From IMG/VR virus record IMGVR_UViG_3300047557_003034, positions 1-64,000 of that record: 64,000 nt of DNA. The stretch is one strand, 5' to 3'. Source of the stretch: a virus. A model generated the notes under the pieces. That model was not told where the DNA came from. It worked only from the letters and a program-made list of their open reading frames with translations, and did not search any database. Position numbers and translations under genes: made by a program. Each line of letters starts with the position of its first letter. Positions within the stretch are counted from its first letter, which is position 1. Below are positions 1-64,000 of the stretch, piece after piece.

Positions 1-1217
1 AATTCGTAGACAATGGACAAATAAACTTTTTGAACGAAGCCAAAAAGCCAGAAGGAGTTTACGGACATAATCCAAATGCCGAAAATCAAAAGATCAGAGG
101 CATCGATTATGTAAACTACTATCAAGCTCAAAAAGGCATACACTATGAGCTCTCTAAGATGGGAGAAATCACAGATGAGAACTACAAAAAAGCTCGCAGA
201 AAGGCAGTTGAAACAATACTTAAAAACCCAGACGCATATAAAGATCTACAAATAGCAAACTTCAAGCACATCAAAAAGCTTGATAAGGATCTTGAAATGA
301 AGGAGGTTAAGAAAGATAACCACATTGACAAAGCAAACGGTCTAAAAGTCGTTAAGAAAGATGCACCAGCAAGTGCTAACGCATCAAAAAAGGAGTCAGC
401 AAAGAAGCACAAAGTAGCTCAGATGACTCAAGTACCTAAGAAAGCTAAGGGAGTTGAGGTGATGGAAGTTCCCGGCAAAGAAAAAGTACTACAGGAAGGG
501 ATGAAAGGAAAGTTTCATTCTGATGATAATACCTACACCTACGATCACTTAATTAATACTGATTCTCCAAATAAAGAACAGCTAGCTAAAGTAAGAGCAG
601 CTATTGAAGCTGACAAAAAAGAACTAGAGCAGAAAGGTAAAAAGGCTAAACTTGTTAAAGGTGATACAGTACCTTATCTAGAATTGATTGACAAAGTTAA
701 AGCTCTCAAAGAACATATCTTGGAAGATCTCATGGGTTTCAACGAAGCCTTCGAAGACATCAACAAAGGATCTAGAGTAAGGAAGAAAAGTGTAACAGAT
801 TACGATGCTGCAAGTGTTGGAAATGTAGAAGATTTTGATGGTCACATAGCCATAGTCAAATGGGACAACGGTGAAACTGAGCATGTTCAGAAAAACGTAT
901 TGACTAAGAAAAGCATACCACAACATCCTGAAGCAAGAGAGAAGTTTGGAAACATTCCCGACAGTCCATACATGACAAAAGAGGATGAGTCTACTGAGAA
1001 GCATGATAGAATAAGTGAGTTAAAGGAGAAGCTTGTAAAGGCTCTAAAGAAGCTAAAAAAAGAAGGTGCTGTTGCCAAAACAGCGGATACTGATATAAAC
1101 GTAGCTCTAGGTCAAAACCCAGCACAAGTAGCAAATACTGCAAGACAGATGGAAAAGCAACTGGGTCAGCAAATAAAAGTAACAGATACCAAAACAGGAG
1201 TAACTAGAAACGTATAA
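1..1217 (+). CDS. 5'-truncated Lys/Glu-rich protein, probable internal head/prohead-core protein
   Basis: Frame is open back to the window start (TTG at 30 is not a real start). Highly charged, many L/I-x-E sites, directly upstream of the prohead protease. Confidence 0.5.
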   Translation, partial: FVDNGQINFLNEAKKPEGVYGHNPNAENQKIRGIDYVNYYQAQKGIHYELSKMGEITDENYKKARRKAVETILKNPDAYKDLQIANFKHIKKLDKDLEMKEVKKDNHIDKANGLKVVKKDAPASANASKKESAKKHKVAQMTQVPKKAKGVEVMEVPGKEKVLQEGMKGKFHSDDNTYTYDHLINTDSPNKEQLAKVRAAIEADKKELEQKGKKAKLVKGDTVPYLELIDKVKALKEHILEDLMGFNEAFEDINKGSRVRKKSVTDYDAASVGNVEDFDGHIAIVKWDNGETEHVQKNVLTKKSIPQHPEAREKFGNIPDSPYMTKEDESTEKHDRISELKEKLVKALKKLKKEGAVAKTADTDINVALGQNPAQVANTARQMEKQLGQQIKVTDTKTGVTRNV

Positions 1218-1218
1218 T

Positions 1219-1845
1219 ATGGCGAAACAAGTTCTCATAGAGCATATGTTTTTTGAGCCTGCTCCGCAGCAGCTTACCGAGGCTAGATACAATCCAAATA
1301 AGCCTTTTATTGTATCAGGCAAGGTGCAAGCAGCTAACAAACCTAATGCCAATAAGCGTATCTACGATTACGAGATATTAGCAAAGCAAGTACAATTGTA
1401 CATAGATGGACCGATTAAGGAAAGAAGAGCATTAGGTGAATTAGATCATCCTGATTCTTCTGTCATAAACCTAAAGAACGTATGCCACAACATAACTAGA
1501 TTATGGTGGCAAGATAAAGATCTATACGGTGAATTTGAAATCTTAGATACTCCCTCAGGTAACATACTCAAAGAATTATTTATAGCTGGAATTACTGTAG
1601 GTGTTTCTAGTAGAGCTTTGGGATCTGTAAGTCCAATAGGAGAAGGCCTTGTGACAGTTGAGGATGACTTAGAGATTATTTGTTGGGATTTTGTGTCTAC
1701 ACCAAGCACTTTTGGTGCTTACGTAAAACCAGTTTCAGGGCTGCAAGAGTCGTATAATCCACAATCAATAGGCAATCAAGATCGAGTAAATAAAATAATA
1801 TCAGACATCATCTGCACACAATCAGGAGTGTGCTGTATAACTTAA
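1219..1845 (+). CDS. prohead maturation protease (T4 gp21-like)
   Basis: Motifs N-A-N-K-R-I-Y, ALGELDHP, GVSSRALGS and WDFVSTPS; lies before scaffold and MCP. Confidence 0.93.
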   Translation: MAKQVLIEHMFFEPAPQQLTEARYNPNKPFIVSGKVQAANKPNANKRIYDYEILAKQVQLYIDGPIKERRALGELDHPDSSVINLKNVCHNITRLWWQDKDLYGEFEILDTPSGNILKELFIAGITVGVSSRALGSVSPIGEGLVTVEDDLEIICWDFVSTPSTFGAYVKPVSGLQESYNPQSIGNQDRVNKIISDIICTQSGVCCIT

Positions 1846-1850
1846 GAACT

Positions 1851-2105
1851 ATGAAACAATACATCAACGAAGTAAGAAAGATGCAAAAAATTGCTGGAAT
1901 CCTTAATGAATCTCAAATAGAAATTGGAGCTAGATTTTTAGATACAGAAAAAGATCAGGTTATAACTATTAAAAAAATACTAGGTAACTCTGTTCACGTG
2001 GAGTCGGATAAACTCAAAGGACACGTGTGGCAGTGGCCAAAAGAGGAAGTTGAAAATCAAATTGACTCGGGAAGGTTACAAAAGCAAGAGGATCAAATAG
2101 ATTAG
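1851..2105 (+). CDS. small putative internal head protein with N-terminal RKMQKIAG motif
   Basis: ATG at 1851 just after the protease stop. N-terminus INEVRKMQKIAGILNES resembles the scaffold C-terminus. Confidence 0.55.
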   Translation: MKQYINEVRKMQKIAGILNESQIEIGARFLDTEKDQVITIKKILGNSVHVESDKLKGHVWQWPKEEVENQIDSGRLQKQEDQID

Positions 2106-2125
2106 AATAGCATAATAGTAAAAAA

Positions 2126-2449
2126 ATGAAACACCAACTCAACGAAATAAAAAGACTGCAGGAACTTGCTGGAGTTGTTGACGAAAACGAAGTCAACTCT
2201 CTAGATGATCCGAACATCTACGACGATGTTCCGTCTGTACGGATTACTATCGACGATGAAGACGGCAGGCCTAAAATGTTTCTTGAACTGAGTGCATTTT
2301 TTCACGACGAAGGTGATGGTAAAATAGATCTGCTCAGAGATAATCCCATGCTACAAGAGTTGCTAATGCAAGCAATCCAGCAACAAGCTCAGAAGATGTT
2401 TAGGCATACGGTACACAGCGTACTTGGTAAGCCTTTCGGAATCAAGTAA
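2126..2449 (+). CDS. small putative internal head protein with N-terminal RLQELAG motif
   Basis: N-terminus LNEIKRLQELAGVVDENE; located in the head module. Confidence 0.55.
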   Translation: MKHQLNEIKRLQELAGVVDENEVNSLDDPNIYDDVPSVRITIDDEDGRPKMFLELSAFFHDEGDGKIDLLRDNPMLQELLMQAIQQQAQKMFRHTVHSVLGKPFGIK

Positions 2450-2489
2450 ATAGTTATCCTCAAAATTTTACGTTTTCAAGGGGGACGCA

Positions 2490-2497
2490 CTATTTAT
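2490..2497 (+). promoter_or_regulatory. putative late promoter CTATTTAT (scaffold/MCP)
   Basis: Recurrent intergenic motif upstream of structural genes. Confidence 0.7.
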
Positions 2498-2590
2498 GAT
2501 AGTACGTTATTTTAATATGACGTCATAGTAATACTTTTACACTTATATTGCTACTAATTCTAATTAGCAATCAATCGAACCAAATTTAAG

Positions 2591-3760
2591 ATGGAAAATC
2601 AAGAATTGTACAAACAAGCAATCCTTGATGCAAAGGCAGTTCGCGAGACAGCTATGGCAGCAGCCAGAACAACTCTTGCCGAGCATTTTGAGCCTTACAT
2701 TAAGGAAACTATGGAAAAGACCCTCAAACAAGAAGAGATCGAAGAAACTTCTGAAATGGAAATGGAAGAAGCAGAAGATCCAACAATGGAAGGAATGAGT
2801 TATATGGACGAAAGTGCATTAGACGAGATTCTTGCTGAGTTGGATGCTCTCGAAGAAGCCAGCGACGATCAAATTGAAGAAGGTAAAGGACAAGGCATGA
2901 CTGCAGGATATTCTGAAAAAGCTCATGTTGAAAAAGGTAAAACTGGCTACGATCATAAAGCTGGAAAATCATCTGGTGATCACAAACTTCACGAAGCCGA
3001 CGACGAAGATGGCGATGATGAAGAGAAAGATGACGACGATGAAAAAGACAGCGCTCCTAAAGCTGCAAAAGCACCAGGAGCTGAAAAAGGACCTGCAGCA
3101 GATGTTGTAGATCTAACAGTTGCAGATTTCGAAGATATTATCAGAAGCGTAATCAGTCAATACCTCCCAGGTGCTGGTGAAGAGATGGGTGAACCACTCG
3201 ATGCCGACACAGAAATGGCAGCAGACATGGGTATGGGTGGAGACGAAGAAGGTGGCATGCCAGCTGGTGATGACGCAGATCTTAGCCTCGACGAAATCCT
3301 AGCTGAGCTAGAAGCTGAAGAAAAGAAAATGGAAGAAGCTGCATCAACTCCAGGTAGCATTCAAAATGCAGGAGCTTATGAAGTTTCTCAAGTTGAAGAG
3401 ATGAAGAAAGAATTGAACGAAGCAGTAAAGACCATTAAGGCTCTCAAAGCTGAACTCAATGAAACTAATCTATTCTCTGCTAAAATGCTCTATGTAAATA
3501 AAATCTTCAAGTCTAAAAACTTGACAGAATCACAGAAGAGAAAAGTTATCGATGCATTTGACAGGAACACAAGCATTAAAGAAGTAGAAAATACCTATAA
3601 GACCCTACTTGAGTCTCTTGCTAGCGATAGTAAGAAAGGTTCACTTAAAGAGTCTGTAGGATTTGCCTCAAAATCAATTGGCGGAGCACCAGCTAGGCCA
3701 ATCGTAGAAGCTGATGCCTTCGTATCAAGGTGGCAGCAATTGGCTGGTATTAAAAAATAA
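2591..3760 (+). CDS. prohead core/scaffolding protein
   Basis: Very acidic and coiled-coil-like, many L/I-x-E sites, between protease and MCP, ends RWQQLAGIKK. Confidence 0.8.
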   Translation: MENQELYKQAILDAKAVRETAMAAARTTLAEHFEPYIKETMEKTLKQEEIEETSEMEMEEAEDPTMEGMSYMDESALDEILAELDALEEASDDQIEEGKGQGMTAGYSEKAHVEKGKTGYDHKAGKSSGDHKLHEADDEDGDDEEKDDDDEKDSAPKAAKAPGAEKGPAADVVDLTVADFEDIIRSVISQYLPGAGEEMGEPLDADTEMAADMGMGGDEEGGMPAGDDADLSLDEILAELEAEEKKMEEAASTPGSIQNAGAYEVSQVEEMKKELNEAVKTIKALKAELNETNLFSAKMLYVNKIFKSKNLTESQKRKVIDAFDRNTSIKEVENTYKTLLESLASDSKKGSLKESVGFASKSIGGAPARPIVEADAFVSRWQQLAGIKK

Positions 3761-3779
3761 AAACTAAAACACATTTAAA

Positions 3780-5477
3780 ATGTCAAACCTCGTACAATCA
3801 CTCCTAGAGAGTGCTAACCCGTACCAAGATCAACTTGGTGTTAGTCAGAGGCTTGCTAAGAAATGGTCAAAATCTGGTTTGCTCGAAGGTCTTAGAGACT
3901 ACGATCGCAACAACATGGCCATTATCTTGGAAAACCAAGCCAAGCAACTCGTAATGGAACAATCAAGCACAGGCGGTAACGTAACCAACGGTGCAACCTT
4001 CACTCCCGGCAACGGTGAGCAGTGGGCTGGTGTAGCTCTTCCACTTGTTCGTAAGATCTTTGGACAGATTGCAGCAAAAGAATTCGTTTCTGTTCAGCCT
4101 ATGAATCTCCCTGCAGGTCTAGTGTTCTATCTTGACTTCCAGTATGGTAACAACATTCCTAAGCCTTTCCAAGCCGGACAATCACTCTATGGTACTCTTA
4201 ACCAAACCCTAAACAGCGGATTTGGTAACTTAGCAGAAGGTGGTCTTTATGGTCAAGGTCGCTTTGGATATTCTATCAACCAGTTCTCTGCATCTTATGC
4301 ATCTGGTTCAACTACTGCAGCTCTTGCAACTTTCCAAGACGTAAACTTTAACTCTGCCTACTCTTCTTCTATTGTTGGTGGAACAATGATTAAAGTATTC
4401 GTTAACACTGGTTCTTTAAATCTTGACACCAATGGTGTTCGTGCATTCGAACTTTCTGGTTCTTCTGGTGGCGGTGGTGCTGTTAATCCTAACTCAGTAG
4501 TTTCTGATTTCACTCAGATTCAAGGTGCTAACTTGGTGTTCATCGTAAGTGGTTCTTCACTTGCTAACGTACAGCTTAGCCTTGCAACTGGTTCAACTTT
4601 GTTCTACAACAAAGCTACCAACTTCCAAACTCGTGGTGACTTCGAAGATGCTCCAAACGATACTCCAGCTCCGTTCTCTAATCCGAACGCTGCATCATCT
4701 GCTTCTATCGTTATCCCTGAGATCAACGTACAGATGAAGTCTGAGACTATTTCTGCTAAGACTCGTAAGTTGAAAGCACAATGGACTCCAGAATTTGCAC
4801 AAGACCTTAACGCTTATCACAGCCTTGACGCTGAAGCTGAGTTGACTGGCATGCTTTCTGAGTACATCTCTCTTGAGATTGACCTCGAAATCCTTGACAT
4901 GTTGATTGAGAACGCTCAAACTGTAGCTAACTGGTCTGCTCAAATTGGTAACCAAATCAATGCTGCTGGTACAGCTTACACAAGCAACACAGCAGGTGCT
5001 TACTACAATCAAATGTCTTGGTTCCAAACACTTGGTATTAAACTCCAAGCTGTATCTAACAAGATCCATCAGTTGACTCTCCGTGGTGGTGCTAACTTCC
5101 TTGTATGTTCTCCAACTGTAGCTACTATCTTGGAATCTATCCCTGGATTTGCAGCTGACACAGATGGTGCAGCAGATACCATGAAGTATGCCTTCGGTGT
5201 ACAGAAGATTGGTGCTCTCAACAGCCGTTACAAGGTTTACAAGAACCCTTACATGACTGAGAACACAATCCTCATGGGCTTCCGTGGCAATCAGTTCCTT
5301 GAGACTGGTGCCGTTTATGCTCCGTACGTACCACTTATCATGACTCCTTTGGTGTACGATCCAAATACCTTCACTCCAAGGAAAGGTATTATGACTCGCT
5401 ACGCTAAGAAGATGATTCGTCCTGAGTACTATGGTAAGGTATACGTAAGTGACCTTCAGGTAGCTCAAGCTAGCTAA
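3780..5477 (+). CDS. major capsid protein (T4 gp23-like)
   Basis: PLVRKIF, VSVQPMNLPAGLVFYLDF, AKTRKLKAQWTPEFAQDLNAYHSLDAEAEL, YAPYVPL and FTPRKGIMTRYA motifs. Confidence 0.97.
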   Translation: MSNLVQSLLESANPYQDQLGVSQRLAKKWSKSGLLEGLRDYDRNNMAIILENQAKQLVMEQSSTGGNVTNGATFTPGNGEQWAGVALPLVRKIFGQIAAKEFVSVQPMNLPAGLVFYLDFQYGNNIPKPFQAGQSLYGTLNQTLNSGFGNLAEGGLYGQGRFGYSINQFSASYASGSTTAALATFQDVNFNSAYSSSIVGGTMIKVFVNTGSLNLDTNGVRAFELSGSSGGGGAVNPNSVVSDFTQIQGANLVFIVSGSSLANVQLSLATGSTLFYNKATNFQTRGDFEDAPNDTPAPFSNPNAASSASIVIPEINVQMKSETISAKTRKLKAQWTPEFAQDLNAYHSLDAEAELTGMLSEYISLEIDLEILDMLIENAQTVANWSAQIGNQINAAGTAYTSNTAGAYYNQMSWFQTLGIKLQAVSNKIHQLTLRGGANFLVCSPTVATILESIPGFAADTDGAADTMKYAFGVQKIGALNSRYKVYKNPYMTENTILMGFRGNQFLETGAVYAPYVPLIMTPLVYDPNTFTPRKGIMTRYAKKMIRPEYYGKVYVSDLQVAQAS

Positions 5478-5502
5478 TAACAGATAGCTGATCATAACAA
5501 AT

Positions 5503-5529
5503 AGCCGGTCCCGTAAGACCGGCTTTTTT
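5503..5529 (+). terminator. rho-independent terminator after MCP
   Basis: AGCCGGTC-loop-GACCGGCT followed by a T run. Confidence 0.85.
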
Positions 5530-5541
5530 GTTTTCTGCAAT

Positions 5542-5550
5542 CTATTTATT
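5542..5550 (+). promoter_or_regulatory. putative late promoter CTATTTATT
   Basis: Motif 12 nt before ATG 5563. Confidence 0.7.
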
Positions 5551-5562
5551 CTAAAGGAACAC

Positions 5563-5877
5563 ATGCAAGATAAGCAAGCAATAAGGTTGCAAGAGTTAGC
5601 AGGATTGCAAGAGCTGCTCAACGCACCTAAATTGACAGGTAAAATAGAGTATGACGGCTACGAAATGGATACATTTAAGGTAGGTAGCAAGACTTACTAC
5701 GGGCATCCTCGCAAGAAGGATACAAATGCAAACTACACAGACAAGAGATTAGTCTACAAAGAAGACGAATTAGAAAACCTAAAAGACGTCATACATCAGC
5801 TGAAGAAAGGCACCGATGTAGAAGATATAGATCTACCACCAAACGAATACATAAAGAATCCAGAGTTCAGAGGTTAA
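5563..5877 (+). CDS. small putative internal head protein with N-terminal RLQELAG motif
   Basis: N-terminus QAIRLQELAGLQELL; has its own late promoter and terminator. Confidence 0.55.
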   Translation: MQDKQAIRLQELAGLQELLNAPKLTGKIEYDGYEMDTFKVGSKTYYGHPRKKDTNANYTDKRLVYKEDELENLKDVIHQLKKGTDVEDIDLPPNEYIKNPEFRG

Positions 5878-5884
5878 ACTAAGT

Positions 5885-5910
5885 AGCTGGTCCAAACGAC
5901 CAGCTTTTTT
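5885..5910 (+). terminator. rho-independent terminator
   Basis: AGCTGGTC-loop-GACCAGCT followed by a T run; paralogous to the 5503 hairpin. Confidence 0.85.
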
Positions 5911-5925
5911 ATTTACACTAACAAA

Positions 5926-5934
5926 CTATTTATT
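5926..5934 (+). promoter_or_regulatory. putative late promoter CTATTTATT
   Basis: Motif upstream of phoH and the neck genes. Confidence 0.65.
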
Positions 5935-5950
5935 TGCAAAGAACTGTTAT

Positions 5951-6628
5951 ATGAATCAACTAGCGGGGAAGGAAAAACGAAAGCCAAAGAACCCAGTAAA
6001 GTTTCAAATTCAACTAAATGAAGAACAAAAGGTAGCAAAGCAGTTAATACTTGATAACACCATAACAATCCTAACAGGTCAGGCTGGTTCAGGTAAAACG
6101 TTAGTTGCATGTCAAGCTGCACTAGATTCTCTTTTCAGTAGACAATTTGAGAAGATAATCGTAGCAAGACCAGTAGTTACAGCAAGAGAAGAGATTGGAT
6201 TTTTGCCGGGTGGAATGAAAGAAAAACTTGATCCCTACATTGCACCCATCTACGATAACATGTACAGGTTGTATGATAAGAACAAGATTGATAGCTTGAT
6301 TATGGAAGGGCAAATTGAGATTATTCCGTTTGCTTTCATGCGTGGACGCAACTTTTCCAATGCTTTTATCATCCTAGATGAAGCACAAAATGTGACAGAT
6401 ACGCAGATGGAGATGGCAATATCAAGGCTATGTGAGGGATCTAAGATGGTTATAGTAGGAGATGTTGGGCAGATTGACCTAAAAGATAAGAAAGAATCAG
6501 CTCTAATCTTCCTAAACAAGGCAGTGCCTGGTGCTGTTCACGGTGTGCAATCGATGCATCTGAAGCATAATCACAGGCATCCTATAGTAGAAGAAGTGTT
6601 AAACATATATAAACAACTACGTAACTAA
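5951..6628 (+). CDS. phoH: PhoH-like ATPase
   Basis: GQAGSGKT Walker A, IGFLPG, FMRGRNF, ILDEAQN, GDVGQID and RHPIV motifs. Confidence 0.95.
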   Translation: MNQLAGKEKRKPKNPVKFQIQLNEEQKVAKQLILDNTITILTGQAGSGKTLVACQAALDSLFSRQFEKIIVARPVVTAREEIGFLPGGMKEKLDPYIAPIYDNMYRLYDKNKIDSLIMEGQIEIIPFAFMRGRNFSNAFIILDEAQNVTDTQMEMAISRLCEGSKMVIVGDVGQIDLKDKKESALIFLNKAVPGAVHGVQSMHLKHNHRHPIVEEVLNIYKQLRN

Positions 6629-7818
6629 TGGCTAACCCAGTAATATACGACGGAAATCCGGGTCCTATCTCAGGTAGTACTCCATTTGGTTATTATGATA
6701 ACGACTTGCAATACCAAGCGGACGGACCTAAAGTCGCTAATTACTGTGCAAGGAAGTTAGGATATCCAGTGCTCGATGTCGAGTTGGATGATCTTAACAT
6801 ATACGCTTGCTTTGAAGAAGCTGTATCGATATATGCAGAGGAACTCTACCAACTTAAGATCAAAGACAACTATCTTACCTTGGAAGGTCAATCAACAGCT
6901 TCTCTGCTTAACAACACAGTTGTAAGTCCAAACCTAACTAATACAATTAACATCTCAGAGACTTATGGTCAAGTGGCTGGAGTTGGTGGATTTGTTAATT
7001 GGAAGAGTGGTTCACTTGAGCTAACTGCTAGTTTGCAAAACTACGATCTATATGATTGGGCAGTCAATACTCAAGGCATGGCAATAACTGACAGACTTAT
7101 AGTACAGAGAGTCATGTACCAAGCTCCCCCAGCTGTCTACGGATACGGGTACGGAGCTTATTATCCACAATTAGGCGGTGCAGGAGCATGGCCTGGTGAT
7201 TGGGGTGGATACGGTATGGGAGCAGGTGTTGGACTAGGTGGCGGATCAAACAGTGTAACGCTATACCCAGTCTTCTGGGACATACAGAGAGTCCAAGAAC
7301 TTGAGATGTCTAACACTGTCAGACTGCCTAACTGGTCCTTTGAACTGATAGGAACAATGCTTAGGATAATGCCTATTCCACTAGTAAATGGTAGGTATGT
7401 TTCCATTCAGTACTGTTTCCAATCTGATCTAATGAGCCTTACTGAGAATAGTCCTTACGGAGCCAATCAGGGGCTAGTAGCAAACCCAAGTCAGGCACCA
7501 TACGGTAACATAACCTATACGCAGATAAATCAACCAGGAAAGCAGTGGATCAAAGAATACACAGCTGCACTTACTTCGGAACTACTTGGACTCGTAAGAG
7601 GTAAGTACACGACTGTAAACATACCTGGAAGCGATGTTACGCTTAATTACAGCGATCTCATATCAAGAGGTCAGACAATGACAACAGCACTTAGAGAGAA
7701 GTTGAGACAAGATCTAGAAGATATGTCTAGGCAAGCACAGCTTCAAAGAAAGCAATCTGAAAATGATTCGTTGCAAAGCACATTACTCAACATTCCATTA
7801 CAAGTATACGTAGGATAA
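6628..7818 (+). CDS. neck/head-tail adaptor (gp13-like)
   Basis: RKLGYPVLDVEL, WIKEYTAAL...GLVRGKY...IPG and terminal PLQVYVG; follows the head genes. Confidence 0.75.
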   Translation: MANPVIYDGNPGPISGSTPFGYYDNDLQYQADGPKVANYCARKLGYPVLDVELDDLNIYACFEEAVSIYAEELYQLKIKDNYLTLEGQSTASLLNNTVVSPNLTNTINISETYGQVAGVGGFVNWKSGSLELTASLQNYDLYDWAVNTQGMAITDRLIVQRVMYQAPPAVYGYGYGAYYPQLGGAGAWPGDWGGYGMGAGVGLGGGSNSVTLYPVFWDIQRVQELEMSNTVRLPNWSFELIGTMLRIMPIPLVNGRYVSIQYCFQSDLMSLTENSPYGANQGLVANPSQAPYGNITYTQINQPGKQWIKEYTAALTSELLGLVRGKYTTVNIPGSDVTLNYSDLISRGQTMTTALREKLRQDLEDMSRQAQLQRKQSENDSLQSTLLNIPLQVYVG

Positions 7819-7819
7819 G

Positions 7820-8311
7820 ATGGCACTATTTGGATCGATAAGAGACGCAACAATGCAGCTAGGTGTAGCAACTGAGTTTGTGGCTAATGTAGTGACACAA
7901 CAGATAGGCTATTACCAGATCATACTCAAGGACTCACCAGCAAATGTGTATGGAGAAGCACTTGTAAAGAGCTACATTGGACCAGTATTGCTGAACTGTT
8001 TGATTGAGAGAGGAGACTTTACTACAACCAGTGATAACTTTGGACCTGATACAAGAAGGGAAGTGTCCTTTAACTTTCTAAGAGAGATGCTTGTGACAGC
8101 AAATGTAGTGCCAGTTGTGGGTGATATCATCATGTATAACGAACTCTACTATGAAGTTGATAATGTGAATGAGAATCAGTTTTTCCTAGGTAAAGATAAC
8201 TCGTACGCCTACTCAACTGGACTTAATGAGTTTGGTCAGAGTTTTACTATAACATGTAACGCACACCTAACTTCACCAGAAAGATTGGGTATACAACAAC
8301 AAAGATTGTAA
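7820..8311 (+). CDS. head completion/neck protein (gp14-like)
   Basis: Synteny; NVYGEA and PVVGDIIMYNELYYEV motifs. Confidence 0.6.
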   Translation: MALFGSIRDATMQLGVATEFVANVVTQQIGYYQIILKDSPANVYGEALVKSYIGPVLLNCLIERGDFTTTSDNFGPDTRREVSFNFLREMLVTANVVPVVGDIIMYNELYYEVDNVNENQFFLGKDNSYAYSTGLNEFGQSFTITCNAHLTSPERLGIQQQRL

Positions 8312-8312
8312 T

Positions 8313-9173
8313 ATGCCACAACAAGTTAGACCACAGAACAGACGAGAGTTCCTCGATAAAGTCATCGTACCAACTGACCCTCAGTACGGTAATCCTAATA
8401 TCATCTTCTCTGAGCCGTTTAAACCGGGTCAGCCTGAGTTCAATAGGGCATATGAGACAACCTACGATGAAGCACCAACCAAGAAGTTTTCAATAGGTTT
8501 AAAGGATGTTAACGAGGCTCTAGATTGGTATTTCAATCAGCATCTCAAGCTAGAAGTATTCCAAAATAATGATACAATACTGGTGCCTGTCATATACGGT
8601 ACACCAGAAAAGTGGAAGTCAGTTCAGGCTGATGGTTACTATAGGAACAATGCTTCACAGATCATGTCACCTCTCCTAATGTATAAGAGAGCATCAGTGG
8701 AGCAGAATAGAGAGCTAGGCAACAAACTTGACGGTAATAGAGCGTATAATGTACAGCTTTTTGAAAAAGTCTTCAATAGGAGAAACATATACGATAACTT
8801 CTTCACACTACAAGGTCAGAAGCCACAGAAAGAATACTATGTGGTGGTCACACCTGACTACATAACAGCTACCTACGATTGTGTTATATGGACAAACTAC
8901 GTAGAGCAGATGGATAAGTTGATAGAGTCTCTTAACTTTGCATCCAACTCTTACTGGGGTGATCCGTCCAGGTTTCAGTTTCTAACTAAGATTGAGACCT
9001 TCAATGATGTGCAGACCTATGAACAAGGGGAAGATAGGCTAGTTAAGACTGAATTTACTATGACTATCAACGGGTACTTAGTACCGGATAGTTTAAATGC
9101 ATACCTAGCACAGTTGTCGAGTAAGACGTATAACATTTGTAAGATTGTCTTTTCAACTGAAATGGTACTATGA
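8313..9173 (+). CDS. tail terminator/sheath stabiliser (gp15-like)
   Basis: VPVIYGTPEKW, MSPLL, PDYITATYDCVIWT, EQMDKLIE and FTMTINGYL motifs; synteny. Confidence 0.65.
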   Translation: MPQQVRPQNRREFLDKVIVPTDPQYGNPNIIFSEPFKPGQPEFNRAYETTYDEAPTKKFSIGLKDVNEALDWYFNQHLKLEVFQNNDTILVPVIYGTPEKWKSVQADGYYRNNASQIMSPLLMYKRASVEQNRELGNKLDGNRAYNVQLFEKVFNRRNIYDNFFTLQGQKPQKEYYVVVTPDYITATYDCVIWTNYVEQMDKLIESLNFASNSYWGDPSRFQFLTKIETFNDVQTYEQGEDRLVKTEFTMTINGYLVPDSLNAYLAQLSSKTYNICKIVFSTEMVL

Positions 9174-9763
9174 GTTCATTAGCCGACATAATAACTGAGA
9201 TTAATTCGCTGACTGGGTACAATGTACCTACAGCAAGCGGTATCATCATAAGCTCATCAACAGTACTATCTAGTGGATCAGTGAATGAGATAGTTAATTA
9301 CATAAACAGCATTACTGGATATAGTATTCCAGGCACAAGTGTCACCTATACAAGTGGATCCAATGTAGCAGGATCTCCAATAGTCTACCAAGTTCCAACA
9401 CCGGTTAGTGGTACTATATCAAGAGATGGCATAGCACCAGGAAGAGTCATCAAAGCTGACCACATTTTGAGGATAATTGACGCTCTTGACGGTACTACTC
9501 CGAACCTTATTGTTATGTCTGGCAGCCTGCAAGTTACAGGTTCAACAAATCTATCAAGCAGTCTTACTGTAGGTGGTACAACTAACCTAAACGGACCGCT
9601 TAATGTGTACCAATTAGCCACATTCTTTGGCAATCTTCTAGCATCTGGGTCAGCAACGTTTGCTCAAGATCTCATACTACCATTTGTACCAAATCAGAAT
9701 TTTATCGAATCTGTGTCAGGATCTATGCAAGGCACGGATACTGTCGATGGAGGAACGTTTTAA
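9170..9763 (+). CDS. Ser/Thr-rich virion protein (collar/fibre-associated)
   Basis: Internal repeat (INSLTGY/INSITGY), SGS/TGS-rich, ends DGGTF. Confidence 0.5.
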   Translation: MSSLADIITEINSLTGYNVPTASGIIISSSTVLSSGSVNEIVNYINSITGYSIPGTSVTYTSGSNVAGSPIVYQVPTPVSGTISRDGIAPGRVIKADHILRIIDALDGTTPNLIVMSGSLQVTGSTNLSSSLTVGGTTNLNGPLNVYQLATFFGNLLASGSATFAQDLILPFVPNQNFIESVSGSMQGTDTVDGGTF

Positions 9764-9767
9764 GTAA

Positions 9768-9776
9768 CTATTTATT
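9768..9776 (+). promoter_or_regulatory. putative late promoter CTATTTATT
   Basis: Intergenic motif before the 843-aa fibre gene. Confidence 0.7.
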
Positions 9777-9825
9777 AGCGGCTTATATAAGCCCTAGCTA
9801 GTACATACTTTAAAGCGACCTACAT

Positions 9826-12357
9826 ATGGCAGTTAAGATAGAACTGAAACGCAGTGCGATACCTGGAAAAGTACCTACTGTTGATCAACTAGACCTCGGC
9901 GAATTAGCGATTAATACGTACGATGGTGCGATATACTTTAAACAGGACACTGGTGTTAGTCAGTCTATCGTTCAAGTAACAACTACGGGAGGTACTACGA
10001 TATCAGCATCGTATGCTGTAACATCTTCCCACGCAATAACTGCCAGCTACGCTCTTAATGTACCAGACACAGCATCATTCTCAGTAAGTTCTTCTTACGC
10101 TCTCACAGCTAGTTACGCACTTAACGTGCCTGAGACTGCGTCATTTGCCATTAGTTCATCCTATGCTTTGACAGCAAGCTATGCTTTAAATGTACCTGAG
10201 ACAGCATCTTTTGCTATTAGTTCATCTTATGCAATAAGTGCATCTTACGCAGTTAGTTCATCAAACGCTATATCAGCTAGCTATGCATTAAGTGGTAGTA
10301 ATTCCATTAGTGCATCCTACGCACTCACCGCTTCCTTCGTCAATCCACTTAGGCAAAACGTACAGATTACAGGATCACTGTTCATAAGTGGTTCTCAAAA
10401 TATTATAGGCTCAGGGTCGGATGTATTCTCAGTAGACGGTACATCAGGCAGGCTATTTGAGATAGATGATACACTATCAGGATCACTCTTCTCAGTCAAC
10501 ACAGTATCTGGTCTACCAATCATAGAGGCTTTCTCAGACAACACAGTTAGGATAGGACAGTACGGTACAAGAGCACTGTACGTTTCACAATCTGCTGTTG
10601 GTATTGGAAAGGAAAATGCACTCAACGGAAAGCTTGATGTGAGTGGTAGTACCTTCATGACAGGCTCACTCAATGTGAGTCAAGGCATTACGGGTAGCTT
10701 GTTTGGTACTGCATCTTGGGCACAGAATGCTCAAACTGCATCTTTTGTCTTGAATGCTGTGAGTGCATCGTTTGCAGCTACTGCATCAAGTGCAGATAAC
10801 TTCTTTATTAGGCAAAATCTAACAGCAAGCAACGCTCTTATCAGCGGTACAATCACTGCACAGACACTTGTTGTGCAAACAGTTACATCATCTGTCATCT
10901 ACTCATCAGGCTCAAATGTGTTTGGTGATAGCTTATCAGATGTTCAGCAGATGACCGGATCAGTAAATATAACTGGTTCTCTCAGTGTTAACGGTGGATC
11001 TGTACCACTTGGATCTGGTGTTGCTGGTCAAGTGGCTGTTTGGTCAGGCAGTAGTAGTGTAAGTGGTAGTAATAATTTATTTTGGGATAGGACTAATAGT
11101 AGGTTGGGGATTGGTACTAGCACACCTGGTAATCATAAAGTGTACATACAACATGATTCAACTGGACCTAACTTCTACGATTTCTCTTCGTTGTTTATTA
11201 ACGGTAACGGTTCAAATGTTTATATAAAAGCTGGAACTAACGGCTCTACAGCTGGCGTATCTAGCCTATATTTAGGAAACAGTACTGGTGTTATCCTAAC
11301 TATATCAGGTGAATCCACCAACTCTATAAAATTCTACCACGGCACGACTTCCAACTTCATGTACTACCAACCTGGTGGATACAACATGTTTAGGTTAGGA
11401 TTAACAGAACCAGCTACTTCAGTCTTCAGACAAGCTGTGATATCATCTTTCGGACAAGCAGGAAGAAACGTATTATCAATCTACGGAACCACAAGTCAAA
11501 CAGGAACACTCCTCGACATACATGCTAACGATGCAGACACTTCCAGGGTATTTCAGTTAAATGCCAACGGTAACTTAATGCTTCAAAATGGAGGCACATT
11601 TACTGACACCGGAGAACGTCTTCAAGTATCAGGCAGTGCAAAGATAACAGGCAATACTGTTATTACAGGTTCCCTAACCGTACTAGGCGGTATCACTGGC
11701 TCACTATTCGGAACAGCTTCTTGGGCACAAAACGCAGTGACAGCATCTTTTGTAGCAAATGCTATTAGTGCATCATACGCAGCCACTGCATCAAGTGCAG
11801 ACAGCTTCCTCATAAGACAAAGTCTCACTGCATCACAAGCACTCATATCAGGCTCAGGTACACAAAGACTAACAATTGTAGGTTCAGGTTCAGCACAACC
11901 ACTCTTCACAGTACAAGGCTCACAAGGAGGACTATTCTCAGTAACAGATAGCCTATCAGGATCACTCTTCACAGTTAGCGATGTTTCAGGATTGCCTATA
12001 ATGGAAGTGTTCTCTGATAACACTATCTTGATGGGTAACTACCAAGATCCTATGTTGTTGACTACAACTAGGGCAACTTCAACAGTCGGAGTAAACGTTA
12101 TCTACAACCTACCTACAGCATCTTACGATGCAGTGTACGTAGATTACGCAATTAGGTCGGGTTCTAACGCTAGAGCTGGTAACTTTATGGCGTTGTGGAG
12201 TGGTAGCCAAGTAAACTACGTAGACAATTCAACTACCGACTTTGGTAATACGTTTGGATTTGTGTTCGGAGCATCAATCTCAGGTAGTAACATGGTGGTG
12301 ACCGGATCAGCAACAACGGCAGGTTGGACTATAAAAACAATTGTAAAAGCAATATAA
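9826..12357 (+). CDS. tail/head fibre protein
   Basis: N-terminal IELKRS..PGKVP..LDLGELAINTYDG fibre-attachment motif; ASYA repeats; duplicated modules. Confidence 0.75.
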   Translation: MAVKIELKRSAIPGKVPTVDQLDLGELAINTYDGAIYFKQDTGVSQSIVQVTTTGGTTISASYAVTSSHAITASYALNVPDTASFSVSSSYALTASYALNVPETASFAISSSYALTASYALNVPETASFAISSSYAISASYAVSSSNAISASYALSGSNSISASYALTASFVNPLRQNVQITGSLFISGSQNIIGSGSDVFSVDGTSGRLFEIDDTLSGSLFSVNTVSGLPIIEAFSDNTVRIGQYGTRALYVSQSAVGIGKENALNGKLDVSGSTFMTGSLNVSQGITGSLFGTASWAQNAQTASFVLNAVSASFAATASSADNFFIRQNLTASNALISGTITAQTLVVQTVTSSVIYSSGSNVFGDSLSDVQQMTGSVNITGSLSVNGGSVPLGSGVAGQVAVWSGSSSVSGSNNLFWDRTNSRLGIGTSTPGNHKVYIQHDSTGPNFYDFSSLFINGNGSNVYIKAGTNGSTAGVSSLYLGNSTGVILTISGESTNSIKFYHGTTSNFMYYQPGGYNMFRLGLTEPATSVFRQAVISSFGQAGRNVLSIYGTTSQTGTLLDIHANDADTSRVFQLNANGNLMLQNGGTFTDTGERLQVSGSAKITGNTVITGSLTVLGGITGSLFGTASWAQNAVTASFVANAISASYAATASSADSFLIRQSLTASQALISGSGTQRLTIVGSGSAQPLFTVQGSQGGLFSVTDSLSGSLFTVSDVSGLPIMEVFSDNTILMGNYQDPMLLTTTRATSTVGVNVIYNLPTASYDAVYVDYAIRSGSNARAGNFMALWSGSQVNYVDNSTTDFGNTFGFVFGASISGSNMVVTGSATTAGWTIKTIVKAI
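10042..10230 (+). repeat. three 63-bp (21-aa) tandem repeats ASYALNVPETASFAISSSYALT
   Basis: Seen directly in the translation and DNA. Confidence 0.85.
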
Positions 12358-12367
12358 AAAGAGATCT

Positions 12368-13066
12368 ATGGCACTTAATAGCAATTTGAGAACGGTTACG
12401 GATGGATTAGTTTTGTATTTGGATGCTGCTAACACGAAATCATACGTCAGTGGTTCTACAACCTGGAGCGATATGAGCGTATCAGGAAGGAATAGTACAC
12501 TAATAAATGGTCCCACCTTCAGTACTACTAACGCTGGCAGAATCGTGTTTGATGGTGTAGATGATTATGCGTATAGTGGTACTTCGGTTTTAGGTGATAC
12601 TACCACTACCTGTACATTGGAAATGACGTGCATATTCTCTTCTCTTCCCAACTACTCAGCACTTTTTTATATAGGAACATCTCAATTTAACCACAATCTA
12701 CCGTACGTATGCTTTAGTTCTTTTTCAAGCCAATTATACTTTAGTGTAGGTAGTTACTCAAGTGGCACAAGACTCACTAATAGTGCAACATCAACCATTA
12801 CAGCTAATGCCTGGCATCACTGCGTTGGTACAATGGGAGGAGGAGTTTTGAATTTGTACATAGACGGATCTTTCAGATCTTCCTACACACTAGCAGGAGG
12901 TTTCACCAGTCCTTTAGGTGGGTTGGTAACTGCAATCTATGGAGGCATAGCTCTTACGAACTACACTGCGGGATCTGTCGGTTTAGCAAAAGTATACAAC
13001 CGAGCTCTCTCGGCAACAGAAATTACACAGAACTACAACGCGGTAAGAGATCGCTATGGCATCTAA
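12368..13066 (+). CDS. LamG/concanavalin-A-like domain virion protein
   Basis: DGLVLYLDAAN..SY..SGTTW, WHHCVGT, LYIDG and YNRALSATEITQNYNA motifs. Confidence 0.8.
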   Translation: MALNSNLRTVTDGLVLYLDAANTKSYVSGSTTWSDMSVSGRNSTLINGPTFSTTNAGRIVFDGVDDYAYSGTSVLGDTTTTCTLEMTCIFSSLPNYSALFYIGTSQFNHNLPYVCFSSFSSQLYFSVGSYSSGTRLTNSATSTITANAWHHCVGTMGGGVLNLYIDGSFRSSYTLAGGFTSPLGGLVTAIYGGIALTNYTAGSVGLAKVYNRALSATEITQNYNAVRDRYGI

Positions 13067-13094
13067 TTACAACACTCACACAAAACAACAATCT

Positions 13095-13271
13095 ATGATA
13101 TATCAAGTACAAATGCAGTTTATACCAGGATCCGACGCAATATGGGTAGCAAGACTCAATCCCGACGATCCAGTCTATGAATACGACAACGAACCAGAAG
13201 CTCAAGCAAAGGCAGATGAGCTTCAAGCTCAAGATCCTACCGGAAGAGTGTATAGAGTTATGGCTATTTAG
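13095..13271 (+). CDS. small hypothetical protein
   Basis: Likely start at ATG 13095, after the LamG gene stop. Confidence 0.6.
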   Translation: MIYQVQMQFIPGSDAIWVARLNPDDPVYEYDNEPEAQAKADELQAQDPTGRVYRVMAI

Positions 13272-13272
13272 A

Positions 13273-13281
13273 CTATTTATA
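13273..13281 (+). promoter_or_regulatory. putative late promoter CTATTTATA
   Basis: Motif before giant fibre 1. Confidence 0.7.
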
Positions 13282-13329
13282 TCTGAACCAAACCCCACCT
13301 TAGGGAGAGTGAACTAAGGAAGAGTATAC

Positions 13330-16300
13330 ATGGCCAACGAATTTGTCGCCCGGTTAGGGCTTATTTCAAACTGTACCCTCACGGTTACAGGATCTTCAAC
13401 ACTTTACGGAGTAATTTGTGGTGGTACCAATCCAATAGTAGCTGGCGATGGGTCTGCTGTGTTGAATGGTTGGAGCAACAGTGCAATAGGTAGCGGTTCC
13501 ATAGTAGGTAGCGGTTGCCAAAACATAGCATCAGGCTCATGCTCAGCAGTAGTAGGTGGTAGATTCAATACTGGTTCAGGTGGATTTAGCTTTGTAGGAA
13601 ATGGCTATGGTAACATAGCATCAGGTAGTTACACAGCAATAGTAGGCGGTCTAAACAACACAGGCTCAGGAGCATTTGGTTTTATAGGTGGTGGCAACAA
13701 CAATAAGATAATTTACAACACAACAAGCGATGCTTGTTATGTAGCTATAGGTGGCGGACTCAATAACACAGTATGCTCTAGATACAGTGCAATATTTGGC
13801 GGTGTCAACAACACAATAGGCATTGAAACAGATGCATCAACTATTGTTGGAGGTAATGCTAACCAAGTAACAAGTGCAGGATACTCGTTCGTAGGTGGTG
13901 GTGGAAACAACCTAAGCACTGGTTACTACAGCTTTGTAGGAGGTGGATGCGGTAATAGAATTAGCATAGGAATATGTGCATACGGTGTTATAGTAGGTGG
14001 TGCTGGAAACTGTTTAGTAATAAACAACAACTCAGCTATTGTAGGAGGTCAAACAAACTGTATAGATGGTAACTACAGCTTTATAGGAGGTGGTGCTGGA
14101 AACAGAGTTATAGCAGCATCAGGATCAATAGTAGGTGGTTTTTCTAATATAGTAAGTACAGCTGGATGTGCAGGATTCATAGGTGGTGGTCAGTCTAACA
14201 CAGTCAATAGCACTGCAGCAGTAATTGGAGGTGGTCTTTCGAACAGTGCAACAGGAATATACTCAATAGTAGCTGGAGGTGCTAGTAACATAGCAAATAG
14301 CTCCTACGCAGCAGTATTAGGCGGTACATTAAACTGTGCAACAGAATTTTACTCGACAGTATCAGGTGGCTACAAAAGTTGTGCAACAAATCAATTTTCT
14401 TTTGTTGGTGGTGGTCGTATTAATGTAGTTAGCGGTAACTCGGCAGGTATAGTAGCAGGACGCTCAAATGTAGCTAGTGGTCAATCTTCTTTTATCGGTA
14501 GTGGATTTAGCAACTCAGCATCAAACTGTTACGCAGTTGCAGTAGGAGGTTCAGGAAGCTTAGCATCAGGAATTGGCAGTTTTGTAGGTGGTGGATTTAA
14601 TAATAGAGCAACATCAGCTTGTTCGGTAGTAGTAGGCGGTCAACAGAATACTGGCTCAGCAGCGTGGACCTTTGTAGGAGGAGGTATATCAAACACAGCT
14701 TCTAACACATATGCATTTGTAGGAGGAGGTTTTTGCAACGTTTCTAGTGGTTTATACGCCACTGTCACAGGAGGTCAATTCAATACAGCTTCATTCGGTT
14801 TTGCTTTCGTAGGAGGTGGATGTCGCAATGCAGCAACAAGTTACGCATCGTTTGTAGGAGGTGGTGATGGAAACACTGCATCGGGATATAGAAACGTCGT
14901 AGTAGGTGGTGCTGGCAACACTGCATCGGGATACAGAGCAGCAATAGTAGGAGGTTCTGGAAACACTAACACAGGTACAAATTCGTTTGTAGGAGCTGGT
15001 GCACAGAACAATGCAGGTGGTCTATGGTCAGGAATCGTATTGGGAAGGTTGAACTGTACTTGTACATCATCAACAGCATCATTCATAGGTGGTGGTCAAA
15101 ACAATACAGTAAGCAACGTACTACAATCTTCCATCGTAGGTGGAGGTTCAAACTCAGTAACTGCTACTTTAGGATTTATAGGAGGTGGTGCAGAAAATAC
15201 AGTAGCAGCTGAAACTGGATCGATTGTAGGTGGTAGGGGCAACGTAATTTGCATAGGAGGCTCAGGATCATTCATAGGAGGTGGTCGAAGTAACGTAATC
15301 AGCTCATGTCTTGCAGCAATAGTAAGCGGTCTTACTAACACAGTATCAAATTTTTACGGTTTTATAGGTGGTGGTACGAGCAATACAGTATCGGGGTATC
15401 TTGGTGCTGTTCTAGGAGGAGCCAGCAACCAAGCCACAGCAGGGTATTCAACAGTAGTTGGCGGTCAAAGCAACTGTGCAGTTGGACAGAAAGGATTTGT
15501 AGGAGGTGGTAGGTGTAACAGAGCATCAGGATTTGCAATTGTGGGTGGTGGTTGCTGCAACTCAGCATCAAACTATTACACAGCTATACTAGGAGGTAGA
15601 CAAAATACTATAACAACGGGTGGCAACTGTTCAATTATAGGCGGCGGTGCTTTTAATACAATAGCAGCCTATACTGGATCAATAGTAGGTGGAGATAGAA
15701 ACCGCATCTGTGCAGCTGCATGTGGTGCATTTATAGGTGGAGGTCAACAGAACACCGGTTCCGGTGTACTAACCTTCATAGGTGGTGGTCAGCAAAATGT
15801 AGCTGCTGGTGCCCTTAGTTTTGTAGGGGGTGGTCAGCAAAATGTAGCTACTGGTATCCTTAGTTTTGTGGGGGGTGGTACTTTTAATACTGTAGCAGCA
15901 GCAACTGGCTCAATAGTAGGCGGTGAACGCAACCTCATAACATCAACAGGATGTGCAGCATTCATAGGTGGTGGTCAACTGAACACAGGCTCAGCAGCAT
16001 GGAGCTTTATAGGTGGTGGTTTTAACAACTATGCTTTAGGACAAGGAAGCTTTATAGGTGGAGGTGGCTCTAATCTAACATTTGGTTCAGCAACATCAGC
16101 CTCAGTAGTTAGTGGTACGTGCAACTGTGCACAGGGAATTGCAAGTATTGTGGGTAGTGGATGTCTAAACAAAGCTACAGGTACAAATACCGGTGTATTG
16201 GGTGGTTCAGGCAATACTGCATCAGGTGCTTGTTCTACTGTAGTTGGTGGTAATGGCAACGTTGCAAGCGGTGGATATAGCATAGCAGGATCAGGTTTAA

Positions 16301-19300
16301 CAAACAGTGCATCAGGATATCTATCAGCATTGCTTGGTGGTGAAAGTAATACATCAGGAGGTTCTCGAAGTGCAGTATTAGGAGGTCGCTCAAACAGTGC
16401 TAGTGCTTATCAATCAGTAGCAGTTGGAGGTGGAACTAACTGTGCAACAGCAACTGCTGCTGCAGTAGTAGGAGGCTCTTTGAACACTGTTTCTGGAGCT
16501 TGTAGCTTTATAGGGGGTGGCACACTCAACACACTAAGCGGAATAGGAGGTGTTATTGTAGGAGGCAGCTCTAATACAGGTTCAGCTAATTTAGGTTTCA
16601 TAGGAGGTGGTGGTGGTAATGTAGTATGTAACTCCTACGCTACAGTACTAGGTGGTGAAAATAACCGAGCCATGGCCAGCCGTTCAACTGTAGGAGCTGG
16701 TAGTGGTAACCTTGCATCTGGAAGCTACTCAGGAGTCTTCAGCGGTCAAAACAATAACGGATCAGGTTCATATAGCTTCATAGGAGGTGGAGTTAGCAAC
16801 GTAGCATTAACTGTATCAGTTGTAGCTGGTGGAGGTCAAAATACAGCATCAGGTGGTTATGCAATCATAGGAGGCGGTAAACAAAACTCACTATCAGGTG
16901 ACTACGCATCTATACTAGGAGGTACTATAAATGCAGTAACAGCTATTCACGGATTTGTAGGAGGAGGCTGTAGAAATACAGTGGCAGGACCAAGCGGATC
17001 AATAGTCGGTGGTTCTAGAAACTGCATTACTACTGCAGGAGTTGAAAGCTTCATAGGTGGTGGTTATGGTAACTGTACAACAGCAGCTTGTACAGCAATC
17101 TTGGGCGGTGGATTCAACACAGCATCAGCAGCTTTTGCAGGTGCATTTGGCTGCAACTTGAATGCAAGTCAAGCTTGCCACTTCTACGTCAACAACTTAT
17201 CAGTACCAGGCAACCTAACCGGTTCTAACATGGTACTTAGCGGTAAGCTAACAGTATGTCAGATAGAAGTACAAATCTTATCATCATCAGTAAGCTTCTT
17301 TACAGGATCTACAATCTTTGGATCTTGTTTAACAAATACACATCAGTTTACAGGATCAGTTAGTATAACTGGAAGTTTGAGGACCTGCGGTCCAGTTTGC
17401 TTTACGCAAACTATGGCTGTAGGTAGCGGATCTACTGCATCAGGAACTTATAGCAGTGTTGCAGGTGGTTTATCAAACACAGCATCAGGCAACTGTTCAC
17501 ACGTGGGTGGCGGTAGAGCTAATACGACATCAGGTGGATTTAGTACTGTAGGTGGTGGTTTTTCAAACAGCTCATCTGCAAACTATGCAACTACAGCAGG
17601 AGGTATTGGTAACAGAGCAGCTGGTGATTCTTCCTTCGTAGGTGGTGGTGGTAGCAACCTCGCATGTGGCAACTGTTCAGCAGTCGTAGGAGGTAGCCTT
17701 AACAGTGGATCAGCTGCTTTCACATTTGTTGGTGGTGGTTCTGATAACAGAGCGACTGCATTTGCATCAGCGGTTGTAGGTGGTCAAGTTGGTCTAGTAA
17801 GTGGAGAATACTCAACGATATCAGGAGGATATAGAAATACTGTAGCTGGGTGTTTTGGATTCGTAGGAGGTGGGTATGAAAATACCGTATCAGCGCAGAC
17901 TGGATCAATAGTGGGTGGTCGTAGTAACTGTATCTGCATAAGTGCGAGTGGATCATTCATAGGTGGCGGTCGAAGTAACATAGTCAGAGGACTCCTCGCA
18001 TCGGCAGTAGGAGGTGTAGGCAACTCAGCATCGGGATCATACAGCTTTATAGGAGGTGGTAGTAGTAATGTAGTTGAGAGTTGTGGTGGAGCAGTTGTGA
18101 GTGGTACAGGTAACATTATACGAGCTGTAGTAGGAGGACAAGGATTTATAGGAGCAGGTGCTGCTAATACGGTATCAGGATGCAGAGCAATAATAGGTGC
18201 TGGTGTCGGTAACACAGCATCAGGAGATGATAACGTTATAGGAGGTGGCTTTTACAACACAGTAAGCAATTACCAATCAGTTGTAGTAGGTGGCTATCAA
18301 AACGTAGCAAGTAATACAAGAGTATTCATAGGTGGCGGTCAAAACAACTTAGCTTGTGGTAGTTTATCAGTTGTAGCAGGTGGTCAGCTAAATACTGGAT
18401 CAGCAAATTTAACATCTGTATTAGGAGGTTTTGGTAATCGTGCAACAGCTGCAGGAGCAGTTGCTGTAGGTGGTTCTTCAAACCAATCCGCAGGTGCATC
18501 CGGATTTATTGGTGGAGGCTTCAACAACACAGTATCAGCACCCACTGGTTCAATAGTAGGTGGTGCCTTTAACTGTCTTTGCACAGCAGCATGTGCAGCA
18601 TTTATAGGAGGTGGCCAACAAAACACTGGTTCAGGTGTAATGAGCTTTATTGGTGGTGGAATTTGCAATGTAGCATCAGGCAACTGTTCAACAATAGTAG
18701 GCGGTCAACAGAACACTGGTTCAGGCATATTCAGCTTTATGGGTGGCGGTGGGAGAAATGCTGCATTAGGTGCCTGCTCTACAGTAGGTGGTGGTGAAAT
18801 AAACATTGCAGGCAATCAACTATCAACAGTATCAGGCGGGTATAGAAACTACGCATGTGAATATGGTGCTACTGTAGCAGGTGGTATAACAAACTGTGTA
18901 TGCGGTTACATAGGAACTATAGCAGGTGGATTTGGAAATGCAGCATCAGGTTCTTATTCTTTTGTAGGAGGAGGTAGACAAAATCTAGCGTTAGCAGCAT
19001 CAAGTTCTATAGTAGGTGGTTGTAGTAATACAATCTGCATAAGTGCAAGTGGATCATTCATAGGTGGCGGTCAAAGCAACACAGTATCAGGACTACTGTC
19101 AGCAGTGGTTGGTGGTCAGAGTAATCTAGCATCAGGATCTCATAGCTTTGTAGGAGGAGGATCTAGTAATGCTGTTCGCACTTGTTTCTCATTCATAGGA
19201 GGTGGTACTGGAAACTCGATAACAACAAGTTGCTGTTCAGTAATTGTCGGTGGTCAAAACAACACTATCAGCGGTGATTTCTATCAAAACTGGCACTTTA

Positions 19301-22197
19301 TAGGTGGTGGATTTGGAAACTCGATAGCTGGTGGAACCAATAATAGGTACGGTAACATTATTGTAGGTGGCTGTCTTAACAGTACTAGTGGTTACAATAG
19401 TGTAATAGTAGGAGGACACTCAAATACAATAAGTGGAACACAATCAGATACTGTAGGTTCAGTGATAGGTGGTGGTTGTTTCAACACTGTTAGTCTACTA
19501 GGTGCGATCTTCAGTGGTCATAGAAACTGTGTAATAGGTGTAAACTCTCAGGGAGAAGTAGGCGGTATCTTTGGTGGTGCATACAACACAGGATCTAATA
19601 GAAGTCACATCGTAGGTGGCTGTAATAACTCAGCAACTGGATGTAGATCTTTCATCGGATCAGGTACACGCAACTCAGTGTCAGGGTACGCTTCATCAGT
19701 AGTAGGAGGTTATCAAAACACCGGTTCTGCTAGCAACGTATTCGTAGGAAACGGAGCATTTAACGCAGCAGCTGCAACATACGCAGTCGTAGGAGGCGGT
19801 CAAGGCAATAGAGTACTAGGAGAAACCGGCTCAATAGCAGGCGGTTGGGGTAATACAATATGTCTTGCTGGTAGCGGTTCATTCATAGGAGGTGGTCGAG
19901 TAAATACTATAACAGCACAGCTATCAACAATAGGAGGTGGTGTTAATAATACTGGTTCAAACTCTTATACGTTTATAGGTGGTGGTGCAAGTAATACAGC
20001 AACTGGTCTATTTGCATCAGTCGTAGGAGGAGGTAGTAACTGTTCTGCATGCAACTTCGGTTTTGTAGGAGGTGGTCAAAATAACTGGTCAATAGGAAAT
20101 GAATCAACTATATCAGGTGGATATTGTAATAGGATATTAAACACAGTATCAACATTTATAGGAGGTGGTTTCAAGAACTGTGTTACATCAGGACCCTACT
20201 CAGCTGTAGCAGGTGGTATTTTAAACACGATCACAGTAAGAGATTTTAGAAACAGTGCAATAATAGCTGGAGGATCTACTAACACTGTAACAGCTGGTCT
20301 TAGTTTTATAGGCGGAGGTTGCACGAATACAGTAGCAGCAGAAACAGGATCAATAGTAGGTGGTGCTAGTAACACAATCTGCATAAGTGCAAGTGGATCA
20401 TTCATAGGTGGTGGTAGAGGTAATATAGTGTCAGGACAGCTAGCAGCAGTGGTAGGTGGTCAAAGTAATACAGCATCGGGATCTAATAGTTTTGTAGGAG
20501 GAGGTTTAGCTAATAATGCAGCAGGTGCAGTATCTGTCGTAGGTGGTGGATGTGGAAATCGAACAAGTAACACCTACACAACTATTGCAGGAGGACTTAT
20601 TAACACAACTAGCGGATACGGAGATACTATAGGTGGTGGTTATTTAAACATCACAGCAAATAACAACTATCAAGGAATCTTTAGTGGATATGGTAATCAA
20701 ACTACAGGTTCTTATAGTGCAGTACTAGGTGGTCTTCAAAACAGAGCAGCAGGTACAGCAGCAGCAGTAGGAAGTGGTTATTACAATGTAGCAGGTGGTT
20801 CTCACTCGTTTATAGGAAGTGGTAGAAACAACACTGCTAGCGGAACTTGCTCAACTATATCAGGTGGATACTTCAACGTCGCAACAGGCAACCATAGCTT
20901 CATAGGAAACGGTGCTTATAATAGCAACGTAGCATTAGGAGGTTTCATAGGAAACGGCTTTGAAAACTGTCTTACATCTGCAGCAGTATCATCCTCAGTA
21001 GTAGGCGGTGCTGATAACTGTGTTACAGGATGCTTTGCATTCATAGGAGGCGGTTGTCGAAACACTGGTTCAGGTGTATTTAGCTTCGTAGGAGTTGGTA
21101 ACAACAACAAAGCACTAAGTAACCATGGCCTAATAGTAGGAGGTAGAAACATTACCGTATCAGGAACTTATGGAATAGTAGGAGGTGGTGAAGGTAACTG
21201 TGTAACAGAAGTTTACGGATCTGTTTTTGGTGGTCTAACTAACTGTGTGATTGCTACTTACGGTTTTGTAGGTGGTGGTACTACCAATACGGTAGCAGGA
21301 CAAACCGGCTCAATAGTAGGTGGTCACAGTAATAGAATTTGCATCGGAGCATCCGGTTCATTTATAGGTGGTGGTCGCTCAAACGTTGCATTGGACGGCA
21401 TTGAAACAGTTATAGGAGGTGGCACAACTAACTGCACTAGTCAAAGATGGTCAGCAGTTGTAGGAGGTAACAACAACATCATAGCTAACTCAGCTGCATG
21501 TGCAAGTTTTATAGGTGCTGGTATCAGTAATATAATCTGCTGTGGATACAGTGTTATAGGAGGTGGATTTACGAACACAGCAATCCAGATGGGTAACGTC
21601 ATTGCAGGAGGCTTCAATAACTCAAACAGCGGTGCATACGGTGTTATAGGAGGTGGTTGTTTGAATGTGGTTACTGCAACAGCAGCTACAATAGCAGGTG
21701 GTGTTAGGAACTGTGCAACAGCAGCTTGCTCAGCAATCTTGGGTGGTAACTTCAACACAGCATCAGCAGTATTCGCAGGAGCTTTTGGATGCAACATCAA
21801 CGCAAATGTGGCTTGTCACTTCTTCGTTAATAACCTCTCCGTAACAAATAACGTAACAGGATCAAACGCCTGCTACACAGGCACAGTATCAGCAGCCTGT
21901 TTGATAGAAACATCATCAGAGAGGTATAAAGAGTGTATCAGACCTATAGGCTACAACACTGAAACTGTACAGCAACTTAATCCAATCCGCTTCCAATGGA
22001 AAGACAAAACCATCAGCAAGGATGACCAGTTAGGTCTCATTGCAGAAGAAGTGCAGAAGATAATGCCGGAAGCAGTGATCTTGAATGATAAAGGTGAAGC
22101 AGAAGGTATCTCATACACAAAACTTGTACCGGTTCTAATCAAAGCAGTACAAGAGTTAGAGCAAAGAGTTGTATATTTAGAGAGTAAACTAAAATAA
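13330..22197 (+). CDS. giant (2955 aa) Gly/Cys-rich repeat fibre with C-terminal peptidase S74-type chaperone
   Basis: About 15-aa repeats SFIGGGxxNxASGxx; C-terminal ETSSERYK...GLIAEEV...ISYTKLVPVLIKAVQEL. Confidence 0.85.
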   Translation: MANEFVARLGLISNCTLTVTGSSTLYGVICGGTNPIVAGDGSAVLNGWSNSAIGSGSIVGSGCQNIASGSCSAVVGGRFNTGSGGFSFVGNGYGNIASGSYTAIVGGLNNTGSGAFGFIGGGNNNKIIYNTTSDACYVAIGGGLNNTVCSRYSAIFGGVNNTIGIETDASTIVGGNANQVTSAGYSFVGGGGNNLSTGYYSFVGGGCGNRISIGICAYGVIVGGAGNCLVINNNSAIVGGQTNCIDGNYSFIGGGAGNRVIAASGSIVGGFSNIVSTAGCAGFIGGGQSNTVNSTAAVIGGGLSNSATGIYSIVAGGASNIANSSYAAVLGGTLNCATEFYSTVSGGYKSCATNQFSFVGGGRINVVSGNSAGIVAGRSNVASGQSSFIGSGFSNSASNCYAVAVGGSGSLASGIGSFVGGGFNNRATSACSVVVGGQQNTGSAAWTFVGGGISNTASNTYAFVGGGFCNVSSGLYATVTGGQFNTASFGFAFVGGGCRNAATSYASFVGGGDGNTASGYRNVVVGGAGNTASGYRAAIVGGSGNTNTGTNSFVGAGAQNNAGGLWSGIVLGRLNCTCTSSTASFIGGGQNNTVSNVLQSSIVGGGSNSVTATLGFIGGGAENTVAAETGSIVGGRGNVICIGGSGSFIGGGRSNVISSCLAAIVSGLTNTVSNFYGFIGGGTSNTVSGYLGAVLGGASNQATAGYSTVVGGQSNCAVGQKGFVGGGRCNRASGFAIVGGGCCNSASNYYTAILGGRQNTITTGGNCSIIGGGAFNTIAAYTGSIVGGDRNRICAAACGAFIGGGQQNTGSGVLTFIGGGQQNVAAGALSFVGGGQQNVATGILSFVGGGTFNTVAAATGSIVGGERNLITSTGCAAFIGGGQLNTGSAAWSFIGGGFNNYALGQGSFIGGGGSNLTFGSATSASVVSGTCNCAQGIASIVGSGCLNKATGTNTGVLGGSGNTASGACSTVVGGNGNVASGGYSIAGSGLTNSASGYLSALLGGESNTSGGSRSAVLGGRSNSASAYQSVAVGGGTNCATATAAAVVGGSLNTVSGACSFIGGGTLNTLSGIGGVIVGGSSNTGSANLGFIGGGGGNVVCNSYATVLGGENNRAMASRSTVGAGSGNLASGSYSGVFSGQNNNGSGSYSFIGGGVSNVALTVSVVAGGGQNTASGGYAIIGGGKQNSLSGDYASILGGTINAVTAIHGFVGGGCRNTVAGPSGSIVGGSRNCITTAGVESFIGGGYGNCTTAACTAILGGGFNTASAAFAGAFGCNLNASQACHFYVNNLSVPGNLTGSNMVLSGKLTVCQIEVQILSSSVSFFTGSTIFGSCLTNTHQFTGSVSITGSLRTCGPVCFTQTMAVGSGSTASGTYSSVAGGLSNTASGNCSHVGGGRANTTSGGFSTVGGGFSNSSSANYATTAGGIGNRAAGDSSFVGGGGSNLACGNCSAVVGGSLNSGSAAFTFVGGGSDNRATAFASAVVGGQVGLVSGEYSTISGGYRNTVAGCFGFVGGGYENTVSAQTGSIVGGRSNCICISASGSFIGGGRSNIVRGLLASAVGGVGNSASGSYSFIGGGSSNVVESCGGAVVSGTGNIIRAVVGGQGFIGAGAANTVSGCRAIIGAGVGNTASGDDNVIGGGFYNTVSNYQSVVVGGYQNVASNTRVFIGGGQNNLACGSLSVVAGGQLNTGSANLTSVLGGFGNRATAAGAVAVGGSSNQSAGASGFIGGGFNNTVSAPTGSIVGGAFNCLCTAACAAFIGGGQQNTGSGVMSFIGGGICNVASGNCSTIVGGQQNTGSGIFSFMGGGGRNAALGACSTVGGGEINIAGNQLSTVSGGYRNYACEYGATVAGGITNCVCGYIGTIAGGFGNAASGSYSFVGGGRQNLALAASSSIVGGCSNTICISASGSFIGGGQSNTVSGLLSAVVGGQSNLASGSHSFVGGGSSNAVRTCFSFIGGGTGNSITTSCCSVIVGGQNNTISGDFYQNWHFIGGGFGNSIAGGTNNRYGNIIVGGCLNSTSGYNSVIVGGHSNTISGTQSDTVGSVIGGGCFNTVSLLGAIFSGHRNCVIGVNSQGEVGGIFGGAYNTGSNRSHIVGGCNNSATGCRSFIGSGTRNSVSGYASSVVGGYQNTGSASNVFVGNGAFNAAAATYAVVGGGQGNRVLGETGSIAGGWGNTICLAGSGSFIGGGRVNTITAQLSTIGGGVNNTGSNSYTFIGGGASNTATGLFASVVGGGSNCSACNFGFVGGGQNNWSIGNESTISGGYCNRILNTVSTFIGGGFKNCVTSGPYSAVAGGILNTITVRDFRNSAIIAGGSTNTVTAGLSFIGGGCTNTVAAETGSIVGGASNTICISASGSFIGGGRGNIVSGQLAAVVGGQSNTASGSNSFVGGGLANNAAGAVSVVGGGCGNRTSNTYTTIAGGLINTTSGYGDTIGGGYLNITANNNYQGIFSGYGNQTTGSYSAVLGGLQNRAAGTAAAVGSGYYNVAGGSHSFIGSGRNNTASGTCSTISGGYFNVATGNHSFIGNGAYNSNVALGGFIGNGFENCLTSAAVSSSVVGGADNCVTGCFAFIGGGCRNTGSGVFSFVGVGNNNKALSNHGLIVGGRNITVSGTYGIVGGGEGNCVTEVYGSVFGGLTNCVIATYGFVGGGTTNTVAGQTGSIVGGHSNRICIGASGSFIGGGRSNVALDGIETVIGGGTTNCTSQRWSAVVGGNNNIIANSAACASFIGAGISNIICCGYSVIGGGFTNTAIQMGNVIAGGFNNSNSGAYGVIGGGCLNVVTATAATIAGGVRNCATAACSAILGGNFNTASAVFAGAFGCNINANVACHFFVNNLSVTNNVTGSNACYTGTVSAACLIETSSERYKECIRPIGYNTETVQQLNPIRFQWKDKTISKDDQLGLIAEEVQKIMPEAVILNDKGEAEGISYTKLVPVLIKAVQELEQRVVYLESKLK

Positions 22198-22201
22198 GAG
22201 T

Positions 22202-22942
22202 ATGGCATTTTCAAATGGTTGGAGAGGTCCTGATATTGTAGCTGATGGCTTGGTGTTGTATCTTGATGCAGGATCACCTAATTCATATAGGACTGGCTTT
22301 GGCACTACATGGAAGGATATTAGTGGGTTTGGGTATAACGGAACGTTGACTAATGGTCCAACTTTCAGTTCTGCGAATGGAGGTAGTTTTGTGTTTGATG
22401 GGACAGATGACTATGCCCAGTTTACTAATCCATCTAACCTACAAGCTCAGAACCTGACTATCTCATTGTGGGTTAATCCTGCTAGTGCAACTAATGTGAT
22501 TACTAGCCTTATAGACTACGATCATGCAAGCCTTCCTGTTCAAGGCTGGGTAATACAATCTGAAGACGCAACTTCAAACAGATACTACTATTTTGCATAC
22601 TATGATGGAACTAAATACGAACCAGCTACAGGTATAGGAGCAGGAAAAGGTGTACAATTAACAAATTCGACGTGGCAAAATCTAACATTCACTAAAAGTG
22701 GGACGTCTGTTCTAGGATACTTGAACGGAACTCAAACATTCACTTCCACTGCAGGAAACGCTACTATTTCATACCTACCCAGTAGGAATTTAAGAATTGC
22801 AAACGTTATTTCTACTGCATCTGGCGTTGGTAATCGCTCTTATAACGGACAAGTGTCAACAACACAAATCTACAACAAAGCTCTTTCAGCCTCAGAAGTA
22901 CTCCAAAACTATAACGCAACTAAAACCCGATTCGGATTATAA
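22202..22942 (+). CDS. LamG-like domain virion protein
   Basis: DGLVLYLDAG...FDGTDDY...YNKALSASEVLQNYNATKTRFGL. Confidence 0.8.
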   Translation: MAFSNGWRGPDIVADGLVLYLDAGSPNSYRTGFGTTWKDISGFGYNGTLTNGPTFSSANGGSFVFDGTDDYAQFTNPSNLQAQNLTISLWVNPASATNVITSLIDYDHASLPVQGWVIQSEDATSNRYYYFAYYDGTKYEPATGIGAGKGVQLTNSTWQNLTFTKSGTSVLGYLNGTQTFTSTAGNATISYLPSRNLRIANVISTASGVGNRSYNGQVSTTQIYNKALSASEVLQNYNATKTRFGL

Positions 22943-22943
22943 T

Positions 22944-23705
22944 ATGTCAGTAGCAGGTGGACCAGATACAATACAAGATAGTTTAGTGTTATCACTAGAT
23001 GCAGCAGACAGGAATAGTTATCCAGGATCTGGTGCAACCTGGTTTGATTTGAGTGGGAATGGATATAATTTTATTGGCAATGGAAACTATGGATTCTCGA
23101 ATAACGCGATCCTATTCAATAGGGATAACGCTGCTAATACAGGTACTGTCTTTACACTTTCAAATATAGCTAACCAATTAAAGATAGAAAATTTTTTAGC
23201 AGGCAGTTGTACAATTGAAGTTTGGCATGTACCTCAAACTCTAAATAGCTCTAATTTTGATGCAAACGAAGTCATATCAGGAGTTGTAGTTTGGCCAGGA
23301 TTTCATAATGGTATGGTTTTTAGTTCAACAAGCTACCAATTTACTTTATGGAACTCAACACAAACTAATGCTTTTAATATGGTTTCCACAAGTAGCATTT
23401 CTCTACCTTCCGTTACTTCATTTAATCAAATGATAACGTCTATTGATAGGAGTAACACAACTTCATACATATATAGAAACGGTACGCAAGTTTACAGCAC
23501 CGGATCTATACCAACTCTACCTTCAATGACTTCAGCTCAAAGTCTTCCTACAAACACACTTAACATCGGAGCAGCAAGAAACTCAGGAACCTTTAGATGG
23601 TTCTACACAGGAAGTATAGCTATAGTTAGGTTATACAACCGAGCTCTCTCAGCCTCAGAAATCGCTCAAAATTACAACTCAACTAAAACCCGATTCGGAC
23701 TATAA
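22944..23705 (+). CDS. LamG-like domain virion protein
   Basis: True start is probably ATG 22944 (MSVAGGPD); same terminal motifs as its paralogues. Confidence 0.8.
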   Translation: MSVAGGPDTIQDSLVLSLDAADRNSYPGSGATWFDLSGNGYNFIGNGNYGFSNNAILFNRDNAANTGTVFTLSNIANQLKIENFLAGSCTIEVWHVPQTLNSSNFDANEVISGVVVWPGFHNGMVFSSTSYQFTLWNSTQTNAFNMVSTSSISLPSVTSFNQMITSIDRSNTTSYIYRNGTQVYSTGSIPTLPSMTSAQSLPTNTLNIGAARNSGTFRWFYTGSIAIVRLYNRALSASEIAQNYNSTKTRFGL

Positions 23706-23708
23706 ACT

Positions 23709-24395
23709 ATGGCTACACAATACGCAAATGGAAAGATCGTTACGGATGGTTTAGTATTGTCACTAAATGCTGCGGATAGAAATTCATATCCAGGCAGTGG
23801 TACTACTTGGACTGATATGTCGGGTAATGGAAATAATGGTACCTTGACTAACGGTCCCACTTTTAGTTCTGCGAATGGCGGTGCGATTGTGTTTGACGGA
23901 ACTAACGATTATGTGGCTACGGCTGGTATCAGTGCAACTGTTAGTGAACTTACAATTGCTACCTGGCTTTTTGTAACAGAACCTCAACCAAACGAGTATA
24001 GTTCTATTGTCTTTTCTAGGAGTGGTAATATTACAGGTTTACATTTTTTAGGAATAGCCTTTGGAGGAAACGGGTACAAGCTAAGCTACACCTACAACGG
24101 CAGTGGCTATACTTGGGGAGGCGCACCTGCAGTTACTCCTTCAGTCTGGAATAGTGTAACACTTGTTTTCAGGAGTACAGGAGCATTCTTTTACATAAAC
24201 GGACAGTTCTCAGCATCAGATTTAGCGAGTTTAGCAGCAACAAACCTAGCAGCTCTCCAGATAGGTAGAGACTCTGGTACGTTTGGTAGATACTATAAAG
24301 GTAATCTTGCAACAACTCAAATCTACAACAGAGCCCTCTCAGCCTCAGAAATCACACAAAACTACAACGCACAAAAATCACGATACGGACTATAA
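23709..24395 (+). CDS. LamG-like domain virion protein
   Basis: DGLVLSLNAADRNSYPGSGTTW...YNRALSASEITQNYNAQKSRYGL. Confidence 0.8.
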   Translation: MATQYANGKIVTDGLVLSLNAADRNSYPGSGTTWTDMSGNGNNGTLTNGPTFSSANGGAIVFDGTNDYVATAGISATVSELTIATWLFVTEPQPNEYSSIVFSRSGNITGLHFLGIAFGGNGYKLSYTYNGSGYTWGGAPAVTPSVWNSVTLVFRSTGAFFYINGQFSASDLASLAATNLAALQIGRDSGTFGRYYKGNLATTQIYNRALSASEITQNYNAQKSRYGL

Positions 24396-24407
24396 AACAA
24401 TATAACT

Positions 24408-24674
24408 ATGGAAGAAACGCAATACGACAACAGAGAATTTATGATATTCGCTGTATCTGAACTAGATCAAATCGACTTCACACAGGTCTTGGAAACTAGC
24501 ATAGATACTGTTAGAAAGTCTGTGGACGGTCTCAAGACTTTTGTGAAGTGGGATGGTCTAAGTATCCCAAGCTCGGTAGAAGCACTGACAACAAAGGAAG
24601 GACCCTACACATACAACGAAATACTCACCATCCTAGCAACACCGGAGTGGACAGATCCTAATCCAATCCCATAA
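24408..24674 (+). CDS. small acidic hypothetical protein
   Basis: Clean ORF after the LamG cluster; VRKSVDG.KTFVKW and ILATPEW. Confidence 0.65.
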   Translation: MEETQYDNREFMIFAVSELDQIDFTQVLETSIDTVRKSVDGLKTFVKWDGLSIPSSVEALTTKEGPYTYNEILTILATPEWTDPNPIP

Positions 24675-24702
24675 TTCTTGCAAGCCTTTTACCGACTCTT
24701 AC

Positions 24703-24711
24703 CTATTTATA
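24703..24711 (+). promoter_or_regulatory. putative late promoter CTATTTATA
   Basis: Motif before giant fibre 2. Confidence 0.7.
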
Positions 24712-24746
24712 TGTAGGTGATTTCTAAGTAAAACAGCAAGAAATAT

Positions 24747-27700
24747 ATGGCATACTTACAGTGTACGGTCATTACTGGGTCTCAAAATGTATTGAGTGTT
24801 ATAGGTTCAGGTAGTGCCACGACATCTTCTTTGTTATCTGTCGATGGAAATAGCGGAAGGCTGTTCCAAGTAACCGACACATTATCTGGTTCTCTCTTCT
24901 CTGTCAATACAGTATCGGGTCTACCCGTAATAGAGGCATTTTCCGACAACACTGTCCGCATTGGACAGTACGGTCAGAAGGCACTTTTTGTATCACAATC
25001 CAAGGTAGGAGTTGGCAAGGAAGACTCACTTAACGGAACACTAGACGTATCAGGCAGCTTAACTGTTACCGGATCAACCAATATCAACGGTAATCTCACA
25101 GGATCTAATGCTCTTTTGACAGGAACTTTGACAGTGAACACGATCAATGTCAGCATACTGTCATCTTCAATAAGCTTCTTTACGGGTTCTACGATATTTG
25201 GATGCTCAATTTCCAATCAACATCAATTTACGGGATCTGTTAGCATAACAGGAAGTTTAAGAACATGCGGTCCCATGTGCTCCACTACAACAATGGCAAT
25301 AGGTAGTGGATCTACAGCATCAGGCATCTACAGTAGTGTAGCAGGAGGTAGATTGAACACAGCATCAGGAAACTATTCACATATAGGAGGCGGTAGTGGT
25401 AGCCTAGCATTAGGTGTAAATTCGTTTATAGGCGGTGGTCAGTTTAACTGTATTCCTGCCGGTGGTCAATGTGCAGTAATAGGAGGCGGTCAATACAACA
25501 CTGGATCGTCGGTGTTAGGTTTCATTGGTGGTGGTACCAATAACAATATGTCTTGTTTTTACGCTGTGATTGGAGGTGGTATATCAAATACAACAAGTGG
25601 ATACGGCTCAGTAATCGCAGGAGGTAACATAAACAATAACTCAGGTAGATGGGGATTCTTAGGTGCTGGACGCTCAAATCAGCTATCAGGAAACTGTACT
25701 GCTATCGTTGGTGGTGGTAGTAACACGGTTAGTGGATTCTACAATGCAATAGTAGCAGGATGTGCTAATACTGTTAGTAATAGTGGTAGTTTCATTGGTG
25801 GAGGCTTTGGTAACACGGTATTAGCAGATACCGGATCAATAGTAGGTGGTCGTAGTAATATAATCTGCTTAGGTGGCTCCGGTTCATTTATAGGTGGTGG
25901 CCAAAGTAATACAGTCTCCGGTAAGTGCAGTGCGGTAGTAGTAGGTCAGCTTAATAGTGCTACTGGTGAAAATGGATTTGTAGGCAGTGGTTATCAAAAC
26001 TCATTCACTGGTTTTAGAGGTGGTATTGTAGCTGGTCAGCAAAATACGTTATCATCCGTTTACGGATTTATAGGTTCAGGTCTCTCAAACGTAGTTGCAG
26101 CTAGTTCTACCTCAATAATAGCTGGTCAAAATAACTGTGCTATTGGAGCACTTTCCATTATAGGAGGTGGTAACTTCAACAGAATGTCAGCTAACTGCGC
26201 AGCAGTAGTAGCTGGTACGTACAACACGGGTTCAGGAGCAGGCAGCTTCATAGGTGCTGGTAGTGGAAGTGTGGCAGCAGGAGCTCTAACATTTATAGGA
26301 GGCGGTCAATTTAACTGTGCATCAGCTAACTATGCAGCAGTAGTAGGAGGCTTTCAAAATACAGGTTCAGGTACGTTTAGCTTTGTGGGTGGAGGCGGTG
26401 GAAATACTGCAGCAGGTGCATGTTCTACAGTAGGCGGTGGTGAAATAAACATTGCAAGCAGCCAGATATCAACGGTATCAGGTGGATATAGAAACTATGC
26501 AGCAAGCTACGCTGCAACTGTAGGGGGTGGATTGCTAAACTGTGCATGTGGATACAACGGAACTGTATCAGGCGGATACAGAAACTCAGCATCAGGAAGC
26601 TACTCTTTTGTAGGAGGAGGTAAGCAGAACCTAGCACTAGCAGTATCAAGTTCAGTAGTAGGAGGCTGGCTTAACTGTGTAACTACTAATGGTACTGGTT
26701 CATTCATAGGAGGTGGTCAGGGCAACACAGTAACAGGACGACTATCAACAGTAGTAGGTGGTGCTGGTAACCAAGTTACCGGAAACTGCTCAACAATATC
26801 TGGTGGATACTTTAACGTAGCTACTAATACATTAGCAGCAGTAGTAGGTGGTCGGAATAATCAAGCACGAGGAGAAAATAGCGTAGTAGGTGGATATTTC
26901 AACTGTGCTTGTGGTGTTTCAAGCATAGTAGCAGGCGGACACAATCAGACTGTGCTAAGCAGTTATGGCACTGTAAGTGGAGGTTACAACAACTGTATTA
27001 CATCAACTCTAGCTGATTCATCGACAATTAGTGGTGGATATCAAAATAGAATATCAAGCATCCGTTCCGTCATAGCAGGAGGTCAAAATAACGTTATCAG
27101 TGGAAACCGATCATTCATAGGGGGTGGTCGACAAAATACAGCATCAGGCAACTATGCATCAGTAGCAGGTGGTAGTGGAAGTGTAGCATCAGGACTTAAC
27201 TCATTCGTAGGAGGCGGTCAATTCAACCTAGCAAACGGTGCATGTGCATCGGTAGTAGGTGGCTTTCAAAACACTGGTTCAGGTGGATTTAGCTTTGTAG
27301 GAGGCGGTACAGGAAGTATTGCAGCAGGACTTTATAGCTCTGTAATAGGTGGATTCATAAACTGTGCTAGCCAAGTCTACGCAACAGTAGGTGGTGGTGG
27401 TAGGAATCTTTCAAGTGGAAACAGTACGACAGTAAGTGGTGGCTATGGTAACCAAGCAACAGTCACCTTCGCAAGTGTGTTAGGTGGTGTAGGCAACGTA
27501 GCTACGGGACATACCTCAACTGCGGTAGGAGGACAATCCAACTCAGCAACAGCTTGTCATTCGTTTGTAGGAGGTGGTGCATCAAATACGGTAGCAGCAG
27601 AAACAGGATCTATAGTAGGTGGTCGTAGTAACAGCATAACTTCAAACGGCTCTGGTTCATTTATAGGTGGTGGTCAAGGTAACATAGTCTCAGGACAGCT

Positions 27701-30700
27701 ATCGACAGTGGTAGGTGGTCTTGTTAATCAAGTTACTGGCTGTCATAGTGTTGTGGGAGGTGGTATAACTAACTGTGTAACTGGAAATTGCTCTACAGTA
27801 GCAGGTGGCAGACTTAACACTGTAAGTAATAATTATTCTGTAATTGCTGGAGGTAATGTTAATACTGCATCAGGTCAAGCTTCTTTCGTAGGTGGTGGCT
27901 TCCGAAATACAAGCGGACTCACCTATTCAATAGTAGTTGGTGGTATAGATAACATATCAAATGCTAACAGATCAGTAATAGTTGGTGGTGAGTCCAATTG
28001 TATTGTGACCGGTGGTTATAGTTTCATAGGCGGTGGTCAACTGAACACTGGATCAGGAGCGTTTAGCTTCATAGGAGGAGGTAGTGGTAGTGTGGCAGTA
28101 GGAGCTAATTCATTTATAGGAGGCGGTCAATTCAACATAGCAGGTAACTGTGCAGCAGTAGTAGGTGGGCAATTAAACACAGGTTCAGGGTACTGGAGCT
28201 TTGTAGGTGGAGGCTGTTTGAATCTAGCAATTGGAAACAATTCATTTGTGGGTGCTGGTAGGCAAAACTGCACTACGCAAAACTGTTCGGTATCAGTTGG
28301 AGGATACAACAATGTTGCTAGCGGTGTCAATTCAACAGTAGTTGGAGGCTTTGTAAACACAGCAAGTGGTTATAGATCGGGAATACTAACTGGTCAAGGT
28401 AACGTAGCAGATGGTCAGTGGAGCTTTCTTGGTGGTGGAAACTTCAACCAAGCAAACGGCGTCTGCTCAGTTACTGTGGGTGGTAGATTTAACTGCTCAA
28501 ATGCAACATCGTCTTTTGTAGGTGGTGGATGTGGAAACTACGTTGTAGCAAACAGTGCATCAATAGTAGGTGGACACGGTAACATAGTAACCGTTGGAGG
28601 CTCTGGTTCATTTATAGGTGGTGGTCAAGGAAACTTAGTATCAGCACAGCTATCAGCACTGGTAGGAGGTTTTGGTAACCTAGCATCAGGAAATGGCTCA
28701 TTTGTAGGAGGTGGTGTTATAAACTGTGCAACTGGAAACTGCTCTACAGTAGGTGGAGGACGTTGGAATGTAGCATCAAACAACAGTGCAACTGTTATAG
28801 GAGGTTGGGTTAACACAGCATCAGGTCTTTATAGTGTGACAGCAGGTTACGAAAACAAAAACTCAGCCAATTACGGAGTAATACCAGGAGGTGGTACTAA
28901 CTGCTTACAAGCAGGTGCAAGCTATTCAACAATATCAGGAGGCTACACAAACATATTAACTAACACATACTCTGCAATTGGAGGTGGTCTTCGAAACAGT
29001 GGGTCAGGTGCATTTAGCTTCATAGGAGGTGGTTTCTGTAACAACAACGCAGCAGCAGGAGGCTTTATAGGAGGTGGTTTTAACAACTGTTTAACTACAG
29101 CTGCAGTATCAGCTTCAATAGCAGGCGGTGATAGAAACTGTGCTACAGGCTGCTTTGCATTCATAGGAAATGGTCAACTGAACACTGGATCAGGAGTTTA
29201 CAGCTTCGTTGGAGGTGGTTCTGGAAATAGAGCAACACTCAACGGTGCTGCTGTTGTGGCAGGCACAACTAACGGAGCTACAGACGTAGCTGCATTTGTA
29301 GGAACTGGTTTTTGTAATAATGCAACTGGCAGAGCATCTGCAATCGTCAGCGGTTTTCTCAACTCAGCATCGAACTTTTACGCAGCAGTACTTGGCGGTG
29401 CTCGCAACTGTGCAATTGCTAGAGCATCAGCAATAGTAGGTGGATGTGTAAATGCAGCAAGAGCTTCCGGATCATTCATAGGAGGTGGTCAACAAAACTG
29501 CAACTCAGGAGATTGTGCAGTGATAGGTGGTGGTATCCAAAATTGCCTAACAGGTAATGCGTCAGTTTTAACAGGAGGTAGTGCTAATGCAGTTGGTGCA
29601 CCACATGCATTCCTGGGAGGTGGTCAATTCAACTTAACATCAGGATCCCACTCTAGTATAGTTGGTGGTGTACTTAATTGTGTTATGGGCAATTGTACAA
29701 CCGTAGTTGGTGGTCAAAGCAACACTGGTTCAGGAGCATGGAGCTTTGTAGGAGGCGGTCAGTGTAATAACGTATCAGCAAATTATACAACACTATCAGG
29801 AGGATACTTCAATACAGCATCAGGTAGGTATGCAACACTCGTAGGTGGAGATTCTAACACAGCTGGCGGTAGAGCTAGTTTTGTTGGTGGAGGCATTAAC
29901 AACAGAACATGTGCACCAGCCTCATCATCAGTTCTTGCTGGTGGTCAAAGTAACGTATTGCAAGGACTGAGAAGTGCAATGTTGGGAGGCTATCTCAACA
30001 CTGTATCAAGCACATACGGAACAATAGGAGGTGGTTATTTCAATATAGTAGGCGGAGCAAACGGATTTATAGGTGCAGGTGACACCAACTTTGTATCAGG
30101 ATCACATGCAAGTGTGGTAGGAGGATTTGGAAACTGTGCAACAGGCAACTGCTCAGCAGTAGTAGGAGGTTTTCAAAATACCGGATCAGGCATAGCTAGT
30201 TTCGTAGGAGGTGGCATTCAAAACTGTGCTTGCGGTTGCAGGACTTTTGTAGGAGGTGGATCTAATAACTGCGCATTCGATAGCTGGGCAACAGTAGGTG
30301 GCGGCTATCTTAATGTGGCCAGCGGATCACATAGTACAGTTGGAGGTGGCTGTACAAACATAGCTAGTGGATCGGCTGCTACTGTGGCTGGTGGATCTAA
30401 CAACTGCGCATTTGAACTCTCGGCAACTGTGGGTGGTGGTGGAGTGAATACTGTTAGAAGGTGTTTTGGTACAATTGCTGGAGGATATTTGAACTGTACA
30501 GATGGTGCTTTTGGAACCATCAGTGGCGGTTATCAAAACAGAGCTAGTGGATCCCACAACTTTATAGGCAGCGGTCGCTGTAACACATCCAGCGGATCTT
30601 ATGTGGCAATAGTAGGCGGACGGTTCAACTGTATTGAAGGAGCAGTCTCCTATAGCTTTTTAGGAGGTGGTCAGTTGAATATTGTGGCTGCAACAGCAGC

Positions 30701-31298
30701 TACTATAGCAGGTGGTGATAGAAACTGCATAACAGCAGCTTGTTCAGCAATCTTGGGAGGCACTCTTAACACTGCATCAGCAGTATTTGCAGGAGCTTTT
30801 GGATGTAACATTAATGCAAATGTAGCAAACCACTTCTTTGTTAACAATCTTAACGCAACAAATAACATCACGGGATCAAATGCTCGCTTTACAGGTACAG
30901 CAACAATAGGTTCTGCACTTGCAGTTGGAGCAATAACGCCATCAGCAACAGTAGGTCGTATTGACGCAGCCAACGACGTAGTAGCATTTTCAACTTCAGA
31001 TAGGAATCTCAAGACCAATCTTACTCCAATTTCAGATGCACTTTATAAGATAGCGGAGATAACAGGATATGAATTTGATTGGATACCAAACGAAGAGATA
31101 CATGGGTACGAAGGTCATGATGTAGGTATCATAGCTCAAGAGATAGAGAAAGTACTTCCTGAAGTGGTAACAACAAGATCTAACGGCTACAAAGCAGTTA
31201 AGTATGAGAAGATTGTACCACTCCTCATTCAAGCAATTAAAGAACAAAGCCAGCAAATAAAGAGATTAGAAGAGTTAATCAAGACAATCAAAGGGTAA
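24747..31298 (+). CDS. giant (2183 aa) Gly/Cys-rich repeat fibre with C-terminal peptidase S74-type chaperone
   Basis: Same 15-aa repeats as fibre 1; C-terminal FSTSDRNLKTN...GYEFDW...DVGIIAQEIEKVLPEVV...VKYEKIVPLLIQAIKE. Confidence 0.87.
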   Translation: MAYLQCTVITGSQNVLSVIGSGSATTSSLLSVDGNSGRLFQVTDTLSGSLFSVNTVSGLPVIEAFSDNTVRIGQYGQKALFVSQSKVGVGKEDSLNGTLDVSGSLTVTGSTNINGNLTGSNALLTGTLTVNTINVSILSSSISFFTGSTIFGCSISNQHQFTGSVSITGSLRTCGPMCSTTTMAIGSGSTASGIYSSVAGGRLNTASGNYSHIGGGSGSLALGVNSFIGGGQFNCIPAGGQCAVIGGGQYNTGSSVLGFIGGGTNNNMSCFYAVIGGGISNTTSGYGSVIAGGNINNNSGRWGFLGAGRSNQLSGNCTAIVGGGSNTVSGFYNAIVAGCANTVSNSGSFIGGGFGNTVLADTGSIVGGRSNIICLGGSGSFIGGGQSNTVSGKCSAVVVGQLNSATGENGFVGSGYQNSFTGFRGGIVAGQQNTLSSVYGFIGSGLSNVVAASSTSIIAGQNNCAIGALSIIGGGNFNRMSANCAAVVAGTYNTGSGAGSFIGAGSGSVAAGALTFIGGGQFNCASANYAAVVGGFQNTGSGTFSFVGGGGGNTAAGACSTVGGGEINIASSQISTVSGGYRNYAASYAATVGGGLLNCACGYNGTVSGGYRNSASGSYSFVGGGKQNLALAVSSSVVGGWLNCVTTNGTGSFIGGGQGNTVTGRLSTVVGGAGNQVTGNCSTISGGYFNVATNTLAAVVGGRNNQARGENSVVGGYFNCACGVSSIVAGGHNQTVLSSYGTVSGGYNNCITSTLADSSTISGGYQNRISSIRSVIAGGQNNVISGNRSFIGGGRQNTASGNYASVAGGSGSVASGLNSFVGGGQFNLANGACASVVGGFQNTGSGGFSFVGGGTGSIAAGLYSSVIGGFINCASQVYATVGGGGRNLSSGNSTTVSGGYGNQATVTFASVLGGVGNVATGHTSTAVGGQSNSATACHSFVGGGASNTVAAETGSIVGGRSNSITSNGSGSFIGGGQGNIVSGQLSTVVGGLVNQVTGCHSVVGGGITNCVTGNCSTVAGGRLNTVSNNYSVIAGGNVNTASGQASFVGGGFRNTSGLTYSIVVGGIDNISNANRSVIVGGESNCIVTGGYSFIGGGQLNTGSGAFSFIGGGSGSVAVGANSFIGGGQFNIAGNCAAVVGGQLNTGSGYWSFVGGGCLNLAIGNNSFVGAGRQNCTTQNCSVSVGGYNNVASGVNSTVVGGFVNTASGYRSGILTGQGNVADGQWSFLGGGNFNQANGVCSVTVGGRFNCSNATSSFVGGGCGNYVVANSASIVGGHGNIVTVGGSGSFIGGGQGNLVSAQLSALVGGFGNLASGNGSFVGGGVINCATGNCSTVGGGRWNVASNNSATVIGGWVNTASGLYSVTAGYENKNSANYGVIPGGGTNCLQAGASYSTISGGYTNILTNTYSAIGGGLRNSGSGAFSFIGGGFCNNNAAAGGFIGGGFNNCLTTAAVSASIAGGDRNCATGCFAFIGNGQLNTGSGVYSFVGGGSGNRATLNGAAVVAGTTNGATDVAAFVGTGFCNNATGRASAIVSGFLNSASNFYAAVLGGARNCAIARASAIVGGCVNAARASGSFIGGGQQNCNSGDCAVIGGGIQNCLTGNASVLTGGSANAVGAPHAFLGGGQFNLTSGSHSSIVGGVLNCVMGNCTTVVGGQSNTGSGAWSFVGGGQCNNVSANYTTLSGGYFNTASGRYATLVGGDSNTAGGRASFVGGGINNRTCAPASSSVLAGGQSNVLQGLRSAMLGGYLNTVSSTYGTIGGGYFNIVGGANGFIGAGDTNFVSGSHASVVGGFGNCATGNCSAVVGGFQNTGSGIASFVGGGIQNCACGCRTFVGGGSNNCAFDSWATVGGGYLNVASGSHSTVGGGCTNIASGSAATVAGGSNNCAFELSATVGGGGVNTVRRCFGTIAGGYLNCTDGAFGTISGGYQNRASGSHNFIGSGRCNTSSGSYVAIVGGRFNCIEGAVSYSFLGGGQLNIVAATAATIAGGDRNCITAACSAILGGTLNTASAVFAGAFGCNINANVANHFFVNNLNATNNITGSNARFTGTATIGSALAVGAITPSATVGRIDAANDVVAFSTSDRNLKTNLTPISDALYKIAEITGYEFDWIPNEEIHGYEGHDVGIIAQEIEKVLPEVVTTRSNGYKAVKYEKIVPLLIQAIKEQSQQIKRLEELIKTIKG

Positions 31299-31301
31299 GT
31301 T

Positions 31302-32189
31302 ATGGCGATACCAGCATCAGGACCGGTTTCAATGAGTATGCTCAATGTTGAATTGGGCAGAAGTTTTAACACAGCCAACTCAGCTCTGGCAGGTTCTTCG
31401 ACACCTTCCATAGGATCTCTATTCTATCTTGGTGCACAGAGTGGTAGTCTTAATCAAACAGCACCACATGCAATAAGTGAGTGGTACGGATACACTACTA
31501 TAATTCCACAACCTACACTTAAGTATGATGCTTACAGCAGTAGCTACGACGGATCTGTATCAGTTAACTTAGGTTCAGGAGGTACAACGTATAACTTAAA
31601 TGAGACAGGAACTGTAGAGACTGGTAGTGGAACTAATCTAGGAAGCAATTACTATAATATAAACTTGCCTGGAACTACAACTGGATATCTTACATCTAGT
31701 TTTTCTCCCGTACCGTCCAACACTTCATTCTCTATTAGTATAATGGCATTTATTACTGGTAGCTCTGGTCAACTGTTTAGTATAGAATTAGCAACAGGTA
31801 ACCGACTATACATCGAGACTAATTTTGTAACAACTGGTGTGTACGATATCAGAGCTAATTTATACTCAGCAGGTACTAGAGTAGTATACTTATCTGGATC
31901 TATAAATCAAAATGATTGGAATCACATAGTTTGGGTGCATGATAACAACTTAGCTACGGACGATAGTAAGCTGTACATCAACAATGCATTAGCTCAATCT
32001 GTCACAGCAACCAATAACATATCTCAAACTGATGCATATCAAATCAGAGTTGGTATTAACATACTTTCGACCATTGTTAGCTATAGATTAGGATCGGTCT
32101 CTTTCTGGAATGGTTACTATCTAGCACCTTTACAAATAGAAGACCTATATAACGAGTTCTACGACAGATACGTGTACGTACCCGTATAA
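31302..32189 (+). CDS. putative fibre-tip/adhesin-like protein with LamG-like C-terminal domain
   Basis: MAIPASGPVSMSMLNVELG N-terminus, of a type commonly found right after S74 fibres; WNHIVWV and LYINN motifs. Confidence 0.55.
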   Translation: MAIPASGPVSMSMLNVELGRSFNTANSALAGSSTPSIGSLFYLGAQSGSLNQTAPHAISEWYGYTTIIPQPTLKYDAYSSSYDGSVSVNLGSGGTTYNLNETGTVETGSGTNLGSNYYNINLPGTTTGYLTSSFSPVPSNTSFSISIMAFITGSSGQLFSIELATGNRLYIETNFVTTGVYDIRANLYSAGTRVVYLSGSINQNDWNHIVWVHDNNLATDDSKLYINNALAQSVTATNNISQTDAYQIRVGINILSTIVSYRLGSVSFWNGYYLAPLQIEDLYNEFYDRYVYVPV

Positions 32190-32222
32190 GCAATTTCAAG
32201 CAACTTAATGTAACAGAAGCAA

Positions 32223-32231
32223 CTATTTATA
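32223..32231 (+). promoter_or_regulatory. putative late promoter CTATTTATA
   Basis: Intergenic motif. Confidence 0.7.
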
Positions 32232-32250
32232 ACAGTAAAACATAAAAACT

Positions 32251-32589
32251 ATGATGATAATTGGCAAAATCGATCCGACAGCTACAATATACCTTCAATC
32301 GGATCCGTTTAATCCTTCTACAATTACAGGATCTTACATTGCTGCTGTAGCACGTCCTTATGTTCTTGGTACCAACAGTGTAAACTTCCAAGTGTCTTAT
32401 GGTAACTGTACTTTCGATGAAGGTGGTAACATAACTGAGTTCACTACTATCTTCAATAGTAATTGCAACCTTTCTGGTACAGCAATTGAGACTTGGGGTA
32501 CAGATGACACAGTAGTTCTTCAAGAGATTGCACAAGCGCAAGGTACAACTGTTACACAGTTCTACTCAAGCAGTCTTAACATATTCTAA
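32251..32589 (+). CDS. hypothetical, probably virion-associated protein
   Basis: Clean ORF under the late motif. Confidence 0.55.
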   Translation: MMIIGKIDPTATIYLQSDPFNPSTITGSYIAAVARPYVLGTNSVNFQVSYGNCTFDEGGNITEFTTIFNSNCNLSGTAIETWGTDDTVVLQEIAQAQGTTVTQFYSSSLNIF

Positions 32590-32596
32590 AATTCGT

Positions 32597-32627
32597 TTTG
32601 CAATCTAATCTAGTTTTCGTAAATTGC
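32597..32627 (+). promoter_or_regulatory. host-type (Bacteroidota-like) promoter TTTG-N19-TAAATTGC
   Basis: Same geometry as sites at 52609, 54397 and 61512. Confidence 0.5.
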
Positions 32628-32631
32628 CGTT

Positions 32632-33507
32632 ATGAACATAATATTCCAAATCAACGGAGGAATAGGTAAATGTATTATGGCTACCGCTGTATGCGAAGCC
32701 ATTAAAAAGCAATACCCAAACTCTAAGCTCATAGTTGTTTCAGGATACGCAGATGTGTTCTTAAATAACCCACATGTTGATAGATCGCTGCAGTTTGGCA
32801 GCATAAGTTACTTCTACGAAGAGTATTTGCAAAACGAGAAGGACTTCAAAGTATTCGCTCACGATCCGTACGTACAAACCGAATATCTCTACCAAAATGA
32901 ACACTTGATTCAAACTTGGTGTGAGATGTTCGGCATTGCTTATGATGGTGAATACCCAAGCATACATCTGACAGATAGAGAAAAAACATTCCTAAGCTCC
33001 AAATTTACATCGGATAGACCGATGCTAGTAATGCAAACAAATGGAGGAGCTGATGCAAACTTAAAGTACTCCTGGGCAAGAGATTTACCAGCCAATAACG
33101 TAACGGATGTAGTACAATACTTTTCTGAGCATTATAACATTGTGCATATAAGAAGAGAAGATCAAATACAATATCCAGGCACAATACCAGTATCAGACAA
33201 CTTCAGATCACTTGTGGTGCTTATATCACTGAGCCATAAGAGGCTGTTTATTGATAGCATGGGTCAACATGTGGCTGCATGTTTAGGATTACCATCAACA
33301 GTGTGTTGGGTTGTGAATAAACCTGAAGTCTTTGGATACCCAATACACGATAACATCATCTGTAAACCATTCACCAAGAAACCAGAGCTGAGAAATTCAT
33401 ACTTCCAGCAGTTCAATATTGGTGGTGATTTACTAGAATTTCCCTATAACTCCGAACACGAAGTGTTTGATAGCAAAGACATCATAAACTCAATACTAAA
33501 ACAATAG
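32632..33507 (+). CDS. glycosyltransferase, GT9/heptosyltransferase-like
   Basis: GGIGKCIMATAV..AIKKQYPNSKLIVV..VFLNNPHVD N-terminus; LFIDSMGQHVAACLGLPSTVCW C-terminal motif. Confidence 0.7.
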   Translation: MNIIFQINGGIGKCIMATAVCEAIKKQYPNSKLIVVSGYADVFLNNPHVDRSLQFGSISYFYEEYLQNEKDFKVFAHDPYVQTEYLYQNEHLIQTWCEMFGIAYDGEYPSIHLTDREKTFLSSKFTSDRPMLVMQTNGGADANLKYSWARDLPANNVTDVVQYFSEHYNIVHIRREDQIQYPGTIPVSDNFRSLVVLISLSHKRLFIDSMGQHVAACLGLPSTVCWVVNKPEVFGYPIHDNIICKPFTKKPELRNSYFQQFNIGGDLLEFPYNSEHEVFDSKDIINSILKQ

Positions 33508-33512
33508 GTTAC

Positions 33513-34331
33513 ATGGAGAAGTTATTCTTTCAGAGTTCTTTACCGAGAGCAGGCAGTACACTTTTACAAAACATTCTCGCACAAAACCCAGACATCTATG
33601 CTACTCCTACATCAGGAGTGTTAGAACTTGTGTTTGCAGCAAGAGGAAATTACACTGAATCACCAGAGTTCATTGCTCAAGATCCAAGTCTAATGCGAGC
33701 AGGCTTTTTATCCTTTTGTAGAAAGGGAATGGATGGCTTTTACGAAGCTGTGACAGACAAGAAGTACGTAGTAGATAAATCAAGAGGATGGGGAATACAC
33801 TACGACTTCCTCAACCTAATCTATCCAGAACCCAAGATCGTTGTCATGGTTAGGGACCTAAGAGACATCTTCTGTTCAATGGAGAAGAACTTCAGAAAGA
33901 ATCCTGACAAAGCTAGTTCAGTTCTTAACTGGTCACAGATGAGCGGTACAACAGTACCTAAGAGGATTGATATATGGGCTCAATCACAGCCGGTAGGACT
34001 TGCAATAGAGAGGTTGTCTGAAATATTCAGGCAGGGACTTGACAGTAAAATGCTATTTGTTCGCTTTGAAGATCTTTGTTTATATCCCGAAACTGAGATG
34101 ACTAGGATCTATCAATACCTCGATATCCCCTACTACCAGCATGATTTTGATCATATAGAACAAGTGACAAAGGAAGATGATGAGGTGTATGGTATGTTCG
34201 GAGATCACCAGATCAGAACTAAGTTAGCTCCTGTACCATCTACTGCTAAACAAGTACTTGGAAAGGATGTAACAGAGTGGATTTGGAATGCATACCCCTG
34301 GTATTTCCAACAGTTTAGGTACACAAAATAA
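33513..34331 (+). CDS. sulfotransferase (PAPS-dependent fold)
   Basis: 5'-PSB loop SLPRAGSTLLQNIL, DKSRGW, 3'-PB VMVRDLRDIFCS and VRFEDL. Confidence 0.88.
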   Translation: MEKLFFQSSLPRAGSTLLQNILAQNPDIYATPTSGVLELVFAARGNYTESPEFIAQDPSLMRAGFLSFCRKGMDGFYEAVTDKKYVVDKSRGWGIHYDFLNLIYPEPKIVVMVRDLRDIFCSMEKNFRKNPDKASSVLNWSQMSGTTVPKRIDIWAQSQPVGLAIERLSEIFRQGLDSKMLFVRFEDLCLYPETEMTRIYQYLDIPYYQHDFDHIEQVTKEDDEVYGMFGDHQIRTKLAPVPSTAKQVLGKDVTEWIWNAYPWYFQQFRYTK

Positions 34332-34335
34332 AAGT

Positions 34336-34773
34336 ATGATATACTGGTTCACTGGTCAGCCTGGAGCAGGCAAAACAACTCTCTGCAAAAGTCTCATTCT
34401 TCAGTTCTACCCGTCTAAGACAATTCACGTGGATGGTGACGACATAAGAGAGATTTTTGAAAATAAAGATTACTCGGAAGCAGGTAGAAGAAAAAACGTA
34501 GAGCTTGCACAGAACATTGCCTACTTCATGCATAAAAAAGGCTACCTAGTGTTGGTTTCACTAGTATCTCCTTATAAAGATCAAAGAGAAGCCTTCAAAG
34601 CACGGCTAGGTGACTCAATTAAGGAAATCTACGTACATGCGTTTACAGATAGGGGTAGAACGCAGTTTCACGTGGCTAATTACGAGCCTCCTACTGAGAA
34701 CTACATTGACATAGATACAACAAATGCCACTGAATTTGAGTCGTTAAAACAGCTATTAACACAGATAAAATAA
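34336..34773 (+). CDS. cysC: adenylylsulfate (APS) kinase
   Basis: Start is probably ATG 34336. WFTGQPGAGKTT, DGDDIR, DYSEAGRRKN, VSLVSPY..QR and YEPP motifs. Confidence 0.85.
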   Translation: MIYWFTGQPGAGKTTLCKSLILQFYPSKTIHVDGDDIREIFENKDYSEAGRRKNVELAQNIAYFMHKKGYLVLVSLVSPYKDQREAFKARLGDSIKEIYVHAFTDRGRTQFHVANYEPPTENYIDIDTTNATEFESLKQLLTQIK

Positions 34774-35135
34774 TGATAAAAGAAGCAGAAATAGTTGAAA
34801 AAGGTTGGGGACAGGAAGTGGTGTTTGCAAATAGCCAGCAGTATTGTGGTAAAATACTCGTATTCAAGGAAGGTGGTACTAGCTCAATGCATTACCACAT
34901 ACAAAAGCAAGAGACTTGGTACGTTACAAAAGGTAAGTTTCTGTACAAGTACATTGATACAGATACAGCAGATGTACTAGAGGCTGAACTAAATGTCGGA
35001 GATGTTGTGACAAATCTAAGAGGAGAACCACATCAGTTAATAGCTCTAGAAGAGAATAGTGTAATATTCGAAGTGTCAACAGAGCATATAGATGAGGATT
35101 CTTACAGAGTATTTAAAGGAGATTCACAACAATGA
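34773..35135 (+). CDS. cupin-fold sugar isomerase/epimerase-like protein
   Basis: KGWGQE, SMHYH..KQETWYV..G, PHQL, IFEVST and DSYRV motifs. Confidence 0.75.
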   Translation: MIKEAEIVEKGWGQEVVFANSQQYCGKILVFKEGGTSSMHYHIQKQETWYVTKGKFLYKYIDTDTADVLEAELNVGDVVTNLRGEPHQLIALEENSVIFEVSTEHIDEDSYRVFKGDSQQ

Positions 35136-35545
35136 AAGTTTGGGTAAATGGAACATTTGATGTTTTACATTTGGGGCATATTAGGTTACTTGAGTATGCT
35201 GCCAGTCATGGAGAGGTCAGAGTGGGGGTGGACACAGATGAGAGAGTTAGACAGGCGAAAGGTCCAACCAGACCCTTTAACATACTTAGAGATAGGATGG
35301 CTATGCTATCATCTATCAGGTATGTTAGTAGCGTCGTGTCTTTTGGTACAGATGATGAACTTGTACAATGTGTTATGGAGTACAAACCTGACATTATGGT
35401 AGTTGGCTCAGATTATGAGAACAAGAGGGTTATTGGTCATGAGCATGCGGATGTTTTAATATTCTTTCCCAAAATCCAATCGTACAGCACAACTGACATA
35501 TTAAGGTATGAAACAAATATTAATAATCGGGGATCAGTGTATTGA
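35132..35545 (+). CDS. heptose-1-phosphate adenylyltransferase-like (HldE/RfaE domain II)
   Basis: NGTFDVLHLGH, DTDERV..AKGPTRP, GSDY and STTDIL motifs. Confidence 0.82.
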   Translation: MKVWVNGTFDVLHLGHIRLLEYAASHGEVRVGVDTDERVRQAKGPTRPFNILRDRMAMLSSIRYVSSVVSFGTDDELVQCVMEYKPDIMVVGSDYENKRVIGHEHADVLIFFPKIQSYSTTDILRYETNINNRGSVY

Positions 35546-36251
35546 TAAGTTTGTGTACGGAGAAGCAAAGAGACTAAGTCCTGAAGCTCCTGTACCAGTC
35601 TTTACACCTCATAATACAGCAACCAGCAATGGAATGGCTGCAAATGTTGCACGTAATCTACGAGCAATGGCTCCCGAATACATGATAACAACTCAACACA
35701 ATCCGGAAACCATAACTAAGACTAGGTATATCGATCATAAGACAAATCATATGTTTCTTAGAGTGGATGAAGGAGATACTGTGAAACCACTTGAACTAGA
35801 TCTAAAACTAAGAGCTTCCATCCCAGAATTTGATGCTGTTGTAGTAAGCGATTATAACAAAGGATACCTACCACTCAGCGTTATTGAGTACATAGGTAAG
35901 AATGCCAAAATGTCTTTCATTGACTCTAAAAAGAAGCTGCCACTAGAAGTTGCTAGTCTTTATACTATTGTCAAAATGAACGAACAAGAGTATGAGAGCT
36001 ATAACGGGTCTCTAGACTCAATCTCAAACAGCCTCATAATCACACTAGGTAGTAAGGGAGCTAAGTATAAGCACAAAGTATTCAACTCACTGCAGCCAAA
36101 AGAAACGATAGATGTGAGTGGTGCTGGAGATACTTTCCTAGCAGCATTCGTATATTGGTACCTACAGACAGGATCAATCCAATCAGCAATAGTCCATGCC
36201 AATGAAAAAGCCGCTATAGTTGTAACTAAAAAAGGAGTTGCTGTACCATGA
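35508..36251 (+). CDS. heptose-7-phosphate kinase-like (HldE/RfaE domain I, PfkB family)
   Basis: IGDQCIDKFVYG..KRLSPEAPVPV, AANVA.NL, SDYNKG and DVSGAGDTF motifs. Confidence 0.9.
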   Translation: MKQILIIGDQCIDKFVYGEAKRLSPEAPVPVFTPHNTATSNGMAANVARNLRAMAPEYMITTQHNPETITKTRYIDHKTNHMFLRVDEGDTVKPLELDLKLRASIPEFDAVVVSDYNKGYLPLSVIEYIGKNAKMSFIDSKKKLPLEVASLYTIVKMNEQEYESYNGSLDSISNSLIITLGSKGAKYKHKVFNSLQPKETIDVSGAGDTFLAAFVYWYLQTGSIQSAIVHANEKAAIVVTKKGVAVP

Positions 36252-37060
36252 ATATAGTAGTGACTGGTCATTTAGGTTTTATTGGTCGTAATCTGAAAGC
36301 AGAGCTTGAAAAGAAACACCAAGTCTACGGGATTGAAGTAGATGCCTATGATGATGCAGACTGGCAATTTACACTAAAAAACAAACTGGATAGCATAAAA
36401 CCAACTGCTATTTTTCATGTAGGAGCAATATCAAACACGCTTCATACGGACGTTGAAACCATAATGAAACTAAACTGGGAGACAACAACAGTGTTTTCAG
36501 ACTACTGCAAAGCAGTAAACATTCCACTAATCTACAGCTCAACTGCAGCTATCTACGGAGATGGTGAAGGTAAGAAAAACCTATATGCTTGGACTAAGTA
36601 TGCAGGAGAGAAGTATGTAATAGCAAACAATCAAATAGCTCTCAGGTACTTCAACGTATACGGACCTGGAGAGGATAAAAAGAAACGTATGGCATCAGTT
36701 GCCTACCAAGCCTTTTTGCACGATATACACGGAACCAAGATCAAGCTGTTCAAAGGAGAACCAAAGAGAGACTTCGTATACGTAAAGGATGTAGTGGATG
36801 CAAACATATTCGCACTTAAGAATTACTTCAAACTAACTAAGAAACAATATGATGTGGGTGTTGGTAAAGCGGTTACGTTTGAGTATCTTATGGATATAAT
36901 GAATCTCAAGTACGCATATCAAGATATATCAGCAATACCAAACAACTATCAATACCATACCCAAAGTAATCCTGAAAACTGGATGAAGGGTTGGAAACCT
37001 AAATACGACGTTGAGAAAGGATTAAATGAATACAAGCAACACTTATGGAATACTATTTAG
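36248..37060 (+). CDS. ADP-L-glycero-D-manno-heptose 6-epimerase-like SDR (HldD/RfaD)
   Basis: VTGHLGFIG, FHVGAIS, YSSTAAIYG, YAWTK, LRYFNVYGPGE..K.RMASV and RDFVYVKDV motifs. Confidence 0.85.
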   Translation: MNIVVTGHLGFIGRNLKAELEKKHQVYGIEVDAYDDADWQFTLKNKLDSIKPTAIFHVGAISNTLHTDVETIMKLNWETTTVFSDYCKAVNIPLIYSSTAAIYGDGEGKKNLYAWTKYAGEKYVIANNQIALRYFNVYGPGEDKKKRMASVAYQAFLHDIHGTKIKLFKGEPKRDFVYVKDVVDANIFALKNYFKLTKKQYDVGVGKAVTFEYLMDIMNLKYAYQDISAIPNNYQYHTQSNPENWMKGWKPKYDVEKGLNEYKQHLWNTI

Positions 37061-37443
37061 CAAGAGCAGCTGGAGATTTGCTGACAAAAGGACCTAAATA
37101 TGCCATGTTCATAGGAAGATGGCAACCATGGCATGCTGGACATAGGTGGCTTATTGATCAAGCACTTAACAAAGGTAAAAATGTTCTCATCTGCATAAGA
37201 GATGTAGAACCTGATGATAAAAATCCTTGGACTGCAAAGCAGATACTTGACAATCTTGCAAACGAGCTTAAAGATTTGCTTTTAGAAGGCAGAGTAGTAC
37301 TGCTTGTGATTCCTGACATAGAGTCTGTCAACATAGGTAGAGGTGTTGGATATGATGTAATAGAACATACACCACCCGAAGAAATCAGACAGATATCAGC
37401 AACAGCAATCAGGGAAGAAATGAAAAAGGAAGGTAAACTGTGA
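37045..37443 (+). CDS. HxGH nucleotidyltransferase (cytidyltransferase-like; candidate minimal ATP sulfurylase)
   Basis: FIGRWQPWHAGH, NPW, GRGVGY and ISATAIR motifs. Confidence 0.7.
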   Translation: MEYYLARAAGDLLTKGPKYAMFIGRWQPWHAGHRWLIDQALNKGKNVLICIRDVEPDDKNPWTAKQILDNLANELKDLLLEGRVVLLVIPDIESVNIGRGVGYDVIEHTPPEEIRQISATAIREEMKKEGKL

Positions 37444-37652
37444 AGGTAACTGCAAAACGACATATAGCAAAAACAATCAGCTACCGTATTGTAAGTACGT
37501 TGATAGGGTTTTTGATAATGTGGTGGGCAACAGGAAGTGTGAAAGTGGGAGCGGCTTTTGGTGTAGCTGAACTGATCTATAAACCAGTTCAATACTACAT
37601 TCATGAGAGAGTTTGGTATAAATGGATAAAATTTGGATTAGTGAAAGAGTAG
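37440..37652 (+). CDS. DUF2061-like small membrane protein
   Basis: RHIAKTISYR...YYIHERVW. Confidence 0.75.
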   Translation: MKVTAKRHIAKTISYRIVSTLIGFLIMWWATGSVKVGAAFGVAELIYKPVQYYIHERVWYKWIKFGLVKE

Positions 37653-37671
37653 TTTTTCTGTAATCTCTTAA

Positions 37672-37679
37672 TATTTATA
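37672..37679 (+). promoter_or_regulatory. putative late promoter TATTTATA
   Basis: Intergenic motif. Confidence 0.6.
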
Positions 37680-37697
37680 TATAACAAAACAGCAATT

Positions 37698-37955
37698 ATG
37701 GGTCCATTTATCTTTATTCTTGCCGTTATCGTAGTAGTTACACTATTAGCAATCGGCGTTCAGAAGAACAAAAAGAAGCTTGCAGAAGAACACAAGCAAC
37801 ACGAACTACCGAATCCAATCGCACAAGTGCCTACACTTGAGCAACCAGGAGCCGGAGACGATGTTGCAGTAGAATGGCCAACTGCACAGCCAGTAGAAGC
37901 TCCACAAGAAAAGAAATTAGTAAGAAAGCCAAGAAAACCAAAAGCAGATAAATAA
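37698..37955 (+). CDS. small protein with N-terminal transmembrane helix
   Basis: Hydrophobic residues 4-21 followed by a basic stretch. Confidence 0.6.
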   Translation: MGPFIFILAVIVVVTLLAIGVQKNKKKLAEEHKQHELPNPIAQVPTLEQPGAGDDVAVEWPTAQPVEAPQEKKLVRKPRKPKADK

Positions 37956-38233
37956 TGAGTAATCAATTGACACCAGAAGAGTTGCAAGAGTTTCAGAGCT
38001 ATCGTACTGAAGTTAACAATCTAGCATCCGTATTAGGAGAGCTAACTTACCAAAAAACCTTGATTGATTTTGAACTTGATTCAGTGAAGGCAAACATCAA
38101 AGAGGTTGCACAAAAACAACGTGCACAGCTTCGTGAACTTGGAAACAAATACGGAAACGTACTAATCGATTTCGAGACAGGAAAACTCACACCCCAGGAG
38201 GTAGACAGCGAGCAATCAGAGTCACAAGAATAA
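37955..38233 (+). CDS. small coiled-coil hypothetical protein
   Basis: Heptad pattern, KYG..IDFETG; precedes the sheath gene. Confidence 0.6.
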   Translation: MSNQLTPEELQEFQSYRTEVNNLASVLGELTYQKTLIDFELDSVKANIKEVAQKQRAQLRELGNKYGNVLIDFETGKLTPQEVDSEQSESQE

Positions 38234-38257
38234 ATTTGCTTTTGCCACTTTACACTG

Positions 38258-38266
38258 CTATTTATT
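38258..38266 (+). promoter_or_regulatory. putative late promoter CTATTTATT
   Basis: Motif before the sheath gene. Confidence 0.7.
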
Positions 38267-38286
38267 AGTAGAAATAAACTATTAAG

Positions 38287-40407
38287 ATGGCAGAAGCATT
38301 AATAAGTCCTGGTGTTTTCCTAAGAGAAAACGACCTATCCCAGATAACAGTTGGACCAATTACGGTAGGATCAGCATTGATTGGTCCTACTGTTCTTGGT
38401 AGAGCTAATGTACCAACCCTAGTAACATCCTACTCTCAGTACAAAGCGAGATTTGGAGCTACCTTTATTTCAGGAGGTACCACTTACGAATATCTGACCT
38501 CTCAAGCTGCGTACAACTACTTTCAACAAGGTGGTACATCGCTCTTAGTAACAAGAGTCACTAGTGGTTCCTATACTCCAGCATCAGCTAGTGTATTAAA
38601 TAATCTAGGAAGCACAGCTGGTGCTGTGATTAACGACAACAGCGCATCTTTTCAAAACTACCCAGCAACTAATACATCAGCCTTTGAGTTGACTGGATCT
38701 GGATTAGCTAAGATATTCATCACATCTAGTACTTTTATAGGTAGTGACTCAGCTCCTAACTATTTTGTTGCTTCTGGTTCAAGTCAAGCACTTACATCAG
38801 CAGCTATAGTATCAAAAATTAACACCCTAACGTCTACGTTAGGAATTGTAGCAACACTGAGCGGCAATGCTTTCACACTAGCCGCTAACGTTCCAGGTAC
38901 TGCAGGAAATAGTTACATCTATAGAACTGGTTCCATTACCAGTACTTTTTCTGGTGGACTTGCTCAAACAGCTAGCTTCGAACTAGAAACTATATCCGTA
39001 GGTAACGCAATGAATAACAACTACAACTCAGCAGCAGGTGTAGCAGTTAACGGTGTACTTCAATCAGGTTCAGCTGATAACATTAGATGGCAGATTACAC
39101 AAGCTGATACAGCTTCTGGATACTTTACTCTTTTGATCAGGCAAGGTAACGATTACACAGCTAATCAAAGCGTACTTGAGACTTGGTCTAACATCTCTCT
39201 TGATCCAAACCAGAACAACTACATTGAGTATGTAATTGGTAACCAAACTTATCAAGTACTTACAGATGAATCTGGTCAAGCTTACTTGCAAGTTACTGGT
39301 AGCTATCCAAACGCGTCTAACTACGTTAGAGTTAAAGCAGTAAACTACCCAACACCAAACTATCTTAGCCCTACTGGTCAGGCACAACCTCAATACACTG
39401 CATCCATTCCTGTAAACGGAAGTGGATCTTACAATGGTTCGTTTGGTGGTGCAAGCGGTCCTTTATTTGGAGGTCTTGGTGTAGCAGCAGTTAACCTTTA
39501 CGAATCGATTCCAACAGTAACTTCTACAACTCCTGCAACCAACATTCAGGGTCTTGTAGCAGCAGATTACAACACAGCAATTAATCTACTTGCAAATACA
39601 GATGCATACGTCTACAACGCAATATATGCACCTGGTTTGACTAATCAGAATGCATCAACTCAAGTAAGTGCTCTACTAGCTACTGTGCAAAATCGTGGTG
39701 ATGCTATTGCAGTAGTAGACATGGTTGGATACAATCAAACAATCACAGCAGTATCAACTGCAGCACAATCTTACGATAACTCATACGGTGCAACTTACTG
39801 GCCTTGGGTTCAGCTAAGATCAACTGAGACTGGTAGACTTAATTTCGTTCCTGCATCAACAATTGTACCTGCAGTTTATGAGTACAATGATAAAGTAGCT
39901 GCTGAATGGTTTGCACCAGCAGGTTTAAATCGTGGTGGTCTTCCGACAGTAATTCAACCAGAAAGAAGGCTAACAGTAGCACAGAGAAACACACTCTATA
40001 CTGCTAAAGTAAACCCAATAGCAATATTCCCTGGTCAAGGTACAGTAATATACGGTCAGAAGACTCTACAAGCTAGAGCATCTGCTCTTGATCGTGTGAA
40101 TGTAAGGCGTCTTTTGATTGCTCTTAAGAGTTACATCGGTCAAATTGCACAAACACTCGTGTTCGAACAAAACACAGCTGTTACACGTAACAAGTTCTTG
40201 TCTCAAGTTAATCCATACCTTGAGTATGTACAACAAAGACAAGGTCTCTATGCATTCAGAGTAGTAATGGATGACACCAATAACACTCCAGATGTAATTG
40301 ATAGAAACTTGCTTGTAGGTGCTATTTACTTACAACCAACTAGGACTGCTGAATTTATTCAACTTGATTTCAACATCCTACCAACTGGTGTAACATTTGG
40401 ACAGTAA
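38287..40407 (+). CDS. tail sheath protein (gp18-like)
   Basis: SPGVFLRENDLS, YWPW, WFAPAGLNRG, VNPI, GQKTL, DRVNVRRL, DDTNNTPDVIDRN and PTRTAEFI motifs. Confidence 0.96.
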   Translation: MAEALISPGVFLRENDLSQITVGPITVGSALIGPTVLGRANVPTLVTSYSQYKARFGATFISGGTTYEYLTSQAAYNYFQQGGTSLLVTRVTSGSYTPASASVLNNLGSTAGAVINDNSASFQNYPATNTSAFELTGSGLAKIFITSSTFIGSDSAPNYFVASGSSQALTSAAIVSKINTLTSTLGIVATLSGNAFTLAANVPGTAGNSYIYRTGSITSTFSGGLAQTASFELETISVGNAMNNNYNSAAGVAVNGVLQSGSADNIRWQITQADTASGYFTLLIRQGNDYTANQSVLETWSNISLDPNQNNYIEYVIGNQTYQVLTDESGQAYLQVTGSYPNASNYVRVKAVNYPTPNYLSPTGQAQPQYTASIPVNGSGSYNGSFGGASGPLFGGLGVAAVNLYESIPTVTSTTPATNIQGLVAADYNTAINLLANTDAYVYNAIYAPGLTNQNASTQVSALLATVQNRGDAIAVVDMVGYNQTITAVSTAAQSYDNSYGATYWPWVQLRSTETGRLNFVPASTIVPAVYEYNDKVAAEWFAPAGLNRGGLPTVIQPERRLTVAQRNTLYTAKVNPIAIFPGQGTVIYGQKTLQARASALDRVNVRRLLIALKSYIGQIAQTLVFEQNTAVTRNKFLSQVNPYLEYVQQRQGLYAFRVVMDDTNNTPDVIDRNLLVGAIYLQPTRTAEFIQLDFNILPTGVTFGQ

Positions 40408-40418
40408 AATAAAAGATA

Positions 40419-41249
40419 ATGAATAAGAATACTATTATACGACTTCACATGCCTAAAAGCCTTCTCGAGTCTCTCACAAAGCAGATACTTGCAGAAGCTA
40501 AGAAAGGTGATATGTCAGGTGGTGCTTATACCGAAGCTGTTAAGATGCCTAAAGCCAAAAAGATAAAAGAGGAAGCTAGAAAAGGAGTGTTTGATAACTT
40601 TGAAGAATGGAAAAAATCCTTCCCTGGAGGTACTGAATTTCAAAGTAAAAATAACTACATGGTTGCCATGAAAGATGGCGAACAATTAGGCAAGTGGAAC
40701 CCAATTCAAAAACAGGGTATGCATGCTGACGACTTTCAGTATAAAAACCTCGAAGAGACTAGGGAAGGAGTTTTTAATAATTTTGAAGAATGGAAAAAAT
40801 CATTTCCTGGAGGCACCGAGTTTGAAAGTAAAAACAACTACATGGTTGCCATGAAAGATGGTAAGGAGCTAGGTAAATGGAATCCAATCCAGAAGCAGGG
40901 TATGCATACTGGTGACTTTCAATATAAAAACCTCGAAGAAACTGAGCATGGCGGAGAGTATAAAGTAGGAGACAAAGTGACATACCTTGGACATCCTGCT
41001 GAAATTACGAAGGTACACAAGGATGTCATGGGACGGACCCAATATAGCTTATACTACGACAAAGGAAACGGCAAAACTAAGGTATCCAATATCATGTCAA
41101 ATGACGACTCCATAAAGCCAGTAAAAGAAGTAGCTAAGAAGCAACATTCTCTAGAGGAGCTTATGAAAGTAAAAGAGAAGATAGAAAAGAAGATCATGGA
41201 GATGGAATCTTCTAGTAAAAAAGCTGATGACTCAAAACACATGAAGTAA
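40419..41249 (+). CDS. charged protein with tandem 61-aa duplication, probable protease-processed internal protein
   Basis: Repeat units end in LEET; many L/I-x-E sites; SH3/KOW-like YKVGDKV segment. Confidence 0.55.
   Translation: MNKNTIIRLHMPKSLLESLTKQILAEAKKGDMSGGAYTEAVKMPKAKKIKEEARKGVFDNFEEWKKSFPGGTEFQSKNNYMVAMKDGEQLGKWNPIQKQGMHADDFQYKNLEETREGVFNNFEEWKKSFPGGTEFESKNNYMVAMKDGKELGKWNPIQKQGMHTGDFQYKNLEETEHGGEYKVGDKVTYLGHPAEITKVHKDVMGRTQYSLYYDKGNGKTKVSNIMSNDDSIKPVKEVAKKQHSLEELMKVKEKIEKKIMEMESSSKKADDSKHMK
40578..40943 (+). repeat. 183-bp tandem duplication
   Basis: 40578-40760 and 40761-40943 encode nearly identical peptides. Confidence 0.92.
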
Positions 41250-41270
41250 GAGTGAAAAAGCTGTTATTGT

Positions 41271-41279
41271 CTATTTATA
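41271..41279 (+). promoter_or_regulatory. putative late promoter CTATTTATA
   Basis: Motif before the tube gene. Confidence 0.7.
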
Positions 41280-41301
41280 AAGGAAGAAAAACTACATAAA
41301 A

Positions 41302-41787
41302 ATGCCTGTACTCGATCCAAATGAAATTATGTTTACGGCCTTTGAACCAACAGTTCAAAACCGTTTCATAATGTATATTGATGGTATTCCATCATTCATG
41401 ATCAAAAGTGCCACTGCACCAAACGTAAACTTGAACGAGGTTAAACTTGACCACATCAACGTTTACCGTAAGATCAAAGGTAAAGCTGAGTGGCAGGACA
41501 TGACACTCAACCTTTATAACCCAATCTCTCCTTCTGGACAACAAGCTTGTATGGAATGGATTCGTTTATCACACGAATCTGTTACTGGACGTGATGGATA
41601 TTCAGACTTCTATAAGAAAGATCTGAATCTATCAATTCTAGGTCCGGTAGGTGATGTAGTATCAGAGTGGATAATCAAAGGAGCTTTTGTGAAGACTGCT
41701 AACTTTGGTCAGTACGATTGGTCCAATCAAGAAGCGATATCAATCGAACTTGGAATTGGAATGGATTATTGTATCCTCAACTACTAA
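41302..41787 (+). CDS. tail tube protein (gp19-like)
   Basis: FEP..QNRF, GKAEWQDMTL, MEW, YKKD, LGPVGDVVSEWIIKGAF motifs; near the sheath gene. Confidence 0.9.
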   Translation: MPVLDPNEIMFTAFEPTVQNRFIMYIDGIPSFMIKSATAPNVNLNEVKLDHINVYRKIKGKAEWQDMTLNLYNPISPSGQQACMEWIRLSHESVTGRDGYSDFYKKDLNLSILGPVGDVVSEWIIKGAFVKTANFGQYDWSNQEAISIELGIGMDYCILNY

Positions 41788-41810
41788 GACTTAACACATT
41801 ATATAAAAAT

Positions 41811-41835
41811 GCCCTTCCTATGGAAGGGTTTTTTA
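41811..41835 (+). terminator. rho-independent terminator after tube gene
   Basis: GCCCTTCC-tat-GGAAGGGT followed by a T run. Confidence 0.8.
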
Positions 41836-41844
41836 TTTTGTATA

Positions 41845-41852
41845 TATTTATA
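41845..41852 (+). promoter_or_regulatory. putative late promoter TATTTATA
   Basis: Motif before the chaperone gene. Confidence 0.6.
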
Positions 41853-41870
41853 AGTACAAACAAATAGATT

Positions 41871-42626
41871 ATGTCAGAAAAGTTTACGTTGCCAACAGAA
41901 ATCGTTACGCTACCTTCCGAAGGTTTAGTCTACGAATTAGAAAATCCGTTATCAGCGGGTACGGTAGAAATGAAGTATATGACAGCAAGAGAAGAGGATA
42001 TTTTAACAAATGTCAACTTATTACGTCAAGGTCTTGCTATTGAGAAGATGCTTCAATCACTCATAAAATCACCAATCAAGTACGAAGATTTACTACTAGG
42101 AGACAGAAACGGTCTTCTTATAGCAGCGAGAATCCTAGCCTACGGATCTCAGTACTCATTCTCGTACACAGAAGAAAACTCGGACATACCAGAACAGGTC
42201 ATGTTTGATCTACAGGAACTTAAGAACAAAGAGATTGATAGGAAGATATTCAACAACAAAAACGAATTCTTCTTCGAATTACCAGCCTCCAAGAACAAAG
42301 TAAGCTTCAAGCTGCTCACAGTTGGAGATGAAAAGAAGATTGAGCAAGAGATAAAAGGATTCAAGAAAGCTACAAACCTCACTGCAGGAGAGCTTACAAC
42401 AAGACTAAAGCACCAAATACTATCAGTAAATGGCGACTATGAGCAAAAGAGTGTAAGAGACTTTGTAGACAATTATCTACTTGCAAAAGATTCTAGTGCA
42501 CTTAGAAGTTACATGCTAACAGTCACACCCGACATAGATTTGCAAATTACTTTCACATTATCAAGTGGAAGGGAGGTCACAGAAAGTTTGCCACTAACGG
42601 CAGAGTTTTTTTTTCCCGGGACCTGA
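41871..42626 (+). CDS. tail assembly chaperone / baseplate hub assembly protein (gp26-like)
   Basis: LPSEG..Y, MTAREEDIL, DLLLGDR and terminal FFFP; between tube and tape measure. Confidence 0.75.
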   Translation: MSEKFTLPTEIVTLPSEGLVYELENPLSAGTVEMKYMTAREEDILTNVNLLRQGLAIEKMLQSLIKSPIKYEDLLLGDRNGLLIAARILAYGSQYSFSYTEENSDIPEQVMFDLQELKNKEIDRKIFNNKNEFFFELPASKNKVSFKLLTVGDEKKIEQEIKGFKKATNLTAGELTTRLKHQILSVNGDYEQKSVRDFVDNYLLAKDSSALRSYMLTVTPDIDLQITFTLSSGREVTESLPLTAEFFFPGT

Positions 42627-42891
42627 GTATAGAGCTGTCTACAAACGAGAGGTATTTGAACTGACGTATCACGGTGGTGGTGGATTTTCGTGGTCGGAGG
42701 TAATGGATATGCCTATCTCCGAGAGAAGACTCAATATAAAGTTTATCAACGAACACCTCAACAAAATGCAGGAAGTGCAAGAAAAGAACCGAATGGTTAC
42801 TGCAGATAAACCGCTTACAGCAAAGCCAGCAATAAAACCTCCCGTTGAACAGAAGCCAACTTATACATCGACAGTAAAACCTAGGAAATAG
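42607..42891 (+). CDS. +1-frame extension of the chaperone (gp51-like / lambda T-like part)
   Basis: +1 frame is open from 42598 to 42891 and encodes EVFELTYHGGGGFSWSEVMDMPISERRL; its first ATG (42703) falls inside that motif. Confidence 0.65.
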   Translation, partial: FFFPGPEYRAVYKREVFELTYHGGGGFSWSEVMDMPISERRLNIKFINEHLNKMQEVQEKNRMVTADKPLTAKPAIKPPVEQKPTYTSTVKPRK

Positions 42892-42900
42892 CTATTTATT
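42892..42900 (+). promoter_or_regulatory. putative late promoter CTATTTATT
   Basis: Motif before the tape measure gene. Confidence 0.7.
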
Positions 42901-42919
42901 TAGGTAACAACTAACTAAT

Positions 42920-45292
42920 ATGCCTCCTCCCCAAGGTCCAGGTAACATAACTGATCAAAGCTCGTTTAACATATCTGAAACAGACGTAAAACGTCTAGAA
43001 GCTCAGGAACTATCTCTACGTAATATACTGAAGCTCAAGAAAGAGATTAAGAAAGCTTCAAAGGAGCAAACAACAATCTACGACGAGCTAGCTAAGTTGA
43101 CTGGTCAAGAAGCGCAAAACTCACGAGCTTACAAAGCTTCAGTAGCGTTCACAACTCAACTCGAAAAGAATCTAGAACGAGCCAGAGCACAAGGTAATAC
43201 ACGTGCTGTACGCACAACTCAAAATCTAATAAAAGCTCAAAAAGCACAGCAGGACCTACTAGCAAAAACACTTGGTGGTAGTTTAAGAGCTCAAGAAGTT
43301 GAAGCAGCCAAGAGGAGAGTCATGCTTGAAAAGGAGAGAGATCTCATAAAAAACATCAACAAACAGAGATCAATAGGTCAGAAAATAGGATCACTTTTCA
43401 TGAGTGATCAAAAAAAACAGTTACAAATTGACATAGCTCGTGCACAAGCAGGAGGTGGTATAAATCAACCCCCTGGAGGTGACGGTGGTGGAGCCGGAGG
43501 TGGTGGCGGAGCTGGCGGTGGCGGTGGCACTGGAGGCGGTGGTGGAGGCCAAGGAGGCGGTGGTGGCAAAGGTAAAGGTGCTGTCGGTATTTTAGGTGCG
43601 TTAGCAGGTTTAGGTGTAGTTGGAGGTATTATAGCAGCTATAGGAATGGGTATTAGCAAGATAATGGCACCCATTAAAGCTCTAGGAAATGCACTAAAAG
43701 CAGGAGTAGTTGGATCTTTAGCACAAGCATCTGGCTTAGTAAGTGGTGGTATAGGTGGTGGATACGGAGTAGGAGGAGGTGCTGTATCGGGTGAAGGAGC
43801 TACAAGTATACTAGGCGGACTTCAAGACATAGCTAAATCAATTCCTTTCATAGGCGGACTTTTAGGTGGTCTGGTTGGAGCTTTGAAAGGTGTTGTCGAT
43901 CTTGTTTTAGGTGTAGATCAAGGCCTAACAAACTTCAGCAGAAACCTAGCCATATCAAAAGAGGATGCTAGAGGCTTAAAATTACAATTTGATGGCATAG
44001 CTGCTGCTAGTGGTAACATAGTTGTCAACTCGACAAGGTTGATGGAGTCGCAAGTTGAGATGGGTAAAGCACTTGGTATAACCAATACCCTAACAGAGAG
44101 TCAACTAGTTGCCAACGTAAAGCTAAAAGAGTTAGCAGGTCTTGAACTTGAAACTCGAAAGGAGTTACTAGCTACTAGCATAATAACAGGTCGCAACGAA
44201 GAAGAGCTTACAAAGAGCATACTTGGTCAAGTAAAGTCTTTCCAACTAGCAACTGGTATTGCATTTGATTACAAGCAAGTACTAGGAGAAGCTTCTAAAT
44301 TAGGTGGTGCACTTGGATTACAATTTGCTAAATATCCAGAGAAGATAGTTAAAGCTTTGATGTCAACGAAAGCTCTTGGATTTGAGCTTAAGAGTTTGGA
44401 TCAAACTGCAAACAGCTTCCTAGATTTTGAAAGCAGCATATCAAAGGAATTTGAAGCTCAGATCTTAACTGGAAAAGAGTTAAATTTAACCAAAGCAAGA
44501 GAAGCTGCTCTCAACAACGATCTAGTTACTTTAGCTGGTGAAATAAATAAAAACATAGGAGACTCAACTGCATACCTAAAACTTAATAGGATTCAACAGG
44601 ATTCTATTGCTGAGGCTGTTGGTATGACTAGGGATAGTTTAGCAGATGCACTTAAGCAGCAAGAGATGTTTCGGAGGATTGGTGCTAAAGATCTCAAACA
44701 AGCTCAAGAAAAGCTGAGAGTTTTACAGCAACAAGGTAAAACACAGGAAGAGATTACTAAGATGCTTGGTGAAGATGCTTACAACTACATTACACAAACA
44801 TCTACAGCAGAGAAGTTAGCTGAGTTGATGAATAAGATAAAAACTGTATTTGTGCAGTTTGTTGAAAACTCAGGACTACTCGACTTCATAACAAACCCAG
44901 CAAAGATAGAATCATTTGCAAGAGGATTACTTAACACTATTGCAGGAGCAGTATCGTTGATAGGTGACATAATTGCAACTGTTTTACGTGCAATAGGATC
45001 ACTACCCTTTACAGATAAAGCCAAGTTTGAGAACTTAGCTAATCAAGTTCAAGGTGGTTCATCAAATTTAGCAGGTAGTATTCAAGGTGTACAGACAAAT
45101 TTTGGACCAGCAGCAGCTTCAATAAGCGATACAGTAGCAAATGGTGCAACCTCAAAAGCACCAGCACCGGCAGCAGGTACTTCGGGTAAAGCTGCAAAAG
45201 GAGAAGAAAATTACCAAATCATCTACTTAACAATAGATGGTGAAGTGGTTGCAAAGAAAGTATTAATTAACGCAGCAAAAGTGCACCAATAA
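42920..45292 (+). CDS. tape measure protein
   Basis: Helical, Ala/Gly/Leu/Lys-rich with hydrophobic Gly segments; FLDFESSISKEFEA..LTGKELNL.KARE; follows the chaperone. Confidence 0.82.
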   Translation: MPPPQGPGNITDQSSFNISETDVKRLEAQELSLRNILKLKKEIKKASKEQTTIYDELAKLTGQEAQNSRAYKASVAFTTQLEKNLERARAQGNTRAVRTTQNLIKAQKAQQDLLAKTLGGSLRAQEVEAAKRRVMLEKERDLIKNINKQRSIGQKIGSLFMSDQKKQLQIDIARAQAGGGINQPPGGDGGGAGGGGGAGGGGGTGGGGGGQGGGGGKGKGAVGILGALAGLGVVGGIIAAIGMGISKIMAPIKALGNALKAGVVGSLAQASGLVSGGIGGGYGVGGGAVSGEGATSILGGLQDIAKSIPFIGGLLGGLVGALKGVVDLVLGVDQGLTNFSRNLAISKEDARGLKLQFDGIAAASGNIVVNSTRLMESQVEMGKALGITNTLTESQLVANVKLKELAGLELETRKELLATSIITGRNEEELTKSILGQVKSFQLATGIAFDYKQVLGEASKLGGALGLQFAKYPEKIVKALMSTKALGFELKSLDQTANSFLDFESSISKEFEAQILTGKELNLTKAREAALNNDLVTLAGEINKNIGDSTAYLKLNRIQQDSIAEAVGMTRDSLADALKQQEMFRRIGAKDLKQAQEKLRVLQQQGKTQEEITKMLGEDAYNYITQTSTAEKLAELMNKIKTVFVQFVENSGLLDFITNPAKIESFARGLLNTIAGAVSLIGDIIATVLRAIGSLPFTDKAKFENLANQVQGGSSNLAGSIQGVQTNFGPAAASISDTVANGATSKAPAPAAGTSGKAAKGEENYQIIYLTIDGEVVAKKVLINAAKVHQ

Positions 45293-45299
45293 TAGCAAC

Positions 45300-45530
45300 A
45301 TGGCAATAATACAACAAATCAAGAAATCAAACCTCAGCAAGCAGGGTTTTACTAATCCAACAGGAGTCTTTGAGGGAAAGCCTCAAAACGTAGCAGTTGT
45401 ACAAAGAGGATCGACAGTACCAAGAGCATCCTCTGTCATACCTGCTATTAGGAATCCAATAGATACAACTTATAATTTTCTCAATCAAGGCACCTATTTA
45501 GATTATTTGAAATCATCACCAAGACGATAA
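45300..45530 (+). CDS. small basic hypothetical (tail/baseplate region)
   Basis: Clean ORF, tightly spaced between neighbours. Confidence 0.55.
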   Translation: MAIIQQIKKSNLSKQGFTNPTGVFEGKPQNVAVVQRGSTVPRASSVIPAIRNPIDTTYNFLNQGTYLDYLKSSPRR

Positions 45531-45531
45531 C

Positions 45532-47505
45532 ATGCCACTAATAGACTTTAAAACTGATTTAACTAGCCTCAAATACGGTCTAGATAGACCTGGTGGCGGA
45601 TCTAGTGGTCAGCCTTACGTTCAATTTCCCATTGATAATGCAGAGGCGCCAACTAACATTAGGAGGTACTACGAGTTAAACAGAACAAGTCTAGACTTTC
45701 CAATAAGAGGTGGTGCGATTGAGTCTTTAATTAACGGTAACTACTCCGCATTAGCAGCAACAGTTGATAGGAGACGAATAGAGCAGTTTTTCAAAGATGC
45801 ACCAAGAGGCACAGCATTCATACAAAAGCAGATAGGACTTGGACTAACTAATCCAAGAACACAAGTACCAAACACGTTAACTTTTGCAGGTTCCATTTTA
45901 CAAAACGCAATTCTACCTGTAACTCAAACGTATAACCCACTTAACACACTAGCACAAGTACAAGTTCAAGGTACCGGAGCTCATTTCAACAGACAGGGTG
46001 TTGCACCTACTATAACAGAATCGCTTAGACAAACCTATGAGTATCTAGCAGGTGCACCACAAAACAACACAGCTACTACTAACAGATTGCTTATACTGAA
46101 AGCACTTAAGTTAGATGCACAGAGTGGATTCAATCCTACACAGAACGATATTATAGATACTGGAGTAGATCCAATTACAATAAATCAACTGGGCATCTCA
46201 CCTATAAGCAATCAGCTATTCAACTACCCAGGAGGTCCTGGATCTGTGTATGGTATAGGAACTACTAGAATATTTAGAGTAACCAATACCGAACCAACTG
46301 AAGATCCAATAACACAAACACCCTACTCTTCCATTGCGTTTAGCTATGCACAAATAGCATCTCAAAATACTCACCTACCAACGTCTCCAACTGAAGTCAA
46401 GATCCAAAACTTTATGGGTCAGTTGGTTGATGGTAGAACACCTTTTGTTTCCTATAGCCCTTATAACATACAAATTCCATTCAACGGTATAGGTGGATTG
46501 GGTACCGGTAATCCAGGAGGTCCTCTCACCAGCGATCAAAGAAAGAGCTTTTTATTCAGTAATCCAAATGCAGTTGATGCAGTCAACGCTCTTAAACCTT
46601 ACTACTACGATTCAAATAGTGAAGATCCTTGGACAGCTGGTGGTAATAACACAAAGGACATCATTAAATTTGTATTCGAATGTTTATCAAACGACAATCC
46701 AGGTTTTGCAGTCGCATTAGTTTTTAGAGCCTTCTTTGATGGATCGATCACAGACAACAACACAGCTGAGTTCAACTCATTTAAGTATCTAGGAAGAGGT
46801 GAAACTTTTAGAACCTACCAAGGATTTGACAGATCAATTTCCTTTAGCTTCAAGTTATTTGCACAGACAAGGTCTGAGATGGCACCAATTTACACAAAAC
46901 TCAACCACCTCATGTCCCAAGTGTATCCAGATTACTCTCCTGACTCAAAGTTGATGAGAGGTTCCGTTGTTAGATTGACGATAGGTGATTATATTTATAG
47001 GATGCACGGTTTCATAGAAAATGTGAACGTTACAATAGACAATAGCACAACACCTTGGGAAATCCAACTATTTGGTCAGGAAGCTGAGAGTGATGTCGCA
47101 CAAATGCCTCACGTGGTATCAGTACAGGTGTCTTTTAGACCTATAATGGAGCAACTACCATCAAGAGTTACAAATACTAATCCAAACGTAGATTTAATAG
47201 GAAATGTAGTGGATGGAAAGTTCATAGGAGACATCGTCGATACGACAGCACCACCGGTCACAACTGCAGCCGACAGTGATCAAACTGATGTAGAGTTAGA
47301 TGATACATCAATACCAGCATCAGAACTTGAAGCAACTGGTCCGGTTAGCGATAATGCCAAAACTGATCCGCTAAAGAGGAAAGCAGCTAGACAAGCAGCA
47401 GCTAGAGCAAGAGCACAAGCACGAGCAGAAGCAAGAGAAGCAAGGAGGGAAGCACGAGCAGAGGTAAGGGAACAAGCAAGTTTCAGGAGACTTATCAACG
47501 GGTAA
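45532..47505 (+). CDS. baseplate/tube-initiator-like structural protein
   Basis: C-terminal FRAF..ITDN..FKYLGRGE.F.TYQGFDRSISFSF...VRLTIGD segment; synteny. Confidence 0.6.
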   Translation: MPLIDFKTDLTSLKYGLDRPGGGSSGQPYVQFPIDNAEAPTNIRRYYELNRTSLDFPIRGGAIESLINGNYSALAATVDRRRIEQFFKDAPRGTAFIQKQIGLGLTNPRTQVPNTLTFAGSILQNAILPVTQTYNPLNTLAQVQVQGTGAHFNRQGVAPTITESLRQTYEYLAGAPQNNTATTNRLLILKALKLDAQSGFNPTQNDIIDTGVDPITINQLGISPISNQLFNYPGGPGSVYGIGTTRIFRVTNTEPTEDPITQTPYSSIAFSYAQIASQNTHLPTSPTEVKIQNFMGQLVDGRTPFVSYSPYNIQIPFNGIGGLGTGNPGGPLTSDQRKSFLFSNPNAVDAVNALKPYYYDSNSEDPWTAGGNNTKDIIKFVFECLSNDNPGFAVALVFRAFFDGSITDNNTAEFNSFKYLGRGETFRTYQGFDRSISFSFKLFAQTRSEMAPIYTKLNHLMSQVYPDYSPDSKLMRGSVVRLTIGDYIYRMHGFIENVNVTIDNSTTPWEIQLFGQEAESDVAQMPHVVSVQVSFRPIMEQLPSRVTNTNPNVDLIGNVVDGKFIGDIVDTTAPPVTTAADSDQTDVELDDTSIPASELEATGPVSDNAKTDPLKRKAARQAAARARAQARAEAREARREARAEVREQASFRRLING

Positions 47506-47514
47506 ACAATAAAC

Positions 47515-47820
47515 ATGGCATCTAGATATCAAAACATACCAATAGTAAAGTTAGATGGAAGTGGAAGTTTGTACTACCGAAACAACGTCTATCCAACAAT
47601 AGCACCTACAAACAGTGACTACTACGTAATCACAACAGCTGGTGATAGATTAGATCTACTGGCTTATGATTTTTATCAAGATAGTAGTTTATGGTGGGTT
47701 ATAGCATCAGCAAATGCCTTACCAGGAGATTCTATTTATCCACCTATAGGAGTTCAGTTAAGAATACCAACAGACTTGGGAGTAATACTAAGTTCGTATA
47801 ACATACAAAACAATGGCTGA
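47515..47820 (+). CDS. baseplate wedge LysM-like protein (gp53/tail X-like)
   Basis: GDRLDLLAYDFYQDSSLWWVIASAN...GVQLRIP. Confidence 0.8.
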   Translation: MASRYQNIPIVKLDGSGSLYYRNNVYPTIAPTNSDYYVITTAGDRLDLLAYDFYQDSSLWWVIASANALPGDSIYPPIGVQLRIPTDLGVILSSYNIQNNG

Positions 47821-50800
47821 TAAGTTATCAAATGTAATTGGTGCACCTTTTGAACAGTACGTTTTGGAACAGCTATATGTTAGAGCTGCTAGGAACAGTA
47901 CATCTAAGAGAAGCACAGAGGAAGTTCTGTTTTTAGCCAACAAGACAGCGTGGGTTAGAATGATATCATCAGTCAACATCGCAGCTGGCAGCAATTCAGA
48001 TACAGAACCCTTAACTAAGTTTTATGAAAAACTAGAATTAGGTGACACTTATACAACACCTGATGCACTTGCAAGAAACTGGATATTAGAAGCCGGAACA
48101 TCTAAAAATGCAGGACAAGGTAGTCAACTAAGATACGGTGTTAGTGACGATGGATCGTATGGATTAGGTGGTACTGAAGAATTAGGTTATAGACCAATGC
48201 CAGGACTTGATTCTGTTCAAATTGAAACAGCGGGCAGGTTAGGATCACTTAGGATAGCTACTGTGAGATTTAAGGTGTGGAACATGAATCAACTCAATGT
48301 AGTTGAAGCTCTATACTTTAGGCTAGGATACTCCATGTTGCTAGAATGGGGACACACGCAGTATTTTGCAAATCCAAAACTGAAGAGCACTACCAACGGT
48401 ACTTTTACAATTACAACAAACACATACGGTATAGATAATCCCTTCAGTACAAGTCTCAACAAAACACTAATACAGCAGAACATCAAGAAGAAGTCAAAGG
48501 AAATGAGTGGCAACTATGATGGAATGCTTGGGATTGTTTCAAATTTTACATGGGCATTTAATCAAGAGGGAGGCTATGACTGCACAGTCAAGTTAATTGG
48601 ACTAGGCGCAATTATAGACACTATGAGGATAAACCAATCCTACAAAATGCCTCCAGGGATAGTTAAGGCTTTTAAAAAAGCATCGCAGGCAATTCAGGAT
48701 GAGATAGAAAGGAGAAAAGCAGAAGAAGCAAAAGCTGCAGCAGATAGGCTTGCAAAGGAAGAAGCTGAGAAAAAAAGAAAAGCAGACGCAGCAGCAGCAG
48801 CTGCTGCAGCACGATTTCCGGTAATTAAGAACTTCGACGAATTGTATCAATACGCTGTTGATCTAGGTGGGTTTGTAGGTTCAAAAGATAATTTTACAGA
48901 AGAAGTATCCTACTACCCAACATACTTCCCAGAAAACCAGACTATCGCAACCTTCCCAGATTACTTTTTTGTTGCAGGGGGAGTGGCGGATGCTGATCTC
49001 TACAATAAAGAGGTATTTGGGTTATTTCTTCAAAAAGATGGTGCAGCTTGGGTACCGTTACATCAAAACACTGCTCTAGAGTATGGAGGAGCTTATTTTA
49101 CAATTAATCAACTCTTGTTAGCAAAAGCAATTGAAAGTATTATAGAAGAAACAAATCTTCTTCGGGATTCTGACAAAGAGGTGTATAGAAAATCAACTTA
49201 TAAAACTCCTATTGCAAGATACGTTGAAGCTGCTTTACCGCTAGCTACTGCAAAAAATTTTGGAGCAGTACAAGGAGCTGGATTAAGTCCCGTTTTTGTT
49301 TTCTATTCTGGAAATGTTACCGAGAAGCGTGCCGAAAAGGATTTTGAAATTAGATTCACTGTAAGGTATAATGACGAAGGCTATCAACCAACTGTCAAAC
49401 AATTTCTAAATGCAGTGGATGATTGGCTAAGCACCTCTACTCCAAATTCAAAACCTGGGCAACTTTACTTAACTAATTTTGAAGTTGAACGTGAATACGC
49501 CCGTCCCTGGTATCTTGAAGACTTGTTTGTAACAGGTATATCACCTAAATTTACAATACCAAACGTTCCGTATACTGGACCTAGCAAGGACAAAGCAAAA
49601 ACAAAACCATTATCCGATGTGCAGGTCTGGTTTGAAATGAGATTCGATAATACAGGGTTGATAGATGAAGTGGGAAAAGGAACTGCAACTCAACCAGCTC
49701 CACCCACAACTACTCAACCAGCTAACGATGGTAATACGACAGCAGCTCAGAATCAAGCAACACCTGTGCAGACAGAAGCAGCTGAAGGCTACGAATCAGC
49801 CTTGCATGTTATGTTATCTTATGTAAAGACTGTATCGATATCTAAAGCATTGGATACCCGTTACAGACAAGTACCGGTTATTCCAGTTGATATATTAGAT
49901 GCCACTAAAACTTTCTATCAGGATGGCATTTTCAAAAACGTTTTGACAACTGCAACTGGAAGTGTAAATAGTGCTACTGGAGTTCCTTTTGATCTTACTA
50001 AATACGCTCAAAAAGGATTTAATAGCTACTTGCTAGCTGATGGTTTATCTACACCATCACTATACGACCAAGTTCCGTTTGTAGATTTCAAAGCATTATC
50101 CAAAGCGTATCTAGTACAGTACCAAATAAGCGGCCAAACAACGGATGAGATAAGTTTTCCGGTGTACATTACACTTGGATACTTAATGGCATTCCTTAAC
50201 AATATGTGTTTGATTTACGATTCAAAACAAGAAGCCGGATCAAACAAAACACCAAGCGGAGATGACAAAACACCATACGTATTCTTGGACTTTAATCCAG
50301 AAACCAACTACTGTTTGACATCACCTCAACATTTATCCATAGATCCGACTATTTGTTTAATTCCGTTTAATTCAAGTGACCAACAATATCGAGACATATT
50401 TCCCGACAATGTTGTGAGTAGTATAACTGGAATCTATAAACCCCAATCCCAAGATTTCCTATCAGGTCAGATTCCAGCATTTAAAACACAAAATCCTTAC
50501 CAAGGTAGAACAATGAATATTCTACTGAACGTAGATTATCTCATGAATCTAGCTCATACCTACGCTCTTGAAGATCCTGACCACTCTGTTAACTTAAAAA
50601 GATTTTTAGAGCAGATCGTTGTAGATGTAAACAAGAGTCTTGGAAATATCAACCTCTTCAGTATTGCCTACAGAGACGATTCAAATACCTTGCAAATTAA
50701 AGATGATCAATTCGTACCACCAAAAGATGGTGAAAGTACAGCAATTAGTAGAATCCAACAAGGAGGAGGTGGGTATGGTAACTTACCAATCTTCGGTTTG

Positions 50801-51967
50801 CAGAGTCTTGTTAGAGAGTTTCAATTCAAGACAAACCTATCAACAAAGTTGAGCAGCATGATAGCTATATCAGCTCAAGCAGCAACCGGATCTGTAAACT
50901 CCATAGACGGTTCATCTATGAGTTACTTAAATCGAAATTATGTAGATAGGTTTAAACCTTTTATAACAGATGCATCTGCAAACCCTGCTGGAACTGGTGC
51001 AGCAACTAAGACTACGACTGCTGCAGCAGGTAAGCTTCCTAATAATGATGTTACAGTAGCAGAGCATTTTAACACAATGGTTAAAAATGTCTACTCAAAC
51101 TTCACTTTAGATGTAGCTAGGATAGAAACAGCTAAGAACTACTACATAGAGCGTTTGAGCAAAGTAAAATCAGAAGATCCAATTACATCAGCAGCCATAC
51201 CAATACCAGCTGATCTCGATATGACTATTGATGGTATTGCAGGAATTGTAATGGGGAATGCTTTTACGATACCAGAAAGTAGGTTACCGCTATCATTGAG
51301 AGGAGAGAACGGAGTTCCAAAAGTTGGATTCATTGTAGCAGGTCTAGTACACATAATTGAAAACAACGAATGGCTGACCAGGATCAAAGGTCAGATGATC
51401 AAACTACGCGAGACTGCTAAGTACGGAACTGTGACAGCACCGCAAACAGCCTCAGCACCACCAGCTAATTGTAAAACTAGCTACCCAGAGCTTAAGCTTA
51501 TTGATGCTGTTCAGTTAGAAATCTACCCTAAACAGAATGCAATAAATTACCTAAAAGCTAATTATCCTAGTGTTGGAAAATCTGTATATGCAATAATGAC
51601 AGCAGAAGCAAGAACTATAGGAAAGGATAAGTTTAGATCTGCTGGTGGTAATAACTTTGGTGGTGTACAAACAGATGGTGGAAGGTGGGGATTTGGTACT
51701 TTTGTTGGACAGTTTTGTAGACCGGATGTATCAGGTAATCTTAGAATGTTTGCAGCTTTTAGCAGTCCTGAAGCTTTTATGGACTTTGTTGCTAATAGAG
51801 CATTGAGTAAAGGTTTTGCAGGTGTGGATGGTGAAAAGTGGGTAGAGTTGTATGTGAATAAGTGGGTATTCCGTCCTGATAGAAAAGACATTGTAAAAGG
51901 AACAGCTACCTTTAATAATATTTTAACAATTTTTAATGATGCTTCAAAACAATACGATCGTACGTAA
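47813..51967 (+). CDS. large baseplate hub protein with putative C-terminal lysozyme-superfamily domain
   Basis: RPMPG, LYFRLGYSMLLEWG, NYDGMLG and IDGIAGI..GNAF motifs; C-terminal AE...NNFGGVQTD...FAAFSS. Confidence 0.6.
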   Translation: MADKLSNVIGAPFEQYVLEQLYVRAARNSTSKRSTEEVLFLANKTAWVRMISSVNIAAGSNSDTEPLTKFYEKLELGDTYTTPDALARNWILEAGTSKNAGQGSQLRYGVSDDGSYGLGGTEELGYRPMPGLDSVQIETAGRLGSLRIATVRFKVWNMNQLNVVEALYFRLGYSMLLEWGHTQYFANPKLKSTTNGTFTITTNTYGIDNPFSTSLNKTLIQQNIKKKSKEMSGNYDGMLGIVSNFTWAFNQEGGYDCTVKLIGLGAIIDTMRINQSYKMPPGIVKAFKKASQAIQDEIERRKAEEAKAAADRLAKEEAEKKRKADAAAAAAAARFPVIKNFDELYQYAVDLGGFVGSKDNFTEEVSYYPTYFPENQTIATFPDYFFVAGGVADADLYNKEVFGLFLQKDGAAWVPLHQNTALEYGGAYFTINQLLLAKAIESIIEETNLLRDSDKEVYRKSTYKTPIARYVEAALPLATAKNFGAVQGAGLSPVFVFYSGNVTEKRAEKDFEIRFTVRYNDEGYQPTVKQFLNAVDDWLSTSTPNSKPGQLYLTNFEVEREYARPWYLEDLFVTGISPKFTIPNVPYTGPSKDKAKTKPLSDVQVWFEMRFDNTGLIDEVGKGTATQPAPPTTTQPANDGNTTAAQNQATPVQTEAAEGYESALHVMLSYVKTVSISKALDTRYRQVPVIPVDILDATKTFYQDGIFKNVLTTATGSVNSATGVPFDLTKYAQKGFNSYLLADGLSTPSLYDQVPFVDFKALSKAYLVQYQISGQTTDEISFPVYITLGYLMAFLNNMCLIYDSKQEAGSNKTPSGDDKTPYVFLDFNPETNYCLTSPQHLSIDPTICLIPFNSSDQQYRDIFPDNVVSSITGIYKPQSQDFLSGQIPAFKTQNPYQGRTMNILLNVDYLMNLAHTYALEDPDHSVNLKRFLEQIVVDVNKSLGNINLFSIAYRDDSNTLQIKDDQFVPPKDGESTAISRIQQGGGGYGNLPIFGLQSLVREFQFKTNLSTKLSSMIAISAQAATGSVNSIDGSSMSYLNRNYVDRFKPFITDASANPAGTGAATKTTTAAAGKLPNNDVTVAEHFNTMVKNVYSNFTLDVARIETAKNYYIERLSKVKSEDPITSAAIPIPADLDMTIDGIAGIVMGNAFTIPESRLPLSLRGENGVPKVGFIVAGLVHIIENNEWLTRIKGQMIKLRETAKYGTVTAPQTASAPPANCKTSYPELKLIDAVQLEIYPKQNAINYLKANYPSVGKSVYAIMTAEARTIGKDKFRSAGGNNFGGVQTDGGRWGFGTFVGQFCRPDVSGNLRMFAAFSSPEAFMDFVANRALSKGFAGVDGEKWVELYVNKWVFRPDRKDIVKGTATFNNILTIFNDASKQYDRT

Positions 51968-52602
51968 TGATTAAGTATTATCCACTGAACAGAATTAAAA
52001 TGAATCTCTACACAGGTGGTGGTCAGTTTAAACTACCTAATGGAAAAGAGTATGTAGGGAGATACTACTTGACTTACAATAACAAAGCCTTTGCAGGAGC
52101 AAATCCATACATAGGCACCAATCAATCGTTAGAAAGAATACCACCAAGACCTGCACCACTTGCAGACGGACCAGCACCGTCATCAGACTACACAAGAGCA
52201 TCTAGTCAGGGTATTGTTAGAAGAGCAGGACCTGCTGAAACAGAATTACAAGAACTTAAACCATACTATCCAACACCACTAGAATCTGATTACCAAAAAG
52301 GTTATTTTACTCGATACTTTGCGAAGTACGTATCAGGTCCTGGTTACATAATTGAGATTTCTGAAAACGACTTCTCAAATATAGACAACGGATTAACTCA
52401 AACAAACATGCTTGCTTATGAGGTTGAGTCGATGTTGTGGCAGTTAACAGGACCTTTAAAGGACACGAGAATTTCACAGTATCAGATTAAAGGAGGTGTT
52501 GAGACAACTAACCGAAGAGTCACAGAAGCAAAAGAAAAAACTTTCAAAGGAATTATCGCATACATAGGGGGAGACTATACTAAATTTGCACGTATTGTAT
52601 AA
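51967..52602 (+). CDS. hypothetical structural/baseplate-region protein
   Basis: NLYTGG, YVGRYY, DYQKGYFTRYF and LWQLTGP; last gene of the morphogenesis block. Confidence 0.55.
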   Translation: MIKYYPLNRIKMNLYTGGGQFKLPNGKEYVGRYYLTYNNKAFAGANPYIGTNQSLERIPPRPAPLADGPAPSSDYTRASSQGIVRRAGPAETELQELKPYYPTPLESDYQKGYFTRYFAKYVSGPGYIIEISENDFSNIDNGLTQTNMLAYEVESMLWQLTGPLKDTRISQYQIKGGVETTNRRVTEAKEKTFKGIIAYIGGDYTKFARIV

Positions 52603-52608
52603 TCAAGG

Positions 52609-52639
52609 TTTGTTGATGTAGAAATACTCGGTAACTTGC
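52609..52639 (+). promoter_or_regulatory. host-type promoter TTTG-N19-TAACTTGC
   Basis: Resembles the Bacteroidota -33/-7 consensus; begins the replication block. Confidence 0.55.
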
Positions 52640-52658
52640 CGCAAAGGTTATAAAGGTT

Positions 52659-53960
52659 ATGTTTTATATCGTCGAAACACAATGGCAGCTACAAAATTTA
52701 CCACAAACTGATGAATGCTTTATAGAGCTTATAGCACAGTGTGACGACTACCATCCCAACCTAACAAACCCAAGCTTAGTTTACTATAACGATTTCAGTA
52801 AAGGATACATTATCCCTATCACACATTCAGAAGGATTTAGCATTGACCTCGGAAGTGTTTATAAGTTTTTATCTCGAAAAGCTAAAGTATATGTATTGGA
52901 TGCTAAATGGCATTCTTACTTTCTAGCCTCTCATAACCTAGTGGATGTCTATACAACTGTGTTGGATGAAACAAACAAGCTAGAAGAGGATGACTGCAAT
53001 ACACGGTTACACAACGACTACAATAACAAGTTTAAGTACGAATCAAACAGAAACACGTTAATACCTATTTCTAAGCATTATGAACGCTGTCAATGCTTAT
53101 ATGATAGTATCAAGCCTTTTATAGGATTGGAGGAAAATTTGCCGTGGAAAAACGATTATTACGAGGCTTATAAATGGGTTGAAAGGAGAGGTATCAAAAT
53201 AGATGAGAAAATCTTCGATAAATACTTTGAACCTGTATGGAAAGCTAGGTCAGTTAAGAATGGACTTATTTACACATCGTACAACCTCTACAATGTAACT
53301 GGTAGACCAACCAATGCATTTAATGGTATAAACTTTCTTGCTTTCAACAAAGACAATAATTCAAGAGCTGCTTTTGTACCGTATGGAGATTTCTTTGTTG
53401 AGTTTGATTTTGATGCCTACCATCTAAGATTGTTGGGTAATCATTTAGGAGTTGAGCTACCACAAGATGAATCAATACACAAGATATTAGGATGCCACTA
53501 TTTCGGAGTTGATGAACTCACCGAAGAACAGTACAAGGAATCTAAAAAGATCACTTTTAGACAACTATACAATGGGGTTGAGGAAGCATATAGAGAAATA
53601 GAGCTTTTCAAACGCATATCACAATTTGTATTGGAACTTGATGATCATTACACAAAGCACGGTTACATAATACTACCAAACGGAAGAAAACTCCTGAAAG
53701 GTGATTACAATCCGCAGAAGCTACTAAACTACTATGTACAATGCTTAGAAACAGTTAATAATGTCCAAAAACTACTAAGACTGAGGGATTATCTATCAAA
53801 CAAACTCAGTGGTGTGGTTTTGGTTGTTTACGATTCTATTTTAATTGATTTTCATAAACAAGACGGCATAGAAACAATAAAAGGCATACTGGCTATTCTA
53901 CAAGAAGGTGGATACACAGTCAAGGTCCAAAAAGGTACTAACTACAACTTTTACAACTAA
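52659..53960 (+). CDS. compact family-A DNA polymerase-like protein
   Basis: TGRP, motif A EFDFDAYHLRL, motif B SKKITFRQLY and motif C VVYDSILID. Confidence 0.78.
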   Translation: MFYIVETQWQLQNLPQTDECFIELIAQCDDYHPNLTNPSLVYYNDFSKGYIIPITHSEGFSIDLGSVYKFLSRKAKVYVLDAKWHSYFLASHNLVDVYTTVLDETNKLEEDDCNTRLHNDYNNKFKYESNRNTLIPISKHYERCQCLYDSIKPFIGLEENLPWKNDYYEAYKWVERRGIKIDEKIFDKYFEPVWKARSVKNGLIYTSYNLYNVTGRPTNAFNGINFLAFNKDNNSRAAFVPYGDFFVEFDFDAYHLRLLGNHLGVELPQDESIHKILGCHYFGVDELTEEQYKESKKITFRQLYNGVEEAYREIELFKRISQFVLELDDHYTKHGYIILPNGRKLLKGDYNPQKLLNYYVQCLETVNNVQKLLRLRDYLSNKLSGVVLVVYDSILIDFHKQDGIETIKGILAILQEGGYTVKVQKGTNYNFYN

Positions 53961-53975
53961 TTAAGACTATTTATA

Positions 53976-54395
53976 ATGGAATATGTAGAACTAACCCAGG
54001 AGCAGTTGAAGAATAAATTATTTTGTACTTTTTCACCGAAATCAAAAATTACTGAAACTTTAGATACGATCAAAAGTGAGTACACTATTATGTACGATAA
54101 GATCTTCGTGTTGGAGTCGGTTGATTCTGAGGAGTATCTTTGTACATATAATATCCTGGTGCAGAATGGTACAGCAAGAATCCTCCCAAACACAATACTG
54201 CTACACAGAAAAAAAGAGTCCAACACTCTTTACACAATCAACAGCCTCAATCTACTTATCAAGTCTTTAAATGAAGGTATTTTAGATACATCCTACAGAA
54301 TCGATTGGTTCAATTACAGAAACACAGTGCTATTGACACAAGGGGAGGAACTAAAGAAGCTCTCCACCAAGATTCACAAAATAGTAACAGTGTGA
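53976..54395 (+). CDS. hypothetical protein
   Basis: Clean ORF (KLFCTF, HRKKESNTLYTINSLN); CTATTTATA abuts the ATG. Confidence 0.7.
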   Translation: MEYVELTQEQLKNKLFCTFSPKSKITETLDTIKSEYTIMYDKIFVLESVDSEEYLCTYNILVQNGTARILPNTILLHRKKESNTLYTINSLNLLIKSLNEGILDTSYRIDWFNYRNTVLLTQGEELKKLSTKIHKIVTV

Positions 54396-54396
54396 G

Positions 54397-54427
54397 TTGC
54401 TAGATCGGTGTAACCTGCCTACCTTTA
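54397..54427 (+). promoter_or_regulatory. host-type promoter TTG-N20-TACCTTTA
   Basis: Same geometry as 52609; precedes the SSB gene. Confidence 0.5.
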
Positions 54428-54455
54428 TTTCCTCGAAAAACTAAATCTCAATTAT

Positions 54456-55262
54456 ATGGCTATGGATCTAAGTATGATCAAGAACAAGCTATCCTCTCTG
54501 CAGAATCAGCGTCAGGGGGGTGGACAGAAAAGGGATATGTCACTTATCCTGTGGAAACCTGGTATAGGTAAGCACAGTGTACGTATTGTCCCATCTATGT
54601 ACGATAAGACAAATCCGTTTAAGGAAGTTTTCGTACACTACGGTATTGGAAACCGCACAATGATTTCTCTTGCTAACTTTGGCGAGAAAGATCCTATTGT
54701 AGAGTTTGCAAAATCACTTCGCACAACAAGCGACAAAGAAAACTGGTCACTTGCTAAGAAACTCGAACCAAAGATGAGAGTCTTTGCTCCTGTTATTGTT
54801 CGTGGTGAAGAAGAAAAAGGTGTTCGTTTGTGGGAGTTTGGAAAGCAAGTCTACCAAGAACTCCTCAGCATTGCAGATGACCCAGATGTAGGTGATTACA
54901 CCGACCCAGTAGAAGGTCGTGATATCACAATTGAAACAACTGGTCCTGAGACAAACGGTACAAGTTTCAATCAATCTAAAGTACGTGTTCGTACTAAGGT
55001 TACTCCTCTTTCTGACAGTGCTGAAGAAGTAGAGAAGTGGCTCAACAATCAACCTGAAGCACTTGGAGTTTTCAAGAAGTATTCCTATGATGAGATGAAA
55101 GAATCTCTACTCAGTTGGTTGAACCCAGAAGATCAAGCTGAAGAACCAGCTCCTGCAGCACCAATAGCAGAAGCACCAGCTCCACAGTCCTTTGCACTTA
55201 ACACTCCTGCAAAGAAGACTATCGATGATGAGTTTGATGAGTTGTTTAACATCAAGAAATAA
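54456..55262 (+). CDS. single-stranded DNA-binding protein (gp32-like)
   Basis: VRIVP, HY, DPIVE, VRLWEFGKQVY and DYTDPVEGRD motifs; acidic C-terminal tail IDDEFDELF. Confidence 0.82.
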   Translation: MAMDLSMIKNKLSSLQNQRQGGGQKRDMSLILWKPGIGKHSVRIVPSMYDKTNPFKEVFVHYGIGNRTMISLANFGEKDPIVEFAKSLRTTSDKENWSLAKKLEPKMRVFAPVIVRGEEEKGVRLWEFGKQVYQELLSIADDPDVGDYTDPVEGRDITIETTGPETNGTSFNQSKVRVRTKVTPLSDSAEEVEKWLNNQPEALGVFKKYSYDEMKESLLSWLNPEDQAEEPAPAAPIAEAPAPQSFALNTPAKKTIDDEFDELFNIKK

Positions 55263-55264
55263 TT

Positions 55265-56332
55265 ATGGCAAAAGCACTTAACCAAAGTGTTGGAGATGCA
55301 TTGAAAGGTTCCTTTGATTTAGATAAGTTTATCAAGTCGAAGAACCTCTCAAGCACTTCAATCAAAATGAAGGAGCAAAAATGGATACCACTATCACAAG
55401 CATTTCAGAACTGTCTTTCAATCCCAGGGATTCCCATTGGACATATAACCCTTTTACGGGGTCATTCGGATACTGGAAAGACGACAGCATTGCTGGAAGC
55501 AGCAGTGAGTTGCCAGAAGATGGGAATCCTACCAGTTTTCATCATAACAGAGATGAAATGGAACTGGGATCACGCAAAGCAGATGGGTCTACAATTTGAG
55601 GGAGTTCCTAATGAAGATGGTGAAATAGCTGACTACAAAGGTTTCTTTATCTACGTAGACCGAGAAAAGTTGAACACTATTGAAGATGTAGCAGCCTTTA
55701 TTGCTGACTTACTAGATGAGCAAAAGAATGGTAGGTTACCTTACGATCTATGTTTCTTCTGGGATAGTGTTGGATCAATTCCGTGTCGTCTTAGTGTTGA
55801 ATCTAACAAGAACAACAACGAATGGAATGCTGGTGCAATGTCTCAGCAGTTTGGAAACTTCATTAACCAAAAGATCGTACTCTCTCGCAAGCAATCACAA
55901 CCCTACACCAATACAATGGTTGCTGTGAATAAGATCTGGGTTGCTAAAGCTGAAACTATTATGTCACAACCTAAGATGAAGAATAAAGGAGGTGACACAA
56001 TGTACTTCGATTCAAGTCTCATAATTACATTTGGTAACGTAACAAACTCAGGTACCAATAAGATTAAGGCAACTAAGAATAGCAAGGAAGTTGAGTTTGC
56101 AAAAAGAACCAAGATCAGCTGTGATAAGAACCATGTAAACGATGTTACATCTACTAGCAAGGTTATTATGACTGCTCATGGTTTTATTGATGACACCAAA
56201 GCTGCGATTGACAACTACAAAAAAGCACATTCCAACGAATGGTTGAAAACACTAGGAAGTGCTGATTTTGAGGTAGTTGTAGAATCTGATGAAGATAACA
56301 GAGATATCTTTGACGCAACTGACTCAGAATAG
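55265..56332 (+). CDS. RecA/UvsX-like recombinase
   Basis: PGIPIGHI, Walker A GHSDTGKT, FFWDSVGS and KGG motifs; next to the SSB. Confidence 0.85.
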   Translation: MAKALNQSVGDALKGSFDLDKFIKSKNLSSTSIKMKEQKWIPLSQAFQNCLSIPGIPIGHITLLRGHSDTGKTTALLEAAVSCQKMGILPVFIITEMKWNWDHAKQMGLQFEGVPNEDGEIADYKGFFIYVDREKLNTIEDVAAFIADLLDEQKNGRLPYDLCFFWDSVGSIPCRLSVESNKNNNEWNAGAMSQQFGNFINQKIVLSRKQSQPYTNTMVAVNKIWVAKAETIMSQPKMKNKGGDTMYFDSSLIITFGNVTNSGTNKIKATKNSKEVEFAKRTKISCDKNHVNDVTSTSKVIMTAHGFIDDTKAAIDNYKKAHSNEWLKTLGSADFEVVVESDEDNRDIFDATDSE

Positions 56333-56338
56333 TAGTAT
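56310..56338 (+). promoter_or_regulatory. sigma70-like promoter TTGACG-N17-TAGTAT for denV
   Basis: Canonical spacing; overlaps the recombinase 3' end. Confidence 0.45.
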
Positions 56339-56357
56339 ATTATCACAAATAAAAGTT

Positions 56358-56801
56358 ATGACTAGAATAAACATCGGTATCCCAGTTAAGTCTTTAACGG
56401 ATAAACATCTCATTGCAGAGCATAGAGAACTTAAAAGAATCCCTAATGTCGTATCAAAAGGTAGATATAACCTCAAGACTGCTCCAAAAGAGTTTACTCT
56501 TGGTAAAGGACACGTCTCCTTTTTTTACGACAAGCTGGGATATTTGAAAGAACGCTACATAGAACTTTACAACGAATGTCGAGAGCGGGGCTTTAATGTC
56601 CAAAGCTACCTCAACTCCTGGGATGGAGTACCAGACCATCTAATGAACAGCTACACTCCAACTCAAAAAGACATAGAGATAGTGAGTGCAAGAATAGCTG
56701 ATAGGCTAGCTAATCCAATATCAAAACAAAAGAAACAACGTGATGGACTACAGAAAGTTATTCAATCAGATGGAGAGTCAGAAGGAGGAGGATCTACATA
56801 G
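56358..56801 (+). CDS. denV: pyrimidine-dimer DNA glycosylase / endonuclease V
   Basis: Start ATG 56358 gives MTRINI...LTDKHLIAEHRELKRI; FTLGKGHVSFFYDKLGYL as in T4 DenV. Confidence 0.92.
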   Translation: MTRINIGIPVKSLTDKHLIAEHRELKRIPNVVSKGRYNLKTAPKEFTLGKGHVSFFYDKLGYLKERYIELYNECRERGFNVQSYLNSWDGVPDHLMNSYTPTQKDIEIVSARIADRLANPISKQKKQRDGLQKVIQSDGESEGGGST

Positions 56802-57756
56802 AAACAGTAGAGTTCTCATTGTAGATTCGCTCAACACCTTCCTTAGGAGTTTTGCTGCGATACACCACTTGAATCCAAGCGGCAATCACATAGGAGGTTT
56901 AGCAGGCTACCTAAAATCAGTTGGGTCTGTTATTAAGCACATTGAGCCTACACGAGTGGTGCTTGTCTTCGACGGACAAGGTGGATCAACAAACAAACGA
57001 TACCTATATCCTGAATACAAAGCCAACAGACACATAAGCAAGATAACCAATTGGGATATCTTTGACACACAAGAAGAAGAGTCAGAAGCTATCACAGCAC
57101 AGATCATAAGACTCATCGATTACTTAAAATGCTTACCAGTAGATTTAATCTCGATAGATAAGATCGAAGCAGATGATGTAATCGGCTACCTCTCTCAGAG
57201 GTTTCCAGAAAAAGTAGTTATACTTTCAACAGACCAAGACTACCTACAACTCGTATCAGAAAACGTATCAGTATTCTCTCCCGTTAAGAAAACAATTTAC
57301 TACCCTGAAACTGTAATGAAAGAGTATGGTATTCCACCACACAACTTCCTCTTGCATAAGATTGTAGTTGGTGATAAAGGAGACAATGTACCAGGAGTTA
57401 AGGGTATAGCCATTAAGACGCTTCTGAAATTGTTTCCCGACCTCAAAGGGGAGAAACTACAGCTTAACCAATTGTTACAGGAATGTGAAGGTAAGCCGGG
57501 AAAATATGGTGATATTTACAATTACAGACATCAGCTTAGTATAAACAAGCAGCTTATGGATTTGGTTGAGCCAAACATACCTGAGGAAGATGCTGAGAGG
57601 TTGGATGCTGTTATTAATAATCCACGTATTGTATACGATCCTCAAACATTTCTTAAGCTGTGTCAAGAAGACCAGCTAGGTAAGAGTCTAATGAATCCAC
57701 AAGTGTGGTTAAGTGAGACTTTTGCAAAGCTTCAAAACTACGAAATAAGAAACTAA
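56743..57756 (+). CDS. 5'-3' exonuclease / RNase H (FEN family)
   Basis: IVDSLN, VFDG, YPEYKANR, EADDVIG, STDQDYLQL and GDKGDNVPGVKGI motifs. Confidence 0.92.
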   Translation: MDYRKLFNQMESQKEEDLHRNSRVLIVDSLNTFLRSFAAIHHLNPSGNHIGGLAGYLKSVGSVIKHIEPTRVVLVFDGQGGSTNKRYLYPEYKANRHISKITNWDIFDTQEEESEAITAQIIRLIDYLKCLPVDLISIDKIEADDVIGYLSQRFPEKVVILSTDQDYLQLVSENVSVFSPVKKTIYYPETVMKEYGIPPHNFLLHKIVVGDKGDNVPGVKGIAIKTLLKLFPDLKGEKLQLNQLLQECEGKPGKYGDIYNYRHQLSINKQLMDLVEPNIPEEDAERLDAVINNPRIVYDPQTFLKLCQEDQLGKSLMNPQVWLSETFAKLQNYEIRN

Positions 57757-57767
57757 ATATAAGAGTT

Positions 57768-59150
57768 ATGCCAGTCCTCAATCAATTACATTCTTACGGT
57801 GTAGGCTTTCAAATCAAAGTCCTATCCAGTCTACTAACCCATAGAGAGTTTCTACAAGGGATACACGATATCCTAGAAGCTGATTACTTTGATAACCCAG
57901 CACATAAATGGATAGTTGAAGAGATCTTGAAGTACTACTACCGGTATCATGCAACACCTACTCTAGATGCATTGCAAGTCGAAGTCAAGAAAATTGAAAA
58001 CGAAATCCTAAGAATATCAGTAGTAGAGCAGTTAAAGGAATCCTACAAAGCATCTAACGAAGACAGAGAGTACGTTGAACAGGAGTTCAGTAACTTTTGT
58101 AAGAACCAACAGCTCAAAAAAGCACTACTCTCTTCGGTTGATCTTTTAGAGAAAGGACAATACGATGACATACGTTATTTAATAGATTCAGCACTAAAAG
58201 CAGGTCAAGATAAAAACATAGGACATGAGTATGAGAAGGATACTGAAGTAAGATACAGAGAAGAAGAAAGAAGAGCAGTACCAACCTCATGGGATCACTT
58301 AAACGATCTTTTGATGGGTGGTCTTGGTGCAGGAGACTTAGGACTTGTGTTTGGTAATCCAGGAGGAGGTAAGAGTTGGTTCCTAGTAAACATAGGAGCT
58401 AAGGCAGCTTCTTTAGGTTTCAAAGTATGCCACTATACGTTAGAGTTATCTGAATACTACGTCGGTAGAAGATACGACTCAGTATTCACAGGCATAGGTG
58501 TACAAGACCTGCAAAAGCATAGAGCTGAGATTGATGAGATTGTGAGCAAAGTTCCAGGAAAGCTAATCATAAAGGAGTTTGCAATGGGTAAAGCATCCAT
58601 TGCCAATATAGAATCCCACATCCAGAAATGTAAAGATTTAGGACACTCACCAGATCTTATTATAATAGACTACGTTGACTTATTGAAATCTAAACGCAAG
58701 TCAATAGATAGAAAGGATGAGATAGACGATGTCTACACATCAACTAAAGGACTGGCTAGAGAATTAAATGTTCCAATTTGGACAGTATCCCAGGTGAATA
58801 GAGCAGGTGCAAAGGATGATATTATAGAAGGAGATAAAGCAGCAGGTTCTTATAATAAGATGATGATTGCTGACTTTGCAATATCCCTATCAAGAAAGAG
58901 GCAGGACAAAGTAAATGGTACTGGTAGGATACATGTGATGAAAAATAGGTATGGATCTGATGGTATGACCTACGCAGCTAAGATAAATACCAACAACGGT
59001 AACATTGAGATTAGTGCAAATGAAATGGACGAAGATCAATTCACAACAAGTGAAACCAGCATGTCAGGATCTCGATCTGGTTCAGCCACAGGGTTTAGTA
59101 GTCAAGAGAGAAATTATTTGAATCAGAAGTTCTTTGAATTGAGTAAATAG
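57768..59150 (+). CDS. replicative DNA helicase (DnaB/gp41-like)
   Basis: GNPGGGKS, TLELSE, IIIDYVDLL, WTVSQVNR and KNRYG motifs. Confidence 0.93.
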   Translation: MPVLNQLHSYGVGFQIKVLSSLLTHREFLQGIHDILEADYFDNPAHKWIVEEILKYYYRYHATPTLDALQVEVKKIENEILRISVVEQLKESYKASNEDREYVEQEFSNFCKNQQLKKALLSSVDLLEKGQYDDIRYLIDSALKAGQDKNIGHEYEKDTEVRYREEERRAVPTSWDHLNDLLMGGLGAGDLGLVFGNPGGGKSWFLVNIGAKAASLGFKVCHYTLELSEYYVGRRYDSVFTGIGVQDLQKHRAEIDEIVSKVPGKLIIKEFAMGKASIANIESHIQKCKDLGHSPDLIIIDYVDLLKSKRKSIDRKDEIDDVYTSTKGLARELNVPIWTVSQVNRAGAKDDIIEGDKAAGSYNKMMIADFAISLSRKRQDKVNGTGRIHVMKNRYGSDGMTYAAKINTNNGNIEISANEMDEDQFTTSETSMSGSRSGSATGFSSQERNYLNQKFFELSK

Positions 59151-59152
59151 CT

Positions 59153-59161
59153 CTATTTATT
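59153..59161 (+). promoter_or_regulatory. putative late promoter CTATTTATT
   Basis: Motif before the 59180 ORF. Confidence 0.6.
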
Positions 59162-59179
59162 AATACAAATTCCAGGATT

Positions 59180-59389
59180 ATGAGCCTTATTTCGCTATAT
59201 GAAAAGAAAAAGACCGCTTTCGGACCACCCGCAGTTAAAACTACATACGAGCAGTTCGTATTCAATATGGAAAGGTCTGGTCTAAACAACTTAGTGACTC
59301 TTAACGAAGAAGATCCTCTTTTCACACCTCCAAAAGTAACAGACACTTACATCGGAAAGCTGTTCAGAGAGGGTGTACTTCCTGGATAA
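59180..59389 (+). CDS. small hypothetical protein
   Basis: ORF under the late motif. Confidence 0.5.
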   Translation: MSLISLYEKKKTAFGPPAVKTTYEQFVFNMERSGLNNLVTLNEEDPLFTPPKVTDTYIGKLFREGVLPG

Positions 59390-59485
59390 TTACTGATCTT
59401 TACTGCAAAGGTTGCGAACTCTACGCCGGAGAGCTTCTTTTCTGAGTGTTAAACCTATCTCTATAATTTTAAAAACCAACTAAAA

Positions 59486-61543
<2,058 letters not shown>

Positions 61544-61557
61544 TCAAAACATTTAGT

Positions 61558-62019
61558 ATGAAATTCCAATCAAGTAAGGTTTTTGACGGCTTTTCAACTG
61601 TGTTTAGACAGTGGAAGGCTGATGGAACTCATTGTCGTTTTTTGCACGGTTATGATATCGAAATACGAGTTCACTTTGAAGGAGAGCTGGATCATCGGAA
61701 TTGGGTATGGGATTTTGGTGGTATGAAAAGAGCTCAAGGTACTATTGATGGATATAATCCAAAAGAGTGGTTTGACTATATGTTCGATCACACAACTGTC
61801 GTAGCTGAAGATGATCCGTTCATAGAGAAGTTCATTGACATGGATCTCAAAGGAATTATTCAACTTCGCATCATTCCATCAGTGGGAGCAGAGCAGTTTG
61901 CTAAGTTCGTATTTGAGAAAGTTGATGCTTTTGTGAAAGAGGAGACGGACGGAAGAGTTTACATTACCAAAGTAGAAGTAGCAGAGAATCGCAAGAACGC
62001 AGCATCATACACAAAATAA
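61558..62019 (+). CDS. queD: 6-carboxytetrahydropterin synthase
   Basis: HCRFLHGY, WVWDFGGMK, FDHTTVV and GAE motifs. Confidence 0.88.
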   Translation: MKFQSSKVFDGFSTVFRQWKADGTHCRFLHGYDIEIRVHFEGELDHRNWVWDFGGMKRAQGTIDGYNPKEWFDYMFDHTTVVAEDDPFIEKFIDMDLKGIIQLRIIPSVGAEQFAKFVFEKVDAFVKEETDGRVYITKVEVAENRKNAASYTK

Positions 62020-62023
62020 CAAT

Positions 62024-62899
62024 ATGAGTAAAATTGATTCACACAAGTTATTAATCAGTTCCGACTTCTACTCTGTCCAAGGTGAGGGTATTTCATCAGG
62101 AGTACCTTCCTACTTTGTTCGCTTAGGTATTTGCAATCTAACCTGCGGTATGAGTAGGCAGTTTGCAAATCAACTAGCCAAAGAACAAACATTAGAGGAT
62201 GGAGAGATATTTGAAGGTGATTTAGTCAAAGAAGGTAAAGCAACTTGGACTTGTGATTCTACGAGTCAGTGGTTGTGGAGAGGTGAAGATAAAGAGTTCC
62301 AGTATTTAATAGACAGGTGGAAAGAGCAAGACATCTACGATGACGTTAAGAATGGTACTATCCACATCATCTGGACTGGTGGTGAACCTACGATCAAAGG
62401 TCATCAAGAAGCAATTGTTAATTTCTTTAGATACTGGAAATCAATAGACCCCTCTGTTAAGAAAGTTGAATCGGGAGGTTTAATTCACACAGATGCTGTT
62501 ACTGCTTTTAGTGAGATAGAAACAAACGGAACTGTAGAAATTACCGATTTACTCAGAGTTTACATAGACCAGATCAACTGCTCTCCCAAGCTATCTAACT
62601 CAGGTATGACTGAAAAACAGCGTATCAATCCAGAAGCTATCAAGACAATAATGAACAGCAATAGAACTTATCAATTCAAATTCGTTATATCAAACGAAGA
62701 AGATGTTCAAGAATTGTTCCGTGACTTTGTTGTACCATTCAACATACCTCTTGCCAACGTGGTTTGTATGCCGGGACTAGACGATGTAGCTAATTTTGAA
62801 GAGCGTACACAATTTGTACTTGAAATGGCTAAGAAGTATAAGTTCAGAGGATTAACTCGTTTGCACATTGCAGCTTGGAATAAAACACTAAACGTATAG
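62024..62899 (+). CDS. queE: 7-carboxy-7-deazaguanine synthase (radical SAM)
   Basis: FYSVQGEG...FVRL..CNLTC...CDS, TGGEP, IETNGT, SPKL, KFV and RLHI motifs. Confidence 0.9.
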   Translation: MSKIDSHKLLISSDFYSVQGEGISSGVPSYFVRLGICNLTCGMSRQFANQLAKEQTLEDGEIFEGDLVKEGKATWTCDSTSQWLWRGEDKEFQYLIDRWKEQDIYDDVKNGTIHIIWTGGEPTIKGHQEAIVNFFRYWKSIDPSVKKVESGGLIHTDAVTAFSEIETNGTVEITDLLRVYIDQINCSPKLSNSGMTEKQRINPEAIKTIMNSNRTYQFKFVISNEEDVQELFRDFVVPFNIPLANVVCMPGLDDVANFEERTQFVLEMAKKYKFRGLTRLHIAAWNKTLNV

Positions 62900-62900
62900 T

Positions 62901-63008
62901 ATGGGAATAGCCATCTTTATATCATTAGTATGTTTAACTATTGCTACTGCGTACGGTGTTGTAGATGTACTTAGACAGACAAATAGAATAAAGAAAAATG
63001 AAAAATAA
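62901..63008 (+). CDS. 35-aa putative membrane peptide
   Basis: MGIAIFISLVCLTIATAYGVVDVLRQTNRIKKNEK; fills the gap after queE. Confidence 0.45.
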   Translation: MGIAIFISLVCLTIATAYGVVDVLRQTNRIKKNEK

Positions 63009-63672
63009 TATTCTAATTATAAACGCATCTATTAGAGGACAGCAAGGTAATTCTTATGCAATTGCATTATTCACAAAAAGTTACATTGAAAAAAAACAAA
63101 GTGCTAATGTAGAAATATACGACCTCACACATCCTAAAAATACAATTCAGGAAGTGTATGCACTGTTGGAACACGCAGATGCATTTGTAGTCATATCAGG
63201 CACATATTGGAACAATTTAGGTTCAACTCTTCAAAGATTTATTGAAGTCTGCACTCCTTTTGAAAACACAAATGCTTTTTTCGGAAAACCAGTTTCAACA
63301 ATTATTTCAATGGATTCCGTTGGAGGCATTGATGTTGCCAATAAAATAATAAGTTCTTTTTCAGGATTAGGCTGTTGGACACCACCGTGTTCAACAATTA
63401 TCTTATCAAGATTAGGTGAAGAATCTGTAAAACGGACACAAGACTTGGAGGATGACCCCAATGAAGATGTATGGAGATTGGAGGACATTGAAATTCTTAT
63501 AGACAATTTAATTTTAGCAAGTCAAATAGAAAAAAATAAATGGAGAGTATGGCCCAATATTCAACTTCAAATAGAAGACAGGCAGTGGCCATCAAGCGGA
63601 GATTTGAATATGAACAATCCAATATTTATTAAACAAAATTTTCTAAAAACCACATTTAACTACCAAATATGA
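62998..63672 (+). CDS. flavodoxin-like NAD(P)H-dependent FMN reductase
   Basis: ILIINASIRG..GNS, ADAFV..SGTYW and FFGKP motifs. Confidence 0.72.
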   Translation: MKNNILIINASIRGQQGNSYAIALFTKSYIEKKQSANVEIYDLTHPKNTIQEVYALLEHADAFVVISGTYWNNLGSTLQRFIEVCTPFENTNAFFGKPVSTIISMDSVGGIDVANKIISSFSGLGCWTPPCSTIILSRLGEESVKRTQDLEDDPNEDVWRLEDIEILIDNLILASQIEKNKWRVWPNIQLQIEDRQWPSSGDLNMNNPIFIKQNFLKTTFNYQI

Positions 63673-63845
63673 GAAACCTAATCCTAATCTTTCTTGGAAC
63701 TGTGCTTTTATACGAGTTCATAGCATTCCCTATGATAACATCTAGAAGCACTCTGCTTAATGTATTAGGAGTAGCTATCTTTGTATCCAATACTGTACTC
63801 ATTATAGAGTACATAAGAATCAAGTTTTTGAACCGTAAAAATTGA
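63669..63845 (+). CDS. small membrane protein
   Basis: 58 aa, two hydrophobic segments, ATGA overlap with the previous gene. Confidence 0.5.
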   Translation: MRNLILIFLGTVLLYEFIAFPMITSRSTLLNVLGVAIFVSNTVLIIEYIRIKFLNRKN

Positions 63846-63849
63846 CGTT

Positions 63850-64000
63850 ATGCCTAATTTTGATCAAGACATCGAACCTTCCGATTATGTAGAATCTTGT
63901 AGTCGTTATGAGATTGATGAGTTACTAGATGCACTAGAGATTGGTGGATACATTTCTAAGAATTTGAGACGGACTAAAGAAGATCCTGGTAGATCTGTTG
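63850..64000 (+). CDS. hypothetical protein, 3'-truncated
   Basis: ATG 63850, frame open to the window end. Confidence 0.5.
   Translation, partial: MPNFDQDIEPSDYVESCSRYEIDELLDALEIGGYISKNLRRTKEDPGRSV

What the first reader, a model, noticed from the sequence alone, without database searches (positions are those of the whole stretch)
1851..5604. Shared R-x-Q-x-L/I-A-G peptide: candidate capsid-loading tag copied from the scaffold C-terminus
Seen: the scaffold ends FVSRWQQLAGIKK (about 3719-3757). Three otherwise unrelated small proteins begin with the same peptide: INEVRKMQKIAGILNES (1851), LNEIKRLQELAGVVDENE (2126) and QAIRLQELAGLQELL (5563). In each case a hydrophobic-x-E site follows. Known: scaffold C-termini bind the coat protein in HK97-fold phages such as P22. 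T4 loads internal proteins through a short N-terminal targeting sequence that gp21 removes after L/I-x-E. Inference: cargo proteins borrow the scaffold's coat-binding helix as an N-terminal address, are encapsidated, are clipped by the 1219 protease and may be injected with the DNA. This would be a modular protein-delivery system.
Basis: partly seen in the sequence, partly recalled or inferred. Interest (0 to 1): 0.82.

Follow-up and report, generated by a model that had tools for sequence, protein, structure and literature searches.

The report
Scaffold-tail address tag on phage proteins
Three unrelated small proteins in the head-gene cluster of this T4-like phage begin with a 17-20-residue peptide that copies the tail of the phage's own capsid scaffold and ends at a probable head-protease cutting site. 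It is most likely a clip-off label that loads them into the capsid, and the same label heads over a thousand protein clusters in public sequence data, but loading has not been shown.

Summary
The motif [RK]-x-Q-x-[LI]-A-G-[ILV] occurs four times in all six frames of the window, against about 0.04 expected. Three copies lie at residues 8-12 of unrelated small proteins and one is the scaffold C-terminus.

In 80 uncultured relatives the scaffold tail is nearly universal. The N-terminal copy heads 49 ORFs with 21 unrelated bodies. A profile of the tag finds 1,243 protein clusters in 1.84 billion proteins, and 149 of the best 150 carry it within the first 20 residues.

A Glu four residues after A-G follows 29 of 35 tags. 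An I-V-E site precedes the scaffold tail. Both fit T4-type prohead proteases, which cut after Glu. Cargo tags follow the scaffold tail of their own clade. T4 proper, cyanophage and Campylobacter phage scaffolds lack the tail.

Best reading (about 0.65): a removable prohead-loading tag that mimics the scaffold tail, a new variant of the T4 capsid-targeting sequence. Binding to the capsid protein, actual cleavage and injection are untested, and one co-fold gave no verdict.

This scan noted similar tags on other DNA (e1-5632900, e1-5698144, e1-5368238).

The parts
1219..1845 (+). Prohead protease, gp21 type (the proposed tag-removing enzyme)
   Evidence: Pfam Peptidase_S77 at 2.9e-25 and PHROG 207 head maturation protease at 2.2e-46.
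1851..2105 (+). Tagged 84-aa protein. The tag is residues 1-20 (1851-1910) and ends I-L-N-E. The body is an ORFan.
   Evidence: No homologue among 5.8 billion proteins. No Pfam family.
2126..2449 (+). Tagged 107-aa acidic protein. The tag is residues 1-20 (2126-2185) and ends V-V-D-E. It belongs to body family 1, conserved between protease and scaffold in 13 of the ORFs found.
   Evidence: AF2 model: tag helix at residues 2-14, a low-confidence linker at 15-19, then a small alpha/beta body.
2591..3760 (+). Scaffold protein (gp22 position). An I-V-E site at residues 371-373 is followed by the 16-residue tail (3710-3757) that carries the motif.
   Evidence: It lies between the S77 protease and the Gp23 capsid gene. 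It has pI 4.36 and 17 [LI]-x-E sites. There is weak collinear similarity to T4-type gp22 (BLASTP 0.033, hhalign E 0.0029). The tail is conserved in 78 relatives' ORFs.
3780..5477 (+). Major capsid protein, Gp23 family (candidate receptor of the tail and tag; untested)
   Evidence: Pfam Gp23 at 2e-76. It has a propeptide with an invariant Glu at residue 60 in V-M-E.
5563..5877 (+). Tagged 104-aa protein. The tag is residues 1-17 (5563-5613) and ends L-Q-E. It lies on a self-contained cassette after the capsid gene.
   Evidence: It has only one homologue (86% identity) in 5.8 billion proteins. The gene is absent at this position in locus L006, whose capsid protein is 96% identical.
5502..5550 (+). 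Terminator hairpin plus a CTATTTAT box upstream of the 5563 gene
   Evidence: Sequence read. The same unit lies directly before PhoH in L006.
5884..5934 (+). Second terminator hairpin plus a CTATTTAT box, closing the cassette before PhoH

Best explanation
The shared peptide is a removable prohead-loading tag. Its core, h-x-R-h-Q-x-L-A-G-h, is an amphipathic helix capped by the invariant Ala-Gly.

Proposed mechanism:
1. At the scaffold C-terminus the peptide is the anchor that holds the scaffold in the assembling prohead. By analogy with P22, 80alpha and herpesvirus scaffolds, the likeliest site is the inner face of the Gp23-type capsid protein.
2. Unrelated proteins that carry the same peptide at their N-terminus use the same docking site and are built into the prohead.
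3. The gp21-type protease (1219-1845) then cuts after Glu on the payload side of the anchor. In the scaffold this is I-V-E just before the tail. In cargo it is h-h-x-E just after the tag. The cut frees the scaffold fragments and the cargo bodies inside the shell.

Shown: the module, its strictly terminal placement, its modular spread, the flanking Glu sites, and the co-variation of cargo tags with scaffold tails.

Inferred: docking, cleavage, the identity of the receptor, and the fate of the cargo.
For: - Four sites against about 0.04 expected, all inside the head module.
- In this contig plus 85 loci (2,459 ORFs), a loose motif is N-terminal 51 times, at the scaffold C-terminus 78 times and internal only 11 times. 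All hits are on the capsid-gene strand.
- 49 tagged ORFs fall into 21 unrelated body families. None of the 20 related-locus tagged ORFs tested had a Pfam match above the curated cut-off, and the window's own three have none either.
- Glu lies at A-G+4 in 29 of 35 unique tags, and at A-G-12 in 48 of 56 scaffold tails (plus 6 with Asp). The background for [LIVM]-x-E is 2.5% per residue.
- T4-type proteases all cut after Glu and remove N-terminal propeptides of internal proteins (PMC5694885).
- The scaffold has 17 [LI]-x-E sites.
- Cargo tags of this clade score 17.1 bits on their own clade's scaffold-tail matrix and 0.3 on that of a distant jumbo-phage clade. That clade's tags score 12.0 on their own matrix and 3.3 on this clade's.
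- The tag profile finds 1,243 clusters. Of the best 150, 149 carry the tag in the first 20 residues and 146 of those have the Glu. Their bodies form 100 families.
- Synonymous codons vary freely in the tag.
- The AF2 model shows the tag as a separate helix before a low-confidence linker.
- In PA5oct the only real ORF other than the scaffold with the motif is gp249, a virion protein found by mass spectrometry. This is weak support, because 93 of 461 PA5oct proteins are virion-associated.
Against: - No experiment on any member.
- Most cargo bodies are acidic (median pI 4.57, 105 of 133 below 6). This suits expelled core proteins at least as well as proteins kept beside DNA.
- The tag itself contains an L-N-E or L-Q-E site, so the position of the cut is uncertain.
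- Tagged genes in the isolate immuto and in complete relatives often lie far from the head genes, among metabolic or early-type genes.
- The Mel-JY01-like clade keeps the scaffold tail but has no N-terminal tags within 7 kb of the capsid gene.
- T4's own targeting sequence is reported to act through the core, not the shell (PMC5694885).
Confidence: 0.65

Rival explanations
1. The loading function is the same but the receptor differs. The tag does not touch the capsid protein. It joins the scaffolding core, as reported for the T4 targeting sequence, by packing against scaffold tails or another core, portal or protease component.
For: [quoted passage not shown] Identical helices on scaffold and cargo could associate with each other. 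Nothing here identifies the receptor.
Against: A helix of about 12 residues capped by Gly is short for a stable helix bundle. In the systems I know from the literature (P22, 80alpha, herpesviruses) conserved extreme C-terminal scaffold tails bind the shell protein. A protease site placed exactly at the base of the tail is the herpesvirus release arrangement.
Confidence: 0.3
2. The tagged proteins are not delivered cargo. They are accessory core or filler proteins, like T4 gp67 and gp68, which help build or size the prohead and are then degraded and expelled with the scaffold.
For: Family 1 (the 107-aa protein) sits between protease and scaffold in 13 of the ORFs found. It is acidic and has a further L-Q-E site. 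Most bodies are acidic. T4 gp67 and gp68 are small core proteins cut into fragments (PMC5694885).
Against: One hundred unrelated body families among 133 proteins and near-ORFan status fit fast-evolving effectors better than conserved assembly parts. The same holds for presence or absence as cassettes and for tagged enzymes (NT5C nucleotidase, HAD hydrolase, amidase). T4 internal proteins show the same pattern of diverse bodies with only the tag conserved (PMC3012670).
Confidence: 0.25
3. The peptide is a leader for a process unrelated to the capsid, for example a RiPP-type or export leader, or a tag for timed degradation. Its likeness to the scaffold tail would then be coincidental.
For: Conserved N-terminal leaders followed by hypervariable bodies also occur in peptide natural-product systems. 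Some tagged genes lie far from the head genes.
Against: The same 10-residue core ends the protein encoded just upstream of the capsid gene: 78 ORFs in this clade's loci, 50 in the Mel-JY01-like clade and 31 in the jumbo clade. Cargo tags follow the scaffold tail clade by clade. Bodies are ordinary proteins of 29-765 aa. The peptide is charged rather than signal-like.
Confidence: 0.04
4. The repeat is a DNA or RNA element (a recombination module or translation-initiation region), or a chance resemblance, with no function as a peptide.
For: The 5563 gene sits in a cassette with repeated terminator and promoter-like units.
Against: Four sites against 0.04 expected. The invariant Ala and Gly use all four codons, Leu six and Arg five. 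One copy lies at a C-terminus. Placement in reading frames is terminal.
Confidence: 0.01

Closest known systems
Capsid targeting sequence (CTS) of phage T4 internal proteins IPI-III and Alt (Mullaney and Black 1996, as reviewed in PMC3012670 and PMC5694885)
   Same: A short N-terminal peptide on diverse, fast-evolving proteins. A hydrophobic-x-Glu site follows it. The genome encodes an S77 protease, a gp22-position scaffold and a Gp23 capsid protein. Only the tag is conserved among the cargo.
   Different: The sequence is unrelated and about twice as long. The core of the tag duplicates the scaffold C-terminal tail, which the T4-type gp22 lacks (RB51). The scale is far larger, with 1,243 clusters. 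Most bodies are acidic. Nothing is shown experimentally.
Herpesvirus scaffold and protease (pre-VP22a / UL26): a C-terminal tail binds the major capsid protein and the maturation-site cut releases it (from my own knowledge)
   Same: A conserved extreme C-terminal scaffold tail with a protease site directly before it. A second protein gains entry by carrying the same tail. The protease fold is related to gp21 (PMC5694885).
   Different: In herpesviruses the tail is shared through nested in-frame genes and is always C-terminal. Here it is placed at the N-terminus of unrelated genes, with the cut on the other side.
Staphylococcal phage 80alpha scaffold and SaPI1 CpmB (from my own knowledge)
   Same: Two different proteins share a terminal helix that resembles the scaffold's capsid-binding end.
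   Different: It is a single hijacker that redirects capsid size, and the helix is C-terminal. It is not a family of cargo and is not linked to a protease site.
Encapsulin cargo-loading peptides (reviewed in PMC8229669)
   Same: A short terminal peptide containing Gly and hydrophobic residues. It is portable between unrelated cargo and loads them into an HK97-fold shell.
   Different: Encapsulin peptides are not removed. Encapsulins have no scaffold, protease or DNA. No sequence relation was tested here.
Phage P1 DarB N-terminal capsid-targeting signal (PMC9024508)
   Same: An N-terminal signal sufficient to load a protein into a myophage head.
   Different: It is known for a single protein. 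P1 has no separate scaffold, and no likeness to a scaffold tail is reported.

Membership tests
T4-type capsid targeting sequence system | The peptide sits at the extreme N-terminus of the targeted proteins | tested here: met
   The loose core motif starts at residue 9-11 of the three window proteins. 149 of the best 150 profile hits carry the tag in the first 20 residues.
T4-type capsid targeting sequence system | The tag is followed by a prohead-protease site (hydrophobic-x-Glu) | tested here: met
   By sequence only. Glu at A-G+4 in 29 of 35 tags and in 146 of 149 profile hits. Cleavage itself was not tested.
T4-type capsid targeting sequence system | The genome encodes a gp21-type protease, a gp22-type scaffold and a gp23-type capsid protein | tested here: met
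   Peptidase_S77 at 2.9e-25 and Gp23 at 2e-76. The scaffold is assigned by position, composition and weak gp22 similarity (hhalign E 0.0029).
T4-type capsid targeting sequence system | Sequence likeness to the T4 tag itself | not tested
   I recalled the T4 tag from memory and ran no alignment. Only the first M-K and one Tyr of the 84-aa protein seem to agree. The A-G core has no T4 counterpart that I know of. This is therefore filed as an analogue, not a member.
T4-type capsid targeting sequence system | The tag is sufficient to encapsidate a foreign protein, and the tag is removed in heads | not testable with these tools
   This needs virion proteomics or reporter fusions in a cultured member such as phage immuto.
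Scaffold tails that bind the capsid protein (P22, 80alpha, herpesvirus type) | Direct contact of the tail with the capsid protein | not testable with these tools
   The only available test, a single co-fold job, returned no verdict, which counts neither for nor against binding (see Tried and rejected). A real test needs prohead cryo-EM, cross-linking or peptide pull-down.
Scaffold tails that bind the capsid protein (P22, 80alpha, herpesvirus type) | A conserved extreme C-terminal peptide on the scaffold | tested here: met
   78 scaffold-position ORFs in this clade's loci, 50 in the Mel-JY01-like clade and 31 in the jumbo clade. Also the isolates immuto, Mel-JY01, RM378, PA5oct and XacN1.
Encapsulin cargo-loading peptide | An encapsulin shell gene with the peptide retained on the cargo | tested here: not met
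   The shell here is a Gp23 phage capsid protein with protease and scaffold. Glu sites imply removal of the tag. This is an analogy only.

The most novel reading that the evidence does not exclude
A very large group of far-T4 and jumbo phages, infecting Bacteroidota, cyanobacteria, Rhodothermus and proteobacteria, uses one portable docking peptide that binds the same pocket on the inner face of the Gp23-type capsid protein as the scaffold tail. Any gene that acquires this peptide has its product packaged, clipped free and delivered with the DNA. The result would be an open, fast-turnover arsenal of pre-made effectors of more than a thousand families. The system would also be the phage counterpart, and possibly the ancestor, of encapsulin cargo-loading peptides.
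Probability: 0.25. Interest if true: 0.85.

Novelty: new variant of a known kind. Interest (0 to 1): 0.65.

Why it matters
How tailed phages choose which proteins to pack beside their DNA is understood for only a few cases, mainly T4 and P1. What the T4 targeting sequence binds is still not settled.

Here the tag is the same peptide as the scaffold tail, with protease sites placed in mirror image. That gives a concrete and testable model: one docking site, shared by scaffold and cargo, and released by one protease.

It also labels, by sequence alone, more than a thousand otherwise unannotatable small phage protein clusters as candidate head-loaded proteins. These are a natural place to look for injected anti-defence factors. 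The model also suggests a portable tag for loading proteins into phages of Bacteroidota.

Tried and rejected
- Co-fold of the capsid protein (alignment A1) with the 36-residue tag alignment (A2). No verdict: ipSAE 0.00 in two runs and controls not run. This counts neither for nor against binding.
- tblastn of the 25-residue tag against 50,697 phage records at E 10: no match, as the query is too short.
- HMM search of a 20-residue tag alignment in five phage genomes: the first-look filter found nothing, so it is uninformative. I replaced it with degenerate DNA patterns and six-frame scans.
- Pfam and PHROGs on representatives of the tagged families. No Pfam match reached its curated cut-off; the only sub-threshold hits were DUF7553 and an LRR domain on L006:2951-3442. 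PHROGs gave one weak 'head maturation protease' hit (E 0.0053) on a jumbo-clade protein.
- Foldseek of the AF2 model against the PDB: nothing at E 0.001 or better.
- ESM Atlas on two bodies: no usable hit.
- Full-text search for six versions of the motif string: no paper.
- Rejected as chance: the match at the N-terminus of a GroEL-like ORF at 72801-74462 of the contig (outside the window) reads to me as ordinary chaperonin sequence. That reading is from recall; no family search was run on it.
- In the jumbo isolates XacN1 and slurp01, loose DNA-pattern hits did not exceed the reversed-pattern control.


Full report
**What is in the window**

The window is the first 64 kb of a 77,361-bp IMG/VR virus contig, about 41% complete. 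Its first 9 kb form a T4-like head module on the + strand:
- a conserved protein of about 400 aa, cut at the contig end (3-1217)
- a Peptidase_S77 prohead protease (1219-1845, 2.9e-25)
- two small ORFs (1851-2105, 84 aa; 2126-2449, 107 aa)
- an acidic 389-aa ORF in the scaffold position (2591-3760)
- a Gp23-family capsid protein (3780-5477, 2e-76)
- a 104-aa ORF (5563-5877)
- PhoH (5951-6628)

The nearest isolates are distant. They are Flavobacterium phage immuto (capsid protein 58% identical), Microcystis phage Mel-JY01 (50%) and Rhodothermus phage RM378 (37%).

The scaffold assignment rests on several points. The ORF lies in the gp22 position. It has pI 4.36 and 17 [LI]-x-E sites, 4.4 per 100 aa against 1.4-3.4 in its neighbours. 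It also shows weak collinear similarity to T4-type gp22 (BLASTP 0.033; profile comparison E 0.0029 over 55 columns).

**Check of the observation**

The motif [RK]-x-Q-x-[LI]-A-G-[ILV] has exactly four sites in the six-frame translation of the window, at 1878, 2153, 3728 and 5584. Nucleotide shuffles of the window give a mean of 0.04. The whole 77-kb contig also has only these four, against 0.014 from residue shuffles of its ORFs.

Three sites start at residues 8-10 of small ORFs and one is the scaffold C-terminus. Each N-terminal copy is followed by a hydrophobic-x-Glu site. The three bodies are unrelated once the tag is removed.

The copies use different codons. Across 34 distinct tags of the clade the invariant Ala and Gly each use all four codons, Leu six and Arg five. 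Selection therefore acts on the peptide and not on a nucleic-acid element.

**The same arrangement in relatives**

A scan of IMG/VR with the capsid protein returned 80 loci at 64-96% identity. I called ORFs of 40 aa or more in these loci, the four isolate or megaphage loci L001-L004 and the whole contig (2,459 ORFs, 426,682 aa). A loose form of the motif then lies:
- within 35 residues of the first Met 51 times
- within 8 residues of the stop 78 times, all but one in the ORF just upstream of the capsid gene (L054 has a second, 302-aa tail-bearing ORF)
- internally only 11 times

Every hit is on the capsid-gene strand.

The 49 N-terminally tagged ORFs (82-560 aa) fall into 21 body families with no BLAST similarity at 1e-4. 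None of the 20 related-locus ORFs tested had a Pfam match above the curated cut-off.

The tagged genes occupy variable slots in a fixed gene order: portal, 283-aa protein, 300-aa protein, [slot], 400-aa protein, protease, [slot], scaffold, capsid protein, [slot], PhoH.

**Anatomy of the tag**

The tag consensus is M-K-x-x-[LI]-N-E-[IV]-K-R-[LM]-[QK]-x-[LI]-A-G-h-h-x-E. The scaffold consensus is A-P-K-x-P-I-V-E-[SA]-D-x-F-[VI]-x-R-[MW]-Q-x-L-A-G-I-K-stop. The shared core is h-x-R-h-Q-x-L-A-G-h.

Glu lies four residues after A-G in 29 of 35 unique tags. It lies twelve residues before A-G in 48 of 56 unique scaffold tails, with Asp in six more. The background for [LIVM]-x-E is 2.5% per residue. 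The putative cut is therefore always on the payload side of the shared peptide: after it in cargo and before it in the scaffold.

T4-type and related prohead proteases all cut after Glu in a short motif. They remove N-terminal propeptides from internal proteins and often cut propeptides at several sites (PMC5694885). The capsid protein keeps an invariant Glu at residue 60 in V-M-E. By my recollection this matches the position of the T4 gp23 maturation site; I ran no alignment.

An AF2 model of the 107-aa family (mean pLDDT 70.5) shows three parts. The tag forms a separate helix at residues 2-14. It breaks at the A-G into a low-confidence linker at 15-19. A small alpha/beta body follows.

**Breadth**

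The scaffold tail is also present in these isolates:
- immuto, Mel-JY01 and RM378
- jumbo phages PA5oct and XacN1
- in degenerate form, RsoM2USA and a PBECO4-like phage

It appears in 50 ORFs across the 80 Mel-JY01-like loci and in 31 ORFs across the 32 loci of a distant jumbo-phage clade. It is absent from the gp22 of a T4-type phage (RB51), a cyanophage (ACG-2014j) and a Campylobacter phage.

N-terminal tags occur in this clade. In the jumbo clade they occur in a different dialect, M-D-x-N-x-L-R-K-L-A-G-L at residue 6-7, sometimes in two or three copies (33 hits). I found none within 7 kb of the capsid gene in the Mel-JY01-like clade.

Cargo tags follow their own clade's scaffold tail. Tags of this clade score 17.1 bits on its scaffold-tail matrix and 0.3 on that of the jumbo clade. 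Jumbo-clade tags score 12.0 on their own matrix and 3.3 on this clade's. Such co-variation is expected if tag and tail serve one receptor, or if tags are repeatedly copied from the resident scaffold.

**Scale**

A profile of 29 tags (36 positions) was searched against 1.84 billion representative proteins. It gave 1,243 clusters at E 0.001 or better. Among the best 150:
- 149 carry the tag within the first 20 residues, and 146 of those have the Glu at A-G+4
- 70 have a second h-x-E a few residues later
- lengths run from 29 to 765 aa, with a median of 114
- 133 bodies of at least 30 aa form 100 BLAST families
- median body pI is 4.57
- only four Pfam families appear, in three or four proteins (NT5C nucleotidase, HAD hydrolase, Amidase_6 and a PT26-6P helical domain)

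A few proteins carry two or three tags in one frame.

The window's 84-aa protein has no homologue among 5.8 billion proteins. The 104-aa protein has one.

**Where tagged genes lie**

In immuto the two tagged genes are gp230 and gp083. Both are annotated from the same Met that I infer, and both sit among nucleotide-metabolism genes far from the head module.

In four relatives that are 75-100% complete, a strict DNA pattern finds the scaffold tail plus 0-4 tagged genes per genome, some more than 50 kb from the scaffold. This count is a lower bound.

In the window, the 5563 gene is a self-contained cassette. In locus L006, whose capsid protein is 96% identical, the same terminator and CTATTTAT box lead straight into PhoH. 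Here the tagged gene with a second terminator and box is inserted between them.

**Experimental hints**

There is only one. In PA5oct the motif occurs in two real ORFs. One is the scaffold. The other is gp249, which the record marks as a structural protein found by ESI-MS/MS. In gp249 the motif is internal. Because 93 of 461 PA5oct proteins are virion-associated (PMC7318152), this is weak support.

**Interpretation**

The best-supported reading is a removable prohead-loading tag that mimics the scaffold tail. It is an analogue of the T4 capsid-targeting sequence, which in T4 is the only conserved part of a diverse set of internal, partly anti-restriction proteins (PMC3012670; PMC5694885). I put this at about 0.65.

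The receptor is open. Scaffold tails in P22, 80alpha and herpesviruses bind the shell protein. The herpesvirus arrangement of a protease site at the base of the tail matches what is seen here (both statements are from my own knowledge). The T4 sequence, however, is reported to act through the core. My single co-fold of capsid protein and tag gave no verdict.

The fate of the cargo is open too. Its diversity, ORFan status and cassette turnover suggest delivered effectors. Its acidity, and the conserved position of family 1 next to the scaffold, suit gp67/gp68-like core proteins that are degraded and expelled. A leader unrelated to the capsid and a nucleic-acid element are both unlikely, for the reasons given under the rival explanations.

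**Novelty**

No paper in the searchable library contains the motif strings. No Pfam family covers the tag. The kind of system, a clip-off N-terminal head-targeting peptide, is known from T4 and P1. The new elements are the identity with the scaffold tail, the mirror-image protease sites and the scale.

Earlier notes of this scan describe similar scaffold-copying leaders on other DNA: e1-5632900, e1-5698144 and e1-5368238, and magrovirus cases. They are unchecked AI notes and I did not use them as evidence.

Noticed in passing
window 44126 (ORF 42920-45292, 790 aa): The long protein that follows the tail-chaperone gene, probably the tape measure, has an internal K-L-K-E-L-A-G-L-E-L-E-T-R stretch. 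It resembles the tag and is followed by L-x-E sites. The stretch is conserved in the orthologues of two complete relatives (G001 at 26140, G002 at 60949). I cannot tell whether this is a chance likeness kept by ordinary conservation or a further use of the peptide.
   Followed up: partly
L006:3461-4684, L017:3111-4286 and L001:3668-4750 (orthologues of window 3-1217): The conserved protein of about 400 aa upstream of the protease begins M-K-N-I-Q-A-Q-Y-Q-D-L-L-E-G in relatives. Its start is cut off in the window. From memory this looks more like the T4 targeting sequence and ends in L-L-E, so this clade may use two kinds of head-targeting leader.
   Followed up: no
window 5502-5550 and 5884-5934; also 2489-2496: A CTATTTAT box follows each terminator hairpin and also precedes the scaffold gene. 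It may be this phage's late-promoter element. The unit brackets the 5563 cassette, which is missing in L006.
   Followed up: partly
proteins P0004-P0008, P0049 and P0142: Some database proteins carry two or three tags in one reading frame, or a tandem duplication of the tag. They may be natural polyproteins of tagged modules or fused gene calls.
   Followed up: no
alignment A5: A few tagged proteins are recognisable enzymes: an NT5C-type 5' nucleotidase (also matching HAD hydrolase) and an Amidase_6 protein. If loaded, these would be enzymes carried in the head.
   Followed up: no
L131:5202-5756 (Mel-JY01-like clade): A 184-aa protein just upstream of the scaffold ends with the same tail as the scaffold, so in that clade the peptide may be reused at C-termini rather than N-termini. 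In clade A, L054 has a similar case: a 302-aa ORF ending at about 5490 with the tail, besides the scaffold.
   Followed up: no
contig G000 72801-74462 (beyond the window): The phage appears to encode a GroEL-like chaperonin. I inferred this from the N-terminal sequence only and ran no family search. Its N-terminus matches the loose motif, apparently by chance, and the same match is seen in relative G004.
   Followed up: partly

What the first reader, a model, noticed from the sequence alone, without database searches (positions are those of the whole stretch)
4280..39435. [S/T]-[G/A]-S tripeptide concentrated in predicted outer parts of virion proteins: candidate modification sequon
Seen (manual count): about 7 SGS/TGS/SAS sites in the MCP, all in the non-core insertion (about nt 4280-4710). 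About 12 occur in the sheath, all in residues 90-385 and none in the conserved C-terminal core. There are several in the neck protein and very many in the 9170 protein and the fibres. I found none in the tube, scaffold, protease or tape measure, which are buried or removed, and almost none in replication enzymes (exception: the helicase tail). Inference: a motif that recurs in unrelated folds but only in exposed segments looks like an acceptor sequon for a phage-encoded O-glycosylation/sulfation system, plausibly the 32.6-37.6 kb island.
Basis: partly seen in the sequence, partly recalled or inferred. Interest (0 to 1): 0.85.

Follow-up and report, generated by a model that had tools for sequence, protein, structure and literature searches.

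The report
Ser/Thr-Gly/Ala-Ser motif on phage surface
The outward-facing parts of this aquatic phage's capsid, neck, sheath and fibre proteins carry the tripeptide Ser/Thr-Gly/Ala-Ser four to six times more often than chance, at positions conserved across its lineage; it may mark sugar-attachment sites, a purely structural role is almost as likely, and it does not depend on the neighbouring heptose/sulfate gene island.

Summary
[ST][GA]S occurs 7 times in the MCP (all in the insertion), 12 in the sheath (residues 93-379), 4 in the neck adaptor and 7 in the 9170 protein. Together that is 30 against 5.3 expected. The three big fibres have 170 against 47, and the other 38 proteins have 7 against 11.4. 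The excess survives 15-residue local shuffles, is order-specific (Ser:Thr at position 3 = 30:2), uses mixed codons, and is absent from T4 and Rhodothermus phage RM378. In 81 sheath homologs the sites sit at fixed columns.

The island does encode a GT9-fold transferase, an ADP-heptose pathway and a PAPS/sulfotransferase set. But the motif persists at aligned positions in complete genomes without that cassette (Flavobacterium phage immuto, Microcystis phage Mel-JY01), and the heptose genes occur in none of 80 related loci.

A different glycosyltransferase trio is conserved across the motif-bearing lineage, and immuto DNA shows no glycosylated base. I rate an O-glycosylation acceptor motif at 0.42 and a purely structural turn or beta-roll element at 0.40. 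No chemistry exists.

This scan has noted similar motifs on other phage DNA.

The parts
3780..5477 (+). Major capsid protein (Gp23 type). Seven [ST][GA]S sites at residues 170, 175, 210, 226, 257, 270 and 307 (nt 4287-4706), all inside the insertion 126-313.
   Evidence: Pfam PF07068 E=2e-76. Sites. Residues 65-125 and 314-542 align to T4 gp23; 126-313 do not. In 57 diverse MCPs nearly all sites lie in this insertion.
6628..7818 (+). Neck protein (head-tail adaptor Ad2-like). Four sites at residues 15, 90, 127 and 133.
   Evidence: PHROG 211, E=3.5e-14. Sites 15, 90 and 127 align with motif sites in Mel-JY01. Immuto has lost all three while the flanking blocks are kept.
9170..9763 (+). 197-aa virion-module protein of unknown family. 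Seven sites against 1.2 expected.
   Evidence: No Pfam or PHROG hit.
9826..12357 (+). Fibre protein with hexapeptide or 22-residue repeats of the SASYAL/TASFA type. 45 sites against 7.3.
   Evidence: spacings of 6 and 12 dominate.
13330..22197 (+). Giant fibre (2955 aa) built from a 15-residue unit such as FVGGGxxNTASGxxx. 72 sites against 23. C-terminal intramolecular chaperone.
   Evidence: Repeat read. Pfam Peptidase_S74 E=6e-11.
24747..31298 (+). Second giant fibre (2183 aa) with the same repeat type. 53 sites against 16.
   Evidence: Pfam LbR_Ice_bind beta roll (6 stretches, E=2e-9) and Peptidase_S74. Counts.
32251..32589 (+). Small Thr/Ser-rich protein directly upstream of the GT9-like gene. 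Its homologs in relatives are motif-rich (for example 4 against 0.3).
32632..33507 (+). GT9-fold glycosyltransferase (x32632, 291 aa).
   Evidence: AF2 model pLDDT 83.4, pTM 0.86. Foldseek: 3TOV E=2e-11, 1PSW WaaF 3e-9, TibC 4RAP/4RB4 1e-7, WaaC. No Pfam or PDB sequence hit. 4151 mostly viral homologs, a few labelled heptosyltransferase by JGI.
33513..34773 (+). Sulfotransferase (33513-34331) and APS kinase (34288-34773).
   Evidence: Pfam Sulfotransfer_3 E=1e-19 and APS_kinase E=5e-17. Conserved with the GT9-like gene in about 11 related loci.
34773..37060 (+). Candidate ADP-heptose pathway: cupin isomerase-like, cytidylyltransferase-like (HldE C-terminal type), PfkB kinase (HldE N-terminal type) and NAD epimerase (HldD type).
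   Evidence: Pfam. No homolog in any of 80 related loci.
37045..37443 (+). Small HIGH-motif nucleotidyltransferase, a possible minimal ATP sulfurylase.
   Evidence: Pfam CTP_transf_like E=8e-6; weak ATP-sulfurylase hit E=0.043. Conserved alongside the APS kinase in relatives.
38287..40407 (+). Tail sheath. Twelve sites at residues 93-379 (nt 38563-39429), none in the C-terminal core.
   Evidence: Pfam sheath domains at 432-696. Model pLDDT 77.7. PDB hits to T4 gp18 and others. Site conservation in 81 homologs.

Best explanation
The tripeptide [ST]-[GA(S)]-S, usually followed by an aromatic or aliphatic residue and placed where a beta-strand runs into a turn, is a lineage-wide recognition or acceptor element on the outward-facing domains of the virion proteins. 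It is most likely used for O-glycosylation of serine in the cytoplasm by phage-encoded glycosyltransferases. The enzyme set whose distribution fits best is a conserved trio (two GT-B/GT4-like enzymes and one GT2) found in immuto, Mel-JY01 and a close relative of this phage. It is not the 32.6-37.6 kb island. In this sub-lineage the GT9-like, PAPS and sulfotransferase cassette, with a heptose pathway added in this phage only, may add a second layer of decoration to the adjacent fibres. Shown here: the motif, its specificity, its conservation, the enzyme folds and their distributions. Inferred: that any residue is modified, which enzyme acts, and which serine is the acceptor.
For: (1) The same tripeptide is enriched in non-homologous proteins of one lineage. 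It is not enriched in T4 (5 against 17.5 over 23 structural proteins) or in RM378 (sheath 1/1.1, MCP 1/0.5). That points to a lineage-specific factor acting in trans. (2) Position 3 is Ser, not Thr (30:2 and 170:31). The middle residue exchanges G/A/S at several sites, which suggests a 'small residue' requirement. TibC likewise modifies Ser and not Thr, at N-S-G-G and T-S-A-A (PMC4358343). [quoted passage not shown] Five of 12 sheath sites lie at a strand end or hairpin turn. (4) Motif serines are retained in 67% of 81 homologs, against 29% for other serines in the same region (p=0.0003). (5) The GT trio is orthologous between immuto and Mel-JY01 (37-54% identity). It is present in G004, a close relative of the window's phage (57%). 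It is absent or marginal in RM378 and T4. (6) Immuto DNA contains dA, dC, dT and fdPreQ1 only, so these GTs have no visible DNA product (bioRxiv 10.1101/2023.04.13.536721). (7) There is precedent for phage-encoded virion glycosylation in mycobacteriophages (cited in PMC11256854).
Against: There is no chemical evidence of any modification. At the three best-conserved sheath sites the invariant residue is Gly (81/81). When the motif is lost, the Gly stays (NGT, IGE, QGE), as expected for a structural turn. In the fibres the motif is part of a beta-roll repeat. Immuto has the GT trio but has lost the three neck sites. Mel-JY01 has the trio but its giant fibres are not enriched. The co-distribution of motif and GT trio amounts to one shared gain on the tree, so it is weak evidence. 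The trio was not seen in the window's own contig, which is only about 41% complete. GT clusters in lytic aquatic phages could equally act on host envelope glycans.
Confidence: 0.42

Rival explanations
1. Purely structural element with no modification. [ST]-G-S-aromatic is a strand-turn-strand or capping device, and [DN]-[ST]-A-S-G is the turn of a beta-roll repeat. Both are favoured because these outer all-beta domains are built from a charge-poor, hydroxyl-rich residue set. The reader's class merges at least two such structural elements.
For: Gly is invariant (81/81) at sheath sites 260, 337 and 379, and the following residue is conserved aromatic or aliphatic (Y75/81, F79/81, I/L80/81). Sites lie at strand ends, hairpin turns or a helix N-cap in the model. 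At the neck site the invariant block is G-S-T-P-F-G while the first motif residue varies. Fibre instances are part of a 15-residue beta-roll unit. Sheath site 275 has the same [DN]-T-A-S-G context as the fibre repeat. Outer domains have 7-8% DEKR, against 12-17% elsewhere in the same proteins. The motif is kept across phages of different host phyla and with different accessory GT cassettes.
Against: It does not explain why T4 and RM378 orthologs, which are also beta-rich, show no excess or even a deficit. The Ser:Thr ratio of 15:1 at position 3 is far above what turn propensities would give (own knowledge of turn statistics). G/A/S exchange at sites 100, 275 and 371 does not fit a positive-phi requirement. 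Permutations of the same residues are not enriched, even with 15-residue local shuffles.
Confidence: 0.4
2. One reading: the motif is the acceptor sequon specifically for the 32.6-37.6 kb island, with O-heptosylation by the GT9-like enzyme followed by sulfation, and it exists because of that system.
For: GT9 fold with TibC among the top hits. ADP-heptose-type pathway, PAPS genes and a sulfotransferase in one operon between the fibre genes and the sheath gene. The cassette lies next to motif-rich fibres and a small motif-rich protein in relatives. Aah/TibC precedent.
Against: Complete genomes without the GT9-like gene keep the motif at aligned positions. The heptose genes are unique to this phage among 80 loci. 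Sheath enrichment does not differ significantly with or without the cassette. x32632 is 291 aa against 374-390 residues in the matched TibC chains, so it probably lacks the BAHT-specific additions.
Confidence: 0.08
3. Another lineage-specific trans-acting factor reads the motif, such as an assembly chaperone or a different modification like phosphorylation. Alternatively, it is a by-product of selection for an uncharged, hydroxyl-rich surface.
For: Lineage specificity and occurrence in unrelated proteins. Charge-poor outer domains.
Against: No candidate kinase or chaperone was identified. Surface-composition selection alone would not fix the residue order.
Confidence: 0.1

Closest known systems
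Bacterial autotransporter heptosyltransferases (BAHT: Aah/AIDA-I, TibC/TibA)
   Same: GT9-type GT-B fold. ADP-heptose donor pathway encoded alongside. Enzyme gene next to beta-solenoid adhesin-like substrates. Cytoplasmic multi-site O-modification of Ser in strand-loop-strand elements, with Ser followed by a small residue (PMC3835316, PMC4358343).
   Different: x32632 is about 100 residues shorter than TibC, and the iron-finger and dodecamer features were not tested. The putative substrates are phage virion proteins. The motif also occurs in relatives that lack the enzyme. A sulfotransferase and PAPS supply are attached. No modification has been shown.
Virion glycosylation of cluster F1 mycobacteriophages (Che8, Rita; Freeman et al. 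2023, as cited in PMC11256854)
   Same: Phage-encoded glycosyltransferases are proposed to put glycans on the major capsid protein, forming a coat.
   Different: Different phage lineage, host phylum and GT families. The acceptor regions there could not be compared because the paper is not held. Here the sites are short motifs in folded beta domains of capsid, neck, sheath and fibres.
Beta-hairpin turn motifs, ST-turn motifs and beta-roll repeats (own knowledge of protein structure; Pfam LbR_Ice_bind)
   Same: Gly-centred two- to three-residue turns flanked by hydroxyl residues. A small residue facing the solenoid core. The beta-roll Pfam hit in the fibre.
   Different: Such motifs are universal, but the excess here is lineage-specific and strongly Ser-over-Thr.
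General O-glycosylation of Bacteroidota, sequon D-(S/T)-(A/I/L/V/M/T) (own knowledge)
   Same: Ser/Thr acceptor followed by a small or aliphatic residue. The likely host phylum of the nearest cultured relative is Bacteroidota.
   Different: That system acts in the periplasm and requires Asp at position -1. The phage motif has no Asp requirement, and virion proteins assemble in the cytoplasm.

Membership tests
GT9 glycosyltransferases (heptosyltransferase family) - for x32632 | GT-B two-Rossmann fold closest to solved GT9 members | tested here: met
   All top Foldseek hits are GT9 (3TOV, 1PSW, 4RAP/4RB4, 2H1F; E 2e-11 to 1e-6, TM to query 0.53-0.69).
GT9 glycosyltransferases (heptosyltransferase family) - for x32632 | Sequence match to Pfam PF01075 | tested here: not met
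   No hit even at E<=10 for the protein or for any of 9 homologs. One atlas neighbour cluster has PF01075 on 15% of members. JGI labels three homologs as heptosyltransferase.
GT9 glycosyltransferases (heptosyltransferase family) - for x32632 | Catalytic base Asp and ADP-heptose-binding residues (TibC D110, T226, K230, R286, W305) | not tested
   No residue-level structural alignment was available. The N-terminal G-G-L-G-K motif has Lys where I recall GT9 enzymes having Gly-Asp (own knowledge, unverified).
BAHT protein O-heptosyltransferase systems (Aah, TibC) | Iron-finger Cys motif and dodecameric ring | not tested
   x32632 has 291 aa against 374-390 residues in the matched TibC chains (TM to target 0.49-0.54). 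This suggests the extra elements are missing.
BAHT protein O-heptosyltransferase systems (Aah, TibC) | [quoted passage not shown] | tested here: inconclusive
   Five of 12 sheath sites are at a strand end or turn, one at a helix N-cap, two inside strands and four in loops or a short helix. Solvent accessibility could not be computed.
BAHT protein O-heptosyltransferase systems (Aah, TibC) | Demonstrated heptose on the substrate | not testable with these tools
   Requires mass spectrometry of virions.
   Immuto and Mel-JY01 lack the GT9-like gene yet keep the motif. Heptose genes are in 0 of 80 loci. Enrichment is 5.0x with and 3.8x without the cassette, p=0.09.
Structural turn motif | Position-specific conservation with an obligatory Gly | tested here: met
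   G is 81/81 at sites 260, 337 and 379 and 77/81 at site 93. This is not met at sites 100, 275 and 371, where G, A and S interchange.
Structural turn motif | Generic to homologous or analogous beta domains in other phages | tested here: not met
   T4: 5 against 17.5 expected. RM378 sheath 1/1.1 and MCP 1/0.5.
Gp23-type major capsid protein with surface insertion domain | Pfam Gp23 match, with an insertion between the conserved blocks | tested here: met
   PF07068 E=2e-76. Two aligned blocks to T4 gp23 flank residues 126-313.

The most novel reading that the evidence does not exclude
A large lineage of aquatic myophages with T4-type capsids coats the outside of its capsid, neck, sheath and fibres with O-linked glycans on the serines of [ST]-[GA]-S. 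It uses its own cytoplasmic glycosyltransferases. In this sub-lineage the coat is further elaborated with heptose and sulfate by a GT9-like, PAPS and sulfotransferase cassette. That would be a virus-encoded sulfo-glycoprotein coat with a short, readable sequon.
Probability: 0.3. Interest if true: 0.85.

Novelty: new variant of a known kind. Interest (0 to 1): 0.58.

Why it matters
Phage-encoded virion glycosylation is so far documented only in a few mycobacteriophages. If true here, a short sequence-readable acceptor motif shared by thousands of environmental phages would let glycosylated virion surfaces be predicted from metagenomes. It would give a function to the abundant orphan glycosyltransferase and sulfotransferase genes of aquatic phages. 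It would also bear on adsorption, aggregation and grazing or immune recognition of virions. Cultured relatives exist (Flavobacterium phage immuto, Microcystis phage Mel-JY01), so the question is directly testable. If the motif is only structural, it is still a useful lineage marker for outward-facing domains, but it is ordinary biology.

Tried and rejected
Composition artefact: rejected by whole-protein and 15/30/60-residue local shuffles.

General clustering of loop residues: rejected, because permutations of the same residue classes are not enriched.

DNA-level word: rejected, because codons are mixed.

Shared ancestry of the motif-bearing domains: hhalign of the sheath and MCP profiles gives probability 0.2%. 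Fibres were not compared with them.

Generic property of myovirus virion proteins: rejected by T4 and RM378.

Dependence on the island: rejected.

Identifying x32632 by sequence: Pfam and a PDB profile search gave nothing. Only the fold search worked.

The MCP was not folded, because the two fold jobs went to the sheath and the GT9-like protein. Its insertion was delimited by alignment instead.

Freeman et al. 2023 could not be read. A literature search for phage-encoded heptosyltransferases or sulfotransferases acting on virions found nothing relevant.

A phyletic test of motif against GT trio beyond five genomes was not possible, because most related contigs are fragments.

No complex prediction was run, because enzyme-substrate pairs are poor subjects for it.

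Full report
WHAT THE WINDOW IS. All genes lie on the + strand of a 77-kb partial phage contig, about 41% complete. It has a Gp23-type major capsid protein and a contractile sheath. The nearest cultured relatives by MCP and sheath are Flavobacterium phage immuto (58% and 48% identity), Microcystis phage Mel-JY01 (50% and 39%) and, more distantly, Rhodothermus phage RM378 (37% MCP). The lineage is very large in environmental data: 8000 MCP hits were scored, and 80 sheath loci were kept out of about 600 matches.

- MCP: 7 sites, residues 170-307.
- Sheath: 12 sites, residues 93-379.
- Neck adaptor: 4 sites.
- The 9170 protein: 7 sites.
- Fibres: 45, 72 and 53 sites.
- Tube, scaffold, protease and tape measure: none.
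- Helicase: 2 sites, in its C-terminal tail.

The four non-repetitive surface proteins together have 30 sites against 5.3 expected. The fibres have 170 against 47. The remaining 38 proteins have 7 against 11.4. The excess survives shuffling within 15-residue windows. It is order-specific: permutations of the same residue classes stay near expectation. Thr is almost excluded from position 3 (30:2, p=2e-7, against 7:15 in the other proteins). Ser codons of both families are used, so the signal is at protein level.

All MCP sites lie in residues 126-313. This stretch does not align to T4 gp23 and takes the place of its surface insertion. Across 57 MCPs of 30-96% identity, nearly all sites fall in this insertion. 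The sheath and MCP profiles are unrelated (hhalign probability 0.2%).

THE MOTIF IS A CONSERVED, LINEAGE-SPECIFIC FEATURE. In 80 sheath homologs (44-87% identity) there are 722 sites against 183 expected. 75 of the 80 exceed twice their expectation. Only 9 of 734 instances fall in the C-terminal core. The sites sit at fixed alignment columns: 260 is SGS in 71 of 81 sequences, 379 in 70, 93 carries the motif in 67, 371 in 53, 337 in 47 and 275 in 42. Exchanges stay within TAS, SAS, TGS, SGS and TSS. Motif serines are retained in 67% of homologs, against 29% for other serines in the same region (p=0.0003). Three of the four neck sites align with motif sites in Mel-JY01.

Two outgroups lack the signal. 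T4 has 5 sites against 17.5 expected over 23 structural proteins. RM378 has 1 against 1.1 in the sheath and 1 against 0.5 in the MCP.

WHERE THE SITES SIT. In the sheath model (pLDDT 77.7) the sites are distributed as follows.
- At the end of a strand or in a hairpin turn: 93, 136, 214, 275, 337.
- N-cap of a helix: 163.
- Inside strands: 100, 228.
- In loops or a short helix: 119, 260, 371, 379.

Gly is invariant at sites 260, 337 and 379, and the following residue is a conserved aromatic or aliphatic one. At sites 100, 275 and 371, G, A and S interchange.

The giant fibres are built from a 15-residue unit of the type FVGGGxxNTASGxxx. One has a Pfam beta-roll match, and both end in the Peptidase_S74 chaperone domain. 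Their counts therefore reflect a repeat and are not independent events. Sheath site 275 has the same [DN]-T-A-S-G context as the fibre repeat. The outer domains are charge-poor: 7-8% DEKR, against 12-17% in the rest of the same proteins.

THE ISLAND. The genes are as follows.
- 33513: a sulfotransferase.
- 34288: an APS kinase.
- 34773-37060: cupin, HldE-like adenylyltransferase, HldE-like kinase and HldD-like epimerase.
- 37045: a small HIGH-motif nucleotidyltransferase with a weak ATP-sulfurylase match.
- 32632: no sequence-level family match, but it folds confidently (pLDDT 83, pTM 0.86). It matches only GT9 enzymes at the top of the list: 3TOV, WaaF, TibC and WaaC.

So a heptosyltransferase-like enzyme, its donor pathway and a sulfation module are really present, between the fibre genes and the sheath gene. 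The GT9-like, sulfotransferase, APS-kinase and HIGH-NTase cassette recurs in about 11 related loci. It is often next to fibres and a small motif-rich protein. The four heptose genes recur in none of the 80 loci.

THE MOTIF DOES NOT DEPEND ON THE ISLAND. The complete genomes of immuto and Mel-JY01 have no homolog of the GT9-like gene. Immuto still shows sheath 8/2.6, tail spike 53/12 and another virion-module protein 13/1.8. Mel-JY01 shows sheath 7/2.1, neck 4/0.6 and MCP 4/1.4. Sheath enrichment is 5.0-fold with the cassette nearby and 3.8-fold without it in 10 kb of upstream sequence (p=0.09, and confounded by relatedness).

A BETTER-MATCHED ENZYME SET. Immuto and Mel-JY01 share an orthologous glycosyltransferase trio next to a PD-(D/E)XK nuclease gene, at 37-54% identity. 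One member is found at 57% identity in G004, a contig whose sheath is about 74% identical to the window's and which also has the GT9 cassette. RM378 gives only a marginal match and T4 gives none.

LC-MS of immuto DNA found dA, dC, dT and fdPreQ1 only, so these enzymes have no visible DNA product. Conservation across phages of Bacteroidota and Cyanobacteria argues for a phage-intrinsic substrate. This step is inference. On the tree the co-distribution with the motif is a single shared gain, so it is weak evidence.

WEIGHING THE EXPLANATIONS. For a modification sequon:
- lineage-specific recurrence in unrelated proteins;
- Ser-over-Thr specificity;
- a small middle residue;
- the strand-loop context, which parallels Aah/TibC (PMC3835316, PMC4358343);
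- the conserved glycosyltransferases.

For a purely structural element:
- invariant Gly and a conserved following residue;
- membership in a beta-roll repeat;
- motif loss in the immuto neck protein despite the GT trio;
- no fibre enrichment in Mel-JY01.

No chemistry exists.

PRIOR NOTES OF THIS SCAN. Similar Ser/Thr-Gly motifs on outer virion proteins, and fibre, sulfotransferase and GT9-like cassettes, were noted on other phage DNA. These are unchecked AI notes and were used only as leads. One of them suggested looking for a conserved glycosyltransferase pair, which I then tested.

Noticed in passing
L003:1-3000 (immuto 49.1-53.0 kb); L087:5442-8973 (Mel-JY01 83.4-87.0 kb); L089 (G004:C1:20538-21845): An orthologous glycosyltransferase trio (GT-B, GT4-like and GT2) next to a PD-(D/E)XK nuclease gene is conserved between a Flavobacterium phage, a Microcystis phage and a close relative of this window's phage. 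The first GT is split into two genes in Mel-JY01. The G004 copy of the GT4-like gene contains one in-frame TAA.
   Followed up: partly
window 34773-37060: The four ADP-heptose-type genes (cupin, adenylyltransferase, PfkB kinase, epimerase) have no homolog in any of 80 related sheath loci. The flanking GT9-like, sulfotransferase, APS-kinase and HIGH-NTase genes do recur. The heptose block looks like a recent insertion into an older cassette. No GmhA-type SIS isomerase or GmhB-type phosphatase was seen, so the cupin may substitute for the isomerase.
   Followed up: partly
L018-L034, L037-L039, L045, L055 (sheath ORFs of 577-597 aa): About a quarter of the sheath homologs are roughly 110 residues shorter. 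They lack one outer domain (window residues about 117-230), so the sheath surface domain is present or absent within the lineage.
   Followed up: no
window 32251-32589 and its homologs in L009, L014, L016 and L031: A 111-114-aa Thr/Ser-rich protein always lies just upstream of the GT9-like/sulfotransferase cassette. It is itself strongly motif-rich in relatives (up to 4 sites against 0.3 expected). It is a candidate dedicated substrate or decoration protein.
   Followed up: no
window 13330-22197 and 24747-31298: The giant fibres (2955 and 2183 aa) are made of a 15-residue Gly-rich repeat. One matches the Pfam grass-antifreeze beta roll, and both end in the endosialidase-type intramolecular chaperone domain. 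Cys occurs inside many repeats.
   Followed up: partly
window 5951-6628; immuto 130555-131241; Mel-JY01 28159-28920: A PhoH-like ATPase gene sits between the MCP and neck genes in all three phages, inside the structural module.
   Followed up: no
window 32632-32700 (x32632 N-terminus): The nearly invariant N-terminal motif reads G-G-L-G-K, where I recall GT9 heptosyltransferases carrying Gly-Asp with the catalytic Asp. If so, the catalytic base is elsewhere or the chemistry differs. This rests on memory and was not verified.
   Followed up: no
L027:216-6067 and L029:2-7308: In some relatives the cassette is expanded by several extra 200-320-aa genes of unknown family between or upstream of the GT9-like and sulfotransferase genes. 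This suggests lineage-specific variation of the product.
   Followed up: no

Follow-up and report, generated by a model that had tools for sequence, protein, structure and literature searches.

A two-module island of transferase, sulfation and heptose genes between the fibre and sheath genes of an uncultured T4-like phage

What would a T4-like phage do with genes for heptose synthesis, glycosyl transfer and sulfation in the midst of its virion-structure genes, and to what would the product be attached? The island that raises this question lies at 32632-37652 of a 64,000-nucleotide stretch from an uncultured T4-like phage (positions 1 to 64,000 of IMG/VR record IMGVR_UViG_3300047557_003034; the window). 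An earlier, sequence-only reading had described nine tightly coupled genes running from the fibres to the sheath, and an ORF check bore out all coordinates and the strand: nine plus-strand ORFs whose neighbours abut or overlap (spacing -38 to +5 nt), with repeat fibres on one side and the sheath gene on the other (Table 1). The enzyme assignments made for the nine genes also hold, by profile, motif and fold matches. The nearest sheath from a cultured phage is that of Flavobacterium phage immuto (48% identity), and the phage is not a kyanovirus.

Table 1. Features of the island and its surroundings; enzyme names are predicted functions.
Feature	Position	Strand	Basis or remark
2955-aa fibre paralogue	13330-22197		giant fibre
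2183-aa fibre of 15-residue repeats, candidate acceptor	24747..31298	+	period 15; Ser 12%, Thr 8%, Cys 3%
TATTTATA promoter-like motif	32224..32231	+	27 nt upstream of g112; opens transcription unit with island
g112, 112-aa Ser/Thr/Asn-rich protein	32251..32589	+	first gene of unit
g1, phage-clade GT9-fold (GT-B) transferase	32632..33507	+	AlphaFold model and Foldseek; 291 aa
g2, PAPS-dependent sulfotransferase (NoeE/NodH-like)	33513..34331	+	Pfam, NoeE model, loops
g3, APS kinase with shortened lid	34336..34773	+	Pfam and motifs
g4, metal-binding cupin	34773..35135	+	Cupin_2 match; phrog_7851, E 3e-35
g5, heptose-1-phosphate nucleotidyltransferase (HldE domain II-like)	35132..35545	+	TIGR02199, E 5e-26; phrog_7878, E 5e-37
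g6, heptose-7-phosphate kinase (HldE domain I / HldA-like)	35508..36251	+	TIGR02198, E 4e-39; phrog_8133, E 1e-75
g7, NDP-heptose 6-epimerase (HldD-like SDR)	36248..37060	+	TIGR02197 (heptose_epim), E 2e-49
g8, 132-aa NMNAT-like nucleotidyltransferase	37045..37443	+	CTP_transf_like; HxGH and ISxT motifs
g9, DUF2061 small membrane protein	37440..37652	+	PF09834, E 5e-16
Next TATTTATA motif	37672..37679	+	26 nt upstream of gene after island; closes unit
Sheath gene	38287-40407		flanks island

The island is probably one transcription unit with late timing. Its promoter-like motif, TATTTATA, occurs nine times in the window, every time on the plus strand, and seven of these copies lie 8-56 nt upstream of gene starts; the genes so preceded include the two giant fibres, the tube gene and the one that follows the island. 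Close relatives have the island framed by TATTTATA in the same way, and a search for a separate early-type signal for the island unit found none. The opening gene, g112, matches nothing in Pfam or PHROG; about 25 related loci also have it immediately before g1.

Comparison with 70 related phage loci, the window being counted apart, resolves the island into two modules, with the heptose genes as an optional insert. Module A, the core, consists of the transferase g1 and the sulfotransferase g2, found in about 60 of the 70 loci, together with the APS kinase g3, the small nucleotidyltransferase g8 and the DUF2061 protein g9, found in about 40. Module B, the four heptose genes g4-g7, is present in six of the 70 loci and in the window, invariably between g3 and g8. 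A published relative of the island is the cyanomyovirus set T4-GC 302-308 (P-SSM2 PSSM2_307-313, S-SSM7_120-133, S-CAM3 gp148-154), in which a g1-family transferase and a sugar-tailoring enzyme are followed by nucleotidyltransferase, kinase, cupin and epimerase. Three Kyanoviridae genera carry the g1-family gene (HMM E 1e-25 to 1e-28), a carbamoyltransferase and the heptose cassette in order, beside tail-fibre genes. The carbamoyltransferase stands where the window has the sulfotransferase and PAPS-supply set, and whereas the heptose proteins of the two are 38-44% identical, the g1 proteins share only about 24%.

The fold of g1 was examined in an AlphaFold model (pLDDT 96.9). Foldseek ranks 1-12 were all GT9 chains, with 3tov best (E 6e-13, TM 0.67), then WaaF, WaaC and, after these, TibC; the GT-B two-Rossmann fold is nearest to WaaC/WaaF. 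By profile, g1 has no match in Pfam, falling below the PF01075 (GT9) threshold; one fused member of its family scores 22.9 bits against that model's cut-off of 22, the g1-family profile reaches WaaF at E 0.031, and hhalign aligns g1 to WaaC/WaaF at E 2e-5. The GT9 donor motif D-S-x-G-Q-H-x-A is retained, I-D-S-M-G-Q-H-V-A-A aligning with D-S/T-G-x-x-H-x-A-A (WaaC D261 to H266), and D208, S209, Q212 and H213 are each at least 90% conserved in the family. The catalytic Asp13 of WaaC is absent; g1 has Lys13 there, Pelagibacter phage HTVC111P also has Lys, and three cyanophages have Arg. The earlier GT9-like call is thus upheld by fold and donor motif, but not by the catalytic Asp, which is replaced, nor by the Pfam GT9 threshold, and because that Asp is lacking we describe g1 as GT9-like and not as a proven heptosyltransferase.

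Transfer of heptose from ADP-heptose by g1 is suggested by a single observation, its co-occurrence with heptose cassettes. Since about 90% of the relatives have no such cassette, g1 may use another donor or ADP-heptose from the host. Some proteins of the family also contain a fused FkbM methyltransferase or GT25 domain; both are sugar-tailoring domains, and we count these fusions in favour of sugar attachment. Close relatives of g1 lie almost exclusively on phage contigs, and the clade was not found in bacterial genomes, with the exception of two phage-like MAG contigs.

The companion sulfotransferase is well defined: g2 matches Sulfotransfer_3 (PF13469) at 71.6 bits (cut-off 27) and the NoeE model at E 1.6e-10, and both PAPS-binding loops, P-R-A-G-S-T and R-D-x-R-D-x-x-x-S, are intact for binding of the 5'-phosphosulfate and the 3'-phosphate. 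The APS kinase ORF could open at 34288; its homologues begin at the Met of 34336. g3 matches APS_kinase (PF01583) at 62.9 bits (cut-off 21.1) and carries P-loop, DGDxxR and SPYxxxR motifs, of which P-loop, DGDxxR and S-P-x-x-x-x-R are invariant across 21 homologues; its TIGR00455 score is under the cut-off and its lid is shortened. No Sat-type ATP sulfurylase was found, either as a PF01747 match in the record or among the g8 fold matches listed. g8 itself is NadM-like in both sequence and fold, with NadM-type NMNATs as its top fold matches; true NMNATs are longer than g8 by 35-50 residues. Of the 42 related loci that have both this gene and that of the APS kinase, 36 have the two overlapping or side by side, and kinase-plus-transferase fusion proteins are known in viruses and archaea. 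We regard g8 as a candidate sulfate adenylyltransferase. For g9, gene neighbourhood links DUF2061 to sulfate activation in bacteria: DUF2061 genes adjoin cysH, cysC and cysQ in Bacteroidota, and in Mesorhizobium nod loci they occur together with nodH, nodP and nodQ.

The combination of a NoeE-like sulfotransferase, dedicated PAPS-supply genes and DUF2061 recalls rhizobial Nod-factor sulfation (NodH/NoeE with NodPQ). The island differs from it in having the NMNAT-like 132-aa protein instead of a CysD/CysN-type or Sat-type ATP sulfurylase, and its acceptor would not be a lipochitooligosaccharide. NadM-type NMNATs are, however, the nearest solved relatives of g8, and kinase-transferase fusions are also encoded by Xylella, Xanthomonas and Stenotrophomonas phages, where they lie in early or nucleotide-metabolism regions and no sulfotransferase is close by. 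These points speak for a different account of g3, g8 and g9, in which they do not supply PAPS: the product of g8 would be NAD or some other adenylylated cofactor, serving for instance against NAD-depleting defences, g3 would phosphorylate another adenylyl compound, and the sulfotransferase would draw on host PAPS. We consider this account improbable, because g3 retains the APS-kinase-specific motifs DGDxxR, Y-S..G-R..N and S-P-Y, a sulfotransferase accompanies g3 and g8 in about 40 loci, DUF2061 is tied to the cys and nod genes named above, and g8 falls well short of NMNAT length.

In the heptose module, g4 has the metal ligands H-x-H...E...H and weak matches to lyxose and mannose-6-phosphate isomerase models. 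The other three fall below the equivalog cut-offs of the families they match. g5 scores 91.2 bits (cut-off 181.5) against TIGR02199 (rfaE domain II) with HxGH and STT motifs present, the latter lacking the Arg that the STTR5 rule requires (PMC11573728). g6 scores 134.7 bits (cut-off 345) against TIGR02198 (rfaE domain I), has the R-L-S-P-E-A-P-V-P-V and G-A-G-D motifs, and finds its best solved relative in the heptose-7-phosphate kinase 4e84 (E 8e-14). g7 scores 168.2 bits (cut-off 274.6) against TIGR02197, by far its best family with the next at only 1e-9, and has the GxxGxxG motif and the Ser/Tyr/Lys triad (Ser, YxxxK).

Two steps of the pathway have no canonical gene here. As the sequence-only reading had stated, GmhA and GmhB are missing: neither a SIS-type GmhA (SIS_2) nor a GmhB-type HAD phosphatase was found in the 77-kb record, which is about 41% complete. 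SIS-type GmhA was likewise absent from six complete or near-complete carrier genomes (two relatives that are 95-96% complete and four complete cyanophages). Because no carrier genome searched has GmhA, the cupin g4 may be the sedoheptulose-7-phosphate isomerase. This role, already suggested for it, gains some indirect weight from the company the cupin keeps, namely kinase, nucleotidyltransferase, epimerase and, elsewhere, the HAD phosphatase; as an activity it stays putative. All six relatives with the cassette, and the cyanophages as well, carry a mini-HAD phosphatase that has DxDxT, T-A-R, K-P and D...D-K motifs, and that of the relatives matches 1xpj at E 1e-8. The T4-GC 302-308 cyanophages thus retain the enzyme whereas the window does not, and for the copy in the window the bisphosphate phosphatase step would have to come from the host. 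GenBank labels this mini-HAD phosphatase "phosphoheptose isomerase", which is a mislabel.

Against the LPS inner-core system (HldE/HldD with WaaC/WaaF), the island shows the same pathway logic, GT-B fold and C-terminal donor motif. It departs from that system in its split HldE with the domains in reversed order, in proteins that are all 15-25% shorter, in having no GmhA or GmhB, and in a phage-restricted g1 clade with Lys or Arg in place of Asp13.

Given the folds, motifs, modular structure and gene linkages demonstrated here, we infer all enzymatic activities of the island, its donor and its acceptor as follows. The unit would build and attach a sulfated heptose-type sugar; the heptose-plus-sulfate glycan proposed earlier holds as an idea. 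In module B the cupin g4 would first isomerise sedoheptulose-7-phosphate, after which g6 as kinase, g5 as nucleotidyltransferase and g7 as 6-epimerase would act in turn to give NDP-heptose. PAPS would be supplied by the APS kinase g3, with g8 perhaps adenylylating sulfate and g9 as a sulfate-pathway-linked membrane protein. In the cytoplasm, g1 would transfer the sugar and g2 would sulfate it. The most likely acceptor would be the adjacent Ser/Thr/Cys-rich repeat fibres, modified during assembly. That one unit both makes and attaches such a sugar, with the fibres as its likeliest target, we hold tentatively, at a little under an even chance.

The same sugar could in principle be placed on phage DNA as a hypermodified base. 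Phage clusters that add heptose to 5-hydroxymethylcytosine have been reported (bioRxiv 10.1101/2023.12.21.572611), GT-B enzymes are able to act on DNA, and in arabinosyl/heptosyl DNA hypermodification clusters a kinase, a 1xpj-type mini-HAD phosphatase and a nucleotidyltransferase activate the sugar (PMC13326640; bioRxiv 10.1101/2023.12.21.572611). The island, however, sits in the virion block and not in the replication block, and no hydroxymethyl- or hydroxy-pyrimidine enzyme was found with it: neither the record nor the two 95-96% complete full-island relatives has a thymidylate-synthase-fold hydroxymethylase, a C5 methyltransferase or a TET/JBP oxygenase, the last being a weak negative because the TET/JBP model matched no control genomes either. 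We judge a DNA acceptor very improbable.

A more serious alternative keeps the enzymes as assigned and makes a host envelope glycan (LPS core, O-antigen or capsule) the acceptor. The GT9 enzymes characterised so far, those that modify adhesins aside, all work on the LPS inner core, and LPS inner-core GT9 enzymes are the top fold matches of g1. Carbamoyl-heptose is a known feature of the Pseudomonas LPS core, and for about two decades gene sets related to the island have gone under the name of cyanophage "LPS genes". Published readings of such cyanophage and pelagimyophage gene sets favour LPS modification (PMC7029224, PMC7378029), and in marine T4-like phages host-directed genes likewise accumulate in the hypervariable regions next to the fibres (PMC7029224), which counts against a fibre acceptor. 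A remodelled cell surface could block adsorption of other phages, or of the phage's own progeny, to infected cells and debris. The membrane protein DUF2061 in the core set also fits an envelope target, but it is accounted for by its sulfate-metabolism link. Against such a target, the promoter-like motif of the unit is one that virion genes have too, no separate early-type signal was found, the g1 clade is confined to phages save for the two phage-like contigs, and g1 has another residue where LPS heptosyltransferases have their catalytic Asp. We see an envelope acceptor as possible, though on the unlikely side.

Gene position and the shared promoter-like motif lean towards a virion target over host LPS, and the phage's own fibres are, in our estimate, not far from an even bet as acceptor. 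The fibre repeat has the consensus S-F-I/V-G-G-G-x-x-N-T/C-A/V-S/T-G. Modification of the fibres would parallel the heptosyltransferases TibC and Aah, which act on repeat adhesins (TibA, AIDA-I) encoded alongside. The fold of g1 is related to that of TibC (4rb4 and 4rap, E about 2-4e-7), and in both cases the transferase gene adjoins that of a Ser/Thr-rich, short-repeat beta-solenoid surface protein, which TibC and Aah modify in the cytoplasm and g1 would modify there. Enzymes of the TibC/Aah family (BAHT) are about 400 aa long, have a four-Cys CxxC iron-finger motif and form dodecamers. By contrast, g1 is only 291 aa long, contains no CxxC motif and is nearer to WaaF/WaaC than to TibC.

In its widest form the proposal would be that phages of several marine and freshwater lineages coat their tail fibres with sulfated or carbamoylated heptose by a phage-only GT9-like transferase without the usual catalytic Asp, and that they produce PAPS themselves through a minimal synthase made up of an NMNAT-derived 132-aa ATP sulfurylase of a new type, a short APS kinase and DUF2061; as a whole we think this unlikely. 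The pairing with fibres extends to a distant phage, which again argues against an envelope acceptor: the 31-kb HTVC111P carries a g1-family gene alone (E 4e-38), and that gene begins immediately where a tail-fibre gene with 17-residue repeats ends.

We found that the nine genes g1-g9 abut one another, with the fibre block on one side and the sheath gene on the other and with spacings of -38 to +5 nt in the ORF listing, which bears out the coupled island proposed in the sequence-only reading. Family searches confirmed eight of the nine gene labels given there; g1, the exception, has no Pfam match, and its label as a GT9-like transferase was upheld by predicted structure and Foldseek. The island lies in a 77-kb IMG/VR contig estimated to be about 41% complete and had no DNA match when compared with 50,697 phage records by blastn. 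Because the sheath protein shares 48% identity with that of Flavobacterium phage immuto and has only distant relatives among cyanophage sheaths, we assign the phage to the T4-like myoviruses outside Kyanoviridae.

Positions and family matches of the island, its surroundings and features of compared loci (L-numbers)
Feature	Position	Strand	Match or remark
Giant fibre gene	13330-22197		fibre block, 2955 aa
Giant fibre gene	24747-31298		fibre block, 2183 aa
295-aa ORF	31302-32189		fibre block, after giant fibre
112-aa ORF (g112)	32251-32589		fibre block, last ORF
Island, g1-g9	32632-37652	+	nine genes
g2, sulfotransferase			Sulfotransfer_3, 71.6 bits
g3, APS kinase	from 34336 (likelier start)	+	APS_kinase, 62.9 bits
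g3, start stretch of long ORF	34288-34335	+	overlaps g2 by 44 nt
g4, cupin			Cupin_2
g5, nucleotidyltransferase		+	rfaE domain II, E 5e-26
g6, kinase		+	rfaE domain I, E 4e-39
g7, epimerase		+	heptose_epim, E 2e-49
g8, NMNAT-like		+	CTP_transf_like
g9	37440-37652	+	DUF2061, E 5e-16
Sheath gene	38287-40407		island lies between fibre block and sheath
TATTTATA	13274, 24704, 32224, 37672, 41272, 41845, 53968	+	8-56 nt before virion gene starts
TATTTATA	1577, 46992	+	remaining two copies
Mini-HAD gene, T4-GC 306 type	L001:8722-9066, L002:10661-10996, L076:7710-8030, L077:12981-13292
Mini-HAD gene	L008:8954-9259
Xylella phage Salvo gp32	L097:4641-5387		fused APS-kinase-like and NMNAT-like
P-SSM2 proteins beside g1-family gene	L001:1671-2741, 3470-4537		10% Cys
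HTVC111P acyltransferase homologue	L096:3231-3638		just before tail protein gene
HTVC111P GT9-like gene	L096:8989-9870		just after repeat fibre gene

For comparison with the proteins of the window we used 70 IMG/VR loci, each coding for a relative of g1. A g1-family gene and a sulfotransferase gene occurred together in about 60 of these, and APS kinase, g8 and DUF2061 came next after them, in about 40. The four heptose genes (g4-g7) were present in only six of the 70 loci (L008, L010, L011, L026, L031 and L060) and in the window, in every case between the APS kinase gene and g8; in those 36 of the about 40 loci that lack this cassette, the genes for APS kinase and g8 overlap or are direct neighbours. 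Because the heptose genes are so rare and always occupy the same slot, we interpret the island as a conserved core of transferase and sulfation genes into which sugar-supply genes are optionally inserted. Heptose genes and their position beside fibre genes were known at the annotation level from cyanomyoviruses and pelagimyophages (PMC7378029, PMC7029224), and a 2024 commentary noted viral NDP-heptose enzymes and stated their role to be unsolved (PMC11573728). New here is the modular picture, in which a transferase is combined with a tailoring enzyme that can be exchanged and a sugar supply that may be absent, all of them tied to fibre genes.

A structure model of g1, built from an alignment of 72 sequences of diverse homologues, reached a pLDDT of 96.9. 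Ranks 1-12 of the Foldseek search with this model were all GT9 chains, led by 3tov (E 6e-13) and followed by WaaF, WaaC and TibC. Profile comparison with WaaC/WaaF gave an E-value of 2e-5 and aligned D-S-x-G-Q-H-x-A-A with the nucleotide-sugar motif of GT9; the residue aligned with the catalytic Asp13 is Lys13 in g1. The g1-family HMM found gp53 of phage HTVC111P (E 4e-38) and the T4-GC 302 proteins of S-SSM7, S-CAM3 and P-SSM2, which belong to the cyanomyovirus 'LPS gene' cluster (E 1e-25 to 1e-28), and all of these carry Lys or Arg at the Asp13 position. There were 1,677 metagenomic homologues at E <= 0.001, and a single-protein scan of 185,579 prokaryotic species returned only two short, phage-like MAG contigs. 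By these searches the g1 family is a phage-specific GT9-like clade, newly described here as phage-only and without the catalytic Asp. In some members the transferase is joined to an FkbM methyltransferase or a GT25 domain, and the clade appears to be paired with a sugar-tailoring enzyme, namely a sulfo-, carbamoyl- or methyltransferase.

Both PAPS-binding loops are present in g2, and g3 keeps the motifs specific to APS kinases; since 20 of 20 aligned g3 homologues have the Met of the downstream start as their first residue, we consider this start the likelier one. The g8 protein is NadM/NMNAT-like in sequence and fold, and 5,285 homologues were found for it in metagenomes at E <= 0.001. Its membership in the ATP sulfurylase family was unsupported by Pfam or fold, and this idea was kept as a functional hypothesis only. 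A single PHROG profile covers both APS kinase and g8, fused APS-kinase-like and NMNAT-like proteins occur in siphophages of Xylella, Xanthomonas and Stenotrophomonas, and the ESM Atlas holds viral and archaeal clusters that combine APS_kinase and CTP_transf_like domains. The fused genes, such as Salvo gp32, lie in early or nucleotide-metabolism regions with no sulfotransferase nearby. No described function was found for the DUF2061 family, and a search for longer forms returned tandem or extended versions only, with no informative fusion. Among Bacteroidota (L079-L087), at least 7 of 15 carrier genomes have their DUF2061 gene beside cysH or flanked by cysQ and cysC, and in Mesorhizobium nod loci it occurs together with nodH, nodP and nodQ. 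DUF2061 thus looks like an accessory membrane protein of sulfate activation, a link that is new. Because of these neighbours and the connections between g8 and the kinase, a self-contained PAPS supply from g3, g8 and DUF2061 is plausible, and the island would represent a new sulfation variant with its own predicted PAPS source. That g8 itself converts ATP and sulfate to APS we rate at slightly less than an even chance; this small NMNAT-like protein is a candidate ATP sulfurylase of a new kind. Sulfotransferase genes of S-SCSM1 and S-SKS1, two cultured cyanophages, stand in unrelated gene contexts.

None of the heptose enzymes g5, g6 and g7 reaches its NCBIfam equivalog cut-off; compared with bacterial counterparts they are 15-25% shorter, with signature motifs kept; the best solved relative of g6 is the Burkholderia heptose-7-phosphate kinase 4e84. 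The sequence-only reading had stated that GmhA and GmhB are lacking in the window, and this holds, as neither SIS_2 nor a HAD phosphatase gene was found even across the 77-kb record. In all six cassette-bearing relatives, a 101-aa gene lies between the cupin and nucleotidyltransferase genes, and its product is homologous (43-47% identity) to the GenBank "phosphoheptose isomerase" of P-SSM2, S-SSM7, S-CAM3 and S-SM2. The motifs DxDxT, T-A-R, K-P and D...D-K are invariant in these proteins, and a search with their profile hit two small HAD proteins, 9iqw (E 1e-19) and 1xpj (E 1e-8); in a 2026 paper, the role of sugar-bisphosphate phosphatase in phage arabinose activation was assigned to a 1xpj-type HAD (PMC13326640). 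Because of these motifs, matches and precedent, we re-annotate T4-GC 306 as a capless mini-HAD phosphatase, a predicted GmhB analogue and not a SIS-type isomerase, and consider the GenBank label wrong. This re-annotation, too, is new. The mini-HAD gene is absent from the window and its 77-kb record.

A SIS-type GmhA was likewise missing from two relatives that are 95-96% complete and from four complete cyanophage genomes. The suggestion that the cupin replaces this isomerase has some indirect support. The metal site of g4 is complete (H-x-H...E...H), the cupin accompanies the heptose cassette in both lineages (IMG/VR relatives and cyanophages), and g4 is weakly similar to lyxose and mannose-6-phosphate isomerase models. 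No solved structure was a convincing relative, the best being oxalate decarboxylase (E 1e-4) and lyxose isomerase (E 0.09). We infer that g4 is the best isomerase candidate.

Nine copies of the octamer TATTTATA are present in the window, exclusively on the + strand, against a mean of 4.0 copies on both strands together in dinucleotide-preserving shuffles. Seven of them precede gene starts: one stands before each giant fibre gene, and others before g112, the gene that comes next after the island, the tube gene and its successor, and one further gene. Together g112 and the island form exactly one inter-octamer unit. In the closest relatives the octamer has the same strand bias and frames the unit in the same way, and it is probably a late-type promoter element of this lineage. 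These observations favour co-expression of the island unit and virion genes. Sigma-70-type promoter matches were not above chance.

Three targets of the sugar were considered. Modification of phage DNA is unlikely because the precursor enzymes were not found: nearly complete relatives had no hydroxymethylase, C5 methyltransferase or TET/JBP enzyme, the TET/JBP negative being weak. Transfer to the host envelope would agree with the role of GT9 enzymes as classic LPS enzymes and is preferred in published interpretations (PMC7029224); heptose genes of ocean phages have carried the presumptive label "LPS genes" since about 2005. Gene position and repeat-containing fibres speak in favour of the fibres as candidate acceptors. 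In three unrelated lineages a g1-family gene lies after or next to fibre genes, an arrangement that recalls TibC-TibA and Aah-AIDA-I. The window's fibres are built of 15-residue repeats in which Ser, Asn and Ser/Thr/Cys positions are conserved, and the fibre upstream of the g1-family gene in HTVC111P has 17-residue repeats. If fibres are the target, host recognition by very abundant aquatic phages would be affected by a virion modification of a new kind.

The two giant fibres contain 3.1-3.5% Cys, compared with 0-0.4% in other virion proteins, and Cys is also frequent in P-SSM2 in the proteins encoded next to the g1-family gene; the fibre Cys could form extracellular disulfides or serve as sugar acceptor sites. 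The 31-kb genome of HTVC111P additionally encodes a homologue of RTX-toxin-type lysine acyltransferases, and with its GT9-like gene this small genome has two candidate virion-modifying enzymes. In the 295-aa protein, a concanavalin-A-like lectin domain was matched weakly (Laminin_G_3, E 1e-5, just under the cut-off), and the protein may be a receptor-binding or sugar-binding module of the fibre tip.
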